This document shows positions 1 to 55,881 of a stretch of 55,881 nt of DNA, piece after piece; the first letter of the stretch is position 1; each line of letters opens with the position of its first letter. This DNA comes from an uncultured virus (IMG/VR IMGVR_UViG_3300030012_002808) (lineage: Duplodnaviria > Heunggongvirae > Uroviricota > Caudoviricetes), in the IMG/VR virus record IMGVR_UViG_3300030012_002808; one strand, 5' to 3'. The notes beneath the pieces are model-generated. The model was not told the DNA's origin. It ran no database searches and saw only the letters and a list, made by a program, of their open reading frames with translations. Position numbers and translations under genes: made by a program.

Positions 1-500
1 TTATAATTCTTAATCATTAACTCAGCTGTTTTTCTTGATAACTGATCTGAATCAGGATCTTCTAAAATTTTTCTATACTTATTAATATCATATTGTTTAG
101 CAATCTTAGCAGGAGTTAAAGATTTTTTTTCATTCTTACCAAAACGTTTTAAAAGTTTTGGGTCTTTTACTTTCATTGATCTAGTATCACTATAGATAAA
201 AGTATCTTCTGGTAAGCTTAAAGGAACACCACCACCACTATGGCGTGGACCTTTTATTATTTTATGTTCTGGAATACCATCACCATTCAAATCACCAAGT
301 ACAGTTTCACCACCTTCAGCCTCAACATTAGCCTCATCTCTAGGTACACTAGTTATAAACTTACTTAAACTTAATGCAGGCTGTTGCATAGACTGAGTAC
401 TTCGCCCACCCATTGCAGCATTATCATTATACAAGCTATAATCTACTTGTTGTCCGACTTTAGCTTTAGGTAATCTTTTTATTCTTACTCTTCTTTTCAT
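1..500 (-). CDS. Putative virion cargo/internal protein, N-terminal part (runs off the window edge)
   Basis: Not in the ORF track. Translated by hand from ATG at 500: MKRRVRIKRLPKAKVGQ...ANVEAEGGETV...GPRHSGGGVPL..., open to the edge. Starts 1 nt after the upstream stop and has the same N-terminal motif as its neighbours. Confidence 0.8.
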   Translation of the reverse strand, partial: MKRRVRIKRLPKAKVGQQVDYSLYNDNAAMGGRSTQSMQQPALSLSKFITSVPRDEANVEAEGGETVLGDLNGDGIPEHKIIKGPRHSGGGVPLSLPEDTFIYSDTRSMKVKDPKLLKRFGKNEKKSLTPAKIAKQYDINKYRKILEDPDSDQLSRKTAELMIKNY

Positions 501-501
501 A

Positions 502-3500
502 CTATATAAAATCTAATTCTACCCCATTGGCAAGTAAATATTCTATTAATTCTTCTGGTAACTCATATTCACCATTTTCTTCAAACTGGTCCATGTAACC
601 ACCCTCTTGCATAAACCTACCGTACTTAGCTGTGTTCATACCAGTACTATCTTCTTGACCCATTTGATCAAAGTTCTGTAAACCAAGTTGCTTACCTCCA
701 ATATCAACCTTATCACCTTTATAAGTTTTAACTGTATTAGCATATAAGTTTTCTGGTCTAGTCATCTCATCATTATAATCAGCATAATCATTCTTTCTAT
801 TAGACCTAGACTTAAGTCCAGCAATACCTCGTATACCAGCTATAGACACATTAGCTAATGCTTCACCATCTGTTACTTTAGTTCTTCTTTTTAATTTGTT
901 TTCAAACATAACCTGTTTACCCTTCTTTTTATTTTTATCATTATACTGATAATTATAAAAATCATTTTGAATAGGATCTACAGCTTGATTAGGATCTACA
1001 GTAATATTATTAGGTTGTGGATCAGGCATGTCTGGTGTATTATTATTCATAAATGCTCCCATACTACCCATCATGCCTTGATTAGGATCTAGGTTAGTAA
1101 TTTCTGCATCAAGATTAACTTCCATATTAGGTTGAGGTGCATTGACACCCATGTTACTAGTAAAACCTCCACTTTGCATTTGAACTGCATCAGCTAAACC
1201 AGGATAACCAATTCTATCATAAAGACTTTCTAAACCATCTTTATATTTTTGCACTCCAATTTTAAGTCTAGTCTTCATATCTAAATCACGATTTGGAAAT
1301 AGTTGATCAGCAAGTCTTCTTCTAGAACCTATGTTAGAACTTTCTCTACTTTTACTTTTATCTTTAAAAGGACTACCTAATAAAAATGGGACATTACCTT
1401 CAGGATTTCTTTTAGCTCTTCTATCAGCTCTGTCTGACTGTCTCTCACCCCTTCTAATTTTTCTTCGCACACTTCCTTTTAAGTCACCATACTTATCTTT
1501 AAAACTTCTTTCTGGAATATCAAAGTTAATTAACTTTTGAGTAGCTTGATTTCTAGAATCTATTTGATTTTCTAGCTCACTAGAATCATCAGATCCAGTA
1601 GTATAATAATCAATATACTTTTTAGGCATACCCCTTCTATTAGTTTTAAGAACCTCTCTTCTCAATGGAGTAAGTTCATTCATAGGACCTGTATAATCAG
1701 TTTTAGTTTTTATATAAGGCATTCTACCAAACATCCTATTAGCTGGAAATAACATATCACGTAAAGCACCTCTTCTACCACTAAATGTACCATAAGGAAC
1801 CGTTTGTCTATTATAGTTTATAGTAGCTTTTCTAATAGGGTAACCTTCATAAGGATCAACAGCATTTTTTTCAGCCTGTCCAGCATTCATAAATGCTTTT
1901 GCTACCTTATATGCAGCACCACCTTTTTGTGCCATTGGTGTATCTTCCATTTCACCACCCTCTTGTTTTATTTTACCTAAAGAAAAATGTGGTACAACCC
2001 AATCATAATTAGTCTCAGGTGATTTTAAACCAAGTCCAAAATTAGAATTAAGCATGCCGTCTCTAGTAATAAAAGGTAAATCTTTTGGTACTTGATCTGC
2101 TGACATACTGCCTGGTTTATATTCTAATACTGGATAATCAAAATTCATATCTCTACCAGTTAGGTTTGACATATTTTCTAAATTAGTCATATAATAATCC
2201 CTTCTTAATTTAGAATAATCTCCAGCAATCTTAGCTTGTGCTTTAGCTTGTTCTGCAGGAGATAAACCTTGAAACTTTAAATCATAAATATCATCATACA
2301 TTTTTTTACCAAAGTATCCCTCAGTTAAAAAATCTTTACCTGAAAGTCTATTGTAACCAGTAAAAATGGGACTTTCAAATATACCATAACGTTCAGGGTT
2401 CTGTAACATTCTAGCAAAATGACCATCTTGCATTAATTTAGAATCAATAGTAAGATCATCTGATCCTGTACCAATAGACCCTATAGGTAAATTATCTATA
2501 TTACGCATTTGCTGTTTTGAAGCATATGCTAAAGCGGCAGGACTTTTATAGTTATAAGAAAACAATGAAGGTACAATATTAGCACTTGGTATACCTAAAG
2601 CTTCAAAACCACTTTTACCTTGAGAAGGCATACGAGTAGGATTTTTCATCAACATTTCAAATCTATTTACAGCTTGTTCAGGAGTAAGATTATATAGTTC
2701 TAGTTGACTCATCATATCATCAACATCGCCATCTAAGGTTTCAAAATGGTTGCTATCATCTAAAGACTTAACATTTTTTAAGCTAAGAGGATTATACATT
2801 TCATCTAAGAAAGCAGCCTGACTTCTTAATGGACCACGACCTTGTGCTATAGCTCTGAATATACCCTCCCTAGACATCATACCAGGATAAAGTACTTGAA
2901 GATCTTCATCTAATACATGGCTGGTTTTTGGAGAGTTTAGTTTTTTCTTTAATATATTATCATTTGCAGTTTCCATGAAGTTTTTATCTCTAATCAAACC
3001 TCTAATTTGCTGCAATCTTTTTAATTCATCTTTAGGAATTTTATTAAAACTTTTAACAGGTTGTAAATCTTTATAAACTTTTAAAGCATTTCTTATAATC
3101 TTACCTCTCTGAGCTTTAGGCATTTCAGAATTTTCTTCTTGAACTAAACCATCTGCCATTTCCATAACTTTAGGGTCACCTAATTTATTAGCGTTATTAT
3201 AAATCTCTTCACCCAATGCTTTTGTAGAAAGATTTTTTAAACTTTTTGTAAAATCAGACTTTCTTTTACTAATTTCATTTGTTAAAGTATCCTGTCTATT
3301 ACCAGTACCTATAGTTTCTGAATCACCACCTTCTTGTTTTTTAAGCAATGACTTGACAAATTTTCCTTTTGTCATACCACCATATGACATCATAGTTAAA
3401 TCATCCCAACTAATATTATCTGGACTAATATATTCAGATAATGTTGGAAATCTTATATCCATTATAGGACTTTGCATACCATCCATATACTGATCAAAGG

Positions 3501-4401
3501 ACATTTCTGGCTGCGGCTCTTCAGCTTGACCACCTTCTTGTAATCTATTGTTAAAATAAGTTCTATTACTGTACCTTCTTTTACCTCGACCTTTATTGCC
3601 AAACGCATTAGCAAAGAAGTTATTTACCGCACTATTACGAGCACGTTGTCTTTTCATGCGCGGAGCTCTTTGTGATTCTGTAGGTGTAGATTCTGTGGGT
3701 GTAGGTATAGATGCAGTTGGTTGTTCAGATATAGGAGGCGACAATGGTGGTGGTGAAATACTTGGACCACTAGTAGCGGGACCTATATTTGCACTTGCAC
3801 CACTTTGATAAGCACCTCTATTACTTAACATACTTTGTCTTAACTTCTGCTGTAACATCTCATTCTCATCACTAGATGGTTCAAAAGATAAATTAGGATC
3901 AAATTTAATTGAACCAACTCCACCACCTTGTTGCATAGATAACTCAGAAGTTTCATCTTGTGCCATCATTTCTTCTTGATCACCCTCAGAGTAACCATCT
4001 TCTTGATAAGGTTGTTCTGACTGAGTTAAGTCTGTCATTTCTTCTGGTATGCTAGCAGGCTGTGGAGCAGTTTGATCTTGACTTTGATCTGATACTTTCT
4101 TAGCCATCTTTTCAAAGTACTGTGGATCAAATAAACCAGCCTCAATCATTTTACTTATTACCTCTGACATCAAAGCACCTGCCATTTTTTTCTCCATACC
4201 TGATGTTAAAAGATTTGCATAAACTTCTTCAGGTTTTATATTTGCACGTAGCTGTGCAAATACATTTCTAGCATAAGTATCTCTTATAGCACGTTCTGTA
4301 ATACCGCCTCCCATTTGAAATTTAGACAAAAACTTTTTTGTCTTATTTATATAAGCACCTTTATTATCTGGCGACTTATAAATCTTTACTCTTTTTTTCA
4401 T
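502..4401 (-). CDS. 1299-aa modular putative virion cargo protein with about 10 QxGG-type motifs
   Basis: Long ORF downstream of the tail stabilisation gene. Motifs FQMGG, MQQGG, LQEGG, KQEGG x2, PKAQRG, AQKGG, MQSGG, MQEGG. Acidic C-terminal motif. Confidence 0.7.
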   Translation of the reverse strand: MKKRVKIYKSPDNKGAYINKTKKFLSKFQMGGGITERAIRDTYARNVFAQLRANIKPEEVYANLLTSGMEKKMAGALMSEVISKMIEAGLFDPQYFEKMAKKVSDQSQDQTAPQPASIPEEMTDLTQSEQPYQEDGYSEGDQEEMMAQDETSELSMQQGGGVGSIKFDPNLSFEPSSDENEMLQQKLRQSMLSNRGAYQSGASANIGPATSGPSISPPPLSPPISEQPTASIPTPTESTPTESQRAPRMKRQRARNSAVNNFFANAFGNKGRGKRRYSNRTYFNNRLQEGGQAEEPQPEMSFDQYMDGMQSPIMDIRFPTLSEYISPDNISWDDLTMMSYGGMTKGKFVKSLLKKQEGGDSETIGTGNRQDTLTNEISKRKSDFTKSLKNLSTKALGEEIYNNANKLGDPKVMEMADGLVQEENSEMPKAQRGKIIRNALKVYKDLQPVKSFNKIPKDELKRLQQIRGLIRDKNFMETANDNILKKKLNSPKTSHVLDEDLQVLYPGMMSREGIFRAIAQGRGPLRSQAAFLDEMYNPLSLKNVKSLDDSNHFETLDGDVDDMMSQLELYNLTPEQAVNRFEMLMKNPTRMPSQGKSGFEALGIPSANIVPSLFSYNYKSPAALAYASKQQMRNIDNLPIGSIGTGSDDLTIDSKLMQDGHFARMLQNPERYGIFESPIFTGYNRLSGKDFLTEGYFGKKMYDDIYDLKFQGLSPAEQAKAQAKIAGDYSKLRRDYYMTNLENMSNLTGRDMNFDYPVLEYKPGSMSADQVPKDLPFITRDGMLNSNFGLGLKSPETNYDWVVPHFSLGKIKQEGGEMEDTPMAQKGGAAYKVAKAFMNAGQAEKNAVDPYEGYPIRKATINYNRQTVPYGTFSGRRGALRDMLFPANRMFGRMPYIKTKTDYTGPMNELTPLRREVLKTNRRGMPKKYIDYYTTGSDDSSELENQIDSRNQATQKLINFDIPERSFKDKYGDLKGSVRRKIRRGERQSDRADRRAKRNPEGNVPFLLGSPFKDKSKSRESSNIGSRRRLADQLFPNRDLDMKTRLKIGVQKYKDGLESLYDRIGYPGLADAVQMQSGGFTSNMGVNAPQPNMEVNLDAEITNLDPNQGMMGSMGAFMNNNTPDMPDPQPNNITVDPNQAVDPIQNDFYNYQYNDKNKKKGKQVMFENKLKRRTKVTDGEALANVSIAGIRGIAGLKSRSNRKNDYADYNDEMTRPENLYANTVKTYKGDKVDIGGKQLGLQNFDQMGQEDSTGMNTAKYGRFMQEGGYMDQFEENGEYELPEELIEYLLANGVELDFI

Positions 4402-4417
4402 AGGTAATAATATATAT

Positions 4418-4430
4418 TAATATACTAAAA
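4418..4430 (-). promoter_or_regulatory. Putative late promoter (TTTTAGTATATTA)
   Basis: Copy of the recurring intergenic motif, about 17 nt upstream of the ATG at 4401. Confidence 0.6.
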
Positions 4431-4458
4431 TTTAAATTAATGTTTAAACTATAAAAGT

Positions 4459-7400
4459 TTACATATCCTCAACAATATACCCTTGTTTAACTAAGTTATC
4501 TATTTCTTTTTGAGTTAATTCTGTTTCTACAGAACCTCCCTTTTGAAACTCAGGTATACCACCATATTCAAGAATACCTTTCTTTCTTAAAAATTGTTTA
4601 AATCTACCATCCATTTTTTTTCTTTTGCCAAACAAACCTTGACCTTTTCTAATAGAATTATTATATCTTCTTTTACCTCCTAAACCTTGACCACTACCAG
4701 ACAAAGCTCCTTTAGAAAATTGAAGACCTCTTCTTATAGGTTTATACGGGATTCTAGATGGGTTTGGATTTATATCTGATGGCATTACACTTTCACCTTC
4801 TGTATCCCAGATCTCAGTTACTGTAAAGTCTTCAGGATCTATATCTTCTCTTGGCTCTGGTGTATAATCAAATGTTCCTGGTTCTATTATATCAAGAGGT
4901 TCTATTTCAATTTCTGGTTCAGGCTCTGGTTCTGGTTCTGGTTCTGGTTCAGGAATTACCTCTTCAGGTATTTCTTCTACTATAAGTTCTTCTTCTGGTT
5001 CTTCTATAAATTCATCAAAATCATCAAAGAAAAGATTGTGACAACCCCCTTCAGCCTTACACATATACTTTTTAGTTATATCCCATTTACCAGGAACAAC
5101 TGCAGGACTAAAGTTTCCTTGATAATAAGGGTTAGGTCTATACTTTACACACTCTACACCGTTCCAAACTTCACCTGGACCACAATCTTTAACATTACCA
5201 CCTTTACTTAATAATGGTCTCTTCTTACCTTCAGGGAATCTAAAATCTGTTTTCATTACACCAAAGTGAGGTATTATAATTGAATTCTCTCGCATCATAA
5301 AGTCATATGGATTAGTTATATATGATGAATGGGAATTCTGAGCATCCAATGTTTGAAAAACAGGTAACCTATCTCTTTCAGGAATACCTTGTTTATCATA
5401 CATGTCATTCAATTGTTTTTGAAGATATTGAGACCTAATATCTAATTGATCACTTCTTCTTATACCTAAAGAGTTATCCATTAATAAACTAGCTAAGTCA
5501 CCCATTGAGTTAGCTGGGTAATAACCTAAAAACATAGGGTAAGGAAGTACATTTGGTAATCTACCTGGTATTGTAGGATCTGTACCTTTAGTAGCTCTAA
5601 ATATTCTACCCAGCTGCATAGCATAAGAATCGTCAGATGTATCTAAAGAACCTGTGACAATAGTATTTGGCTTTGCACCATAAAAACCTCGATTAAGTCT
5701 TTCTTGAAAAAAATTAAATAATTCTCTATCAGTACCGTATCTATTTCTAAATAATGAAGGCACCGCTTGTTTTATTTGAAGATTTCTATGGAAATCTGTC
5801 ATATTATTAAATCTACTTAATGGTTGTTCACCAGGTAATAGAGTTAAAGAATCTAATACAGAACTAGGCGTCTGGTTTAAACTACCACCATCAAGAGTAC
5901 CTAATGTTTCCATCCGTCTTATAGCTTCATCACCACCAATAGTCCTCGCTGGTACATATTCAGGTTTTGTAAGATTTCTACTAGTAGTATGTTGTATTGC
6001 TTGATCCAAAATGTCTATAAGCTCTTCTTTAGATTTTTCTTGTATTAGCCTTTTTGCTTTATTTATTCTCTCTTGACTAGGTTCTAACCAACCCTCACTA
6101 TTAGGAACCAAGAGTCCTTTGTTAAAATGTGAGTTTGTTAATAAACCTGCTACCTCATCTTTAGTAATATTTGAGTTCATCAAAACCTTCCGTAATTTTT
6201 TACGGTTAGCATTCATTTGTATATCTTGAAATCTTTTTATTTCTGGATTTGTAAAAGTTCCTGATACATTAGTTGGTACACCAGTATAACCATAACCTAC
6301 CATCAGGTCAGTAAGAGCCTTATACTTATCAAAAGTTCTCTGATCCATCATAGGTGAAACAATAGTATTTGGTAATATTGTAGGAAGTTCTTCTTTAAAT
6401 TTAGATAATGTTTTTATAACCCTTCCTGCTTGACCTTTAGGTAATGTTTTTATTTTTCCATTATGAGTTCTTGCATATCTATTATTTTCATCTTCCATAC
6501 TAGGTATTAAAGTTCCTGAATATGATTTACCTTTAAAGTTCCAAGATACATTACCACCCTTTTGAAAATCTTCAGGCTGCTCTAATTCAGGTTGCATTCT
6601 ATAATTAGTAGTAAGCTCTTCTCCTGGTTCTAGATCTCTATTAGCAAAAACATATCTTTCATTTCCAATTTTTTTACTAAACATTGTTGGGGAATCTTCA
6701 TTATGATTATGCATCCTGCCTAATTTAGATGCGGGCTGATCATCTCTATGAGCTAAACCAATCATATCACCTTTTTTAAAACTTCTAGTAGTAAACATAC
6801 CATCACCAGCACCTTTTATTTTAGATTTAGATTGAGCTATCCCCCCATCTTTTACCATTGGTACTTCAAGTACTCTATCACCTGGAAACTCATAGTTCAT
6901 ATCTGGCATCATCATTGTGCTATTACCTAAATTATCTACACCCATAACTGGAAAATCAACATCTTCCATAGTTATATTATTTGAGTCAATGATATTAAAA
7001 GGATTATTTATATCAGGACTACCTGACTTATAACCTTCTGTAGAATAAATACCACCTTTTTTAAAATTTTTTATTGTCTGTTTAGCAGTATTCTTAAGAT
7101 CTTTTATATTTTTTTCAGCGTCATTATAAAGCTCTGCACCTTTAGTAAAAACCCCTTCCATAACTGGCATTGCTATATCATCAAACGATAATGGTAACAT
7201 AGCTGATTCTAATGCAACACCACCAAAAGCTGGATTATTAAAATTACCACTCATATAATTTTTAGCACCTTCATTTAAACCCGTAGCTGAGTTGACTGTA
7301 AACGGTTTAAATTTAAAATTTCTAAGAGCTTTTGGATTCAGTAATTTATCAGCAGATCTAACACCCTTTTTCAAACCATCTGCTAAAAACTTTTTACCAC

Positions 7401-8814
7401 CAAGTGCTCTACCAAAAGTTAAATTCATTGCAGGTGCTAAAAAATCTGATGCGCCAATATCTGCATCAGGTGTATTATAAGAATAGGTTGCAATATTACC
7501 CAAACCTTTAAGACCATCTGCAAACAATTGCGCAGCTCTAATTGGACCCAAGAAGGGTGTAATATAAGAAGCCCCATCCAAAGCTTGCATCATCAGATTA
7601 TCTTTCCAAATACCAGCGGCAGGATCTTCCTCTTGCATACGGTCAGTATTACCGTATTTATATAAATGACCAAGTGCATCAATAGGGTGTAAAAACTTAG
7701 TAAGCGTAGAAGCTTTTCTATAAGGATTTTTAATATTCCAAGATGCTTTATTTCTAGCTGACTCTTCATCACTTATACCTCTTATATGATGACCTCTATC
7801 AAACCACTGACCATCTGGACCCAGAGTCATGCCAGCATCCAGCATTTTTTTAGCCTCAATTAATTCTAAATCTGCATCATAACTACCTTCTACATCTTTA
7901 AGAATTGCAATCTTTTGAGCTTTAGAGAGACTACTATCATTAGCAATTTTTCTTTGAAAATCAATAAGTTTCATACCCCTATCTTTAAGATCACCACTTA
8001 AATTTTGTAAGTTAGCAGCTTCTTCTTCAAGATCTAATGTTCTTTCACGATAAGGGGCAAAAGTATCTGATGTAGCAACATTTCTCTCATAATCAGATAA
8101 ATTACTATCAAATTCAGACTGAGCTTCCTTAGCTCTTTTATCTTCTTCTTTAGCAGCATCTGTATAAATATTTGTAATATCATTAGTCAGACCAGAACCA
8201 GTATAATATTTAAGGATTTCATCTTGAGTTTCATCTGTGTAATCACCAAAATATTTTTCTAATGATTTAGCATCCTTACCCATTCCTTGTTTGAGTAATT
8301 TATCAATTATTTCTTCTTTAGTTTTACCTTCCTGTAATTCTTTAAGAATTGTTGTTTTATTTCCTAATTCATAATTAGCTTTATGTAGATCAAAAATATT
8401 TTGAAAAGATTTAGAAAGAAGATTCTTTTTACTAATACCCATATTCTCAAACTCTTTAGCTGTAGCACCTCTATTATAAATAGCATCTGCAATAGAATTT
8501 GGATCATATGCTTGGAAACCTGAAACCTGCTCACTACCGTCATCACCTTTAGTATAATTTGGAGAAAGAAAAACACCAAGCACAGGAAAGCCATCTTCAC
8601 CTGGACGGTTTATATATTCAGAAAAACCATCCATAGTTGGTTGTACATCAGAGTCTAAAGAACTTGAGTATTCATTATATAGGCGTTCTATAAATTTATT
8701 ATCTAAACCTATAGCATCAGTATAAATTTTACCCTCACCATCTTGATAAGGCTTGACCTCAAACCTACCTCCATTTTGCATTCTAGGTAATGCTGTTATT
8801 CTATACTTTTTCAT
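4459..8814 (-). CDS. 1451-aa modular putative cargo protein with SET domain, Tudor-like domain and (PE)7 linker
   Basis: SET motifs GAGDGMF, FKKGDMI, RMHNHN, LEPGEELTTNY. Modules bounded by MQNGG, FKKGG, VKDGG, FQKGG, PKGQAG, LSKGG, EYGG/FQKGG. Confidence 0.75.
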   Translation of the reverse strand: MKKYRITALPRMQNGGRFEVKPYQDGEGKIYTDAIGLDNKFIERLYNEYSSSLDSDVQPTMDGFSEYINRPGEDGFPVLGVFLSPNYTKGDDGSEQVSGFQAYDPNSIADAIYNRGATAKEFENMGISKKNLLSKSFQNIFDLHKANYELGNKTTILKELQEGKTKEEIIDKLLKQGMGKDAKSLEKYFGDYTDETQDEILKYYTGSGLTNDITNIYTDAAKEEDKRAKEAQSEFDSNLSDYERNVATSDTFAPYRERTLDLEEEAANLQNLSGDLKDRGMKLIDFQRKIANDSSLSKAQKIAILKDVEGSYDADLELIEAKKMLDAGMTLGPDGQWFDRGHHIRGISDEESARNKASWNIKNPYRKASTLTKFLHPIDALGHLYKYGNTDRMQEEDPAAGIWKDNLMMQALDGASYITPFLGPIRAAQLFADGLKGLGNIATYSYNTPDADIGASDFLAPAMNLTFGRALGGKKFLADGLKKGVRSADKLLNPKALRNFKFKPFTVNSATGLNEGAKNYMSGNFNNPAFGGVALESAMLPLSFDDIAMPVMEGVFTKGAELYNDAEKNIKDLKNTAKQTIKNFKKGGIYSTEGYKSGSPDINNPFNIIDSNNITMEDVDFPVMGVDNLGNSTMMMPDMNYEFPGDRVLEVPMVKDGGIAQSKSKIKGAGDGMFTTRSFKKGDMIGLAHRDDQPASKLGRMHNHNEDSPTMFSKKIGNERYVFANRDLEPGEELTTNYRMQPELEQPEDFQKGGNVSWNFKGKSYSGTLIPSMEDENNRYARTHNGKIKTLPKGQAGRVIKTLSKFKEELPTILPNTIVSPMMDQRTFDKYKALTDLMVGYGYTGVPTNVSGTFTNPEIKRFQDIQMNANRKKLRKVLMNSNITKDEVAGLLTNSHFNKGLLVPNSEGWLEPSQERINKAKRLIQEKSKEELIDILDQAIQHTTSRNLTKPEYVPARTIGGDEAIRRMETLGTLDGGSLNQTPSSVLDSLTLLPGEQPLSRFNNMTDFHRNLQIKQAVPSLFRNRYGTDRELFNFFQERLNRGFYGAKPNTIVTGSLDTSDDSYAMQLGRIFRATKGTDPTIPGRLPNVLPYPMFLGYYPANSMGDLASLLMDNSLGIRRSDQLDIRSQYLQKQLNDMYDKQGIPERDRLPVFQTLDAQNSHSSYITNPYDFMMRENSIIIPHFGVMKTDFRFPEGKKRPLLSKGGNVKDCGPGEVWNGVECVKYRPNPYYQGNFSPAVVPGKWDITKKYMCKAEGGCHNLFFDDFDEFIEEPEEELIVEEIPEEVIPEPEPEPEPEPEPEIEIEPLDIIEPGTFDYTPEPREDIDPEDFTVTEIWDTEGESVMPSDINPNPSRIPYKPIRRGLQFSKGALSGSGQGLGGKRRYNNSIRKGQGLFGKRKKMDGRFKQFLRKKGILEYGGIPEFQKGGSVETELTQKEIDNLVKQGYIVEDM
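4912..4953 (-). repeat. Hexanucleotide repeat encoding (Pro-Glu)7
   Basis: TTCTGG-type tandem units on the + strand; protein reads IPEPEPEPEPEPEPEI. Confidence 0.9.
6553..6840 (-). other. SET domain (protein-lysine methyltransferase fold) within the 1451-aa ORF
   Basis: Four canonical SET motifs in order: GxG, (I/F)KKG(E/D)xI, RxxNH, GEELTx(D/N)Y with the catalytic Tyr. Confidence 0.85.
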
Positions 8815-11800
8815 ATTTCCTCTATTGTATAACCTTGTTTTCTTAATTCTTCTACCATATCTTCTGTAACCTCATCTCCTAATTCTAATGCGCCACCTCT
8901 TTGTAATTTAGGTTTATCATTATCATCCATCAAACCAGGTAATGCAAATGGTATTGCTAAACCAGGTAAATATCTAAGAGCTTGATATTTTTTTTCTCTT
9001 GGTACTCCTTTTTTAAAGAATGAATTTAAAGGAGTTGATGTACCTGGCATTTCAAGCATGCTATCTAAAGTTGAATTTGATGGGTTACGCAATTCACCAA
9101 GAGCCCACTCACTTATTTTCTTATCTCTTTCAGGTATACTTAAAGTTCTACCTGTATTAGGATCTACTTTAAAAGCTTCTTTTACAGATGGATTATTTAC
9201 CCACTCATCATATATTCGTTTTCTAACAACCATTAACTCTGAATGTAATTCATTAGGAGATCCAACCCAATCTTTATCAGGCATTATTTCTTTAAAGAAC
9301 CTACCTATATTAGTATCTTCATTTGGATAAAAGTATCCTTTACTAGAATCAAATTTTGCTAACACATCACCAAACCCTCTACTTTCCATACCTAATCTTT
9401 GAGCAGTATGAGCAGCTTCATGTAAAGCTATATCAGTTATTTCACTACTTGGATATCTATATAAACCTATACCTGGATTTGTAACTGATAAATTTAAGCT
9501 TGATTGATTAACACCAGCTGAATCATTTTCTAAATAGTTTTTAAGTAAAAACCTTTTTTCTGGATCAGTAAATTTACTTGATAAAATATTTGTAATACCT
9601 TCTGGACGTAATATATTACGTGTTTTAACCAAAGGATTTTGTAAATTTAAACCATACTTGTTGTTGCTATATACAAGGGTATTATCTAAAGTAAGTCCAT
9701 CACCTAAACCTAAACGACCCAATCCTTTAAATTGATTCCCGTCACCATCTACCTCACCTCTAAATTCTTGAGCAAAATATTTATCTTGTCTATTCTGAGG
9801 TCCAGAGAACTCATATATATCTAATATTTTATCTGATATATCTTTTCTTAATATTTTACCAAATTTAGGATCTACTTCATAAAGCCATTTATCATTAAAA
9901 TCAACACCTTCTTGTACTGCTAAAGATGCTTCTAAATCTGCAGCTTTTTTTTGGGAAGGTGTTAAAGGTAAAACCTCACCAAAACTTCTTCCTTCTTGTG
10001 TAATATCTTTAATAGCACGTTTAAGACCTTTCTTGGTGTTATTTATCTTATTACTAATAATCCTGCTTGTTAACTTTTGTATACTAGGCTGCACCTCTTG
10101 TACAAGCTTTGCATTTTTTGAGATTTTGTTAATAGCCTTAGATAAAGACGTACCTTTTTGAGCTTTAGGCAACCCTCCATCTTTTAGTTTTTTCCTTTTA
10201 TTTCTTTCATCTTCAAATGCAAAAGGTAACCCTAAAGTTAAAGGCAGTAAAGATTTATATATATTAGAATTAGACATATCAAACATTCCATCATTTCCTA
10301 TTGCTGATTTAACTCTATTACCAGGTCTATTATTTATCATAGTTACATTACCATATATTTCCTGTGGTTGCCAACCTGAATCCAAAATATTATTTAACTT
10401 AACATTATCAACATCATTTTTTATCATATAGTCCATGATGTCATCGGTCTTTATTATACCTGCTCCTTCATCCACTTCTCTCCTTCTAAAGAACCCGTCT
10501 AATTTTACCGTTTTTGGAAACTGAGAAATTAAACCTTTTGCAACCTCATTAAGTTCTTTAGGTACGGAGATAGGTTGATTTGGAGTAGGATCACCATCAA
10601 GTTTTAATGAGTTCCAATCTGATTTATTTGTATCAAAATCTGCAGAGTTTGATGATATTGGATAGTAAAGTTCATGTAAATCACCTGTCCTTCCAGTCCA
10701 CATATGTTTAGTATATCGTTCTGCTATCTCTCTATCTGTAGATGTAAAAAGTGGTTGATGAAGATCTTCAAGATTTTTAAATGTAGAACCTCTATATGTA
10801 TAACCAGCCCCTTGAGGAAATGCTTTTTTAAAGTTCTTACTCTGCTGTTGTACAAATTGCTCAGGAGTACCTTTAAATAGACTACCATCTGCATTTTTCA
10901 TCCAAGTATCATTTTGTTTTGTATTATATTCAATAGCACGATACTCTTCAATTAATGGTTTATTATTAGGTATGTTCTTGTTCCACTTACCCCAATCTAT
11001 TTGTGATTTAAAATTTTTAACAGGTAGTTTTTTTGCAGCTTTAGCTAATGCAGCACCAAGTTGAGCTTTAGGTAAATCTTCTACTATGTAACCACCGTCT
11101 ACATACTTTTGTATTTCTTCATCATCTAATTCAAGTTCTACACCTTCATCTGATAACTGATCTTTCCAAGAACCTTCACCAAATGCTAATGCAGCTTCCT
11201 TGTCTTTTCCAAAGTTATATACCTCACCTCTTCTTTCAGCCTCATCTAAAATTTTATACCAATTTTCTTCTTGAGACATGTCAACCCACGCACCATCATC
11301 ATCTTGAAATAAAGAAGGAAAAGCTACCCAAGAACCATCTTCAAGTTGTTCAGCTCTCATTAAATGAGTTGATTCAGAACCATCAGGGTTTTTTCTAACT
11401 CCTTTTCTTTGTTTTACTTCTATTGGACCACCCCTTTGTCTAATTAAATCTAAGTTAGGTTCTGCTGCTTTCCACCATTTTTCTCCAAATGGTATACTAA
11501 AAGGTAAGTCAGTAAAATGCTCTCTTGCACCCAGAGTCCTATTAACACCATCAAAATTTAAAACCTTTCTTGCACCACGTTCATTATCAGGATTAAACAC
11601 AGAACCTAATTTATCCATTCCACCTGTTAGCCAATTATTATCTGGTAAATAAGGTTGAAGTTTATTTGGATCTATAAATTGAGCACCAAATCCATGTTGA
11701 AGCAAATTACTTATATTCTCTTGAGTAGTTTTATTTTGATGTAAACCAACCTGTAAAGGGTTTGTATAATCAAAAAGTTTAAAAGGAACATCTGAAACAC

Positions 11801-12944
11801 TAGTAATTACATCAGGGTTAAGTATAACTAGCTCGTTACCACCTATATCTATTATACCATCTATTCCATATTTAGATCTTAATGTTGCTGCCTTTTGTGG
11901 AGTCATCCCCATATGCCCACCAATATGCGGACCTGTTGAACGTTCAATAAAATGTACACCAACATCTCTAAGTGCATTAAGAACATACGGATTATTACCA
12001 CCAACCAACCTAGCATTAGGAGAAACTCCTATTTCTTTTATTCTTCCAAGATCAGCTGGTCTACTAGAAGGATCCCTCAGAAGTTTACTTATAGCAAATT
12101 CTGTAGGAAGATCATATTTTAGTGAAGCTTGAGCACCTTGATTTTTATTAAGACCTCCAAAAAAACCATACTCTGTCAATGAATTACCAGGTTTAGTACC
12201 AGTTGATGTCCAATCTTTAAATCCTTTAGGGTCTATTTTTGAACGATCAAATTCAAGATCTTCTAAAGTAAAACCTGGACTTGTTGAACCAACACCGTGA
12301 TAAAAACTTCCAAGTGGTTCTGTTAAAAAACCATCATCATCAAATACTAAAGAATCACCCCTTTTTGTTTCAATAACATATGGATTTTCTAAATATTTTT
12401 CAATATTTGTTTTAAAAACATCTGATGATTGCAGAATCATATCTTGCATGAGAGCTAGTTTTTCCTCTTCTGACTTTCCTAGTATATTAAAACGCCTATC
12501 TCTAGTACCACGACTTACATCATCTGCAGTAATTTCTATTCTATTATCAGTTGTAAGATCAACACCTCTCAATGGAACTTCATATTGACCAGGGTCAAGT
12601 TGGTTCTTTAGTAGTCTACCTTGACTTTCTTTAATTGCAGATACTATACTAGGTAGCCTTAGTCCATACTTTTTGTAATCTGCAGCGGCCCTTGCTAAAA
12701 CATCAAGTTCTGCTTTAGATAATATCTTTCCACGTCTCAATGCATTTATTCCTTTAAAAGCACCACCACCTTGGAAATATTGAGCGTTAGGATTATAAAT
12801 TCTTCTAGGGCTTGGTTTACTAAAAAGAGGATTAGGTGCAAATACAGAATTAGTAGCAGATAAACTTTTGCTATATCTTTTAGTTCTGTATTGATCTCTT
12901 AGATCTCTATCTATTGCACTTAGTACTCTTTTATTATAACTCAT
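8811..12944 (-). CDS. 1377-aa polyvalent-type cargo protein: two ADP-ribosyltransferase-like modules and a HExxH zincin module
   Basis: FYHG...YGFF...IDGII...ELVILNP; WMKNADG...YRGS...LFTS...IAERY...RVKSAIGNDGMFD; ALHEAAH at 9408-9422. Modules bounded by FQGGG, RQRGG, PKAQLG, KDGG/PKAQKG, LQRGG. Confidence 0.7.
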   Translation of the reverse strand: MSYNKRVLSAIDRDLRDQYRTKRYSKSLSATNSVFAPNPLFSKPSPRRIYNPNAQYFQGGGAFKGINALRRGKILSKAELDVLARAAADYKKYGLRLPSIVSAIKESQGRLLKNQLDPGQYEVPLRGVDLTTDNRIEITADDVSRGTRDRRFNILGKSEEEKLALMQDMILQSSDVFKTNIEKYLENPYVIETKRGDSLVFDDDGFLTEPLGSFYHGVGSTSPGFTLEDLEFDRSKIDPKGFKDWTSTGTKPGNSLTEYGFFGGLNKNQGAQASLKYDLPTEFAISKLLRDPSSRPADLGRIKEIGVSPNARLVGGNNPYVLNALRDVGVHFIERSTGPHIGGHMGMTPQKAATLRSKYGIDGIIDIGGNELVILNPDVITSVSDVPFKLFDYTNPLQVGLHQNKTTQENISNLLQHGFGAQFIDPNKLQPYLPDNNWLTGGMDKLGSVFNPDNERGARKVLNFDGVNRTLGAREHFTDLPFSIPFGEKWWKAAEPNLDLIRQRGGPIEVKQRKGVRKNPDGSESTHLMRAEQLEDGSWVAFPSLFQDDDGAWVDMSQEENWYKILDEAERRGEVYNFGKDKEAALAFGEGSWKDQLSDEGVELELDDEEIQKYVDGGYIVEDLPKAQLGAALAKAAKKLPVKNFKSQIDWGKWNKNIPNNKPLIEEYRAIEYNTKQNDTWMKNADGSLFKGTPEQFVQQQSKNFKKAFPQGAGYTYRGSTFKNLEDLHQPLFTSTDREIAERYTKHMWTGRTGDLHELYYPISSNSADFDTNKSDWNSLKLDGDPTPNQPISVPKELNEVAKGLISQFPKTVKLDGFFRRREVDEGAGIIKTDDIMDYMIKNDVDNVKLNNILDSGWQPQEIYGNVTMINNRPGNRVKSAIGNDGMFDMSNSNIYKSLLPLTLGLPFAFEDERNKRKKLKDGGLPKAQKGTSLSKAINKISKNAKLVQEVQPSIQKLTSRIISNKINNTKKGLKRAIKDITQEGRSFGEVLPLTPSQKKAADLEASLAVQEGVDFNDKWLYEVDPKFGKILRKDISDKILDIYEFSGPQNRQDKYFAQEFRGEVDGDGNQFKGLGRLGLGDGLTLDNTLVYSNNKYGLNLQNPLVKTRNILRPEGITNILSSKFTDPEKRFLLKNYLENDSAGVNQSSLNLSVTNPGIGLYRYPSSEITDIALHEAAHTAQRLGMESRGFGDVLAKFDSSKGYFYPNEDTNIGRFFKEIMPDKDWVGSPNELHSELMVVRKRIYDEWVNNPSVKEAFKVDPNTGRTLSIPERDKKISEWALGELRNPSNSTLDSMLEMPGTSTPLNSFFKKGVPREKKYQALRYLPGLAIPFALPGLMDDNDKPKLQRGGALELGDEVTEDMVEELRKQGYTIEEI

Positions 12945-15900
12945 TACCTTTGTGATAATTGATTCTTACTATTAACTATTTTCATTATCATATTAATATC
13001 ATTACACTCTTTTCTTGTCAATGTTATAAAGTTAGTATAATGTCTGAATTTTTTTCTTTGAAGTTCAGATTTATTATAATCTAAGTTAGATTGATTAAGA
13101 ACTCTAGTGTAACCATTTTGAGATGTCACCCAAGTATTTTCAGAAGCATAGTTACCTTGTAGTATTGTAGTACCAGGTATTACTGACCCTGTTGGTGGAT
13201 AACTAGAACCTATTGGAAACTCCGCCCTATCTTTAGTAATATCCCAGAATTGATTTATTCTATACTTCTGCTCTTCTTTAGTAAATAAAACATCATATGA
13301 AGATAAGTTATCAGCCAACTTAGGATACTTCATAGATTCTACAATATTATTTTTAGGATAAAGATTTAAATTTAAATACCCAGAAACTTGTTCTGAATTA
13401 TAAATAACTGCTTGATCAAAATTATAATCTAATACATGATGTTGATCAATACAATTACTCTCCTTTCTTCTATAACATTCTAATATATAAGTTAAAGATC
13501 TTAAGGTAACTACATTTTGTCCCGTAAGCGAAGGTATCTCAACTTCAAACCCATATTGTTTACCATAGTAATTACAAAAACTATTACACAAGTAGTTATG
13601 TCTCCATAAACCATCTTTCTTTGTAGAAATAAAATAATCTTTAGTACCAAAATTAAGATCTGGATGCCAATCATGATAGCTAACAAAGAAATTACTTTTT
13701 GGATCATAACTAACTGTCCAAGAAGCATCCTCAAAAATTCTTTCATCTCCTAGTCTATATTGAGTATTTTTGTTTTCATCTACAGAAAAATAATCACCTG
13801 TACCATCTGAATTTAAAGGTATATATTTAGTTCTTCCTTTATACTCATCTTTTAAATAGTAATCAGTTTTACAGAAGTATAACATTGTACTTGTATTACC
13901 ATAGATTGCTTGACATCCTATACCAGCTACTGGGTTATCTATATAAGGGTATTCTGGAAAATCTTCAGTTAGCTTATATGGCATAAATAACGTAAACCAC
14001 CACTTTAATCCTGAGTTAGAAATTTCAGTTAAACCTTGACCATAAGAAAATATTTTCCCCTGATCTTGACTCATATAAAATATACCCACTGGAGTAGATA
14101 TTACAGATAACCTACTTTGACATGAACCGTACTCATATGGTAAATCCGCTGATGAAACATTTTGTTGTGGCTGACTAAACAAACCACCATCACCTATAGT
14201 AATCTTTGTACCTAAATCAGTTTGTAGTGTATCAACACCTTGATACATTATTGGAGATTCATTTTTAAACGTAATAAAAATACCACTATCGTTTATTGAC
14301 TTGACACTATTTATTTGACTTTTAAAAGACTTATAGTTATTAATTAAATAAATAAACCAACTATCTTTTACAGATTCATCTTGAACAGGTAAAGAATAAA
14401 TTAACCTATCAGGAAAATATGTAAAACATAAGTTTGCAACAGAAGGATCATACGTTCTAGCTTGTAAAAATCCTTGTGAGAAATATTGATTATATAATTT
14501 AGATATACTCAAGGAATAGTCATATCTATAATCTGTACTTTGACCGATAACATTGGGGTTAATATTAAACATAGCCCTATAGTCTGTATACCTATACGGA
14601 TTATAATGTTTTCTACCAACCTCATCTGCTTGTGATCTAAAGTCTGTAAGAACATCTGTTTCAACAAAGAAATCTCTTATGCCTGAGTTAGCTAAATAAA
14701 AGTAAGCTTGTTTAATTGAAAATACGCCCTTTTCCTTATCTTGAAAAATACCTAGAATACCTGAAGGTTTTCTTTTATCATCTGTATAACTATAAAATCT
14801 ATTACTATTAACTCTATAGTCTAAATTAAAAAAAGCATTAGGTAATGCACCCTCACCTACAACATCATCAGCAAATATATTGAATGATTCTTTTAAATCA
14901 CCAACATCATATTTCTTACTATTAATTGCAAACCTAGCGTCTGGAATTTGATCTCTTAAGAAATAATTAAACTCAAAATCATCTGGTTGATTATATAACC
15001 AATCATAGAAAAATAACATATTATTTTTTTCTGTATATCTAGTTACATAAGTATCACCTCCAAAAAATAAATTAGTACTTGTAATTCGTTTATAATAATA
15101 TACTATGTTATCAATTGGACAAAAATATTGTAAATCTAAAGGCGGTGTTTCTGATAGCCTTTGTTCACAAGGTGTAATAATAACCTGTTTAACAGAATCT
15201 AATTGACCATATTGATTTCTAATTCTAGACCTTAGAGCTCCATATTGACTAGCAATGGGTAAACCAAAAGCATTTCTAGGATTTTCAAAAGTTGGTAATT
15301 TTCCATCACTTGGTATTAGAGGACTATTACTATTTTGTACTAGTGTGCCCAAAGTGACTAATGATGAATCTTTTTCTCCTAACAACTTTGGTCCAATATT
15401 AACACCTTCAGAAAATGCTGGATTAAAAAATGGCCCTGATTTAGTTCTAAGAGTAACTGTCTCAGGTCTTTTTAAATTATTAATAGTATAGTTTTGATAC
15501 AACCCTAATTGATTTTGATAAGTAGGAACCTCTTGAAAATTATTTTTTATGTAAAAACCATCATCTAATTTAAATCTATATAAGTCAGTAAACTCAGGAG
15601 GGTTCATATTAGAATAAAAACCATGACTTATCTGTTGTAAAGCAAACTGTCTTTTGGGTGTAAAAGCATATATTAATTCTAAAGTAGCACTTGCACCTTC
15701 TGAAAAATAATATGCTATATGATTTATAGCACCAAGAGTTTTAGCTAACGGTCCTAAGTATGTCCAAGCAGGTAGCTCTACATTAACTGTAGTGTAAGGC
15801 ACTGTTGTTGCACCAGTTAATGCAAGGGGAGCCATCGCAGCATAAAATGAGGCATCAATAGCTGCCATACCTGGAGCTTCATATGGCGGAAATAAACTTA

Positions 15901-18346
15901 CTAGAGAATCAGCTGCACCTGCGGCACTTGAATGATATGCTTGCAAAAGAATATTTCTAGCTGTTACAGCGGCAATAACACCAGCTTGACCACCTATGTA
16001 TGTAGCAGATGATACACCAAGAGCATCTCCTGGTAAAGAGCCTGATGTAAATTCTTGTTTTCTTTCTGTTTTTTTACCCATTAAAGATAAAGTAACTGCA
16101 GCAAGACCAGCAACTATTATTGGTATCAAGGCAGCATTAGTAATCATTCTAAATTCAGGATGATCACTTGGTTCTATAAACTGTTGTGTACTAATACCAG
16201 ATATGTGACCGTATAGTTTAAACTCAGTTGTATTTAATTGAGGATTTCTAAAAGTAGTTTCTGGTGAATGAAATGTAAATATATCAGTAGGTATTTGTTG
16301 ATTAATTACATCATCTTCATCATTAGTATTTTTAATATATGGATCATTAAATCTAAAATTATGATCTGAAATATTATTAGAATGTCCTAAAGGAAGTATT
16401 GAATTAAAAGGATAATTAGGATATAAACCAGTCTGGCCCTTTTTAACACTACCCTTAAACTTAAAAGTTCTAAAGTTATTTACCATACCTTTAGCAAGTA
16501 TAGATTTGTTACCTTCTCTAGAACCTCTCAATATTTCATACCCAACTATACCAGGTATATCATTACCATTTTGATCTTTAGGTAAAATAATATTTTCAAA
16601 ATATACCCCTAACAATCTTATTTTAAAATCATTACCATTATTTAATGGATCAGGATTTGGTTTAAAATGAGAAACAACATCAGAACTACTATTTAATATA
16701 AAGTCTTCAGGAAATTTATGATGTCTAATGTATTTACCACAAAGGTCAAAACTACCATTTTGAGCTGGCCCAGTAGTCCAACAATATTCACTAGGGTTCC
16801 ATATATCAGGTCTATTTTTAGAATACTTTTCAGTAGACTCCCAATAGCCCATATCTCCTACTGCAATCACTGTACCTCCATCTTCTGTTGTTGAACCAAC
16901 TAAAGGTCCTGTAGTAATAGACGCAGTGTTTTTTACCTCAAATGCTTTATCATCATCAGTTAATGAATTTTGATCAGATATGATTTCATCTTCTAAAACT
17001 GTTTGTGTTACCCCATTAGAATCAACATATTGAATTTCTCTAGGAGCTCTTCCTGGAATATGATACGAAGAAGATTTATCTCCTGTATCATAGACCCACC
17101 TTATATAAAAAGTATAAACCTCGTCTCTTAAGTAATTACCTTTATTACCACCTTTATCATAATAATTACCTGGATATTCTACTGAAGCCCACTTAGCTTT
17201 AATCATATTAGCTAAAGGTTGGTAATTAAAATCAAATCTTGATCTAGGACCTACTCTAAGTAAATAACCATTTGCATCTGTCATTTGATCTGTTGTCTCA
17301 AATACAGGAGTTACAACTGGCAGCTGTTCAAGCGGAATTGATACTAAACTAGCATTAATTTGATCTACACTAATTCTTTCTACAGTGGTAGAATAAAAAC
17401 CTAGTTGTACAGCTACAGTACCTTGATTAACATTTTGTACTAACACACATACAAACTCATCAAAGTTTTCCGTATCGGCCTTTACATTTATTTGTAAGGA
17501 TCCTGATAAGTCATTTACATTATAAACAAATTGATTATTACTTTGAGAAAAATAATCTGTTACTTTTTGACCTTTTATAGTATATGCTATTAAAGCAAAG
17601 TAAGTACCATTAGCTATTGTACCACCAGTATCACCTAGCTCAATAGATAAACATGGTGTCTCCATAAGCCTAGCTAATCTTGCTTTATCACAATCTAAAA
17701 CATTAGTATTTTTACATATTTCACAATCATTAACTTCTTCACATTCCTCAACCCATTGAACTCCAGGCCATAAAAACTCTACATCTGTGCCATTACTATA
17801 ATAATTATTACCTATATAATTATAAGAAGAATCAGGCCAAGAAGCATCATCACCAATATTTAAAAATCTGTCTGGATTATTACCATCTGCCCAATATACT
17901 TGCCAGCTACAATCTTCTTTTTCTCTAGAAGAACCTGATATAAGATAGCGTTTATCAAACTTTAAACATGCATCCTGAACAATTACTCTATATGTACAGC
18001 TGTCTGTTTCAAATAAACCTATTTCAGAATCTATAGGTCTACCAGATATATCATGACCTGCCGTATAAATAACCCACTTATCGCTAAATAAATGTATACC
18101 TCCTATTATATGTTTTTCTGTAACTTCAACAGGCATTGTTCTACCTGTAACGCCACATAAATAATTAGAAGACTCATTTGAAATAGTTCCAAGATCTCCC
18201 TCTATAGTACTGCTAGTAGCATTTATGGCGTGGGTCCACATACCCTCCGTAACATACGAAGGTTCTGAATCTTTATTAAGACCTTTTACAAATGAATTTG
18301 TAACATCTTTAGATACATTTTGTAAACCAGAATTCTTCTTAGCCAT
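12944..18346 (-). CDS. Tail stabilisation/muzzle (nozzle)-like protein, 1800 aa
   Basis: N-terminal NSFVKGLNKD, beta-rich composition, C-terminal WTVSYDP...SYHDW. Lies between ring proteins and cargo genes, as in crAss-like phages. Confidence 0.65.
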   Translation of the reverse strand: MAKKNSGLQNVSKDVTNSFVKGLNKDSEPSYVTEGMWTHAINATSSTIEGDLGTISNESSNYLCGVTGRTMPVEVTEKHIIGGIHLFSDKWVIYTAGHDISGRPIDSEIGLFETDSCTYRVIVQDACLKFDKRYLISGSSREKEDCSWQVYWADGNNPDRFLNIGDDASWPDSSYNYIGNNYYSNGTDVEFLWPGVQWVEECEEVNDCEICKNTNVLDCDKARLARLMETPCLSIELGDTGGTIANGTYFALIAYTIKGQKVTDYFSQSNNQFVYNVNDLSGSLQINVKADTENFDEFVCVLVQNVNQGTVAVQLGFYSTTVERISVDQINASLVSIPLEQLPVVTPVFETTDQMTDANGYLLRVGPRSRFDFNYQPLANMIKAKWASVEYPGNYYDKGGNKGNYLRDEVYTFYIRWVYDTGDKSSSYHIPGRAPREIQYVDSNGVTQTVLEDEIISDQNSLTDDDKAFEVKNTASITTGPLVGSTTEDGGTVIAVGDMGYWESTEKYSKNRPDIWNPSEYCWTTGPAQNGSFDLCGKYIRHHKFPEDFILNSSSDVVSHFKPNPDPLNNGNDFKIRLLGVYFENIILPKDQNGNDIPGIVGYEILRGSREGNKSILAKGMVNNFRTFKFKGSVKKGQTGLYPNYPFNSILPLGHSNNISDHNFRFNDPYIKNTNDEDDVINQQIPTDIFTFHSPETTFRNPQLNTTEFKLYGHISGISTQQFIEPSDHPEFRMITNAALIPIIVAGLAAVTLSLMGKKTERKQEFTSGSLPGDALGVSSATYIGGQAGVIAAVTARNILLQAYHSSAAGAADSLVSLFPPYEAPGMAAIDASFYAAMAPLALTGATTVPYTTVNVELPAWTYLGPLAKTLGAINHIAYYFSEGASATLELIYAFTPKRQFALQQISHGFYSNMNPPEFTDLYRFKLDDGFYIKNNFQEVPTYQNQLGLYQNYTINNLKRPETVTLRTKSGPFFNPAFSEGVNIGPKLLGEKDSSLVTLGTLVQNSNSPLIPSDGKLPTFENPRNAFGLPIASQYGALRSRIRNQYGQLDSVKQVIITPCEQRLSETPPLDLQYFCPIDNIVYYYKRITSTNLFFGGDTYVTRYTEKNNMLFFYDWLYNQPDDFEFNYFLRDQIPDARFAINSKKYDVGDLKESFNIFADDVVGEGALPNAFFNLDYRVNSNRFYSYTDDKRKPSGILGIFQDKEKGVFSIKQAYFYLANSGIRDFFVETDVLTDFRSQADEVGRKHYNPYRYTDYRAMFNINPNVIGQSTDYRYDYSLSISKLYNQYFSQGFLQARTYDPSVANLCFTYFPDRLIYSLPVQDESVKDSWFIYLINNYKSFKSQINSVKSINDSGIFITFKNESPIMYQGVDTLQTDLGTKITIGDGGLFSQPQQNVSSADLPYEYGSCQSRLSVISTPVGIFYMSQDQGKIFSYGQGLTEISNSGLKWWFTLFMPYKLTEDFPEYPYIDNPVAGIGCQAIYGNTSTMLYFCKTDYYLKDEYKGRTKYIPLNSDGTGDYFSVDENKNTQYRLGDERIFEDASWTVSYDPKSNFFVSYHDWHPDLNFGTKDYFISTKKDGLWRHNYLCNSFCNYYGKQYGFEVEIPSLTGQNVVTLRSLTYILECYRRKESNCIDQHHVLDYNFDQAVIYNSEQVSGYLNLNLYPKNNIVESMKYPKLADNLSSYDVLFTKEEQKYRINQFWDITKDRAEFPIGSSYPPTGSVIPGTTILQGNYASENTWVTSQNGYTRVLNQSNLDYNKSELQRKKFRHYTNFITLTRKECNDINMIMKIVNSKNQLSQR

Positions 18347-18347
18347 A

Positions 18348-19376
18348 TCAAACTACATTTGTATTATTACGTCTTCTAAATGAGTTAGCTGGCGCATATG
18401 ATGAAAACATATCATAGTATCTAGCATACTGAGCTTTTCTATTAGCTTTCCATATTTGCTTTATCTCAGCAAAGTTTGGTGTATTAACAAAACTTAATGC
18501 TTGATTTCTTGCAGCTCTTAAATCACCCATAATCAATTGTAATCTTTGTGCAACATTTTCACCGTTTAAAGCTAAGTTTTCCAGTATTCTTTTCTTAAAT
18601 GCATATTCATAATATTCATTTAAAAGTTCATGATCAGGAACAAGTAAATTTCCGTCATCATCTACCAAATCTCCTTGATAATTTATGTATACAAAACCTT
18701 CATCAAAACTTGTATATAAAAAACCAAATTTAATATAAGCTTCATTAGGGGCATCATAATATACATTAGGTGAATCACAGTCTACATTTTGACTTACCTT
18801 CATACGCAAAGGTGTTAATGTAGTATACTTTCTAATATTACTTTGATTAATAACTTGAATTAGCTCATAAGACTCACCTTTACAGTTCATAAAAACTCTA
18901 GGTTTAGTTAATGCATCTCCATAAGGTTGATTAGGATCATGTGTTAAACATATACCCAAGTTTCCCTTATCATCACAACACGGAGTAGGTTCAGAAGTAT
19001 CACAAGGATCTGGTACTTGAGCTGGAAAATCATCATATGTTTCAGGAATTCTTCCATCAGTGATTTTTACTTCATGCATATTAGTACCACCAGCAAAGCC
19101 ATCATAACCTACAACGCTATGATAATCACCACAAACTAAACCATAGTTAAAAACCTTAAAGTCTTCAGGCAACCTTACCTTACCGTGACAAACTTCTAAA
19201 ATAGTTTCTCTTTGTTGATTAATTCTAAAACCTAATTCAAAATTTAGCTTTCGTGCTAATTTAATTAGTGTTTGAGGTTCAATCATATTCTCTAGAGCAA
19301 ATGTATTCATGTCTATTGATACATCTTCTAATAGTTGATCAAAAGTTCTATATTTAAGTGTATAATTAAAATCCAT
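18348..19376 (-). CDS. Putative tail ring/tubular (adaptor) protein
   Basis: LPEDF and GNLLVPD motifs; directly upstream of the stabilisation gene. Confidence 0.55.
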   Translation of the reverse strand: MDFNYTLKYRTFDQLLEDVSIDMNTFALENMIEPQTLIKLARKLNFELGFRINQQRETILEVCHGKVRLPEDFKVFNYGLVCGDYHSVVGYDGFAGGTNMHEVKITDGRIPETYDDFPAQVPDPCDTSEPTPCCDDKGNLGICLTHDPNQPYGDALTKPRVFMNCKGESYELIQVINQSNIRKYTTLTPLRMKVSQNVDCDSPNVYYDAPNEAYIKFGFLYTSFDEGFVYINYQGDLVDDDGNLLVPDHELLNEYYEYAFKKRILENLALNGENVAQRLQLIMGDLRAARNQALSFVNTPNFAEIKQIWKANRKAQYARYYDMFSSYAPANSFRRRNNTNVV

Positions 19377-20047
19377 TATCTAAGTGCGTTTTGACCATCA
19401 TCTAGGTTATCTTGTGGAACCTGCATGGTTGTTGTAAATTCTTTGACTACCATTTGTTCAATCTCTGAAAATAAGTATTCAGGAAAAGGTAAAGGTTGAT
19501 CTTGTCTTACCTTACACTTTAAATCTTCATCACATTGAAATGGGGATATATCATCATCAAATACAGCCTCTACTCTAATAGCATCCCAATCAACATTAGG
19601 TAGATATAGATAACCATCTAAGTACCAGAAGTAAGGCCTTTTGTTATATTTAAATGTTGTTGATTTAGCAATTGATGTCCAAGTACCTGGATCCGTTCTA
19701 TATACTTCTATAGAGCTATCAATAGAAGATACTGTACGTATAATTGGACCAAATAAACCATCAAAAATATCTGGTAATTTTTCTTTAGTTCTTTTAAAAT
19801 AACATCCAGAATATACACCCATGCACCCAGCTTCTACCTTATCTACATCAATAAGTTCCATCATTGGTAGTACAGTAAATATAGAACTTACTCTCATAAG
19901 CCTATATTGATTATCTTCTCTTTTTAAAAGAGTTTTACCGTACTTAATTATTGAATAATATAAAGTTCTATCAGTTAGAAAAGGATCCTCCTTAACTGCT
20001 TTTAGTGTATTTCTTACTCTTGATATTGATTCTCCTATTGTTGTCAT
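19376..20047 (-). CDS. Putative tail ring/tubular protein
   Basis: Size, position and YFWYLDGYLY...PFPEYL pattern resemble crAss-like ring proteins. Confidence 0.55.
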   Translation of the reverse strand: MTTIGESISRVRNTLKAVKEDPFLTDRTLYYSIIKYGKTLLKREDNQYRLMRVSSIFTVLPMMELIDVDKVEAGCMGVYSGCYFKRTKEKLPDIFDGLFGPIIRTVSSIDSSIEVYRTDPGTWTSIAKSTTFKYNKRPYFWYLDGYLYLPNVDWDAIRVEAVFDDDISPFQCDEDLKCKVRQDQPLPFPEYLFSEIEQMVVKEFTTTMQVPQDNLDDGQNALR

Positions 20048-20625
20048 ATGTTAAATTCATTATAATTTTTTAAATCATCTTGAGTCTTTTTTAAACGTAC
20101 TTCTTTATACCTCGTTTTTGCATATGACAATTTTAATTTCTTCAAAGGATCAACTACCAAATACTTATTCCAATTTTCAGGATAAGTTTTAGATACATTT
20201 CTTTTAAACTTCCTACATGCAACAAATCCCCAAAATTCTCTGTTTCTAAATTTATGTTTTGGAGCATGGTTAGAATAAAATATTTTAGCTAGCTTACCGT
20301 CAGTTTCCCAATTCTTATTGGTGACTTGTACTCCATGTTCACGGGATTTACCAAAATCAATATTATCTTTTTTACTTGTTTGGCAAGTTCCTATAAACAA
20401 CCATCCTAACTGTTGTGGTAACTCTATACCATCTCTATAATCTATTACTTTATCACTAATCATTTCATTAAATGACTTAATAATAGTTCTTAACTTACTA
20501 TCGTCTAAGTTTTTATACTTAGGATGTTTAATTTTAAATTTTTCAAAGAACTCTTTATTTAAAACACTATAAACTTTAGGTCTAAATCTTGGAGCTTTTA
20601 CGTCTGGTCTGTTAAATTCCTTCAT
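20044..20625 (-). CDS. HU/IHF-like basic DNA-binding protein
   Basis: KLRTIIKSFNEMISDKV...IELPQQLGWLFI matches the HU helix/beta pattern. IHF-like genes are known in crAss-like structural modules. Confidence 0.55.
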   Translation of the reverse strand: MKEFNRPDVKAPRFRPKVYSVLNKEFFEKFKIKHPKYKNLDDSKLRTIIKSFNEMISDKVIDYRDGIELPQQLGWLFIGTCQTSKKDNIDFGKSREHGVQVTNKNWETDGKLAKIFYSNHAPKHKFRNREFWGFVACRKFKRNVSKTYPENWNKYLVVDPLKKLKLSYAKTRYKEVRLKKTQDDLKNYNEFNI

Positions 20626-20626
20626 A

Positions 20627-20640
20627 ATAATATAGTAAAA
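20627..20640 (-). promoter_or_regulatory. Putative late promoter (TTTTACTATATTAT)
   Basis: Recurring motif, here abutting the ATG at 20625. Confidence 0.55.
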
Positions 20641-20667
20641 ATTATTGGTTTTAACAAATGTAACTAT

Positions 20668-20700
20668 AAAAACGAAACCCCCACAAGTGTGAGGGTTTTG
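20668..20700 (-). terminator. Intrinsic terminator
   Basis: Minus-strand CAAAACCCTCAC-ACTT-GTGGGGGTTTCG followed by a T tract. Confidence 0.75.
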
Positions 20701-20738
20701 CCATTGTTAGCCACAGAAACCAACAAACTGCGACAATA
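20701..20738 (-). ncRNA. Candidate 3'-UTR antisense hairpin (loop UUUGUUGGUUU)
   Basis: Stem GUCGCAG/CUGUGGC with G-U pairs that work only on the minus strand. The 11-nt loop is complementary to AAACCAACAAA in late-gene start regions. Confidence 0.45.
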
Positions 20739-20740
20739 TT

Positions 20741-21196
20741 TTAACCTAATACAATTGTTCTTACTGTACCTGTAAATGAACCAGAACTTAATGTATAATT
20801 ACCTAATGAAGTACATATTACTTCAAACTCTTTAGTTACATCAGTATTAGTTGCAGTATCAATAATTAATACTTGTACATATTGCTGTTGTAATGTATGA
20901 GTACAAGCTACAGTACTAGTTGGAGGACCTGCTGTAATTGCTTGAGCAGTTACAGAAGTATCATCTCTTCCTGTAGTACTAGTACATATATAAGATACAA
21001 GTTTAGTAATTACTGAATCTAAATAATCATTACGTGAAATAACAGTGTCTGCCCCACAGACAATATCAGCACCAGTGTAAACAATACACTGTGCATTAAA
21101 TACCTCAGAACATGCTGGAGGACACGGTGGTACAACAGTGTAAGCACCTGGTGTACATCCGCATTGAGTAGTTGAATTACAATTTGAATTAGCCAT
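20741..21196 (-). CDS. Cys-rich putative fibre/decoration protein
   Basis: NAQCIVYTGADIVC resembles SSNCVIWQGPDIEC in the adjacent gene. Confidence 0.55.
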   Translation of the reverse strand: MANSNCNSTTQCGCTPGAYTVVPPCPPACSEVFNAQCIVYTGADIVCGADTVISRNDYLDSVITKLVSYICTSTTGRDDTSVTAQAITAGPPTSTVACTHTLQQQYVQVLIIDTATNTDVTKEFEVICTSLGNYTLSSGSFTGTVRTIVLG

Positions 21197-21219
21197 TTTT
21201 ATTTTTATTTTTTAATTTT

Positions 21220-23121
21220 TTAATCTCCTATTTTTTGTATAAAGAATTCGAAGTAATCACTACTAGCTAAGTAACTACTTAAATACTCCCATCTTGGATT
21301 AGGTTGACTGGGAGATGACGGATCTTCATCATTAATAAACATTCCTAATTTAACTTCTAAAACATCACCATCTTTTAATACAACCCCTAATGCTGTTCCC
21401 GATAATGTACATTTTGAAATGGAATTATTTGGAGCAAATGAATCATTTGCATATAATTCACAAGATCCTGGTGTAGCTACATTCTGTATAGCTGATATTA
21501 CAGTAATTCTAGGATTCGCTTTAGTTAAAGAACTCACTACAACTCTTGCTATTGCATTAGAACCCTGAATAACAGTAGCTCCAGAGGTTAAGTCATTTGA
21601 GCTAAAAGTTCCTGTATAACTAATCATCTCAGCTGAAACTATCACACCAGCAGTAGCACCACTACCTACTGTTATATCAATAAACATAGTACCATTAGGA
21701 AAATTGACCTGTACAAGTCCATCTACATAAGTAGAAACACTTGGGGTACCTCCAATTAGTACATTAACACCAGCTGGGGTGTCATTAGATGATAAGTTAT
21801 CACCACCATACCAACCTTTACCTGTTCCAAAAAATGTACCAGAAGTTGCAGGTTCAGGAGCCGCAGGAGAACCAGAAGAAGATGGTATATTACTTGTAAC
21901 AGGAGCGCTTAAAACAATATTATAACATAGGTTATATACACCACCCATTCCTGCTGGTATTATAAAATTTCCACCAGTTATTATACCACCTGAAAATGTA
22001 TCATATATATCACTGCCTGCAGCACCTGGAAATTTAAAAGGACCAGGTACACCTTGGCAAAGACTATTAACTGAACCAGAATTAATATATCCATCTTTTA
22101 TTAAATATAAACCACTAGCAGAGTTAATATTACTAGCACCTCCTCCTAGAGTATTAGAACCTGTATTTCTAATTAAAGCTCTAGGTTGATTTATATTTGC
22201 AGTAAAGTTATAATTAGGTAAGCCTGTATTTTCAGTAAATGATATTGTATCACTATCTGTAAATGTTACAGTAGTAATATTTCTAAGATCACAAACTGCT
22301 ATCCATAAATTCTGTATAGTTTGAGCTAATGTATTGGGAGCCGATATCCAACCAGTTGGTCCTGGATATGCACTAGACATTGTACCAACAGCTGCGTCAT
22401 TACCATCTACAATAGAAGCTGAAGCAGCAGTTATACAAGATGGATTAAGAACACTTAATAAATCAGATGCGGTTCCAGAAGAACCTAGTATAACATCAAT
22501 TGTTGCACAATAACCTATTGTAGCATCATTCACTAAATTATCTAATACAACATCAATTGGTGCAGTAGGAGAACCTATAATGGTCTCAAAACAACCTGTT
22601 GGTATTGGAGGAATAGTAAATGAAGGAGGTGTTGCATTTTCTAATGCAGTAACTCTAATATCAATATTAGTTATTTGATCTTGTAAACTAAGAATTTCAG
22701 TAACTAAAGAACATACTTTATTTGCAATTGCTTGTACATAATCTACAAGCTGCATATTAGTTGTAGTTCCTTCAACAAAACAATCAGCTACTGATACAAC
22801 ACAATCAGGACATCCTGAATCTGTTGTAGGAGTAGATGCAGGCACATCTTCTAATTCACATATTCTAGAAATTAATAATTGAATAAGTGCTTCAAAATTT
22901 TCTGGAGGACATGCAGCTGAGATACCTAAACAAGTTAAATCATAACTAGATACATTTGTTTGTTTCATCAATGTACATAACTCAACAGCTAATGCATAAA
23001 CTACATCAGAAACAGTATCTCCTTTACAAAGCGTAATACATTCAATATCAGGCCCTTGCCAAATAACACAGTTACTTGATATAGGAGAACAAGGTTTATT
23101 ATCTAAATTTAACGGTTTCAT
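21220..23121 (-). CDS. Putative tail fibre protein, 633 aa
   Basis: Cys-rich N-terminus, coiled-coil segments, G/S/T-rich beta C-terminus. Confidence 0.55.
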   Translation of the reverse strand: MKPLNLDNKPCSPISSNCVIWQGPDIECITLCKGDTVSDVVYALAVELCTLMKQTNVSSYDLTCLGISAACPPENFEALIQLLISRICELEDVPASTPTTDSGCPDCVVSVADCFVEGTTTNMQLVDYVQAIANKVCSLVTEILSLQDQITNIDIRVTALENATPPSFTIPPIPTGCFETIIGSPTAPIDVVLDNLVNDATIGYCATIDVILGSSGTASDLLSVLNPSCITAASASIVDGNDAAVGTMSSAYPGPTGWISAPNTLAQTIQNLWIAVCDLRNITTVTFTDSDTISFTENTGLPNYNFTANINQPRALIRNTGSNTLGGGASNINSASGLYLIKDGYINSGSVNSLCQGVPGPFKFPGAAGSDIYDTFSGGIITGGNFIIPAGMGGVYNLCYNIVLSAPVTSNIPSSSGSPAAPEPATSGTFFGTGKGWYGGDNLSSNDTPAGVNVLIGGTPSVSTYVDGLVQVNFPNGTMFIDITVGSGATAGVIVSAEMISYTGTFSSNDLTSGATVIQGSNAIARVVVSSLTKANPRITVISAIQNVATPGSCELYANDSFAPNNSISKCTLSGTALGVVLKDGDVLEVKLGMFINDEDPSSPSQPNPRWEYLSSYLASSDYFEFFIQKIGD

Positions 23122-23134
23122 ATTTATGTCTAAT

Positions 23135-23148
23135 TATAATATACAAAT
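23135..23148 (-). promoter_or_regulatory. Putative late promoter (ATTTGTATATTATA)
   Basis: Recurring motif upstream of the ATG at 23121. Confidence 0.55.
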
Positions 23149-23153
23149 TAATT

Positions 23154-25805
23154 TTAACAATTGCAAGTTGTGCAAATGCTTGTATTCCCACATGAACAGG
23201 AGGATTTAGATGCACAATTAAAACTAGGATCTCTAAGAGCTTGCATATCAATTAAAGTCTTTTTTAATATCCAATTTTGTAGCTCATCTGGACAACAATT
23301 AGATATACCATATCTTTCTTCTAAAGCTTTTTTATACATTATGTCAGCAAACTTACATGTTATTTTATCATACTTATCTGCTGAAAGCACTGGTGTATTA
23401 TAGCCTGGTTTTACTTTTCTATTATTTTTAAATACTGGTTGTGGACATTGACCCTCTTGACAATCTCCAAATTTTTCTAAATAAAAAATACCATTATCAT
23501 ATGCTTCCTTTGGTACAACATACTTAACACATATCTTACCAGTAGTTTGTCCTACAGTTAGCTTATATGAAATGTATACATCATCACAATCATAATACTC
23601 TAGTAGGCTTGTATCATCCTCAGATACATTTGTAATTTTAACACATTCACATTTAGCATCTGCTAGAAGACAATCAGGGCAGTCAATATATTCTGAAGCA
23701 AATGTAACTGACTCAATCATTCCTGGAGTATCAGTAGCAGCCACTTGCCAGCATCCAGTACAATTTGATATCTTAATAACCTTACCTTTATAGGCATTTA
23801 AATCAGTATCTGTATAAATTATTCTAGATGAATCTTCACAATCTGTTAATTCAAAATAGTCTGCCTTACATTTTTCACAATCATCAAATGAAGACGTTAT
23901 TGTAATATCTGTATCTGTAGGTGGATTATATGTAATTAACTCTACATAATAACACCCACAATTATCCAATTCTACAACTTTATCTACATGTGTAGATAAA
24001 TCATTTGTTGTATATAAGATATCTACCGCATTATCACAAGAGGTTAGTTTATAAGCAATAGGTCCTATACATTCAGGACAATCATCATATACTTCTAAAA
24101 CAGTTACATTAGTAGGACAATCTTCACAACCAATATTACATACAGTAGAAGCAAGAGTGCGAACAGAACTTGTTGCAGTTCCATCAGGCCATCTACCTGA
24201 ACCTGGCCAAGGATTTAATAATGGACAATCAGGAATACCACTATTTACTATAGCTAAAGTATCTGAACTAGGAGGCGAAGGATCACCAACTGCTGATAAT
24301 TTAGTTATATACCAACCGCCTACACCTACAGGATTTGACCATATAGCATATGTTTCCATAGCACCACCACCTGGCCCAGCTGTAATTTCAAACTCCCAAA
24401 CCTTTTGATTATTATATACTAATCCATTAAATATTGCTGTAGTTTGATATACAGCGTCTACACGTATATCAACACATAAACAAGAACCATCTATTACTTG
24501 CCAGCAACCTTCATACCCATTTAATGTTACTATTTGATTTTGTAAAAAGTAAGGGTATAATTCAGATTCTGTATATATTACTTCTTGTGTTTCACAATTA
24601 ACTAATGCAAAACATTCTATAGGGCATTCATCATCTATACAATTTGAACCCTGATTAATAATAAACGAAGCACCTGGGGAGACAGCACCAATTGAAGGAT
24701 ATATACTAGAACAGAATTTACCAGGCCCCATTTGATTAGTTACTAGAGTACCATTACAATCTACATATGTAACCATACCAACTCCTGATCCTGTACCAAT
24801 ACCAGACTGTCCTTTAAACCCACTAGGTACAATACTTGGACTTATAGAACCAACATTTGAAGAACCTGTACTAACAATTTCATAGCATTTACAATCACAG
24901 GGAGCAGGTTTTACAGGATCTACTGAAATAGTAGCTACAGCATTAACACACGATTCTGATGGACCTACATACCAAGTTCCAGCCATAGGCGTTCCTAAGT
25001 CATTATCTATAAGTGTTACAAATTCACCAACATAGTTAGATATATCATCTACACCATATTGATTTATATCTGATAAAACTTGAAATGTATTACCATCACA
25101 ATCATACACAGTATAACAAAACTGTGGACATCCTGGACAAGCATCAACTACAGCCTGACTATCACAATCTAAACCTGAAGTTGCTGTAGTAACTTGGTCA
25201 AAGGTAAAACCTTCAACATAGGTAGGAAGTGTACTTAAGTTATTATATTCAGTTTCAGGTATATCTTGTACTACAGTTACTGTATAACAACTACCATATT
25301 GTATATTCTGGAAATAAAATTGTGATCCTGGTATTGGATTTATTTCAAACTGGCCATTATTTTGCATACCAGTCCAAAATCTAGGTATAATTATTCCTAA
25401 ATAATCTTGGTAATTATCACCGCGAAACTCAAGTGTATCATATTGCTCACAACATGGAGTAAAAACAAGTTTATTAAAACCAGGACTACAATCAGCACAT
25501 GCAGCATCTTGACAATCTACAACTGGAGTAAATACAGAATAATCAAGATCAGCAGTAAGAGTAAAAAGACCATTTCCAGTAACTGTAAATGTATAACAAT
25601 CCCCTGTTATAAATTCTACTATATTACCATTATTATCAGTTAATGTTTGATTTGCACCAGTATATACAAATACCTCAGAACCTGGTAAAGGAGGTGTTAA
25701 TGAACCAATACCGCCTGTTGCAGGATCTACACTAACTAATAATGTACCTGTTTCACCACTATTACAACATCTAGTGATTTCTATATATGGTATTGTGTTA
25801 GCCAT
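23154..25805 (-). CDS. 883-aa Cys-rich repeat structural protein
   Basis: Repeating units (Y/F)xLxxC...IYTxxDL...CxxC(W/Y)xV...dCxxC. Confidence 0.6.
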   Translation of the reverse strand: MANTIPYIEITRCCNSGETGTLLVSVDPATGGIGSLTPPLPGSEVFVYTGANQTLTDNNGNIVEFITGDCYTFTVTGNGLFTLTADLDYSVFTPVVDCQDAACADCSPGFNKLVFTPCCEQYDTLEFRGDNYQDYLGIIIPRFWTGMQNNGQFEINPIPGSQFYFQNIQYGSCYTVTVVQDIPETEYNNLSTLPTYVEGFTFDQVTTATSGLDCDSQAVVDACPGCPQFCYTVYDCDGNTFQVLSDINQYGVDDISNYVGEFVTLIDNDLGTPMAGTWYVGPSESCVNAVATISVDPVKPAPCDCKCYEIVSTGSSNVGSISPSIVPSGFKGQSGIGTGSGVGMVTYVDCNGTLVTNQMGPGKFCSSIYPSIGAVSPGASFIINQGSNCIDDECPIECFALVNCETQEVIYTESELYPYFLQNQIVTLNGYEGCWQVIDGSCLCVDIRVDAVYQTTAIFNGLVYNNQKVWEFEITAGPGGGAMETYAIWSNPVGVGGWYITKLSAVGDPSPPSSDTLAIVNSGIPDCPLLNPWPGSGRWPDGTATSSVRTLASTVCNIGCEDCPTNVTVLEVYDDCPECIGPIAYKLTSCDNAVDILYTTNDLSTHVDKVVELDNCGCYYVELITYNPPTDTDITITSSFDDCEKCKADYFELTDCEDSSRIIYTDTDLNAYKGKVIKISNCTGCWQVAATDTPGMIESVTFASEYIDCPDCLLADAKCECVKITNVSEDDTSLLEYYDCDDVYISYKLTVGQTTGKICVKYVVPKEAYDNGIFYLEKFGDCQEGQCPQPVFKNNRKVKPGYNTPVLSADKYDKITCKFADIMYKKALEERYGISNCCPDELQNWILKKTLIDMQALRDPSFNCASKSSCSCGNTSICTTCNC

Positions 25806-25943
25806 TTATCTTTTACTTTTTAATTTTGCTTCATATGAGCTTGCACATGTACTGCATACTTGTTTACCATCTGAAGCTGTTCTTTTTTGACACCCACATG
25901 ATAATCTTTTTCCGCAGTTCATACATCTTACTCCTGCTGCCAT
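25806..25943 (-). CDS. 45-aa Cys-rich (Zn-finger-like) microprotein
   Basis: Below the track cutoff. MAAGVRCMNCGKRLSCGCQKRTASDGKQVCSTCASSYEAKLKSKR; fills the gap exactly and its stop abuts the next ATG. Confidence 0.8.
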   Translation of the reverse strand: MAAGVRCMNCGKRLSCGCQKRTASDGKQVCSTCASSYEAKLKSKR

Positions 25944-25964
25944 AACTTGTTGGTTTAGTTTAGT

Positions 25965-26507
25965 TTAACAATGTTTACATTCTAACTTTTGTAATAGTTT
26001 TAATGCATAATTATATAATGTCATTCCAGCTTGGCTTTCATGACATGTTTCTACTTTAGCTTTTGCTGCATCTAAGTAACCTTTAATAAGCTGTAAGTAT
26101 CGCAATCTTTCTTTTACTTTTGGCCGAGGATCACAATTAGACGCATCTATATCACATAATAGTTTTTCATATATACTTAATGCATGAGTCATTCTTAAAT
26201 GATTATAATCAACATATACTGCACAAGATGGATCTACTGTATATCTAATAAAGTAAATACCATCTGGTAAGCATGCATGTATTGAATCACAATTTTCAGT
26301 TTGAATTCCTAAATCACATGCTGTAATAGAAGGAGTATCTCCTGGAGTAAACAACACTTCCGTGCTATCATTAAAACCAGGTACAGTAATTAATAAACGA
26401 GGATTGAATATTGATACCAACGGTGAATACACACTTGTATCAAGTACTTTTAAAACACATGATGTAGTCACACTAGGTACTTCTAAACTTAATACATGAT
26501 TTGCCAT
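25965..26507 (-). CDS. Putative tail hub/structural protein
   Basis: LPDGIYFIRY motif, helical C-terminus, position in the tail module. Confidence 0.45.
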   Translation of the reverse strand: MANHVLSLEVPSVTTSCVLKVLDTSVYSPLVSIFNPRLLITVPGFNDSTEVLFTPGDTPSITACDLGIQTENCDSIHACLPDGIYFIRYTVDPSCAVYVDYNHLRMTHALSIYEKLLCDIDASNCDPRPKVKERLRYLQLIKGYLDAAKAKVETCHESQAGMTLYNYALKLLQKLECKHC

Positions 26508-26518
26508 ATTGATAAAAT

Positions 26519-26556
26519 AAAAAAGGGAGAGGAGAAACTAGATCTCACTCTCCCTT
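26519..26556 (-). terminator. Intrinsic terminator
   Basis: AAGGGAGAG/CTCTCCCTT stem with T tract after the 492-aa gene. Confidence 0.75.
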
Positions 26557-26576
26557 ATATGAGTAATTAATTATTA

Positions 26577-28055
26577 TTACGGTGTTTCTTCTTCAGCTGG
26601 TGGAATTTCTTCAGCTGGTGCAATAGGGGCAGCTGCTGCTACCACAACAACACTTGGGTCATCACATGCAACAATAGCTTCCTGAGTATAATCAATACAA
26701 TCTTCATTACCAGCAGCAATCAATGTATTTGTAATATCATCTAGTAATGCAGCAATATCAGCATTTAAAACAGCTCCACCAGTTGGTGCAGCAATATCTA
26801 ATAGATACTGATCGTTATCAAATGTACCTGAAGGATTATTGAATCTTGGAATAGTATGTAAGATAAATGCTCTATCATATAATGCAGTTCTATCAACTTG
26901 TCCAGGACCAGTTCCTAACATGTCATTACCTTGAGTAATCTCACGAATTCTTAAATCAGTTGCAAAAGGAATTTGTCTGTAAGATTCTGATAAGATAAAA
27001 TCTCTCAATACACTTTCACCAAGTCCTTGTGGTTTTTTACCTTCACACTCATTTACAATACAAATTCCAGTAAACTCACATGGATCACCATTTAAGTCAA
27101 CTTCAGAAGCAAATAATCTTAGAGGCTCAGTTCCGTAGAAATCTGATGGTTGGAAAGTACAATCTCCAAATCTAGTTTCTTCATAAGCACCTACTAACGT
27201 TAGTCCAGCACACTCATCAGTGTAAGCAGCAGGAGTATAAACATCAGCAGTAGTTGCAAGAACCGTATCTGGACCAGCTAAACCTAAAAAGGTATTAGTT
27301 GCAGCAACACCAGAAGTAAGTACAGCAGGAGCAGTTCCAGCAGGATATACTAAAGTTGTTCCATTTCCTACAGCACCGCCAGCACCAGCAGCAGTTACAG
27401 TAACTACAGGAATAACAAATGGTTCTGCATTAGTACGTCCATTAGGTCCAGAACCTGTAAGAATAACACTCTCTTGAATTCCTCTTTGCCATTCAAGCAT
27501 TACAATAGCTGGGTTAACAGCTACAGGAGCAATTGAGTCATCTTCACAACATCCTGTATAAGCAGTAACTTCTTGATATGCTTGACGATTTAGCATTCTC
27601 AATGCAGGGGATCCTTTTACATCTACTCTTAAGTGATAGTTTTCACCACATAAGAAAGTTGGACAGCAGTTTGGATCTCCAGCAGTAAATGGTGTAGTAC
27701 CAATATGTAAAATAGACTGTTGAGCAGGATTTGCTCTTTGAGTCCATATTTTACTGATATACTTAGGATTAATTCCTTTTGATTTAATTGATTCTTGGTA
27801 ACCACCGTGGAAAGGTCCAATTCTGTCACTTCCATAAGGAGCACCAGATGCAACAACAAATTGACATGTAGTTGCTTCATCACCAGCACCAGCTGCACCA
27901 ACATTAAGTGGTGTCCACTGTCTTGCATCATACAAAGATAATTGTCCTGAAGTTAGTTCACCACTAGCAGCAGTAGTAGCTGGAGGTGCTGCTACAGGAG
28001 CAATATACTCAGACATAATAAATGTCTTTCTAAAAGCGTTGTTAAAATAAGCCAT
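26577..28055 (-). CDS. Probably abundant structural protein (auxiliary capsid-like), Ala/Gly/Pro-rich
   Basis: Has its own promoter motif and terminator; function inferred from position only. Confidence 0.45.
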   Translation of the reverse strand: MAYFNNAFRKTFIMSEYIAPVAAPPATTAASGELTSGQLSLYDARQWTPLNVGAAGAGDEATTCQFVVASGAPYGSDRIGPFHGGYQESIKSKGINPKYISKIWTQRANPAQQSILHIGTTPFTAGDPNCCPTFLCGENYHLRVDVKGSPALRMLNRQAYQEVTAYTGCCEDDSIAPVAVNPAIVMLEWQRGIQESVILTGSGPNGRTNAEPFVIPVVTVTAAGAGGAVGNGTTLVYPAGTAPAVLTSGVAATNTFLGLAGPDTVLATTADVYTPAAYTDECAGLTLVGAYEETRFGDCTFQPSDFYGTEPLRLFASEVDLNGDPCEFTGICIVNECEGKKPQGLGESVLRDFILSESYRQIPFATDLRIREITQGNDMLGTGPGQVDRTALYDRAFILHTIPRFNNPSGTFDNDQYLLDIAAPTGGAVLNADIAALLDDITNTLIAAGNEDCIDYTQEAIVACDDPSVVVVAAAAPIAPAEEIPPAEEETP

Positions 28056-28093
28056 TTTTTTTCTTTTTTAAATTTTATAAATAAATAATATAC

Positions 28094-28108
28094 TATAATA
28101 TACTAAAA
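28094..28108 (-). promoter_or_regulatory. Putative late promoter (TTTTAGTATATTATA)
   Basis: Recurring motif upstream of the ATG at 28055. Confidence 0.6.
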
Positions 28109-28133
28109 GTTTTTTAATTAATCAAACCTAAGA

Positions 28134-28832
28134 TTAATTATTTCTTTCAGCCTCTTGCTGACCTCTAGAATACTGATTTCCAGATTCTATATCTCCAGCT
28201 ATTATACTTACAGCTTCGTCAATAATTAATTCTACAATGTCATCTTTAAACTCAGAAGTAACATCTGTAGTAGATTCAACTTCAGTATATGGATTTATAC
28301 AACCTTTAACTTGAATTAATCTAGGCTGTCTATAGTAAGTAAGTTCTGATTTAGATATTTCAAAGTCTGCGTTAGTATAAATGTTTATACCATCATCAGT
28401 TAAAGTAGCAAATGTTTCCGCCCAAGAAAAACTAGGTTGTTTAGATTTATCTCTCAAAAGCTGATTAAGATTTTCTTCTTCTGCTAAATAGACAGTCATT
28501 CTTCTATTTTCACAACAACCTTTACATGCGTTAACATCAAGCCTTTTCCACTGTAAATAATCTTTAGGTACAGGACCTCTATAATAAATATCTTCTTCTT
28601 GAAGTAAAATTGGATCCTGAACTAATATAACCTGAAGATCATCTTTTCTTCTGGTAGATTGCTCATCACCTTCTCTTAATGTATTAATACCATGCAGCTG
28701 TCTTCTACACCACTCTACTTGAGCTTTGTTAAAAGCCTCAACTATTTGCCAGCACAAAACATTATCATAATCTTGACTATCAAGTTTATTGAGCCTTTCT
28801 TTAATTTTTATTGTAAGTGTGCTATTTAACAT
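28134..28832 (-). CDS. Putative head-tail ring/adaptor protein
   Basis: LNKLDS...FNKAQ and YYRQP...ELIIDEAV patterns resemble crAss-like ring proteins. Confidence 0.55.
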   Translation of the reverse strand: MLNSTLTIKIKERLNKLDSQDYDNVLCWQIVEAFNKAQVEWCRRQLHGINTLREGDEQSTRRKDDLQVILVQDPILLQEEDIYYRGPVPKDYLQWKRLDVNACKGCCENRRMTVYLAEEENLNQLLRDKSKQPSFSWAETFATLTDDGINIYTNADFEISKSELTYYRQPRLIQVKGCINPYTEVESTTDVTSEFKDDIVELIIDEAVSIIAGDIESGNQYSRGQQEAERNN

Positions 28833-29002
28833 TACTTCTTTTTCTTTCTTTTAGCGGCAATCTTTTTAAAAGTCTTAGCAAGTGTTTTAGCTTTACCTGT
28901 ACAAGTCTTCTTTGTAATAGGTGTGCATTTACCTTTAGTACCTCTCTTCTTAATAGAAGCACTAACTTTTTGCATCCACTTTTTATCTTTCTTTTTTGCC
29001 AT
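28832..29002 (-). CDS. 56-aa Lys-rich basic protein
   Basis: Below the track cutoff. MAKKKDKKWMQKVSASIKKRGTKGKCTPITKKTCTGKAKTLAKTFKKIAAKRKKKK; TAATG overlap with the next gene. Confidence 0.8.
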   Translation of the reverse strand: MAKKKDKKWMQKVSASIKKRGTKGKCTPITKKTCTGKAKTLAKTFKKIAAKRKKKK

Positions 29003-29004
29003 CT

Positions 29005-29070
29005 TTAATAATCCCAGTAGATAAAGATTTGATCATTCTCTTCTTCTGGATCTTTAAAAGTTTTGCTCAT
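29005..29070 (-). CDS. Possible 21-aa acidic peptide
   Basis: MSKTFKDPEEENDQIFIYWDY; follows a promoter-like motif and ends 2 nt before the next ATG. Confidence 0.4.
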   Translation of the reverse strand: MSKTFKDPEEENDQIFIYWDY

Positions 29071-29087
29071 ATATCAATATACAAAAA

Positions 29088-29375
29088 TTAACAATTCCAT
29101 TTACGTAGAGATTTGTTAATTCTTGAATTAGGATCATTTCTTTTTTTAGATCCTGTCATTTTCTTTTTCATACCTGACATTCTAGCACAAAAACTTTTTC
29201 TTCTCTTAGCAGCTTTACTATTTTTTTTAAGTTTAGAAGGTTTTGTTGTAACAGCAGTTTTAAGTTTACTTCCAGGGTTAGCCTTTCTGTAAGAAGCAAC
29301 ACCTTTTTTATTTAAGCCACCTGACTTACTTTTACCTTCCTTCCTAGTCCAAGCTGGAGTTTTTTTAGTTGCCAT
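29088..29375 (-). CDS. Small basic phage protein (RRKSFCARM type)
   Basis: K/R-rich; KEGK..GGLN, RRKSFCARM, SLRKWNC, recalled as a widespread aquatic phage family. Confidence 0.75.
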   Translation of the reverse strand: MATKKTPAWTRKEGKSKSGGLNKKGVASYRKANPGSKLKTAVTTKPSKLKKNSKAAKRRKSFCARMSGMKKKMTGSKKRNDPNSRINKSLRKWNC

Positions 29376-29391
29376 AATTTAAAACATTCTT

Positions 29392-29838
29392 TTAAAATGG
29401 TAATTTTTTACTTTTAAGTTTATTTTTAATTCTTTTTAGTTTAGCTTTAACTTTACCCTTACCGCCAATATTCAAGCCGTCACCACTACGTTTTGGACCA
29501 GACATACATTTACCCTTAACTACCTTACCACCTCTACAACCACCACCTCTAACTGCAGCACCTCCTAGTTGCATATACTGACCACCTAATTTTTGTTCTT
29601 TAATGTCATTAAAATACCCTAGTACTGCTGCGGGGTTTGTCATATTACCACCCATTTGCATTTTAGGTTTAGTGTGACCATAACCCTTCTTTTTCATACG
29701 GGTATGATCAGCCATAACTTTTGCTTTATAACCCTTTCCTGTTTTAGGATCATACATCATATGAGGTTTAAACTTCTTCTTAGCAGCACTCTTTTTAGCA
29801 CCACCTTTACTATATAAACTTTTTGGCATTGTATTCAT
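29392..29838 (-). CDS. Basic Gly/Lys-rich protein with QxGG motifs
   Basis: SKGG, MQMGG, MQLGG; KFKPHMMYDPKTGKG module. Confidence 0.75.
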   Translation of the reverse strand: MNTMPKSLYSKGGAKKSAAKKKFKPHMMYDPKTGKGYKAKVMADHTRMKKKGYGHTKPKMQMGGNMTNPAAVLGYFNDIKEQKLGGQYMQLGGAAVRGGGCRGGKVVKGKCMSGPKRSGDGLNIGGKGKVKAKLKRIKNKLKSKKLPF

Positions 29839-30107
29839 TATTTTCTTTTTTTAGTTGTTTTTCTTTTTCTAACTGAACTAGTTCTATTACCCATACCAAC
29901 TCTTTTCTTTTCAGCAACAACAGAAGCTTTTCTAGAACCTAAACCACCCCATGTCACTGGAGTTTTTTTAGAAACTTTTTTGCTAGGTCTACATTTTTTG
30001 ACGGCTTTATTCTTAGAAGATCCACATGGATTACCTTTTTCATCAGTCCACTTTTCTTTGAACCAACGTTTTAATGCTGCACCTTTAGCTGTCTTTCTAA
30101 CCGCCAT
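29838..30107 (-). CDS. Small basic protein (RWFKEKW type)
   Basis: LKRWFKEKW...CG...CRP motif; tight gene packing. Confidence 0.75.
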   Translation of the reverse strand: MAVRKTAKGAALKRWFKEKWTDEKGNPCGSSKNKAVKKCRPSKKVSKKTPVTWGGLGSRKASVVAEKKRVGMGNRTSSVRKRKTTKKRK

Positions 30108-30118
30108 TACTTTTTCTT

Positions 30119-30316
30119 TTAACTCTTGCCAGCTTTTCTTTTTCTACACTTAGCAATCATACCGCTAGCATAAGCAGATGGGAATACCTTATGAGCTCTT
30201 TTAGCTGCATAGTAACAAGAGTCTTTTTTACTCTTAGTTTTTTTCTTTTTAGATCCTCCTTTTCTAAAGAATTCTAAAATTTCACCGTCCGTATTTATTC
30301 TATTATAATTAGGCAT
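30119..30316 (-). CDS. Small basic protein (PSAYASG type)
   Basis: FRKGG followed by KKDSCY...PSAYASG...KCRK. Confidence 0.75.
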   Translation of the reverse strand: MPNYNRINTDGEILEFFRKGGSKKKKTKSKKDSCYYAAKRAHKVFPSAYASGMIAKCRKRKAGKS

Positions 30317-30318
30317 AA

Positions 30319-30507
30319 CTATAAGTTTCTTCTTAATGAGGCACCTCTGATAACTTTACCTTTGCCACATGAGCCACCATACTTTAATTGCTGTCCTTGA
30401 ATAGTTCTTGGATTATTACTATATCTAGCCATAGTCTTACCTGGGTAAGGATTTTGACCTCCATTTTTCATTTTGTGGGCACCGCCACATTTCATACATT
30501 TTGGCAT
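30319..30507 (-). CDS. Small basic protein with xGG motifs and GxxLRR C-terminus
   Basis: MKNGG, LKYGG, IRGASLRRNL. Confidence 0.7.
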   Translation of the reverse strand: MPKCMKCGGAHKMKNGGQNPYPGKTMARYSNNPRTIQGQQLKYGGSCGKGKVIRGASLRRNL

Positions 30508-30517
30508 ATCTTATATT

Positions 30518-30820
30518 TTATTTATTTTTTATACTTCTTCTTAGTGATCCACCTTTAATTAATTTTGGTTTAGATTTATTACTTGATTTAGGAGATCGTG
30601 ATACTTCATATAATACTGCACCATAAGGATCTGTCTCTAAAATCTTATATTGTACATCTGTGATACCTCTTTTTTTAAGAGCACGTCTTCTTGCATTATA
30701 AGCACTTCTACTAGGCGCCACTCTTTTACCCAAAACAGGTGAATAATCTTTACTTTTTTTAGCTGCTTTCTGAACTCCTTTAGCTATACCACCTTTCTGA
30801 TATTTTGTAAGGTGTTTCAT
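30518..30820 (-). CDS. Small basic protein with YQKGG and GxxLRR C-terminus
   Basis: KYQKGG...IKGGSLRRSIKNK. Confidence 0.75.
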   Translation of the reverse strand: MKHLTKYQKGGIAKGVQKAAKKSKDYSPVLGKRVAPSRSAYNARRRALKKRGITDVQYKILETDPYGAVLYEVSRSPKSSNKSKPKLIKGGSLRRSIKNK

Positions 30821-30822
30821 AA

Positions 30823-31203
30823 TTAATGCTTTTTACTTCGTCTTAATGACCCACCTTTCATCATCTTCATACCACCATACTGAGCATAGCCCATTTTATT
30901 ACGAACATCTGTTGGTAATGATCTTAGACCATTAAACTTTTTACCAGCTGGAACACTTTTCAAAGAACCGCCTGATTTAAATTTAGGTTTTTGAAGTTCA
31001 GGATACTTCATGCGATTCATATTGTCACCTTTTTTTACGTCTACCCCAAACATTCCAGGCTTATATGTATTCAGTGATTTACGTTTAAGTTTTGAAGAAG
31101 CAGGTGTTTTTCCAGCTCTTTTTACCTTTGCAAGTTTTCCAGTTGTTTTTTTAGCAGCCTTTGCAGCAAGTTTTGCAATACCACCTTTTTGATACTTTTT
31201 CAT
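30823..31203 (-). CDS. Small basic protein with YQKGG and GxxLRR C-terminus
   Basis: KKYQKGG, FKSGG, AQYGG, MKGGSLRRSKKH. Confidence 0.75.
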   Translation of the reverse strand: MKKYQKGGIAKLAAKAAKKTTGKLAKVKRAGKTPASSKLKRKSLNTYKPGMFGVDVKKGDNMNRMKYPELQKPKFKSGGSLKSVPAGKKFNGLRSLPTDVRNKMGYAQYGGMKMMKGGSLRRSKKH

Positions 31204-31205
31204 AA

Positions 31206-31574
31206 TTAATGTTTTCTAGATCTTCTTAAATTTTTACCTCTGATAACCCCACCTGATCTATATAACTTCATAGTAGGATTATTTTCTAACGCAGCTTTAA
31301 ACATATCAAGAGCATCTTGATTAGTAATATTAGGATTCTTTAAAAAACTCTTTACTTTCTTAGCATCACCAGAACTAATTACACCACGTTTTTGCATAGC
31401 CTGCCTCAAACCTTCTTTAGCATATTGGTCTGTATCATACCTTTTTCCTTTCCTACCTATAGTTGTAGTTCTCTCAGGTAATTTAGGTTTAGGTACTTTA
31501 ACTTTCTTTTTTGCAGCTTTAGCAGCACTACTTATAATCTTACCCCTTTGTGCTTTTGGTAAATACTTTTTCAT
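31206..31574 (-). CDS. Small basic protein (start revised to MKKYLPKAQRG)
   Basis: ATG at 31574 lies 1 nt after the upstream stop. LPKAQRG, YRSGG, IRGKNLRRSRKH. Confidence 0.75.
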   Translation of the reverse strand: MKKYLPKAQRGKIISSAAKAAKKKVKVPKPKLPERTTTIGRKGKRYDTDQYAKEGLRQAMQKRGVISSGDAKKVKSFLKNPNITNQDALDMFKAALENNPTMKLYRSGGVIRGKNLRRSRKH

Positions 31575-31575
31575 C

Positions 31576-32622
31576 TTAACCTTTTTTTCTACTTCTGCTA
31601 ATTTTTCTAACAATTTTTTTAGCACTCATAGGTCTTCCACCACCTTGGTTTTTCTTAGAAACACCTTTTCTAGTTACTCTCTGAGTTAATCCAGATGGAG
31701 AAGTTATAGTTCTACCTCTTTGAGCCTTTGTAAGTTGAGTTCCAGATCTTTTAGAAGGAAGATTTTTTCCACCTGGTATAGGTCTTGTAACTTTAGCTTT
31801 ACCTTTCCCAGTAGCTTTTTTTCCTGCTGCTTTTGTTGCTCTTTTAAGATCTTTTTTAGTTCTAGGCATTCCAGGAGGCATCATACTTGTACTTGATTTT
31901 TCCTTTTTAAGTGACTTTCTTAATACTTTTTTCATTCCTGGTGTAAGTTTTCCAATAGCACCGCCTTTTTGCATTTTAGGTCCTTTACCTTTTTTGCCCC
32001 TTTCTACATCTTTAGTTAGCATATACGATTTTCTTATTTTGTTGAGAAAATCAGAGTCTGGCTTTATTCCTCCTTTAATACTAATCGGTCTCTTCTTATT
32101 TTTTTTCTGAAGGCTCTTAGTAAGACTTGTGCCACCCTTTTGCATTTTAGTTGTCTTAGCATATTTTCTTACAGCTTTTTTAGCACTAACAGGTCTTCCC
32201 GCACCTTGATTCTTTTTAGCTACGCCTTTTCTATTTACTTTAGTTTTTAGTCCAGACTTAGAAGTTACAGTTCCACCTTTTTGCATTCCAAGGGTAGCAA
32301 GTTTTGTAGATGATTTTCTAAGAGGAGATACCTTACCACTAGCTTTAGCTCTACTTTTACCTGAAGCTATTTGTAAAGCTTCATTAAGTTTTGATCTCAT
32401 ATTAGCTCCAGTTGATCTTAAACCACCTCTAGTTAAGCTTTTTTTAGCAGCAGCAGTGCTTTCCATCTTTCTCCTAATTGGAGCCTTAGAAGTAGATTTT
32501 CTACCTGGAGTACCTTTACCTTTTCCAGCAGCTTTTACAAGCCTTGTCATTTTTGCTAATCCTTTTTGGCCTTTTGGTAATCTTTTTTTTGCACCACCAT
32601 AACCATACTTTTTCATTGCCAT
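31576..32622 (-). CDS. 348-aa extremely basic protein (histone H1/protamine-like composition) with six xQxG(G)-type motifs
   Basis: Very few acidic residues. YGYGG, PKGQKG, MQKGG x3, KAQRG; one internally duplicated module. Confidence 0.75.
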   Translation of the reverse strand: MAMKKYGYGGAKKRLPKGQKGLAKMTRLVKAAGKGKGTPGRKSTSKAPIRRKMESTAAAKKSLTRGGLRSTGANMRSKLNEALQIASGKSRAKASGKVSPLRKSSTKLATLGMQKGGTVTSKSGLKTKVNRKGVAKKNQGAGRPVSAKKAVRKYAKTTKMQKGGTSLTKSLQKKNKKRPISIKGGIKPDSDFLNKIRKSYMLTKDVERGKKGKGPKMQKGGAIGKLTPGMKKVLRKSLKKEKSSTSMMPPGMPRTKKDLKRATKAAGKKATGKGKAKVTRPIPGGKNLPSKRSGTQLTKAQRGRTITSPSGLTQRVTRKGVSKKNQGGGRPMSAKKIVRKISRSRKKG

Positions 32623-32641
32623 TTTTGTTTATTTTAATTAA

Positions 32642-33658
32642 TTAACTATTCCAATATGCTTCTGAAGTTTTAATTAAACCTTTTAAAATATCTTCATTTA
32701 AAGGATCCTTTAAAAACTCAAGAACATCAGATACATTTCTACCTAACATAACATTTTGCTTTGCATGATAAATATATCCATCTGCTTTTGTGACAATCTC
32801 TTTATAAAAACTAGAGTCTTTAATAATAGATCTAATTTTTAAAGTTTCCATATCACATTTTACTGCATCTAAGAAAGTTTTTACTGCTCTCTCCATGTTG
32901 CTGTCAGATCCTTCTGCATGAATATATTCATCCATATTTTCATACAGGATATCTAATGGTGTTGATTTTTTGTATTGCGTACTATTAACATCTACAACTT
33001 TTGCTACATAGAAAAGTTTAGTGCTATTTTTATCAAATAATTTTTGTAGTTCTGATAATGCCTTATTTCTAAGTTTTTTGTATTCAGTTCTACTAGATAC
33101 TGTCTCTTCTTCTTTATCTAAGAAAAATTTAGGCGGCTTTGGTTTTGTTTTTGCATCCTCATAACTTTTTGCAATTAAAGAAAACCCCCCTGCTTCTATA
33201 GCATATAGTTTAATTCTATCATATGGATCTGACATATTTAAAAAAGTTGGTTCATTACCTACTTTGATTTCTATCTTATTCCAAAATTCTGAATTATCGG
33301 GTTTAAGAAGTTTTACTTTATTCCAAAAGTCTTTATCTTCTGGATCAATAATATTAGAAGCTAATTCTGCTTCTAGATCAGCTACAGCTTTTCTTATCTG
33401 TCTTGTTTTAGCTTCTCTAGCTTCTTTAGAAAGTTTTTTAACTTCTGGAGCAAATTCATTAAGTCCTGTCAAATATCTATTGATACCATTAATTTCTAGA
33501 CAAGCCAATTGTTCTTGGTGTTTTACACCATCAAATAAACTTAATCCATAATTTTCTAGACCCATGTTATCTACTCGTGCATTAAAATAAGGCTTAATAG
33601 CAACTTTTGATTTAGTTCCTGATGCTACCTGTACCATTGTAAAATTATTATCTGCCAT
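32642..33658 (-). CDS. Capsid-module protein of unknown function
   Basis: Intact 338-aa ORF immediately downstream of the major capsid gene. Confidence 0.6.
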   Translation of the reverse strand: MADNNFTMVQVASGTKSKVAIKPYFNARVDNMGLENYGLSLFDGVKHQEQLACLEINGINRYLTGLNEFAPEVKKLSKEAREAKTRQIRKAVADLEAELASNIIDPEDKDFWNKVKLLKPDNSEFWNKIEIKVGNEPTFLNMSDPYDRIKLYAIEAGGFSLIAKSYEDAKTKPKPPKFFLDKEEETVSSRTEYKKLRNKALSELQKLFDKNSTKLFYVAKVVDVNSTQYKKSTPLDILYENMDEYIHAEGSDSNMERAVKTFLDAVKCDMETLKIRSIIKDSSFYKEIVTKADGYIYHAKQNVMLGRNVSDVLEFLKDPLNEDILKGLIKTSEAYWNS

Positions 33659-33696
33659 TGGTTTTTGTTTTTGTTGGTTATTATTTGTTGATTATT

Positions 33697-33730
33697 AAAA
33701 AAAAAGGGAGAGGAACAGCCCTCCCCCTTT
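33697..33730 (-). terminator. Intrinsic terminator after the major capsid gene
   Basis: GGGGGAGGG...CCTCTCCC stem followed by T9 on the minus strand. Confidence 0.8.
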
Positions 33731-33749
33731 TCAAGAATTTATATTCAGA

Positions 33750-35363
33750 TTAGAATGATCCTCCAGTAACTGGGTTTCTCATAACAATCTTCAATACCTT
33801 AGTTGGGTCTTTTACCCATACAGCTGGCATTGTTTGAGACATCATAACTCTATACCCATTGAATTGTCCAGAAGACTGGAATCCTTGAGCACGACCCATA
33901 TAGTCCATTGTACCATTTTGATACCACCACTTAAGTTGGTTATCCCACTCTAACTTCAACAAGAAGATGTTGTCATTAGTATTATCAGTGATGTCAAAGA
34001 TAATGAATGAATAAGAAGATAATGGGAATCCATCAATGATTGGGTTCTCAATATCATTAGTATTTACATTATCAAATGCTGGGTTAAGTACAAACTTAAC
34101 ATTAGCAAGGAAAGGAATTACATAGCTAGTGTAAGCAAAACCAAAGTTCAAGTCCATTCCTTGACCAGTGATTGCACCTATATCAGCAGCTTGAATTACA
34201 AGACCTGATGCTACAGCATCTCTCTTAATAGCTTCATTTACCATTCTCATTCCACCCATACCAGTTTGAACAATCAATTGTCTACCTGGATCTGGACCTT
34301 GGAATTCAACTTTACCGTTAAAGAAGTTATAAATCTCAGAACGGAATAAGTCAAGGTTAAAGTTATTCTTGTTGTATACTCTTTTGAAAGAGTTATCAAG
34401 CTGTTGCCAAAGACCTACAGATAATCTTAAATCATCTGGTCCGTCTTGCCTAACTCTACCACCTTGTCCCCACATTAGGTAACACTCAATATCAGAAGCA
34501 ATCTTAGAAAGATGTGCAGCTTCCATTTGAGTAAGGAAAGTTCTAGAAAGATCACCATTATCAAATGCTCTCTTTACTTTATCTTTACCCATTGTTTTTA
34601 CCATGTCATCTAAAGATGCTACAGCAGGATCCATATTTTTATCAAAAGTTCTCCAGATCTCAGTTACAGGAACTGTACCATCTGCATTCATTCCACCTTT
34701 GATCATAAGATCAGCTCTAGAAGAAACTGAATAGTGAACATGAGCTTCTGCACCACCTACATAATTGTAGAATTCACGGAAACCTGTTTTAGTAGTGATG
34801 TCAGAGAATCTTTCACCATACTCACCTCTAGCAGAACCTTTTCTAAAGAATTTAGTTCCATTTGCTAAAAATGCTCTGTCAAATGAAGCAGCAGTATTAT
34901 TGTTGACCATTTGTACAGTATAAATAAAACCATCTCCCATTGGAAGAATGTCTTCATCTGTAATGTAAAGTTCAGCACCATTGTATTTATCATAAGTGAT
35001 AATATCACCGTGACCAAAGTCTTTACAGCTCATCTTAATGCGGAAAGTTGTACCATCTACACCAAGAACACCATCTCCTTCAATATCCTCAATAATATAA
35101 GGAAGATCATTAGATACAGGAGTTTGCCACTTATACTCACCACGAGCATTATCTACCATGATTACATTTTTACCACCAAAGCTAGACATTTGATAAAGGG
35201 GCATCTCTACCTTCTGAGACATAGCCCATAGGTCCACTGGACCTAAGTCCATCGGTTCTGCATCCTTCAACATGTTAACCAAGTGGTAAGAGTCTACGTG
35301 TGAACTTGCGTTGTACGCTGTATCCCGTAGAAAGATACCATTGTTTAAAACTGGAGTTGCCAT
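33750..35363 (-). CDS. Major capsid protein (crAss-like)
   Basis: 537 aa; order terminase-portal-scaffold-capsid; EYKW, LMWG, GLWQQL, TGMGG patterns; many C-ending codons; followed by a terminator. Confidence 0.8.
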   Translation of the reverse strand: MATPVLNNGIFLRDTAYNASSHVDSYHLVNMLKDAEPMDLGPVDLWAMSQKVEMPLYQMSSFGGKNVIMVDNARGEYKWQTPVSNDLPYIIEDIEGDGVLGVDGTTFRIKMSCKDFGHGDIITYDKYNGAELYITDEDILPMGDGFIYTVQMVNNNTAASFDRAFLANGTKFFRKGSARGEYGERFSDITTKTGFREFYNYVGGAEAHVHYSVSSRADLMIKGGMNADGTVPVTEIWRTFDKNMDPAVASLDDMVKTMGKDKVKRAFDNGDLSRTFLTQMEAAHLSKIASDIECYLMWGQGGRVRQDGPDDLRLSVGLWQQLDNSFKRVYNKNNFNLDLFRSEIYNFFNGKVEFQGPDPGRQLIVQTGMGGMRMVNEAIKRDAVASGLVIQAADIGAITGQGMDLNFGFAYTSYVIPFLANVKFVLNPAFDNVNTNDIENPIIDGFPLSSYSFIIFDITDNTNDNIFLLKLEWDNQLKWWYQNGTMDYMGRAQGFQSSGQFNGYRVMMSQTMPAVWVKDPTKVLKIVMRNPVTGGSF

Positions 35364-35393
35364 TTATTTATTTGTTTTTATTTGTTTACTAAT

Positions 35394-36689
35394 TTAAAAA
35401 CCTCTGCTAAACATATTTTGTTTTTTCCGAGGAACTGTCTGTTTTTTTCTTGTTGTTCTTCTTGAACTTGTTGAAACATCTTTTTTAACTGTTGCTGAAG
35501 AACTTAATTTTCTTGATTGTTCAGCTGTTTTCAATTGTCTTGCAGTTTTTCTTACAGCTTCATCAGCTCCAACAGATCTTACTTTAGTTTTGTAACCTTT
35601 TGGATCTGCTAATAACCATAATGCCTCTGCAATAAGATCATGTCTAGGTTCTACAAACTGGTACTTTTCTAATAAATGCCCTAATAAATTTGTAGGTTTC
35701 CCAGATATTGAAGGGTAATTAGGTTGAACTAAACCAGAAAATAAAAGACTTTGTGTCTTTTTATCTAATTTTAAATCATCTAATTGGCCTTGAGCAAGTG
35801 TATTATATACATTATCTTGATATGCTTTTGCTTGTTCAGCTTGTTGAGCTTTTTTCTGTTCTTGCTCTGCTAGTTGTTGTGCAACAATTGTTTCTTGCAT
35901 TTTATCTAACTTTGGCTTAAACTGTTTAGCTTTTTTACCAAGCCTGTCAAGATCTGCCCAATCTTGTATTTCAGCTTCTATTTCTTCAGCTGTACCAAAT
36001 CTTGTAGCATGAAGATATTGTCTTGCAATTTCAGCTTGATGATTTTCATCTTCAGGATTTAGATCCATAGTATCTTCTACTTGGGCTAAAGTTCTAAATA
36101 AACTTTTTAAATCCTGACCTCCATCTGCAACATACTTTGCTGCAACTTGAAGTTCTTCAGGTAAAGATTGAAAAAATTCTCTAGGAGTATCTTGTCTAAT
36201 CTTTTCTTCCCTTTGCTGAAAATTTGTTTCAAATAACTCTCTGAAATCTTTAGCTGTATAATCTTCTAAATCCTTATCATCATCAAATGGTAATAAAGAT
36301 CCTTCTTCTATCATTTTATTAGCTAATTCAACAAGGCCGCTCTTATCAACCCTGGGTCTTCCTGATACAGTTTCTTCATTTTCTTCTTGTTCTGAGATCA
36401 TCTCATCCAATTCAGAAATAGTTTCTTCTGCAGTTTCAGTAGGTGTTACCTCTACTTCTTCTGAAGTTGTTTCAACAGGTTTGTCAATGAACGTTGTGTC
36501 TACTTCCTTTTCCTTTGAAAAGACTGTATTTTTTTCTTCTAAATCTTCTTCAGGTAGCATGACACTTTCTGCTCCTGGTTGTCCAAAGATTTCATCAATA
36601 TTTATATCTACTTCCTCTACCGTTGTAGATTCTTGTATTTTAGACTCAGTATTTTGTACTTCGTCTGAAGTTGATTTTTCTTCACTCAT
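35394..36689 (-). CDS. Putative scaffolding protein
   Basis: Highly acidic N-terminus, coiled coil, basic tail; between portal and capsid genes. Confidence 0.65.
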   Translation of the reverse strand: MSEEKSTSDEVQNTESKIQESTTVEEVDINIDEIFGQPGAESVMLPEEDLEEKNTVFSKEKEVDTTFIDKPVETTSEEVEVTPTETAEETISELDEMISEQEENEETVSGRPRVDKSGLVELANKMIEEGSLLPFDDDKDLEDYTAKDFRELFETNFQQREEKIRQDTPREFFQSLPEELQVAAKYVADGGQDLKSLFRTLAQVEDTMDLNPEDENHQAEIARQYLHATRFGTAEEIEAEIQDWADLDRLGKKAKQFKPKLDKMQETIVAQQLAEQEQKKAQQAEQAKAYQDNVYNTLAQGQLDDLKLDKKTQSLLFSGLVQPNYPSISGKPTNLLGHLLEKYQFVEPRHDLIAEALWLLADPKGYKTKVRSVGADEAVRKTARQLKTAEQSRKLSSSATVKKDVSTSSRRTTRKKQTVPRKKQNMFSRGF

Positions 36690-36711
36690 TTTTGTTGGTT
36701 TTGTTTATATA

Positions 36712-36725
36712 ATAATATACTAAAA
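36712..36725 (-). promoter_or_regulatory. Putative late promoter (TTTTAGTATATTAT)
   Basis: Recurring motif upstream of the scaffold/capsid genes. Confidence 0.6.
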
Positions 36726-36784
36726 TAAATCTTAAAGATTTAAAATTATTTTAAAAATTTTAATTAATTTTTTGCACTATATAG

Positions 36785-39535
36785 CTAAGTAGCATCATTT
36801 TGATTTCTAACATCATATTTATTTTTATTTTCTCTAGCTATTTGTAGTTGTTTATCTGCTATTTCTTTTTGAGCTTGTATTTTTTCACGCTCAATTTGAT
36901 TTTTAGCAGATTCATTATTCATTCTATTTACTTCCTTTTCTCTTTGCAAGTCTGTTTGTGTTTGATATTGTTCAGTATCTCTAATATCTTTCATAGCATC
37001 TTGGAAGTCAGATTGCATATTTTTATCAATATCTGCCATTGATCCATAACCTGCAGCCCTAATTTCAGCAACAAGAATATCCTTTCTTCTTTCTTTCTCA
37101 GCTTCTTGAGCTTCTGCATCCAATCTCATTTGCTCTTGTTCTTTCTGAGCCTGTAATTGTTGTTCTTGCATTTGCTGTTGTTGCTGTTGCTCTTGTTGTT
37201 TTTGTTGTTGTTGTTTTTGTTCAGATGTTTTTAAAACTGTATTTAGTCCAGCAATAGAATCTGATTGAATAATTTTACCTAAGTCATATATACTAGCACC
37301 TGTAGTATTATTCTGCATAGCCATTTGTTTTAATTGCTCTAATACAGCTCTATGGTTTGCAGTTGTAGTACAAAAGATATTGAGATCTCTCATCAAAAGA
37401 TCTGTACCATTAATTTGAAAATTAACTTTTTCATCCAGTGATGTTATATAAGTCAATCTTGCAGATGGTTTAGTACTATGATAATATTGAGCCAGATCTG
37501 TTCTCATTTCATGTACTCTAGGCATTAGATAATCTGAGTGTTGTACAAAGTACATTTCTGTTTGGGCATATGATGCATTGGCCGCTTGTTCTACACCAGT
37601 AGCTGTCATTTGTGATAATTGCTGCCCCATTCTTTGTGGATTAACACCAATTACCTCATATGCTTGTTGTTTAAAATGATTAGCTAATTGAACTCTAGAC
37701 ATTAATCTATTAGTCTGATCTAAATCAAGTTTCTGAAAATGCTGGAAGTTTAATGCATTTTCTGTATTTGTAATAGTAGTATCTAGTGGTAGCATTTGGA
37801 AATCTTTCATAGCTACATAAGCTTTAGATAAATTACCTTTACCCCAGTCCTCACCTAATGAATGTTTAGGTAATGCATTTTGATCTAATAAAATTACAGT
37901 ACCTAATTCATCTACTAAAATATCAGCTATTTGATTATTTACAATATTAAAACCTATTTGATATGGTTTCATTAAATCAATAAGAGCTGTTGATTTAGTG
38001 TTTCTATCAGAAAATACAGCACCCTCTACAGGTAGTTTGCAACCATATAAACTATTCTCACCTTTAAACTGAAATTTAAGAGGATTTAAACGATTAGTAT
38101 TTATACCTAAATACATAGGTGCAAGTCCTCCTGGATTATTCATACCCCAATAGCTAGGAATATTTGGTCCTATTTTTATACCACCCCAAACCTCATTGAT
38201 CCAGATCCAATCAATATGTTCTCCAAATAATAAATTTTCTTTATTCTTATTTTTAAATAACCTAGTATCATAAATAGGTTTATCTGTAATTTTGTAATCT
38301 TCTGTAACAATCTCGTTTAATATTTGACCATCTTCAGTTACTTTAACTAGATGACCTAGTTTTCTTTGTGACTTCCAGTAAGATTGTGTAACCCGTAATA
38401 AGTTTGCATCAGGTGAATCTAACATACTTTCACTTTCACCTATAATATCTGCAACTACATCACCTCCGTCATATAATCCTGAATCACCCATAAATGATGT
38501 ATACTGACGCATGGCTAAAGATGGTCTATCTGTATTCCATTGATGTGATTTAGTAGCATCATAAAAAGAACCATCATTTTGCTGACCAGTAATAGTATAA
38601 CCAGCAGATCTTACAGGATAAATTGATTCTAAAGATTCTAGCTGCTCTTCAGTCATTAAAAATCCAAATTTATCTATAACATCAGCTGCTGTATACATAT
38701 CTGTTTTACCAACCCACTGGCCATCTGAGATATATCTAGTATCAGGAGATTTATGGTAAAAAGTTAATGCAGGATTCCAGAGCTCTACATCATAATCATC
38801 TTCCATCATATGAAAATGCCAGAACTCTCTATCTGTAATTAACATATCACGAAAGCCTCTTTCTTCAAGCTCATCCATTCTAAATCTTTCAATATCTACT
38901 TTATGTTGATGTTCAGCCCACTGTTCCACCATAGATCTATAGTCTTTCTTAAAGAACTGTTCTATTTCAGGTAAGCTTTTGATATTATCTGAAGACATTT
39001 GTTGTTGTGCTTCTTGAGAGTTAGGATCTAATCCTTGAGCAACCATGGCGGCCATTATCTTAACTTGTGCATCTGCCATTAATGTTTTTTCTACCTCAGC
39101 TCTTTTCTGTTCAAGCATTTCATTATATGAAAATTCATCAACAGCTCTATAAGTTAATTTAGTAGATCTTTTTGCAAACTCTGCAACAAGTACATTTACA
39201 ACATTAGGAATAATTGGATAAAATCTTAGCTCAAGAGCATTTGAAGTATCATCTAAAAGATTTTCTACAATATCTTTCATTTCATTATCATCTTCGATAA
39301 TGTAATCTGTTCTATCAATAATACCTTTTGCTAACTTATAATTTTTCATTAGCCTTCTTGAGTTTCGTCTTAATTGTTTAAGACCATTCCACTCAAGCCA
39401 GTCTAAATTCCAAGCAGCCCATTCTTGTGTTTTATCTTTTTTAGGTAGAAACTGAAGAGGTTGAGTTAAAGTACCCATCCTTTCTTGTTTAGCTTTAGCG
39501 CCTTTTTTTAATTGAAGTGCATTAAATACCTGCAT
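36785..39535 (-). CDS. Portal protein
   Basis: 916 aa after terminase; YPIIPN, IGVNPQRMG, Q-rich C-terminal coiled coil. Confidence 0.8.
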   Translation of the reverse strand: MQVFNALQLKKGAKAKQERMGTLTQPLQFLPKKDKTQEWAAWNLDWLEWNGLKQLRRNSRRLMKNYKLAKGIIDRTDYIIEDDNEMKDIVENLLDDTSNALELRFYPIIPNVVNVLVAEFAKRSTKLTYRAVDEFSYNEMLEQKRAEVEKTLMADAQVKIMAAMVAQGLDPNSQEAQQQMSSDNIKSLPEIEQFFKKDYRSMVEQWAEHQHKVDIERFRMDELEERGFRDMLITDREFWHFHMMEDDYDVELWNPALTFYHKSPDTRYISDGQWVGKTDMYTAADVIDKFGFLMTEEQLESLESIYPVRSAGYTITGQQNDGSFYDATKSHQWNTDRPSLAMRQYTSFMGDSGLYDGGDVVADIIGESESMLDSPDANLLRVTQSYWKSQRKLGHLVKVTEDGQILNEIVTEDYKITDKPIYDTRLFKNKNKENLLFGEHIDWIWINEVWGGIKIGPNIPSYWGMNNPGGLAPMYLGINTNRLNPLKFQFKGENSLYGCKLPVEGAVFSDRNTKSTALIDLMKPYQIGFNIVNNQIADILVDELGTVILLDQNALPKHSLGEDWGKGNLSKAYVAMKDFQMLPLDTTITNTENALNFQHFQKLDLDQTNRLMSRVQLANHFKQQAYEVIGVNPQRMGQQLSQMTATGVEQAANASYAQTEMYFVQHSDYLMPRVHEMRTDLAQYYHSTKPSARLTYITSLDEKVNFQINGTDLLMRDLNIFCTTTANHRAVLEQLKQMAMQNNTTGASIYDLGKIIQSDSIAGLNTVLKTSEQKQQQQKQQEQQQQQQMQEQQLQAQKEQEQMRLDAEAQEAEKERRKDILVAEIRAAGYGSMADIDKNMQSDFQDAMKDIRDTEQYQTQTDLQREKEVNRMNNESAKNQIEREKIQAQKEIADKQLQIARENKNKYDVRNQNDAT

Positions 39536-39540
39536 AATTA

Positions 39541-41754
39541 CTATTTAATATTTTTGAAAGCAGACCTTTTTACAGATGTACCATTAATTCTCTTTCTTTT
39601 CCTACCCATATGTCTAAACGGACTACTCTTTAATTTATACAAATTTTCTGACTTTTGCAACTTTTTAGCATCATCATCCATGATAGTTCTCTTTCTATAA
39701 CCTCTATTAGATTCTTGAATTCTCATAAATGCTACAAGCGCTGCAAAAGACACGAGCCTATCCACATTGACCCCATCTGCATATTCTCTCATTTCTTTTA
39801 TAAGCATGGGATCAGGAATTCTTTCTATCCCGTATGTTTTTCTAACTATAGTACCATCCTCTTTTGTTTCTACATCTATCTCTTCTTTTGTAAACTCAAT
39901 AGTATACGACAACAAATGAGCCTTAAATAATGTACCAGTATTCTTCCAACCATATTCTTGGAATACATTAGCATTAGCACCAAGATCTTTTAAAAACATA
40001 ATTTGACTTTTAGGTACAAGATACTTTTGCTTCTTTCTGTGAATCATATAATTTATAAATAATGATATGTTATTTTCTATAACTGTCCACGCATTATACC
40101 ACTCAATTATATGTTCTAATCTTTCATGTGTTCTATTTATATCATCAAACCTTCCGCACCATGCAGCAACTATTTTAGCTGGTTCTATATAAGTTTGCGT
40201 TTCTATACCAGTAACTTTTGTTACCTCTACAGAATTTTTCATTACATAAATAGAACATAATGATTCTGAGGTTGTAGTTTTACCTTCTGAAACAGGGTCA
40301 ATAGATGCATAGTAAGTACCAAAAGAAGGGTTGTCTACAGGTCTTTCCCAAACTACCAAAACACCTTCCTTATTTTCTGTTTTCTTTTTTATTGGAAAAT
40401 CTTTTATAGGTTGTTTATTAGACCTTTTAGATTGCAGCTTACCATTTTCATCTTCATACAAATCTATAAACTCATAACCATATGTTTTATCTTCTATTCT
40501 TTGCTGTTGTGCAGCTAGCAGATGTGTAGGAAATACAGAAATAGATCTATGGTCAAATGCTTCTTTTATATTTCTTGGATGCTGAGATATTCTCAATTGA
40601 TAATCTTCTGGAGCCAACTCTTTTTTCCAATCTATAAATTGTTGTTCTAAAGCTTTAAGCGCTTCTTCTACTTTAGAGTTGCCATACTGGTCTATATGTG
40701 GAGGCATAGACCATTGTTCAGGAATAAATAAACCTGACAAACCAGTAGTACCTTTATCATCTATTAAATCAGTTTCTACAGCATAAATATCTTTAGATGT
40801 AGGATTCTGAATCATATCTTTAAGCGGGTTACATTGTGACAAATCACCCACGGATCCTGCTGCTATAAATAATCCTGTAGTAGTAAGACCAGATCTCATT
40901 GCTGGTCTCATGTACTCATATGTCTTATCCATTTTAGGTGCAATACCTGCTTCCTCATGAAAGAAGTATTTAACAGGACCCCCTACACCATTTGTTGGAT
41001 CTTTTTCAAATGACATTGCTTGTATAGTTCCTTTAAGTCCTACTTCAGTTTTTCTATTGCCCTTTCTAACCTCAATCTTTTGTTGCCACATCATTATTTT
41101 GTTTGGGTTCATAGGTCTATACCATGCAGTATGTTCATTTAGAAATGCTGCATATTCATCTAAAAACTTCCAAGATCCTTTCTCATTGATATAATCTTTA
41201 AGACTAGCGCCTATTTTTAATGTCACCCCAGCTTCAAACCATTGCTGATTAATAAGCTTTGCCATATGGTAATAAGAAGATGCTATCTGACGTTTCTTTA
41301 GTATAGCAACATGTTTATAGTTTAACTCTGCTAGCATCTCATACAATGCCATATGATACTGAGCATCCCTAATATCAGCAAACCCAAATTGCTGTATTTC
41401 TTTATTAAAGATTGGTAGAAAGTTTAACCACATATAATAATCACGGGTTATATACCAGGTTCCTTTTTTAGATTTATATATTACACCCTTTCTACATTTC
41501 TTTTTTTCACCATCCCAGTATTTAATAAAATCTTTTGATTTAAATGCTGATGTGCAATAAACACCTGTATCTTTAAACTTAGTTGCTTGTGAATTAAATT
41601 GTAAACTAGTTTTATCAAAATTATACTGACCAGGTTCTTTAAATAAAACTCTTATATAATCTGCAAAGTCTTCTCTGCTATCAAAGTCTGTAGTAGTCCA
41701 TACACCATTATCCCAAGTTGGGATATCCTCATATATTTCTGTATTATTGATCAT
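39541..41754 (-). CDS. terL: Terminase large subunit
   Basis: LKKRQIASS (Walker A-like), FFHEEAG (Walker B), ASIDP and IENN nuclease motifs, terminal DRL. Confidence 0.9.
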   Translation of the reverse strand: MINNTEIYEDIPTWDNGVWTTTDFDSREDFADYIRVLFKEPGQYNFDKTSLQFNSQATKFKDTGVYCTSAFKSKDFIKYWDGEKKKCRKGVIYKSKKGTWYITRDYYMWLNFLPIFNKEIQQFGFADIRDAQYHMALYEMLAELNYKHVAILKKRQIASSYYHMAKLINQQWFEAGVTLKIGASLKDYINEKGSWKFLDEYAAFLNEHTAWYRPMNPNKIMMWQQKIEVRKGNRKTEVGLKGTIQAMSFEKDPTNGVGGPVKYFFHEEAGIAPKMDKTYEYMRPAMRSGLTTTGLFIAAGSVGDLSQCNPLKDMIQNPTSKDIYAVETDLIDDKGTTGLSGLFIPEQWSMPPHIDQYGNSKVEEALKALEQQFIDWKKELAPEDYQLRISQHPRNIKEAFDHRSISVFPTHLLAAQQQRIEDKTYGYEFIDLYEDENGKLQSKRSNKQPIKDFPIKKKTENKEGVLVVWERPVDNPSFGTYYASIDPVSEGKTTTSESLCSIYVMKNSVEVTKVTGIETQTYIEPAKIVAAWCGRFDDINRTHERLEHIIEWYNAWTVIENNISLFINYMIHRKKQKYLVPKSQIMFLKDLGANANVFQEYGWKNTGTLFKAHLLSYTIEFTKEEIDVETKEDGTIVRKTYGIERIPDPMLIKEMREYADGVNVDRLVSFAALVAFMRIQESNRGYRKRTIMDDDAKKLQKSENLYKLKSSPFRHMGRKRKRINGTSVKRSAFKNIK

Positions 41755-42259
41755 ATCCTAAACCATAACCACCTCTTACAGAAGATTGTTGTTCTTCTTG
41801 CAAGTCTTTGTATGCACCTTTAAATGAAGATCTAATCTGTTCAAATTTAGCAGCCGCATTCACCATAGAATTTATATTACCATCGCGGCCATGTTCTATT
41901 GGTGTAGTCTCCATATATCTCCCTAATCTATCTAACATAGCTGCAATACCTTTATATGCTCTGGATGTAGGTGTTTCATACATTCTCTGACAAAATTTTA
42001 AAGCAGCATAAACATCATCATCTTCTGTAGAAAACTCAGCGTCAATCTCTTCTAATATTAAAGACTCTTTATCTATATCAGGTGTATGAAAAAAAGGATT
42101 AAGATCTGGACTTGGGCAAGTCATATAAAATAGATATTGATATATTTTTAAATAATCATCAGGAAACTTTTCCATTATATCTTTTAAAGATTTTAAAGTA
42201 TAACAATGTTCAGTAGGAATTACAGTATCATTTTCAATATCAAATAGTCTAATTAACAT
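41744..42259 (-). CDS. Helical protein upstream of terL, possible terminase small subunit
   Basis: Size and overlap with terL only. Confidence 0.4.
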   Translation of the reverse strand: MLIRLFDIENDTVIPTEHCYTLKSLKDIMEKFPDDYLKIYQYLFYMTCPSPDLNPFFHTPDIDKESLILEEIDAEFSTEDDDVYAALKFCQRMYETPTSRAYKGIAAMLDRLGRYMETTPIEHGRDGNINSMVNAAAKFEQIRSSFKGAYKDLQEEQQSSVRGGYGLGYDQ

Positions 42260-42263
42260 TTTA

Positions 42264-43073
42264 TTAGTTTTTTAAGTAGTGTAGTATTGCATGCACTTCA
42301 TCAATTAAATAATCTACAGGGAGTATGTTAACTTTTGATACAATAGGATCACCTGATGAATTAATTTTTGTAATAGGATATCCATATTTATCTTCACCTT
42401 CTTTTTCAAACTCAACATGATATATAAATATATTTCCTGGCTTTAATTTAGGATTATGCTTTAATATAATATACATATAAATACTGAGCTGTAAACTATA
42501 ATGGTTAAAGTTACAATCATCCAAGTTAGTAACTGGAGAACTCATTTTCTCACTTATACCCTCCCAGTTTTTATAAGATTCTTTTTTAATTTCTTTATTG
42601 GTCTTATAATCAATAATATGAACTTTATTATTTATAACTTCAACAAGATCTGCTTGACCACATATACCAGCAGACTTTAAATAAACCATATGTTCAGGGT
42701 AAATTCCTGGATCTAACTTTTGGGTTGAGGATAATTTTTTACCATCCTTTAATGGTTGAGGTGGTATTACAGGTATTACAACACCTTCTTTTTCCATAGA
42801 AGAAAGTGAACATAAATCAGCTTCTCTTTGATTATGATAAAATGTTCCTAAATCTGTGGCACGTTTAGATTCTTTATTCCAAATTTTAATAATCTCTTTT
42901 GGTTCTAAATTATACCATTTTGATTTTTTATTTTTACTAACCTTATTAGCAACTTTTTTTGCATCAAAAGGTTTCTTAAGTTTTGAAATCACTGTAGTTA
43001 CACTAGTCCATTTTATATCTGACTTGTCTATACTATGGTAACTATGATCTTTTTCATTAAATAATAAATTCAT
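42264..43073 (-). CDS. PD-(D/E)xK exonuclease (start revised to MNLLFNE)
   Basis: SVTT, GTFYH, GQADL, IIDYKT, YSLQLSIY motifs. Confidence 0.85.
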   Translation of the reverse strand: MNLLFNEKDHSYHSIDKSDIKWTSVTTVISKLKKPFDAKKVANKVSKNKKSKWYNLEPKEIIKIWNKESKRATDLGTFYHNQREADLCSLSSMEKEGVVIPVIPPQPLKDGKKLSSTQKLDPGIYPEHMVYLKSAGICGQADLVEVINNKVHIIDYKTNKEIKKESYKNWEGISEKMSSPVTNLDDCNFNHYSLQLSIYMYIILKHNPKLKPGNIFIYHVEFEKEGEDKYGYPITKINSSGDPIVSKVNILPVDYLIDEVHAILHYLKN

Positions 43074-43075
43074 AA

Positions 43076-43378
43076 TTAATCTGTTAGTTGATCTAATATA
43101 TCTTCTTCTGATTCTGTCATTAATGCAGGCCATTCTCCTATTGGACATGCTGATGATAAAGCTCTTGTTTTAAATGCAAGTGAACATCCACAATTACCAC
43201 AACAAGGTTGTGTACCAGGCATCTCACATTTTGTTCCTTTAAGATCTATTTCTATACACTCTTTGCATAAAGACATTCTTTTTAAGGCAACATCTTCTAC
43301 AAACTCATCTCTAATTACTGCATTTTTAATACCTTCATAAATCTGTTTTCTGTTTTCCCATATTTTCTTTAAATTCAT
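43076..43378 (-). CDS. Cys-rich Zn-binding protein
   Basis: R...CKEC...CGNCGC.L..K...CPIGEW. Confidence 0.7.
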   Translation of the reverse strand: MNLKKIWENRKQIYEGIKNAVIRDEFVEDVALKRMSLCKECIEIDLKGTKCEMPGTQPCCGNCGCSLAFKTRALSSACPIGEWPALMTESEEDILDQLTD

Positions 43379-43733
43379 TTTTAATCTTTTTATAAGTTGT
43401 CTTTCTTTCTTCTTCTAAATTGTGTAATTCCATTAATTTAATAAGTAGTTGTAATTTATCTTCTATAGTTTTTTTATTATAATAAGCTGAGAATGTAGAA
43501 GTATCATGATTTTTTAAAACTTTTTTATATTTATCAATAGATTTTCTTATATAATTAGCTTTTGAAACAAAATGACCTAAACCCTCTATATTTAATCTTG
43601 TATATTCTAGATTACTTAAAGCTGATCTACATTCTTTATAATAAAAATCTATAAGTGCTTCAATTAAATTAGAATCTTCTTTTAACTTATTACTAATCTC
43701 ATCAATAAAAATCTTAACTTTTTTTGGATTCAT
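43335..43733 (-). CDS. HU/IHF-like protein
   Basis: IDEISNKL...LIEALIDFYY...LNIEGLGHF matches the HU N-terminal fold; ATG at 43733. Confidence 0.6.
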   Translation of the reverse strand: MNPKKVKIFIDEISNKLKEDSNLIEALIDFYYKECRSALSNLEYTRLNIEGLGHFVSKANYIRKSIDKYKKVLKNHDTSTFSAYYNKKTIEDKLQLLIKLMELHNLEEERKTTYKKIKNEFKENMGKQKTDL

Positions 43734-44094
43734 GAGCAAGAAATTTATAATCTAATAATATAGTACCTTTAGTTTGAATATTTAATTTAGGGTTAAGTAA
43801 TATTAATTTTTTATTATTTGGATCTTTAATTATAAGTTTATTTTTTTCAGATTTATTTAAGGAATTTCTAACAGATTGGGGTGATTTAAAGATGCTGTCC
43901 TCTGGTTCAGAGGACGCATCTGAGCAAAAATTACTAAGTTCAATTGGTTGATTAAAAGATAATAATGTTAAACATTCAAGATCAGCATTACTTAATATAA
44001 TCTTATTAAGATAGCAATGTGTTAATATTTGATACTTAACAATATCCCATTTATCAATCTTAACTTTTTTTTGAACTTGATTAACAATAGCCAT
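43714..44094 (-). CDS. Putative winged-helix DNA-binding protein
   Basis: SPQSVRNSLNKSEKNKLI...LNP pattern. Confidence 0.5.
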   Translation of the reverse strand: MAIVNQVQKKVKIDKWDIVKYQILTHCYLNKIILSNADLECLTLLSFNQPIELSNFCSDASSEPEDSIFKSPQSVRNSLNKSEKNKLIIKDPNNKKLILLNPKLNIQTKGTILLDYKFLAHESKKS

Positions 44095-44095
44095 T

Positions 44096-44386
44096 TTAGG
44101 TTCTTTTAAGTTTACTTCTTTTTAGTGGTTTTTTATCTTGAGTTGGTTTAGATTTTGGCTTATCTACATCCTCATCTGAACCTTCTGGTGGTTGCGTACT
44201 AGCCATTAGCATTTGCCATTGATATGCAAAGTTTGCTCTTTTAAATCTAGCCTCTTCCACATCAGTTAGAAGTTGTTCATATTTAAGTTGTGATTCTAAA
44301 TAAGGAATAGAAGAATCATAAAATTCTTTCATTTCTTCTTTTCTTTGATCTAGCTCTTCAGCTGATAAATTTTCTGGATTTTCCAT
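44096..44386 (-). CDS. Hypothetical coiled-coil protein
   Basis: Intact ORF with A-rich start region and an upstream promoter. Confidence 0.7.
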   Translation of the reverse strand: MENPENLSAEELDQRKEEMKEFYDSSIPYLESQLKYEQLLTDVEEARFKRANFAYQWQMLMASTQPPEGSDEDVDKPKSKPTQDKKPLKRSKLKRT

Positions 44387-44407
44387 TGGTTTAAATTTTT
44401 ATTTAAT

Positions 44408-44420
44408 CAAATATACAAAT
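44408..44420 (-). promoter_or_regulatory. Bacteroidota-type -7 promoter element (TATATTTG)
   Basis: Matches TAnnTTTG; lies after a terminator and before the ATG at 44386. Confidence 0.55.
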
Positions 44421-44445
44421 AAAGTTTAAACTTCTGTAGTTTAAA

Positions 44446-44475
44446 TAAAAAAACCTAGATAATTAAACCTAGGTT
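44446..44475 (-). terminator. Intrinsic terminator after the endolysin
   Basis: AACCTAG/CTAGGTT stem with T tract. Confidence 0.65.
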
Positions 44476-44505
44476 CTTTAATTCACACATTACAAAACAA
44501 AAAAT

Positions 44506-45204
44506 TTATACTGTACCTTCAGCTTCTACTTGTTGTATCATTTGAAAGTGTATTTTAGCTATTCTATCTCTACCTTCTTCAGATAAAAGATACTTGTGAC
44601 AGTTATCTGAATTAGTCATAAAAAAGTTTTCAGAAAGTATTGCAGGCATATTAGTATCCATTAGTACTGTAAATTTAGCCTCCTGATCTACATCACCATC
44701 TCTATATGTATCAGATCTCATATACTCTCCCTTAAACTCCCGTGCAGCTTTTTCAAATAGTATTGTTGCAATACCATCAGATTTAGTTGTACCTGGCGAA
44801 GTATACACACACCACCCATTTGCAGACTCTTCAGTATATCCATTTGCATGTACGCTCACATATATGCAAGGTTTTTCAGAAGACTTAGCTAATCTATTAG
44901 CTGTGTTTACTCTTTCTGATAAGCTAATATCATTTGGAGTATCTACTAGATTAATAGCATCTATACCATTAGCTTCACACTTTTTCATTAATCTATCTAC
45001 TATGGCACGATTAAACTCACCTTCAAATAGCTGAGTACCATCTGGCCATACAGGAGATCTTTTACCAGGAGTTTGATATACACCATCTACTATACCACCA
45101 TGACCATTATCAAGTATCCAAAGATACTTTGATCCTGCTTGATGTTGTGTAATAGACATATCAAACTCTGTTTTACAATGAGGACATGTTATAATTTTTT
45201 CCAT
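44506..45204 (-). CDS. Endolysin, N-acetylmuramoyl-L-alanine amidase (Amidase_3)
   Basis: ILDNGHGG, E, SLSERVNTAN, VSVHAN, MPAILSENFFM; N-terminal CPHC. Confidence 0.92.
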   Translation of the reverse strand: MEKIITCPHCKTEFDMSITQHQAGSKYLWILDNGHGGIVDGVYQTPGKRSPVWPDGTQLFEGEFNRAIVDRLMKKCEANGIDAINLVDTPNDISLSERVNTANRLAKSSEKPCIYVSVHANGYTEESANGWCVYTSPGTTKSDGIATILFEKAAREFKGEYMRSDTYRDGDVDQEAKFTVLMDTNMPAILSENFFMTNSDNCHKYLLSEEGRDRIAKIHFQMIQQVEAEGTV

Positions 45205-45278
45205 AGCGCTCTAATTATAGCAGGCATTACAAAGAAAGCTGCAAAGTATAAGAATAAAAGTAGCGGAGTTACCCCATT

Positions 45279-45512
45279 TTATTTTTTGTTTCTAATTCGT
45301 GTTAATTTATCAATAGAAGTTAATCCTAGTGATCCAAATGCAAATAATGCAACTGCATCTACCAGATACTCAGCTGGTCTGATATCACCGTGAGTAAATG
45401 TATTTGCTACTAAAGAAGTTACTAGTGCTAATACACATAGCAATCCCCCTAATCTTTTAGATGAATAGTTTCCTGTTTCATCACTTAATAATTCTTTAAA
45501 AAACGTTTTCAT
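45279..45512 (-). CDS. Putative holin (two TM helices; start revised to MKTFFKE)
   Basis: SSKR motif, two hydrophobic helices, basic tail; next to the endolysin. Confidence 0.65.
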   Translation of the reverse strand: MKTFFKELLSDETGNYSSKRLGGLLCVLALVTSLVANTFTHGDIRPAEYLVDAVALFAFGSLGLTSIDKLTRIRNKK

Positions 45513-45955
45513 AGTAATCTTTTTTTTAAAAATAAAAATAATCTGTAGGCTCCATAAAGCACTACAGCTATCATTAACCAATTAAATATCTTTTTCCAAA
45601 GCGGAGTTTTTTCATAATACTTAATTGGTATCTTTCTTTCTACTATTTTTTCTACCGTGATAGTATCACACTCACCTCTTATGTATACATTTTGTTTAAT
45701 GGTATCATGAAATATTTTAACAGTAAGTCTTTCTTTCTGCAGAACTAAAGTATCCCTAGTTATCTGAGTAAAAAAATGTTGACTAATAAGTGTGTCATGT
45801 ACCACCTTTGGCACTTCTACTTTAACTGTATCATGTATAGTTAAAGTATCTGTAGTAAGTAAATAAGGATGTTTATTTATTAACCTGGTAAACCTCCGTT
45901 GAGGAGTGCAGGCAAATAAGCCTAATATCATTAATACAGAAAAAATTCTTATCAT
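45509..45955 (-). CDS. Putative unimolecular spanin
   Basis: N-terminal lipobox (LFA-C), beta-rich middle, C-terminal TM helix; in the lysis cassette. Confidence 0.7.
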   Translation of the reverse strand: MIRIFSVLMILGLFACTPQRRFTRLINKHPYLLTTDTLTIHDTVKVEVPKVVHDTLISQHFFTQITRDTLVLQKERLTVKIFHDTIKQNVYIRGECDTITVEKIVERKIPIKYYEKTPLWKKIFNWLMIAVVLYGAYRLFLFLKKRLL

Positions 45956-46278
45956 TTACTTTTAATTCCGTGAATAGCTTCAATGATCTCTATTTTCATT
46001 TTAGCCATATCATCTCTTAAATCAGTAATAGATTTTTCTTGCTTTTCGCGATTAGACTCAACTTTAGTTTTTAGATCATCAATTCTTTTATGGACTCTTT
46101 CAGTAATCTCTTTCTTGATACTTTTCATTTCATCTAGCTCTTTAGAAAGATTGTCTAATGTTAGTTGTTGTATAGTTACCTTTCCTTTCAAAGTATGCCA
46201 TACACCTAAAGCGCCTGTTAATGATACCAATAATGCTATAAAAGCATCAAAACCTATTTGTAAACCTGAAACATCCAT
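45952..46278 (-). CDS. Membrane-anchored coiled-coil protein, lysis-associated
   Basis: One N-terminal TM helix plus coiled coil; start revised to MDVSG, downstream of the promoter motif. Confidence 0.55.
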   Translation of the reverse strand: MDVSGLQIGFDAFIALLVSLTGALGVWHTLKGKVTIQQLTLDNLSKELDEMKSIKKEITERVHKRIDDLKTKVESNREKQEKSITDLRDDMAKMKIEIIEAIHGIKSK

Positions 46279-46308
46279 TCTTTCTTGTATAAATAATAAA
46301 CATATATC

Positions 46309-46325
46309 TATAATATACAAAAAAA
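46309..46325 (-). promoter_or_regulatory. Putative late promoter of the lysis cassette
   Basis: TTTTGTATATTATA motif. Confidence 0.6.
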
Positions 46326-46353
46326 ATTTAAATATACCAGTAAATACGTAGGT

Positions 46354-47247
46354 TTAAATAGGGAATTTATGGGAGTCTACTTGACATAAATGAAAGTCAC
46401 CTTTATCTTTAGTACTGGTACGCCTGTACTCTATATTTAGAATGCGACCTCCTGTAGGTTTGATAGGTGCGCCACGTTCTACATGCCACCCTTTACTTCC
46501 AGCACCATATTCTTCTTTGTATGTTCCTGTAATCATCATATGAAGTTGTTTTTGCACATGTCTGTAAGTACTTCCTCCTTGTGTGCAAACATCTCTAACA
46601 TCATTTCTTGCAGCATTTTCGTGTATATGACCCATGGTAAATACATCAAAGTCTTCATACTTTTCTAAAGCTCTTGTAAGATTTAAAGCTCCTTTGGTTA
46701 CAATACCGCCTCCACCTGATCCATGGAAGTATTTTATTTTAATAGATCTTGTAGAATCTTTTGTATTTGGTTTAGCTCTTACTACTTGATTTACAATAAA
46801 CCAACCACCATAACCACCAGTCATGACATTAGAATCATTTTTAAGATTAAGCATTTTTACAAATCTAGCTAGTATATCAGTTTCTTGAAATTTAATTATA
46901 GACGTTTCATGATTACCGTATCCTATAACTGTCATTAAGTGAGCATACGGTGACCACCATTCTACTGCTGTTTCTACAATACTATCTAAATACTTAGTAT
47001 TATTGTGTTCTGGTCTAATATCTGATTTATTTCTTCGGTTATCTCCTCTACCTTGCATTAAGCAAAACATGTCTCCATTAATATGAATAGGAATAGATTC
47101 TTTTAGACAATAGTTTAAATCTTTTTTTAATAATTTCCAATCACATTTTGGGTTATCCCAATGTAAATCTGAGAACATTGCAATACGTGCTTTACTACCC
47201 CCTAATTTAAGTTCATGAATATTATCAGCGTGTTTAATTAACTTCAT
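46354..47247 (-). CDS. Calcineurin-like metallophosphoesterase
   Basis: SDLH, NGD, GNHE, FHG, GHIH motifs. Confidence 0.88.
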   Translation of the reverse strand: MKLIKHADNIHELKLGGSKARIAMFSDLHWDNPKCDWKLLKKDLNYCLKESIPIHINGDMFCLMQGRGDNRRNKSDIRPEHNNTKYLDSIVETAVEWWSPYAHLMTVIGYGNHETSIIKFQETDILARFVKMLNLKNDSNVMTGGYGGWFIVNQVVRAKPNTKDSTRSIKIKYFHGSGGGGIVTKGALNLTRALEKYEDFDVFTMGHIHENAARNDVRDVCTQGGSTYRHVQKQLHMMITGTYKEEYGAGSKGWHVERGAPIKPTGGRILNIEYRRTSTKDKGDFHLCQVDSHKFPI

Positions 47248-47298
47248 AATTTTATTTTTTCTGAGGAGAGATATTCTAATATAGTGTTTATTTTTTAT

Positions 47299-47970
47299 TT
47301 AAATAAACAACTTAAAGAAGTTACCCTCACTTAAAGGTGCTGCAGAAAGACCTTTTATTTCTGTTCTGTCTAAAGTCAAATTTCCAAATGTTGACGTAGC
47401 TCTTAAAGATACGCCACCAGCAAGATGACCTGAAGAATCAGAAATTGCACCCGTTGCTACCTGCCTATTAGTATTATGAGTAACAAACATTCTACTATTT
47501 CCTGTAGGTATTTGCTGAGTTAATATTTGATTAACGCAACATGATGTTAAAAGAATTAAAGAATCTTTTTCTACAATAATGCTTCCATCATGTGGTGTGG
47601 GTTGCCCACCTGTTCTTAATGATGCACCTACACCTCCAGAATCTGTAAAACTTCTTATGTATATACTAATAGGATTAAATTGATTACCATTAAAGTTAAT
47701 CTGTAATGTATTATTACCATCAGCAGGGCTTTCTAAATGATAACAAACCATTCTTTGACTAAGACCACCTCTGTTAATTTGATAAAGCTGAGTCATCTGT
47801 ATACCATTATAAGTTGCACCTGTAAATATTCTACTATTAGTATTAGACATAGTAACGAGCACAACTAATAATTTATTAGTACCAGCATCTTGATTGTGAT
47901 TTATAGAATAAGAATTGGCTCCAGGTGTTGGATTAGCACTAGTAGTATTTCCTATTGTAGGTGTTGCCAT
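47299..47970 (-). CDS. Beta-rich putative fibre/receptor-binding accessory protein
   Basis: T/N/G/S-rich all-beta composition; in the fibre cluster. Confidence 0.5.
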   Translation of the reverse strand: MATPTIGNTTSANPTPGANSYSINHNQDAGTNKLLVVLVTMSNTNSRIFTGATYNGIQMTQLYQINRGGLSQRMVCYHLESPADGNNTLQINFNGNQFNPISIYIRSFTDSGGVGASLRTGGQPTPHDGSIIVEKDSLILLTSCCVNQILTQQIPTGNSRMFVTHNTNRQVATGAISDSSGHLAGGVSLRATSTFGNLTLDRTEIKGLSAAPLSEGNFFKLFI

Positions 47971-48248
47971 TATAACTCATTTACATTAGTTATTAATGGT
48001 ATATCTAATCCTTCTACTGTATCTACTTCTGTTCTAGCCTCATTCACTGAATCAGTTGTAGCAAAAAATGTACTTACACTAGCTTCTCCTATTGCTAATT
48101 TAGTTCTATTTTCTCCTAAAAATTTACCAAGAGTAGCATCATAATCTTCATTAATTTGAATTGCTACAGCAGGATCTTCTGTATATCCTACATCAGTGTA
48201 CTTTAGATTATCTGTACCTTCTAACTCTATTTTTGAAATAATTATCAT
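47970..48248 (-). CDS. Hypothetical protein
   Basis: Coupled ORF with 1-nt overlap/gap to its neighbours. Confidence 0.65.
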   Translation of the reverse strand: MIIISKIELEGTDNLKYTDVGYTEDPAVAIQINEDYDATLGKFLGENRTKLAIGEASVSTFFATTDSVNEARTEVDTVEGLDIPLITNVNEL

Positions 48249-48249
48249 A

Positions 48250-49668
48250 TTAAGCTTCTTCTGTTACTGCTATTACATCCCACTTACCTGAGTCAGCATT
48301 GTAAATACAACCTATATATAGAAGTTTACTAGCGGTTGTTGTTGTTGGTAAAGTTACGCCTATAGGTTCAAATATTGCACCCCAAACAATATTCCTTGAT
48401 GTTCCATCATCTTTTATTCTAAATAAAAGTTTTTGACCATCTACTGGAGATCCTGTAGGAGTATTAATAGTAACATCTACATCTTGACCTGTTAAAACAA
48501 TTAGTGTCTTACTGTCTGAAGCTGGAGTTAAAGTACCTCCTGCAGTTGCTTGAGTATCTACACCAGCTACATTAAGCTGAAGAGCAATGTCATTAGAAGT
48601 AGTACCAGCTACTATTCTGTTAGTATGACCTTGCGTAGGAACAAAATTAAGTCTTGATGTAGCTCCTACTACTGTACCGCGATTTAATACATCTATAGTA
48701 AATGTAGTATCTACTGGAGGAGCAATACCTGTTTGTAATTTAATATCATCTAAGGCAAACTCAACAGATGGAATTACAAGACTTGGTGGGTCAAACTGAA
48801 CTCCCCGCCAAACTGAAAAATTTAAATATCCAATTGTATTTACATCTGGAGAATCAACAAAAAAAGATGTTGGTATACTAACCAATTGCCATGTATCTGC
48901 TAAAGATGCATCACAATAATTAGTAAGTTCTACTGATCCTAATTGAGGACCATCTCCAGGAGTATTATCTCCAAACGCCCATACTTTAAAATAAGGCACA
49001 CCTTGATCTACTAAGCTTTGAGGAAAGTTTACTCTAAAACTTAATTGAACATACTCACTTCTACTTACTGGACTAGCTGTACTAAAACTAACACCTCTTC
49101 TTTTACCATATTGTCCTATACTAGTTAATACGCATGAACTACCTTGAGGTGGTGCAGGTGTAGATGAATTAAAATCTGTTATGTTATTTGTCCCAGCACT
49201 TCCTCTAGTCCAATAAACAGGAGCAAAATCTTGATAAATAAGTTCAGTAGTTATGTTAGGAGTAGTTGCTCCTATACCTATGAGAACATATTGAACTAAA
49301 ACTTGATCTACACCAATAGATGGAGTTATAGGATCAGATGCGGGGGTTCCTTGTATTACAGAAACAACCTCATTTTCGTCAACTACAATAGCATCAAATC
49401 TAGGATTAGTTGCGTCCCCATTAGCAAGTGTTACAGAAGTTTCTGCACTAGTATATTCAATTCCTCCTATAAGGTATACTAAAGCGCTTACATCAAAAAC
49501 CATTCCTGTTCCAGAATAAGAAGCTCCTCCTGATATTAATTGATTACCTGCACCTGAAGTAGGTAAATCATCCATAGTTGCATATGGATTTATAGCTGAA
49601 GGGCTATCTGCATTTACAGCTGCCTGATACGCATTGTTAGGTAAATTTCTATTTATTTTAGTAGACAT
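48250..49668 (-). CDS. Putative tail fibre/spike with a central carbohydrate-binding-like domain
   Basis: NPRFDAIVV fibre motif; LSFRV...WQLVSIP...FALDDIKL jelly-roll pattern; C-terminal DGQKLLFRIKDDGT...WD. Confidence 0.6.
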   Translation of the reverse strand: MSTKINRNLPNNAYQAAVNADSPSAINPYATMDDLPTSGAGNQLISGGASYSGTGMVFDVSALVYLIGGIEYTSAETSVTLANGDATNPRFDAIVVDENEVVSVIQGTPASDPITPSIGVDQVLVQYVLIGIGATTPNITTELIYQDFAPVYWTRGSAGTNNITDFNSSTPAPPQGSSCVLTSIGQYGKRRGVSFSTASPVSRSEYVQLSFRVNFPQSLVDQGVPYFKVWAFGDNTPGDGPQLGSVELTNYCDASLADTWQLVSIPTSFFVDSPDVNTIGYLNFSVWRGVQFDPPSLVIPSVEFALDDIKLQTGIAPPVDTTFTIDVLNRGTVVGATSRLNFVPTQGHTNRIVAGTTSNDIALQLNVAGVDTQATAGGTLTPASDSKTLIVLTGQDVDVTINTPTGSPVDGQKLLFRIKDDGTSRNIVWGAIFEPIGVTLPTTTTASKLLYIGCIYNADSGKWDVIAVTEEA

Positions 49669-49680
49669 ATTTTTAATTAT

Positions 49681-50058
49681 TTACTTTACATAAATTATTA
49701 ATAAGTCTCCTGCATTTGATGTTGGATCAGGATCATAGTTAAATGCAGAAGCTGCAAATTTATGATCATTACCTCCTGCATCAAAGTTTATTGTTTCTCC
49801 AGGTTTAAGATCTTTTCCAAGAACTTTTGCTGTTGCTGTAGCGTGCGCATTATGAAAAGAAATAGATTTTATACTATCTGTAATTACATTGGCAGTTGGA
49901 GGCGTGGTTACAGAATTTACCCTCTCTATTACAGGTGTTGAAGTAGTAGTTCCCCCTCCAGAGGAATTAATAATACCTTGTAAACCTTTAAGCATTTTAT
50001 ATTGCCAAGGCCAATTAGTACCTTTGCCGCCATCTGTTTTTAAATTTCCTATTGACAT
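49681..50058 (-). CDS. Putative virion protein
   Basis: Intact ORF in the structural cluster. Confidence 0.55.
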   Translation of the reverse strand: MSIGNLKTDGGKGTNWPWQYKMLKGLQGIINSSGGGTTTSTPVIERVNSVTTPPTANVITDSIKSISFHNAHATATAKVLGKDLKPGETINFDAGGNDHKFAASAFNYDPDPTSNAGDLLIIYVK

Positions 50059-50060
50059 TT

Positions 50061-50267
50061 TTATTGTTTTACTACATGAACAGCACCACTAGGTCTGCTG
50101 TATAACTCACCAACTTTTAGACCTGCTGCAATAGCAGCTGCATCATCCGCATATTCTCTTTGAGTCATTCTTAGTATCTCATTAAGATGTCCAAACTTAG
50201 CAGGGGCCATATCTTCCCCTGACTTTAAATATGGATCTGGTGACTCTGGTATAAACTTTCTAGGCAT
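50061..50267 (-). CDS. Small putative virion protein
   Basis: YADDAAAIAAGLKVGELY motif, typical of fibre-associated segments. Confidence 0.6.
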   Translation of the reverse strand: MPRKFIPESPDPYLKSGEDMAPAKFGHLNEILRMTQREYADDAAAIAAGLKVGELYSRPSGAVHVVKQ

Positions 50268-50272
50268 AACTA

Positions 50273-50710
50273 CTATCCTTTAGCTGCTGCTGCATTTTTA
50301 GCATTACGTCTGCTAAGTTTATCTAATAGAATATTTTTTGCTTCAACTTTTCTTTGCTCTTTTAAGTCCTTTTTGTCTTTAATAGTAAGCTTTTTCTCAC
50401 CTATCGCAAACTTTTTATCAAAACTTCTTCTAGCTTGAACTTCGTAAACTTTTGCTCTAGCTATATAAAAAGGATATTTGCTTAAATCTGGTTTAAACTC
50501 AATTCTTTCTCTCGCAATAAATTTACCATCAGGAGCTCCTGGGAACATTCCAGTTGCAGTTTTATAGTCTCCCCTGATTGGTTGATCTACTACTACAGTA
50601 AATGCTGACTCACCTTCATATTGATGTTCAACTGTTAATTGACCTTCTACTTCTTTTAAAAGCGTTGATTTATCATTAGTTAGTATTAATGCTTCTTTTA
50701 ATTCTGACAT
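50273..50710 (-). CDS. Hypothetical protein
   Basis: Intact ORF with A-rich start region. Confidence 0.65.
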   Translation of the reverse strand: MSELKEALILTNDKSTLLKEVEGQLTVEHQYEGESAFTVVVDQPIRGDYKTATGMFPGAPDGKFIARERIEFKPDLSKYPFYIARAKVYEVQARRSFDKKFAIGEKKLTIKDKKDLKEQRKVEAKNILLDKLSRRNAKNAAAAKG

Positions 50711-50732
50711 TTTTCTTTATTTTAATAAAATT

Positions 50733-51350
50733 TTATAATCTCTCTATAGTAACGGTTGCCTCTTCTTGACACATAAACTTAATACATACATACAACTCAC
50801 CTGCTGCTTGAAAAGTAGCAAGTCCTTGTACAGATATAGCTTGATTTTCAACTGTACCAAACTCAGCTTGTTGCAAATACATAATCTCAATCTGATCCGT
50901 ACCACCAGCAGTTAAATTATCTACATAAGCTCCTGATACAATAGGGCTATGTTCAAATCCTCCACCTGCTGCTGCACTATTATCTGCTACTACTACACTT
51001 TTATTTTCTGTAATAAGCATTGGTCCTACAGAAATGTTTACTGTTCCGAAGTCCTCAATTATTTCATAAATACCACTTCCTGGCGCAGTTTCAGTAGATG
51101 TCATTTGTTGCTGAACACCTTTAAGCTCATACACTTGAAAAACCTGTCCATCAGAAGTTATAGTTTCATTTTCACATTTACGCAATGAACAACGATTGTC
51201 AAATAAAGCTCCTGGAATTAACTCAGAGTCAGTTCTTAAACCTATATCTCTAAGGAAGCTATCAATGCTTGTGTTTAAATATTGCCAAAGTTGCGTTCTC
51301 TTAGACGCAAACGTTGTTAAGATGCTGGATCTTTTTAATGATGTTGCCAT
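50733..51350 (-). CDS. Hypothetical, probably structural, protein
   Basis: First gene after a late-promoter motif. Confidence 0.6.
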   Translation of the reverse strand: MATSLKRSSILTTFASKRTQLWQYLNTSIDSFLRDIGLRTDSELIPGALFDNRCSLRKCENETITSDGQVFQVYELKGVQQQMTSTETAPGSGIYEIIEDFGTVNISVGPMLITENKSVVVADNSAAAGGGFEHSPIVSGAYVDNLTAGGTDQIEIMYLQQAEFGTVENQAISVQGLATFQAAGELYVCIKFMCQEEATVTIERL

Positions 51351-51378
51351 TTGTTTCTTTTTTTAATAAATATACAGT

Positions 51379-51394
51379 TATAATATAGTAAAAA
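51379..51394 (-). promoter_or_regulatory. Putative late promoter (TTTTACTATATTATA)
   Basis: Recurring motif following a terminator. Confidence 0.6.
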
Positions 51395-51404
51395 TATTTG
51401 ATAT

Positions 51405-51433
51405 AAAAAAGCCCCTAGTAAAAAACTAAGGGC
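51405..51433 (-). terminator. Intrinsic terminator
   Basis: GCCCTTAGT/ACTAGGGGC stem followed by T6. Confidence 0.75.
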
Positions 51434-51476
51434 ATAACTGATCTAGCCAGAGAAATTGGAAGACTGGATAACTAGA

Positions 51477-51689
51477 TTAGTTCATAAAAATAAGTTTGAT
51501 TAGGAGGTATATCAAGAAACCCGCTAAAATAAATCCAGTAGATCCTATTACTATATCTTCTTTTGTAGGTGAAACTTTTTCATTAGTTATATGATCATGA
51601 TGCTCTTGCAAGAATGCCGAAGAAAAACTAAGTATTATTATCAAAGCTATAATACCTGTAAATCCCATTAATATTTTCACACCCACCAT
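51477..51689 (-). CDS. Small two-TM membrane protein
   Basis: Two hydrophobic helices separated by a His-containing loop. Confidence 0.65.
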   Translation of the reverse strand: MVGVKILMGFTGIIALIIILSFSSAFLQEHHDHITNEKVSPTKEDIVIGSTGFILAGFLIYLLIKLIFMN

Positions 51690-51695
51690 AATCCT

Positions 51696-52001
51696 TTATT
51701 GCCACACCATTACAATATCATGAACGGTAACCATCATTTTCAGATCTCCATCCATATCTATAATCTCAGCATTATGAAGAGCATGAGTTCGGACATACAC
51801 CTTATCTCCAGACTTTATATCAGTAACATCTTGTCCTACAGCAAATACATTAAGATGAGTCCACTCCTTCATAGCATCTTGCTCTGCTTCCTTTTCCATT
51901 TCATCAGTAAGTATAAGATCTAACTTACCTTCTTCTTTCTCTTTTTTAACAGGTTTATCTAACATAACCCTATTACCTCTTAAAATAAATTTGCTTGTCA
52001 T
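51696..52001 (-). CDS. groES: GroES/cpn10-like co-chaperonin (start revised to MTSKF)
   Basis: LRGNRVML...LIL (mobile loop)...VFAVG...IKSGDKVYV...HDIVMVW; 101 aa. Confidence 0.75.
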   Translation of the reverse strand: MTSKFILRGNRVMLDKPVKKEKEEGKLDLILTDEMEKEAEQDAMKEWTHLNVFAVGQDVTDIKSGDKVYVRTHALHNAEIIDMDGDLKMMVTVHDIVMVWQ

Positions 52002-52019
52002 AATTTTTCTGGTTTTCAA

Positions 52020-52033
52020 CAAATATAGCAAAA
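52020..52033 (-). promoter_or_regulatory. Bacteroidota-type -7 promoter element (TATATTTG)
   Basis: TTTTGCTATATTTG about 19 nt upstream of the groES-like ATG. Confidence 0.55.
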
Positions 52034-52251
52034 TTAATTTACGGTAGTGTAAAAATAGTGTATTAGACATTTTGTAGGGTCCTATAATAAAAAACCCCAG
52101 CCCTTTAAAAAAAAGGTGGGTACCCCCCTTCTTTTTACAGAGCAAACTTTTTTCTGCTGCGCAAAAAACTTTTTTTGTCCTGTGGAAAAAGTTTCTTGCT
52201 TGCAGAACCTACGAACCCTAAACTTACAAAGAATCAATAAAATTAATTCTT

Positions 52252-52497
52252 ATGTATACATTGTTAGTCAAAGTTTTCAATTCTTCAAAATTTGATAACC
52301 AGCGTTCCGCACAAGTTCTCAATATGCCCGCTGATGAATCTGTTCCAGAGTTCATCAATTGGCATAAGAACTATGCCAAAGCCTGCGGTCTTGAGAACGG
52401 CCGTTGCTATGTCATAACTGTTCAGAAGGAACGTAATGACAAAGGCTATGACAACTTCCAAATCAAGAACAAACTTGAGTTGGGCAAGTTATCCTAG
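52252..52497 (+). CDS. Early hypothetical protein, 81 aa
   Basis: Promoter-like motif upstream, terminator downstream. Confidence 0.7.
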   Translation: MYTLLVKVFNSSKFDNQRSAQVLNMPADESVPEFINWHKNYAKACGLENGRCYVITVQKERNDKGYDNFQIKNKLELGKLS

Positions 52498-52498
52498 C

Positions 52499-52532
52499 AA
52501 GAACAAGCACCTTAACGGGTGCTTTTCTTTTT
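52499..52532 (+). terminator. Intrinsic terminator (loop TTAACG)
   Basis: AAGCACC/GGTGCTT stem with T tract. Confidence 0.8.
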
Positions 52533-52536
52533 CTTT

Positions 52537-52573
52537 CCCTCTTCTTTTCTAACCCTTATCTTGGCAAGATAAC
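52537..52573 (+). promoter_or_regulatory. Repeated early promoter-like element CCCTCTT..TCTAACCCT..AGATAA
   Basis: Three full copies (52537, 53143, 53711) and a partial AACCCT copy at 52215. Confidence 0.65.
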
Positions 52574-52600
52574 ATATTAAATAAACTAATAAGATTACTT

Positions 52601-53080
52601 ATGCCAACAGAAGCAAACAATTTTACAGAAAGAATTACAAACAGAAACTTAAACGCAAGTTCTGAACAAACTATAGCCTCATCAGCATTACTTAGAATAA
52701 TGCAAGAGTCTGATAGTCTTTATTACAATCCTAGAGACACAGGTTGGGTGCAGAAGAAAATAGATGCCTTTAAACAGAACTTACGTTCACATATAACATT
52801 AAGCAGAACTAATGATGAAAGTCATTGGCCTGAAGAATATGCAAAGATGTTGAGAGAAGAACTTGAGTATATTGAAACTTGTATTGAGTACAATGACAAG
52901 ACAGGTAATATGCCAATTGGCACAACAGAAGCAGATCTGTCAAAACCTCTTGAAGAACCAACAAAAGGAGTTGATTATATTGAAGGACCAACAACAATAG
53001 ATGAATCTAAGTCATTTAAAAAAGTTGGTCACATAGATTTGAGCAAACCTGACAGTAAACCTGAATGGGACAAAGAGTAG
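52601..53080 (+). CDS. Early hypothetical protein, 159 aa
   Basis: Flanked by the promoter-like element and a terminator. Confidence 0.75.
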   Translation: MPTEANNFTERITNRNLNASSEQTIASSALLRIMQESDSLYYNPRDTGWVQKKIDAFKQNLRSHITLSRTNDESHWPEEYAKMLREELEYIETCIEYNDKTGNMPIGTTEADLSKPLEEPTKGVDYIEGPTTIDESKSFKKVGHIDLSKPDSKPEWDKE

Positions 53081-53100
53081 TTAGTAGTTTATTGATTCAC

Positions 53101-53132
53101 AAGAACAGCCTTAACGGGCTGTTCTTTTTTTT
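53101..53132 (+). terminator. Intrinsic terminator (loop TTAACG)
   Basis: AAGAACAGCC/GGCTGTTCTT stem with T tract. Confidence 0.85.
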
Positions 53133-53142
53133 CTTATATAAC

Positions 53143-53179
53143 CCCTCTTTTTTTCTAACCCTATTCTTATTGAGATAAC
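53143..53179 (+). promoter_or_regulatory. Repeated early promoter-like element
   Basis: CCCTCTTTTTTTCTAACCCTATTCTTATTGAGATAAC. Confidence 0.65.
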
Positions 53180-53213
53180 GTAATTAATTAACAAATACTT
53201 AAAATTTTAACGT

Positions 53214-53648
53214 ATGGCTTTAATAGCAACTTATGACAGTAACTTTGTGCAATCTAAAGAAGGCGCAGGGAAAGGTAAAACATTTCACAGATATAACGTG
53301 AGTGGTACCAAAGCAGAACTTAAGGAGTTTACATCTTCTGAACAGTTCAAAGCATATCCAAGAAATTGTGCAAAGACGGGAGCACCCCAAATTGTAACAA
53401 TGTATATGGATGCATTACGTGATGAACTACCTGTGTATCAAAAGCAGGATGGCAACTTTACTCTTGACGGGAGTGAAACACGTAAGGACTTAACAAGAGC
53501 AGAAATGCTTGAGCAACAGTCACCTGCACTTGCAAGTAAATTTGCAGACAGAGTTATGGCAAAGATATCAGGCGTACAACAGTCTGCAATTGATGCTGTA
53601 AAACAGGCAAAGGTAGAAACAGAGCAGAAAGAAATTGACGCACTGTAG
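53214..53648 (+). CDS. Early hypothetical protein, 144 aa
   Basis: Flanked by the promoter-like element and a hairpin. Confidence 0.75.
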   Translation: MALIATYDSNFVQSKEGAGKGKTFHRYNVSGTKAELKEFTSSEQFKAYPRNCAKTGAPQIVTMYMDALRDELPVYQKQDGNFTLDGSETRKDLTRAEMLEQQSPALASKFADRVMAKISGVQQSAIDAVKQAKVETEQKEIDAL

Positions 53649-53664
53649 TACAGAGTATTAACTT

Positions 53665-53698
53665 AAGACACGTAGAGAGAAATCTTTACGTGTCTTTT
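53665..53698 (+). terminator. Terminator-like hairpin with GAAA loop
   Basis: AAGACACGTAGAGA-GAAA-TCTTTACGTGTCTT. Confidence 0.75.
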
Positions 53699-53710
53699 AA
53701 AATTAGTTTA

Positions 53711-53748
53711 CCCTCTTTTTATCTAACCCTCTTTTTGACAAAAGATAA
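53711..53748 (+). promoter_or_regulatory. Repeated early promoter-like element (no ORF directly downstream)
   Basis: CCCTCTTTTTATCTAACCCTCTTTTTGACAAAAGATAA. Confidence 0.6.
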
Positions 53749-54127
53749 TTTTGCTAACGCAAAATTTTGTTTTTTTTAGGTAGTAGTAAGTTTTTTAAGG
53801 CTACTACTTACTAATTACTAGGAACTGCATCCTGATTTTTGTTTATGTACAACATATATAATGTATGTTATTGCATAAAAAAAAGAAATGCAAAGAAATT
53901 TGACGGGAAATATGTTTGTGTAAGAATGTTTTATGTATACTGCTACTATGCACTATACTATACCTTCATACTACTTACTAAATATCTTACTCTACATATA
54001 TATACTATATAATATATATAGCTAACTTTTTGGTTTAGGTTTAGTTTTCATAGTATATTTTGTTTATGTTAGTTGTATACTATCTATATAGAGATTAGTA
54101 GTAAGATAGTTTCCCGTTTTTTGAAAT

Positions 54128-54235
54128 TAAGGGTGTGTAAACTTTAAGGGATGCGCATTATAAACTATCAGGTATCACGGTGGATGTTAAAAGAAACATC
54201 TAAATAGCGTATGAGAGATACCAATCACACCCTTA
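54128..54235 (+). ncRNA. Candidate structured RNA element 1
   Basis: 10-bp closing stem TAAGGGTGTG/CACACCCTTA; inner GGTATC/GATACC and GATGTT/AACATC. Confidence 0.4.
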
Positions 54236-54241
54236 TAAATT

Positions 54242-54410
54242 AAGTCAGAGGGCAAGAGGCAGTCTAGCCTCTTTATTGTTTTATATAATAAAGAGTTGAT
54301 GGGTTGAGAGTTATGAATGGTCACCATTCCTTGATGAATAGCATAATGTATCTGCAGTATGTTATGTTTGATTCAAGTTTACCTGAATACGATTCTGTTG
54401 ACTCTGACTT
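54242..54410 (+). ncRNA. Candidate multibranch structured RNA or 5' leader
   Basis: Closing stem AAGTCAGAG/CTCTGACTT enclosing at least four hairpins. Confidence 0.45.
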
Positions 54411-54439
54411 TCTTATTCTGATAACTAAAACAAAATACT

Positions 54440-54805
54440 ATGGCTAAAATAACATTAAGAACACCGTCACAAACTAAGAACTTTATTAAACGTAAAAATA
54501 AGTTCTATAAGAAGTTGGATACGTGCGTACACCGAGGTAGTGCAAGTTGGTTTGATGGCTCTAAAGATATTGATGTAAAGGTATATCACTATACAAAGCA
54601 TAGAGTCAAGAAAATTGGTAATTGTGTATGGCTTTGTAAAGCAGATAATGATACTGATCCAAATTGTCAGCGTTTGTGGGATAATTATATACCTATTGAG
54701 AAATTGGCATATATGTCTTATCCTCCTAAACGTATTACTTGTAGAAGAGTGTATCATGTTTCTGGTAGAAATGGAAATTATTACGATTTGTGTACAAGAG
54801 ATTGA
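54440..54805 (+). CDS. Basic hypothetical protein, 121 aa
   Basis: A-rich start region (AAAACAAAATACTATG), intact ORF. Confidence 0.65.
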   Translation: MAKITLRTPSQTKNFIKRKNKFYKKLDTCVHRGSASWFDGSKDIDVKVYHYTKHRVKKIGNCVWLCKADNDTDPNCQRLWDNYIPIEKLAYMSYPPKRITCRRVYHVSGRNGNYYDLCTRD

Positions 54806-55260
54806 AGTGGTCTGAGACGTCAGACCTCAAGGCTGGAAGTCTTTAAGAGAGGGAATACTCATCTATATGAACCGTATGGTGTAGTATGGGATGAGCAGTA
54901 CAAGGCTCTTTAAAATTATAAGTTAGCAATTGATAACTTGCGTGCGGTGGGGTACCCTCCTTGATATGGTTGCACTGCGTAGGCTTATAAAATGGGAATC
55001 CTTTATTTATAGTGAACACCCACTAGAACCTAGACCTGTTCGGTGTATACTGTGACTCTTTATGAGGTATCAGTTGTTCAGGTCTTCTTTAACAACCCTG
55101 TGACTAGAGGGTCGGTCATAGTATAAATGGAATAGAAATAGAAATTGTATAGGTTGAGGTCTGGATGACTGTCTGTCCTTAAGATGTGAAACCATACTAT
55201 ACAATATTTTCTTTTCGCGATTTATTATTATTAAACTACAAATCTGATAATTAAATTACT

Positions 55261-55368
55261 ATGAAACAAGTACAAGTTACTCAGCAAGAAATTCAGGAAG
55301 CCTGTAAGAAACAGGTTCACCGAAACAAGAAGAAATATTATAGAAAAGTTAAACATAAAAACAAGTAA
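55261..55368 (+). CDS. 35-aa basic microprotein
   Basis: Below the track cutoff. MKQVQVTQQEIQEACKKQVHRNKKKYYRKVKHKNK; A-rich start; stop 1 nt before the next ATG. Confidence 0.7.
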   Translation: MKQVQVTQQEIQEACKKQVHRNKKKYYRKVKHKNK

Positions 55369-55369
55369 G

Positions 55370-55633
55370 ATGCCAAAACAATTTAAAGATTTAAAATTTA
55401 GTATGCATAGGATATTTCCTGTGCTCAGTACACACGCGGAGTTGGAATTAGATAATGGATATGGAATATCAGTAATTAATGGAGCTAATGCTTATTGTGA
55501 TAATGAAACATATGAAGTTGCTATCAAAAAAGATGGAAAAATTACATATGATACTGAATTTACTAATAATGTATTAGAATATCAGACTCCATCAGATATT
55601 GATGAATTATTAACTAACCTTGAAAAACTTTAA
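55370..55633 (+). CDS. Phage hypothetical protein (NGYGISVI...YEVA type)
   Basis: DNGYGISVI...YEVAI...YDT motif, recalled from phage early regions. Confidence 0.75.
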   Translation: MPKQFKDLKFSMHRIFPVLSTHAELELDNGYGISVINGANAYCDNETYEVAIKKDGKITYDTEFTNNVLEYQTPSDIDELLTNLEKL

Positions 55634-55635
55634 TT

Positions 55636-55872
55636 ATGGCTAGATTTTACGAAGCAGATACAACGGATGGAATACCTGTATTGATCAATATTGATCATAT
55701 AGTAAAAGTAGAACCAAAACTGATTCTCCAGGATGATGGAACATATGATTATAATATGGATACTACCACTATTGATTTAGCAGGAGTTCTTGTATATGTT
55801 GATGTTCCTTATGAAACCGTAGTAAAGAGTATTAAGCTAAGACAAGATAGTCCTAAAGAAAAAATATATTAG
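55636..55872 (+). CDS. Small beta-rich hypothetical protein
   Basis: VLINIDHIVKVE pattern (FlbD/LytTR-like small fold, weak). Confidence 0.65.
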   Translation: MARFYEADTTDGIPVLINIDHIVKVEPKLILQDDGTYDYNMDTTTIDLAGVLVYVDVPYETVVKSIKLRQDSPKEKIY

Positions 55873-55881
55873 TATGTGGAG

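Follow-up and report, generated by a model that had tools for sequence, protein, structure and literature searches.

A single short peptide marks the module borders of both the large cargo proteins and the small basic proteins encoded in the window (the whole stretch of DNA analyzed, 55,881 nucleotides from an uncultured virus), and comparison with relatives supports the view that the modules between these borders are swappable. The peptide, whose fuller consensus is L-P-K-Φ-Q-x-G-G with an optional L-P-K part, (L-P-K)-Φ-Q-x-G-G, is found at the ends and at the inner joints of the cargo and basic proteins, which can thus be described as strings of swappable modules. Pfam and PHROG matches identify the window as the structural block of a crAss-like phage: the muzzle gene is the ORF at 12944-18346 (Pfam crAss_MUZ), ring proteins 1 and 2 and the crass capsid protein are matched by Pfam, and the portal and TerL are matched by PHROG. 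Three large ORFs on the minus strand, here termed cargo ORFs A (8811-12944, 1377 aa, the first gene after the muzzle gene), B (4459-8814, 1451 aa), and C (502-4401, 1299 aa), lie directly downstream of the muzzle gene, as gp45 and gp46 follow gp44 (muzzle) in crAss001. Judged from this synteny, the cargo proteins of the window would be carried inside the virion. In the ORF next to the three cargo ORFs, Pfam returned a PBECR3 match below the cut-off.

A shared junction peptide in cargo and basic proteins

The strict form of the motif, [FYML]QxGG, occurs 17 times in the window ORFs. Five copies are in cargo ORF C, three in B, and two in A; the other seven are in small basic ORFs, with two in 29392-29838, one each in 30518-30820 and 30823-31203, and three in 31576-32622. 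The remaining 34 ORFs (11,555 aa), which include the capsid, portal, terminase, ring, and muzzle genes, contain none, in agreement with the sequence-only reading, which had reported the strict form to be absent from capsid, portal, terminase, and tail genes. Its estimate of 40-45 occurrences of a looser motif likewise agrees with the count of Q-x-G sites, of which the 13 cargo and basic ORFs contain 42, and the basic amphipathic stretches that it described after the motif are present as quoted. The claimed concentration in four large genes and the basic ORFs holds for the basic ORFs, but only three of the large genes carry the motif. ORF 3-500 covers the initial 166 aa of a gene for 1102 aa; the strict motif is absent both from this part and from the full-length copy in G001, a ~96% identical relative of the window that is estimated to be 70% complete.

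Both groups of proteins are Gly-rich (8.5% and 11.2% for the two groups) as well as Lys-rich, a composition from which such peptides might arise by chance. Each protein was shuffled 2000 times with its composition kept. The 10 strict motifs of the cargo ORFs compare with a shuffle mean of 0.25 and a maximum of 3, and the seven of the basic ORFs with a mean of 0.07 and a maximum of 2, such that the observed count was reached in 0 of 2000 shuffles in either group; the remaining 34 ORFs, with none, compare with a mean of 0.38. Enrichment over a composition-matched background, on which the sequence-only reading depended, is thus found for cargo and basic groups alike, and an effect of chance or composition was rejected as having practically no probability. 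In the cargo ORFs, GG dipeptides as such show hardly any enrichment (40 versus 30.6 expected; reached in 81 of 2000 shuffles). At 21 compared sites the DNA is not repeated, the shared runs having a median of 6 nt of 24 and a maximum of 13 nt; the codon for x varies and five to eight residues are conserved in the protein. Persistence of the peptide at 26-32% protein identity, while the DNA of the sites is not repeated, indicates that the junction peptide is under selection.

The arrangement of junctions is similar in the three cargo ORFs. ORF A begins with a 61-aa leader (12762-12944) that ends in FQGGG (12762-12776), with the motif at residue 58 in 8 of 10 homologues (P0001-P0003 and P0005-P0009), and continues through RQRGG (11427-11441), PKAQLG (11055-11072), LKDGG (10173-10187), PKAQKG (10152-10169), and LQRGG (8892-8906). 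An acidic C-terminal tail of 26 aa (8814-8891) follows LQRGG; 9 of 10 homologues, whose identity over the rest of the protein ranges from 28 to 100%, have this tail in nearly identical form, and an internal copy of an acidic tail-like mini-module (11073-11135) directly precedes PKAQLG. ORF B contains MQNGG (8767-8781), FKKGG (7051-7065), VKDGG (6841-6855), FQKGG (6553-6567), PKGQAG (6424-6441), and a second FQKGG (4534-4548) before an acidic tail of 24 aa (4462-4533). In ORF C the junctions are FQMGG (4306-4320), MQQGG (3922-3936), LQEGG (3529-3543), KQEGG (3325-3339 and 1954-1968), PKAQRG (3103-3120), AQKGG (1918-1932), MQSGG (1165-1179), and MQEGG (598-612), the last followed by an acidic tail of 31 aa (505-597). 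Hence the last junction of every cargo ORF is 24-31 aa from the C terminus.

The basic proteins are encoded, also on the minus strand, by a block of 10 tandem small ORFs (28832-32622; 56-348 aa, 21-43% Lys+Arg). Their junctions are PKGQKG (32560-32577), MQKGG (32272-32286, 32131-32145, and 31960-31974), PKAQRG (31542-31559), YQKGG (31180-31194 and 30788-30802), FKSGG (30967-30981), AQYGG (30871-30885), MQMGG (29647-29661), and MQLGG (29560-29574). One 348-aa basic protein harbors five or six copies, and in eight ORFs a junction lies 4 to 58 residues from the ORF's own start. The junction is absent from the basic ORFs 28832-29002, 29088-29375 (DUF6321), and 29838-30107 (DUF5872).

Module borders and enzyme-like cassettes

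Comparison with relatives shows that the junctions coincide with the borders at which the proteins differ. The window and G001 differ by five indels of at least 50 aa, and in each case a junction lies no more than 8 aa from one end of the indel; none of the 12 smaller indels is so placed. ORF B aligns to its G001 copy at 96.0% identity and without any indel. Homologues have the leader and tail in common, but how many modules lie between the junctions, and in which order, varies, and those as distant as 26% identity, in a 26-32% set that includes the cultured Leptolyngbya phage Lbo-JY46, retain the motif despite shuffled modules. Free genes of the window correspond to modules that are fused behind a motif elsewhere. 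Indeed, the DUF6321 and DUF5872 modules are junction-free as free genes in the window and stand behind a junction only where fused (for example, ...YKNGG-KTPAW...). The location of the motif at domain borders, and the division of cargo and basic proteins into swappable modules by a shared peptide, were both proposed in the sequence-only reading and are borne out; the two roles that it offered, protease site and loading tag, are candidates only.

Several cassettes resemble enzymes. A SET-domain module (6553-6840, aa 659-754 of ORF B) is located between VKDGG and FQKGG, where it had been placed from the sequence, and is matched by Pfam SET with an E value of 1.4e-08 (35.6 bits versus a cut-off of 22.4). 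For the second ART-like domain, the borders PKAQLG and LKDGG are confirmed (10173-11054, aa 631-924 of ORF A), and an ART identity is suggested only by an Atlas lead to ART-PolyVal (32% of one cluster, score 0.90), with no Pfam and no PDB sequence match for these residues; the module is possibly an ADP-ribosyltransferase.

The third module (8892-10151, aa 932-1351 of ORF A, between PKAQKG and LQRGG) is zincin-like, with HEAAH at aa 1175. All 10 of 10 homologues retain HExxH[TS]xQ, residues H76, E77, H80, Q83, E133, and H135 of the module alignment are invariant in 22 of 22 sequences, so that HExxH and a downstream third metal ligand (HExxH...ExH) are conserved across the family, and HE..H..Q is present in 63 of 72 further representatives. 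The AF2 core model (pLDDT 85.2) yielded no Foldseek match at E ≤ 0.001 and weak matches in a VIA structure comparison, the best (Z 4.7) to lethal factor and PPEP-2, with PPEP-3, ArdC, PprI, SPRTN, and FtsH among the low-ranking ones. The module of the window protein has no Pfam match; SprT-like scores of 22.4 and 25.5 bits (cut-off 25.6) were obtained for two relatives only, and the FtsH active-site helix matched at E 0.1. AF2 did not place the module's own C-terminal junction, a stretch with pLDDT < 50, in the HExxH cleft, and both AF2 models predict the junctions with low confidence. In the alignment column after the module, GG is found in 14 of 22 sequences, the chain ends with a stop in six, and a single G is found in two. 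The earlier statement that the window has no obvious dedicated protease was too strong, as this conserved module is a candidate protease that may be linked to the motif. It is missing from Lbo-JY46 and crAss001, two of the three records with Gly-Gly joints.

Relation to known virion cargo and processing systems

The closest parallel is cargo protein C1, gp45, of Bacteroides phage crAss001 (Bayfield et al. 2023, PMC10172136; PDB 7QOG and others). Its gene also directly follows the muzzle gene, and its chain is likewise made of short pieces split by Φ-x-x-G-G peptides. Cryo-EM resolved two pieces, 214-245 and 425-552, the latter at the portal wing (PMC10172136), and each of them lies between consecutive Gly-Gly peptides. 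At the joint NAFGG (424-428), A-F-G-G is inside the density and contiguous with the following residues, and the joint is thus visibly uncut. There are also differences. CARG1 (PF25725), the portal-bound domain of gp45, is unmatched in the three window proteins at E ≤ 0.01, the window junction has a fixed Gln and the L-P-K prefix, the window cargo carries SET and zincin-like modules, with ART as a lead only, and in the window the peptide also marks small basic proteins. In the structural model 12 gp45 chains must pass the portal tunnel, and the paper mentions no motif, protease, or cleavage, with 0 occurrences of "cleav" and "protease" (PMC10172136). The RNA-polymerase cargo proteins of crAss001 were detected in the virion, with only a moderate discrepancy between predicted and observed size according to the authors; excised gel bands included ~150, ~270, and >300 kDa, which would match full-length cargo of predicted 154.5, 262.5, and 276.9 kDa.

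The cargo proteins may also resemble the polyvalent proteins described from phages and conjugative elements (Iyer, Burroughs, Anand, de Souza, and Aravind 2017, PMC5512222), which, in the accessible part of that paper, are large, multidomain, mosaic in architecture, and delivered with DNA, and in which conflict enzymes (ART, peptidoglycan hydrolases, nucleases) occur together with zincin-like peptidases. These peptidases are proposed there as processors of polyvalent proteins; phage P1 DdrB is cited as cut before packaging, yet N4 virion RNA polymerase, ArdC, and TraC1 have such domains and travel uncut. The accessible part defines domains and no junction peptide, with 0 occurrences of "crAss" and "SET domain"; what the window adds to it is that one peptide recurs at all borders and is found in small basic proteins as well. 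In the literature searched, no paper describing the junction-motif system was found.

Gly-Gly sites with an upstream hydrophobic residue are used by adenain (adenovirus core proteins and protein VI), ASFV pS273R, and SUMO/Ulp1, a type of site that Q-x-G-G presumably resembles. In adenovirus-type systems, as in the window, basic DNA-bound core proteins occur beside an internal membrane-active protein and an amphipathic helix comes right after the site. In the window, however, the hydrophobic residue is one position further from Gly-Gly, and a six-frame search found no clan CE protease (PF00770, C5; PF02902, C48) in any of three records, G001, Lbo-JY46, and crAss001. T4 internal proteins, which bear an N-terminal capsid-targeting sequence, and phiKZ/SPN3US head proteins offer a further parallel to the window: injected head proteins that are basic begin with short leaders, and many head proteins share a single consensus site, though the site in those phages is cut after Glu; unlike in those phages, no prohead protease (PF04586, S78; PF03420, S77) was found in the same three records. 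Beyond the window, the protease search covered these three records, G001 being an estimated 70% complete; the window ORFs scanned matched no protease family. Among the families searched, no known maturation or Gly-Gly protease family was found.

Possible roles: uncut joint or protease site

We tentatively prefer, with less than even confidence, the reading that the junction is an uncut joint or docking handle in the particle. The three post-muzzle genes and most of the small basic genes would encode strings of independently folding cassettes, each starting with the same junction peptide, which would remain in the particle as a flexible Gly-Gly joint with a conserved face recognized by one common virion partner. 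The uncut state is taken from positional homology with gp45, and the partner is one that we infer. Junctions, conserved N-terminal leaders, and C-terminal tails together would hold the cargo in position and in order at the portal or tail or inside the capsid, and the chain would be threaded out module by module. Cassettes could be gained, lost, fused, or split without harm because each would bring its own junction, and such free exchange would explain how even near-identical phages come to have different effector sets. The intact joint in gp45 is why we put this reading ahead of cleavage, and the failure to find a cutter (four families, three records; zincin-like module absent from two of three) is on the same side. 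However, the crAss001 joint lacks Gln and L-P-K and therefore may be a different signal, junctions 4-58 residues from ORF starts have little there to join, five or six copies in one basic protein exceed the need of a handle, and the pattern looks like polyprotein cleavage sites, with a conserved zincin-like module riding in the cargo. A simple loading tag is disfavored by the DUF6321 and DUF5872 genes, in which the absence of the motif from the free forms means that it is not needed to load them.

That the junctions are protease sites, with cargo polyproteins and basic proteins cut after Gly-Gly or Q-x-G, is a serious possibility that we nonetheless hold to be rather doubtful; it draws on pattern and analogy. 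Cutting might occur at head maturation, as in adenovirus cores and T4 and phiKZ heads, or after injection, by the zincin-like module of the cargo or by another phage or host protease, and would free effector modules and small DNA-coating peptides. The same peptide at every joint, after short leaders and shortly before cargo C termini, its apparent selection, the exact break of fused versus free modules at the peptide, the natural stop codons at the junction column (6 of 22 sequences), the invariant HExxH...ExH, and the DdrB precedent all argue for cleavage, which would also spare 12 gp45 chains the passage through the portal tunnel. Against it stand the intact gp45 joint, the negative searches for C48, C5, S78, and S77, the weak fold match (Z ≤ 4.7) and patchy occurrence of the zincin-like module, the AF2 model in which its junction is not placed in the cleft, and the uncut N4 virion RNA polymerase, ArdC, and TraC1. 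An adenovirus-like core maturation, in which basic DNA-coating proteins and effector polyproteins are loaded and subsequently cleaved at (LPK)ΦQxGG to give pieces the size of modules, by the cargo zincin or another protease, either in the head or once the host is reached, is conceivable to the same limited degree. A passive linker or scar of illegitimate recombination at a short shared sequence, binding nothing, would fit the large indels that end at junctions, the variable module order, and the predicted flexibility of the joints; it is improbable given the short shared DNA runs, the varying x codon beside conserved residues, the persistence of the peptide in distant homologues, and its presence right at the start of genes that stand alone, where a linker would serve no purpose.

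Crass-type phages rank among the most abundant phages of the gut and the environment, and the border-marking peptide offers a direct handle on how they load and eject megadaltons of protein cargo. It predicts where to seek neo-termini or virion contacts, accounts for differing effector sets between near-identical phages, and would let thousands of unannotated giant phage proteins be parsed automatically into modules. If the junctions are cut, they would constitute a maturation system unreported for crassviruses in the literature searched and a portable "cut here" code by which any effector cassette could be plugged into the injected arsenal; if they stay whole, they would represent a repeated docking or threading signal of a new kind. 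Among the relatives, P0013 joins the window's zincin-like module to a gp45-type CARG1 domain via FALGG, and 16 of 82 relatives have a GGWLxKY C terminus that resembles gp45 427-433.

A common junction peptide in cargo and basic proteins

Profile matches identify the window as the structural block of a crAss-like phage, with nearly all ORFs in the ORF list carried on the minus strand. The block includes the genes for the large terminase (39541-41754), portal (36785-39535), crass-type major capsid protein (33750-35363), ring protein 2 (19376-20047), ring protein 1 (18348-19376) and muzzle protein (12944-18346), each assigned by a profile match. The minus strand also encodes a PD-(D/E)XK exonuclease (42264-43148), an amidase_3 endolysin (44506-45204), a metallophosphoesterase (46354-47247) and a GroES-like protein (51696-52145). 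Following the muzzle gene are three large minus-strand cargo ORFs, A (8811-12944; 1,377 aa), B (4459-8814; 1,451 aa) and C (502-4401; 1,299 aa), which occupy the place of the cargo genes gp45 and gp46 of the Bacteroides phage crAss001. Ten small, very basic ORFs (28832-32622, minus strand) are located between the capsid-associated and tail genes. The nearest record, G001 (83,391 bases, estimated to be 70% complete), shows 90-98% protein identity to the window in seven pairwise alignments and was the sole match in a scan of viral_contigs with ORF B, while the cultured relative closest by portal (32%) is the Leptolyngbya phage Lbo-JY46. A 492-aa ORF (26577-28055, minus strand) that is rich in Ala, Pro, Thr and Gly and has no Pfam or PHROG match lies in the top-GC stretch of the window (0.37 versus about 0.32).

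We counted 10 instances of the strict motif [FYML]QxGG in the cargo ORFs and seven in the basic ORFs, but none in the remaining 34 ORFs (11,555 aa), as the sequence-only reading had proposed for the capsid, portal, terminase and tail genes. Composition-preserving shuffles (n = 2,000) gave means of 0.25, 0.07 and 0.38 for the cargo, basic and other ORFs, respectively, and none reached the count observed in either the cargo or the basic group; the motif is thus enriched over a composition-matched background. The earlier estimate of 40-45 occurrences agrees with the 42 Q-x-G sites that we located in 13 ORFs. Alignment of these sites reveals that the two variants previously distinguished are one signal, with L at -4 (12 sites), P at -3 (12), K at -2 (16), M, A, L, F or Y at -1 (31), Q at 0, any residue at +1, G at +2 and G at +3 (24). 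However, the motif-bearing large genes number three and not four, because ORF 3-500 is the mere start of a 1,102-aa gene, and neither this ORF nor its full-length G001 copy contains the strict motif. Indeed, the strict motif was not found in any of the five giant downstream ORFs of G001 (1,980, 3,249, 2,445, 1,259 and 1,102 aa; G001:C1:579-30764), which lie beyond the left end of the window and are probably the virion RNA-polymerase block. The 1,980-aa protein harbors LysM, and the PD-(D/E)XK and PBECR3 matches in this block are sub-threshold only.

The junctions, as we term these sites, take up recurrent positions. Eight ORFs carry a junction near the N terminus, at a distance of 4 to 58 residues. 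ORFs A, B and C each have another close to the C terminus, with 24-31 residues left, and the acidic tails that come after it are of a single type; ORF A contains an internal copy of this tail directly before PKAQLG. Many junctions precede a basic amphipathic stretch, and the junction residues have low confidence in both AF2 models. In our literature search no paper emerged that describes the motif in phages, and the paper on the crAss001 structure makes no mention of cleavage or of a protease (PMC10172136). Crassvirus cargo and polyvalent proteins are already known; what is new is the common junction code, the extension of this code to small basic proteins and a zincin-like module borne by the cargo.

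Junctions bound exchangeable modules

Comparison of the window with G001 revealed five indels of at least 50 aa (74, 196, 94, 57 and 61 aa), each with a junction no more than 8 aa from at least one end; in three of them both ends are so placed. By rough arithmetic from junction density, the probability of such coincidence is well under 1 in 100. The 12 smaller indels (1-18 aa) all lack a junction at that distance. Ten homologues of the C-terminal part of ORF A were identified (28-100% identical; 927-1,968 aa). Eight of them have in common a leader of 57 aa, after which the motif stands at residue 58, and nine share the acidic tail; between leader and tail the modules differ in number and order, each bounded by junctions. 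When 1.84 billion representatives were searched, the HExxH core of the zincin-like module (ORF A aa 932-1351, minus strand; HEAAH at aa 1175) recovered 74 proteins of 94-2,107 aa in which the position of the module varies. In an alignment of 22 of these proteins (26-100% identical), the column following the module holds GG in 14, the protein end in six and a single G in two.

Modules also pass between fused and free-standing forms. DUF6321 (29088-29375) and DUF5872 (29838-30107), both Pfam assignments to free-standing basic ORFs on the minus strand, appear in 5 of 53 scanned relatives as C-terminal fusions to proteins that contain the zincin-like module; the fusion in one of these, P0051, reads ...YKNGG-KTPAW..., compared with M-A-T-K-K-T-P-A-W in the free gene. 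The region after the muzzle-sized gene of Lbo-JY46 is arranged in the same way: a 674-aa protein contains FQTGG at 195 and FQQGG at 643, which leaves 31 aa for an acidic tail of similar kind, and the next protein (484 aa) begins ...LPKAQIG. A 495-aa protein of this phage has LQAGG at residue 80. At the 21 junction sites for which DNA was compared, the common runs are short (median 6 nt of 24), which argues that selection acts on the junction peptide; long DNA repeats were rejected as the driver of module shuffling on the same data.

Module identities and the fate of the joints

Among 15 junction-bounded segments, the sole Pfam match was SET in ORF B, a secure assignment by its profile score (35.6 bits; cut-off, 22.4). 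For ORF A segment 631-924 there was only a language-model lead to ART-PolyVal, and a PDB sequence search with this ART-like module returned nothing below E 0.08. Relatives add lysozyme, SLT, amidase_2 and peptidoglycan-binding domains, as expected for ejection proteins. In the relative P0013 the CARG1 domain of crAss001 gp45 (cargo protein C1) adjoins the zincin-like module, which ties the family to that cargo protein.

The zincin-like module is a candidate protease. Within HExxHxxQ, both His residues, the Glu and the Gln are the same in all 22 sequences, as are the Glu and His of an ELH further downstream, and the core was modeled well by AF2 (pLDDT 85.2), whereas the model of the whole 420-aa module is poor (pLDDT 55.3) and its structure search matched the N-terminal helical hairpin only. 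Foldseek returned no matches for the core at E ≤ 0.001; the best VIA match (Z 4.7 over 131 residues) is not significant, with zincins recurring in the low rows (lethal factor, PPEP-2/3, ArdC, PprI, SPRTN, FtsH and PepO), and two relatives score just below the SprT-like cut-off. The module could be the processing enzyme proposed by Iyer et al. for polyvalent proteins (PMC5512222), or could equally be an effector. A second, different HExxH module (DHEN[MF]HA.Q) is inserted in three relatives (P0005, P0008 and P0009), where the final two junctions ahead of the C-tail flank it; Pfam gave a single signal for it, Tox-MPTase4 (E 0.013), in one relative.

Cleavage of the joints at some stage is quite possible, if somewhat doubtful. 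It would fit the presence of the same peptide at every joint, the very short leaders and tails, the five or six copies in one small basic protein, the absence of the peptide from the free genes of two modules and the zincin-like module embedded in the cargo. In crAss001, moreover, the tail contains 12 gp45 helices, and 12 gp45 domains occupy the portal within the head at a distance of 420 Å, such that joining them would require passage through the portal tunnel (PMC10172136); cleavage, we infer, would relieve this awkward arrangement. However, the crAss001 density covers gp45 residues 425-552 (PMC10172136), which includes the A-F-G-G of junction 424-428, and thus this joint is whole in the virion. 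Equivalence of this joint to the Q-containing junction of the window is suggested by position and by one bridging relative.

Other observations also speak against cutting. Of 82 stored relatives, 16 (P0014, P0015, P0018 and 13 others) end in ...NYNKPxxGGWLxKYN, resembling crAss001 gp45 427-433, and these GGWLxKY ends suggest that the junction and its tail can be a docking element. Searches for protease families C48, C5, S78 and S77 in G001 (estimated 70% complete), Lbo-JY46 and crAss001 found none, and a single-sequence search of these three records, beyond which a profile search might reach, found the zincin-like module in G001 but not in Lbo-JY46 or crAss001. For crAss001 virion proteins, only moderate discrepancies in size are reported, and the RNA-polymerase cargo appears, on our interpretation, to run near full length; G001 proteins of this type do not carry the motif. 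We therefore tentatively favor joints that stay uncut, or handles, while rating this reading at somewhat below even chances. That the junctions are passive linkers, neither cut nor used as handles, seems improbable, and a small share of the probability falls to other readings.

Variation among the small basic proteins

Between its copies of window 28832-29002 and 29088-29375, G001 (~96% identical) carries an extra 177-aa basic ORF (G001:C1:59275-59808) with LQQGG at residue 38, which is absent from the window. The set of basic proteins thus differs not only in modules but also in whole genes. Four consecutive small basic ORFs (30319-31574, minus strand) have a second common tail, ...[GK][GAK][SN]LRR[SN]..., in the versions GASLRRNL, GGSLRRSIKNK, GGSLRRSKKH and GKNLRRSRKH, which we take to resemble the short peptides at the C terminus of encapsulin cargo that direct its loading. 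At 31206-31625 (minus strand) the longest ORF starts with GTG and overlaps the end of 31576-32622; the ATG at 31574 is the likelier start, giving a 122-aa protein that begins M-K-K-Y-L-P-K-A-Q-R-G, like its neighbors.

What the first reader, a model, noticed from the sequence alone, without database searches (positions are those of the whole stretch)
20668..20738. 3'-UTR hairpin whose loop is antisense to the start regions of three late genes
Seen: the minus-strand RNA just before a terminator folds as GUCGCAG-[UUUGUUGGUUU]-CUGUGGC. The loop is the exact 11-nt complement of AAACCAACAAA directly upstream of the scaffold ATG (about 36691-36701). It also matches 10 contiguous nt upstream of the 338-aa gene (about 33670-33679) and of the Zn-finger microprotein (about 25947-25956). 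Inference: a trans-acting sRNA or long-range pairing that tunes head-protein stoichiometry or timing.
Basis: partly seen in the sequence, partly recalled or inferred. Interest (0 to 1): 0.72.

Follow-up and report, generated by a model that had tools for sequence, protein, structure and literature searches.

The report
Conserved anti-leader hairpin in crAss-related phages
A small RNA hairpin at the end of a tail-gene message in a large group of aquatic phages shows a loop that mirrors a short tag in front of a few phage genes, including two head-assembly genes, so it probably pairs with those messages to turn down their translation, though neither the RNA nor its effect has been observed.

Summary
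A 7-bp stem with an 11-nt loop (20710-20734, minus strand) lies between a tail-gene stop codon and a terminator. Its complement sits before the scaffold-like gene, the 338-aa gene (homologue of crAss001 gp33) and a 45-aa Cys-rich gene; a shorter box overlaps the start of a 96-aa gene. All 16 records picked by protein match alone carry the hairpin, as do 9 of 9 far more distant loci and the cultured phages phi4:1, phi17:2 and Lbo-JY46. Stems turn over while the loop core stays fixed. The box is gene-specific (13-15 of 15 in four families; 0 of 15 for capsid and portal) and not enriched in leaders of one bacterial MAG. Where the loop changes (phi4:1, L438, Lbo group), leaders tend to change with it (permutation p about 0.012; five lineages do not). 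crAss001, phi14:2 and Fpv1 lack both parts. Best reading: a 3'-end antisense RNA that masks the A-rich initiation zone and dampens assembly-factor synthesis. Pairing is well supported by conservation; repression, processing and expression are inferred. This scan noted the element on at least nine other windows; no paper describing it was found.

The parts
20710..20734 (-). Conserved RNA hairpin, 7-bp stem with G-U pairs
20717..20727 (-). 11-nt U/G loop, core UUGGUU, the presumed antisense seed
   Evidence: loop core kept in all 23 aligned hairpins
20704..20708 (-). AACAA tail that can pair back with the loop (competing fold); common in the near clade, absent in distant ones
20668..20698 (-). 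Intrinsic-terminator-like stem (20675-20698) and U-run
20741..21196 (-). 151-aa gene with a Cys-rich N-terminus, last gene of the tail-fibre-like block; stop codon 6 nt before the stem; length 78-611 aa in relatives
20628..20637 (-). Promoter-like box for the next operon (193-aa gene), downstream of the terminator; function inferred from recurrence before genes
36691..36701 (-). Target box in the leader of the 431-aa scaffold-like gene (35394-36689); scaffold role inferred from its place between portal and major capsid genes
33670..33679 (-). Main target box before the 338-aa gene (32642-33658; homologue of crAss001 gp33)
33684..33693 (-). Second, wobble-compatible box before the 338-aa gene; two boxes are common in relatives
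25947..25956 (-). Target box before the 45-aa Cys-rich (Zn-finger-like) gene at 25806-25943
44386..44392 (-). Short box AAACCAA overlapping the start codon of the 96-aa gene (44096-44386), a fourth conserved target family; weak predicted pairing in this genome
33701..33732 (-). Terminator-like hairpin between the major capsid gene and the 338-aa gene
33750..35363 (-). Major capsid gene; its leader lacks the box (internal negative control)
36713..36722 (-). Promoter-like box just upstream of the scaffold leader; similar boxes at 28086-28105 and 23137-23146 would start transcripts that end at the hairpin
   Evidence: inferred promoters; the box is not enriched window-wide

Best explanation
The hairpin is a phage-encoded antisense regulator carried at the 3' end of the tail-fibre-block mRNA. 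Shown by sequence comparison: it folds on the sense strand, holds a fixed loop on a freely changing stem, and has a complementary box in the start regions of a fixed set of phage genes (scaffold-like, gp33-like, Cys-rich microprotein, 96-aa gene, and in many relatives one early gene and one more late gene). Inferred: late in infection the hairpin-terminator RNA accumulates, either as a processed fragment of about 70 nt or as the end of the intact mRNA; its loop pairs over 7-11 bp with the unstructured A-rich leaders, covering the adenines at -3, -6, -12 and -13 that Bacteroidota ribosomes rely on; translation of these genes falls while the capsid gene, which follows the scaffold gene but has no box, is spared. 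The result would be a delayed negative feedback that sets the ratio and timing of assembly factors against virion proteins.
For: Presence in 16 of 16 records chosen by protein match only and 9 of 9 distant loci, plus phi4:1, phi17:2 and Lbo-JY46. Of 120 pattern hits, 71 precede a terminator and 70 of these keep all four stem pairs the pattern did not fix, against 0 of 49 other hits. 18 distinct stems show 3-6 pair types per column with 22 G-U cells; only 104 of 126 cells would pair on the opposite strand. AACCAA starts within -30..+15 in 13, 15, 14 and 14 of 15 members of the four families and in 0 of 15 for capsid, portal and the 492-aa gene; it peaks at -11 but ranges from -29 to +15, and moves from leader to first codons in the 96-aa family. 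AAACCAA is the commonest of 21 letter permutations in phage leaders (79 of 1712) and 42 of 54 large families have none; in one Bacteroidota MAG it is in 6 of 297 leaders, no more than its permutations. Own loop pairs better with own leaders than swapped loops do, p 0.012 for scaffold, 0.12 for the gp33-like gene, 0.73 for the capsid control. In phi4:1 the native loop ranks gp063 first of 29 leaders; the window's loop does not place it in the top 8. Both parts are missing from the 50-kb late regions of crAss001, phi14:2 and Fpv1. Precedent for repression by pairing at Bacteroidota initiation regions: FopS (PMC11697453, passages); initiation determinants: PMC6847099 (passages).
Against: No transcript evidence: metatranscriptome contigs cannot show ends, strand or level, and coverage over the hairpin bin is low. 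No conserved internal promoter, so a free small RNA needs processing that was not shown. Covariation is partial: L433, L434, L435, L436 and L439 give no cognate advantage, the gp33-like gene alone is not significant, the 12 lineages are related, and phi4:1 and L438 are not resolved as independent. Predicted duplexes are short; in distant phages some are only -6 to -8 kcal/mol, and a 7-bp stem closing an 11-nt loop limits how much of the loop can pair without opening. In this genome the loop is masked about half the time by its own tail. The 7-bp stems counted were selected for pairing. The sign of regulation is not tested. Target functions are mostly unknown.
Confidence: 0.62

Rival explanations
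1. The pairing is real but positive or structural: the hairpin binds the leader to stabilise the message or to help load ribosomes, acting as a phage-made adaptor in a phylum whose ribosomes ignore Shine-Dalgarno sequences.
For: The box peaks at a fixed distance (start near -11), much like a ribosome-binding site; it marks genes that begin transcripts or follow terminators.
Against: Sites also lie at -29 to -20, across the start codon and at +6 to +15, which suits occlusion better than loading. The -11 register also places adenines at -3, -6, -12 and -13, so it can be explained by selection for a good initiation region (inference from PMC6847099). Structure near the start lowers translation in Flavobacterium. 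No second conserved module for ribosome binding was seen; stem and tail vary.
Confidence: 0.13
2. Pairing acts mainly in cis: the 3' end of a long late transcript folds back on leaders of the same molecule, rather than a diffusible RNA acting on other messages.
For: The microprotein leader probably shares a transcript with the hairpin (promoter-like box at 28086-28105); no internal promoter for a separate small RNA.
Against: A box stands before an early gene on the opposite strand in 7 of 11 members, which cannot be in cis; terminator-like hairpins lie between the scaffold or gp33-like leaders and the hairpin; the distance is 13-16 kb in coupled transcription-translation.
Confidence: 0.1
3. 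The box is a protein-binding site or a phage-specific translation enhancer, and the loop has another partner (a protein, tRNA 3' ends as in T-boxes, or host RNAs); the complementarity is incidental.
For: A/C-rich leaders and U/G-rich loops have low complexity, so complementarity is cheap; the core AACCAA is far more conserved than its flanks; several lineages show no covariation; the loop contains UGGU, which could pair with an ACCA end (own knowledge).
Against: It needs two independent conserved elements that happen to be complementary, occur together across one clade and are both absent from three outgroup phages. Cognate pairing beats swapped pairing for scaffold but not for capsid. The conserved loop letters run 5' of UGG, where a tRNA end has no partner.
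Confidence: 0.12
4. The hairpin is only a pause or stability element beside the terminator and the match is chance.
For: It always adjoins a terminator; no expression evidence.
Against: A stability hairpin would not keep an 11-nt weakly closed loop fixed while its stem turns over; chance is rejected for the boxes.
Confidence: 0.03

Closest known systems
3'-UTR-derived base-pairing sRNAs of bacteria, e.g. CisR of Vibrio cholerae (PMC13250501, abstract and outline read); CpxQ, SroC, DapZ (recalled)
   Same: Sits between a stop codon and an intrinsic terminator, short seed, several initiation-region targets; CisR represses a phage mRNA.
   Different: Here the RNA is encoded by the phage and the targets are its own genes; the seed is in a hairpin loop; Hfq dependence is not expected in Bacteroidota (recalled); processing is not shown.
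FopS and GibS sRNAs of Bacteroides thetaiotaomicron (PMC11697453, passages)
   Same: Same host phylum; pairing to translation initiation regions represses translation; several targets share a seed match.
   Different: FopS are host RNAs with their own promoters and a single-stranded 5' seed; no Rfam family matched the window.
C4 antisense RNA of phages P1 and P7 (named in PMC8201110, two passages; mechanism recalled), with P22 sar, lambda OOP and P4 CI (recalled)
   Same: Phage-encoded RNA that controls phage genes by pairing; C4 acts in trans through loop sequences (recalled).
   Different: Those control lysogeny or immunity at one locus; this one points at several late assembly genes and one early gene, and has no Rfam match.
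Translational autoregulation of the P22 scaffolding protein (recalled)
   Same: Scaffold synthesis is uncoupled from coat synthesis after transcription.
   Different: That control is protein-mediated; here an RNA loop from a tail-gene message is the candidate regulator.

Membership tests
3'-UTR-derived base-pairing sRNA | Located between a stop codon and an intrinsic terminator on the mRNA strand | tested here: met
   Stem starts 0-21 nt after the stop in 21 of 22 hairpins (51 nt in L433), terminator follows
3'-UTR-derived base-pairing sRNA | Conserved, exposed seed | tested here: met
   Loop core fixed on variable stems; stem probability 0.7 or more in 18 of 23, about 0.44 in the window
3'-UTR-derived base-pairing sRNA | Conserved complementary sites in target initiation regions | tested here: met
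3'-UTR-derived base-pairing sRNA | Seed and targets change together | tested here: inconclusive
   p 0.012 for scaffold, 0.12 for the gp33-like gene, related lineages, five without cognate advantage
3'-UTR-derived base-pairing sRNA | Accumulates as a discrete short transcript (own promoter or processing) | tested here: inconclusive
   No conserved internal promoter; RNA contigs cannot show ends
3'-UTR-derived base-pairing sRNA | Changes target expression, restored by compensatory mutation | not testable with these tools
   needs reporters or phage genetics
C4, FopS, T-box or any other Rfam family | Match to the family covariance model | tested here: not met
   0 matches at E up to 1 over the whole window against 4227 families
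Cis-encoded antisense RNA (sar, OOP type) | Transcribed from the opposite strand of its target, long perfect complementarity | tested here: not met
   Hairpin lies 5-24 kb from the targets on the same strand; 7-11 nt match
Generic Bacteroidota initiation signal | Present before many genes of phage and host | tested here: not met
   42 of 54 large phage families have none; 6 of 297 leaders in 400 kb of one Chitinophagaceae MAG, level with permutations
crAss-related podophage (Crassvirales relatives) | Homologous portal, capsid and gp33-like genes in the same order | tested here: met
   the hairpin-bearing phages form a clade apart from crAss001, phi14:2 and Fpv1, so membership of the order Crassvirales itself is not claimed

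The most novel reading that the evidence does not exclude
The unprocessed 3' end of the tail-fibre mRNA is itself the regulator: an mRNA-mRNA kissing system, kept across a whole clade of Bacteroidota phages, that couples tail-fibre supply to the synthesis of head-assembly factors, with the targets carrying a dedicated address box in place of the Shine-Dalgarno sequence that these hosts do not read; in its boldest form the pairing helps rather than blocks initiation.
Probability: 0.2. Interest if true: 0.9.

Novelty: new variant of a known kind. Interest (0 to 1): 0.72.

Why it matters
RNA control of phage gene expression is known mostly from lysogeny switches and from phage or host sRNAs aimed at the other partner. 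A hairpin that a phage clade has kept while its capsid proteins diverged to about 28% identity, aimed at the phage's own assembly genes, would be a new layer of morphogenesis control and a natural probe of how initiation is regulated without Shine-Dalgarno pairing. The element and a co-changed target are present in cultured Cellulophaga phages phi4:1 and phi17:2, so the idea can be tested directly.

Tried and rejected
Rfam scan: no match. No tRNA or tmRNA in the window. A GTDB scan for the near-clade hairpin gave 0 hits; a capsid scan gave 3 MAG contigs, too few to name a host. Apparent second hairpin copies in G005 and G013 are the antisense of an early coding region and were rejected as chance; the L407 hit is in coding sequence and was dropped from the 25 hairpins, as was the weak Lbo-JY46 stem, leaving 23. 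A loop-tail pseudoknot was rejected on geometry (0-1 nt linker) and the tail is missing in distant phages. The MAFFT alignment of hairpins misplaced the stems, so pairs were counted in a fixed 7-bp register. RNA runs: 3 of 6 listed hold part of the region, all from one study; laid as contigs they cover 27, 18 and 23 of 30 bins, the hairpin bin has depth 1.89, 0 and 0, and none of the 24 pieces shown (74 not shown) spans the hairpin; this neither supports nor refutes a small RNA. Substitutions at target sites are too rare in the core to test a wobble bias. The 338-aa protein: no Pfam family above cut-off, no solved relative, only unnamed Atlas clusters, model pLDDT 83 with structural matches to uncharacterised crAss-like proteins and only a weak 58-residue likeness to a RecA domain, E 0.27; function remains open. 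Direct BLASTP to phi4:1 gp063 and gp065 found nothing; homology came from profiles. A capsid scan with phi4:1 returned only phi4:1 itself. The sigma-70 promoter scan was uninformative. PMC11054128 (passages) and PMC10136315 (passages) do not mention such an RNA under the terms searched.

Full report
Setting. The window is the late module of a podophage related to crAss-like phages. Terminase (39541-41754), portal (36785-39535) and major capsid (33750-35363) genes lie on the minus strand. The nearest cultured capsid matches are Lbo-JY46 and Cellulophaga phages phi4:1 and phi17:2 at about 28% identity. Capsid and portal trees put the window's group, the Lbo-JY46 group and phi4:1 in one clade apart from crAss001, phi14:2 and Fpv1; long branches make the inner order unsure. 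A Bacteroidota host is inferred from these relatives and from A-rich leaders without Shine-Dalgarno motifs; it was not determined.

Observation. The hairpin is at 20710-20734 with its loop at 20717-20727, 6 nt after the stop of a 151-aa gene and just before a terminator-like stem at 20675-20698. The loop's exact complement is at 36691-36701; ten contiguous bases match at 33670-33679 and 25947-25956. The 9-mer occurs 5 times against 0.82 expected, and shuffled leaders never gave three carriers in 20,000 trials. In this genome the loop-out fold competes with a fold in which the loop pairs with the AACAA tail, about 0.44 against the rest.

Conservation of the hairpin. A strict pattern found one copy in 23 of 30 records. 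The seven misses were checked in fetched DNA and all carry variants: a 10-nt loop in G016 and G034, a 13-nt loop in G019, and a new stem in G007-G010. Sixteen of the 30 had been picked by protein match alone, and all 16 carry it. A collection scan stopped at 120 places; 71 precede a terminator, and 70 of those keep all four outer pairs that the pattern left free, against 0 of the other 49. Among 23 distinct hairpins there are 18 distinct 7-bp stems with 3-6 pair types per column and 22 G-U cells; these stems were selected for pairing, so the informative part is the turnover and the strand, since only 104 of 126 cells would pair on the opposite strand. The gene in front varies from 78 to 611 aa in 15 records, so the element follows the end of the block and not one coding sequence. 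Nine distant loci found with the Lbo-JY46 capsid all have the loop before a terminator, with imperfect stems in five. Lbo-JY46, phi4:1 and phi17:2 have it after their tail-gene block. The 50-kb late regions of crAss001, phi14:2 and Fpv1 have neither this loop before a terminator nor the box before their scaffold-like and gp33-like genes.

Conservation of the targets. In 15 records (three near-duplicates dropped from 18; simple gene calling), AAACCAA lies in the last 27 nt of 79 of 1712 leaders: 14 of 15 for the 338-aa gene, 14 of 15 for the microprotein, 13 of 15 for the scaffold-like gene, 7 of 11 for a 120-aa early gene on the other strand, 4 of 8 for a 94-aa late gene; 42 of 54 large families have none. 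With the window -30..+15 the 96-aa gene joins at 14 of 15, the site lying in the leader, across the start codon or in the first codons. Over 160 capsid loci, AACCAA within -30..+26 was found in 77 of 78 and 77 of 78 scaffold starts, 63 of 64 and 62 of 64 starts of the 338-aa gene, 35 of 43 microprotein starts (second set only), and 0 of 79, 0 of 76 capsid and 0 of 76, 0 of 78 portal starts. The core is what is kept: in the second clade only 7 of 64 leaders of the 338-aa gene have the full 8-mer. In 400 kb of one Chitinophagaceae MAG, 6 of 297 leaders carry AAACCAA, no more than its permutations; this is one genome and perhaps not the host. The 338-aa protein is a homologue of crAss001 gp33; profile searches link it to phi4:1 gp063 and the scaffold-like protein to gp065. 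Neither is annotated as found in virions by mass spectrometry, unlike their neighbours, which fits assembly factors.

Do loop and leaders change together? Partly. phi4:1 and L438 have U in place of the first loop G, and their gp063 or scaffold leaders have A in place of the matching C. Lbo-JY46 and L431 end the loop in G, and the L431 scaffold leader has the matching C. Across 12 lineages own loops pair better with own leaders than swapped loops do: p 0.012 for scaffold and for both genes summed, 0.12 for the gp33-like gene alone, 0.73 for capsid leaders. L433, L434, L435, L436 and L439 show no advantage in the summed test, L433 has a loop change unmatched in either leader, the lineages are related, and phi4:1 and L438 are not resolved as separate events. 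In phi4:1 the native loop ranks gp063 first and gp065 sixth of 29 leaders.

Mechanism. Shown: a sense-strand RNA hairpin, a fixed loop, gene-specific complementary boxes confined to the initiation zone, joint presence and absence, partial covariation. Inferred: the RNA accumulates late, pairs with the leaders and blocks initiation. Boxes peak at -11, covering adenines at -3, -6, -12 and -13 that promote initiation in Flavobacterium, where structure near the start lowers translation (PMC6847099, passages). FopS sRNAs repress Bacteroides mRNAs in this way (PMC11697453, passages). Predicted net pairing of the 73-nt hairpin-terminator RNA is -8.9, -9.7 and -14.0 kcal/mol with the three main leaders, -0.8 with the 96-aa gene, -4.3 with capsid and -2.3 with portal (these dimer folds open the stem). 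No internal promoter is conserved, so the RNA is either cut from the tail-block mRNA or acts as its end. The early-strand target argues for action in trans. Since scaffold and capsid genes are adjacent and only the first has the box, the simplest purpose is to uncouple assembly factors from virion proteins late in infection. Metatranscriptome contigs from one study cover the late region but cannot show a small RNA.

Known or new. No Rfam family matches. Nine literature searches (listings only unless stated) returned no description of this RNA. The closest are 3'-UTR sRNAs such as CisR (PMC13250501, abstract), FopS, and phage antisense RNAs such as C4 (PMC8201110, passages; review PMC12197685, first of six parts). 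The element could be among the candidate viral RNAs of PMC10690425: three of its six supplementary files were searched without a hit and the alignment archives could not be read. It works like a base-pairing 3'-end sRNA; membership is unproven until a transcript and an effect are seen. This scan has noted the same element on other DNA; those notes are not independent support.

Verdict. Real, deeply conserved and probably regulatory; a new variant of a known kind; interest 0.72, helped by the presence of a co-changed loop and target in cultured phages.

Noticed in passing
window 28975-32622 (minus strand): A run of about ten short Lys/Arg-rich genes, several with KGG-type repeats, between the 338-aa and 232-aa genes; some match PHROG families of unknown function. 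Possibly DNA-condensing core proteins.
   Followed up: no
window 52601-52615 (plus strand): The start of a 159-aa early-strand ORF gives a predicted 9-bp duplex with the loop (-11.2 kcal/mol, fourth of 60 leaders); the ORF has no homologue in the 17 fetched records.
   Followed up: partly
window 36713, 28086-28105, 23137, 20628, 51381, 4418 (minus strand): A recurring TAGTATATTA-like box before late genes, conserved in relatives, probably a late promoter element; not enriched window-wide.
   Followed up: partly
window 33701-33732 and about 26520-26556: Strong terminator-like hairpins directly before the 338-aa and 180-aa genes with no promoter-like box between hairpin and start, implying read-through or processing.
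   Followed up: no
L440 about 9810 and 9938: Two copies of the loop sequence about 130 nt apart in one long intergenic region of the Lbo-like phage G039; the stem around the terminator-proximal copy is weak.
   Followed up: partly
L343 leaders of gp046 and gp047 (phi4:1): Besides gp063 and gp065, two tail-block genes, one of them the gene directly in front of the hairpin, carry the core box, hinting at self-regulation.
   Followed up: no
L009, L012, L448-L450, just behind the hairpin: In the second clade a GUUGG word recurs between hairpin and terminator in place of the AACAA tail.
   Followed up: no
L342 (PP438436.1): Lbo-JY46 is deposited as a Leptolyngbya phage, yet its late module, A-rich leaders and this hairpin match Bacteroidota phages, so the host assignment may deserve a check.
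   Followed up: no
window protein 32642-33658: A 58-residue part of the predicted model resembles a RecA domain (rmsd under 2 A, E 0.27); crAss001 gp33 is annotated as holding a dsDNA-binding domain.
   Followed up: partly
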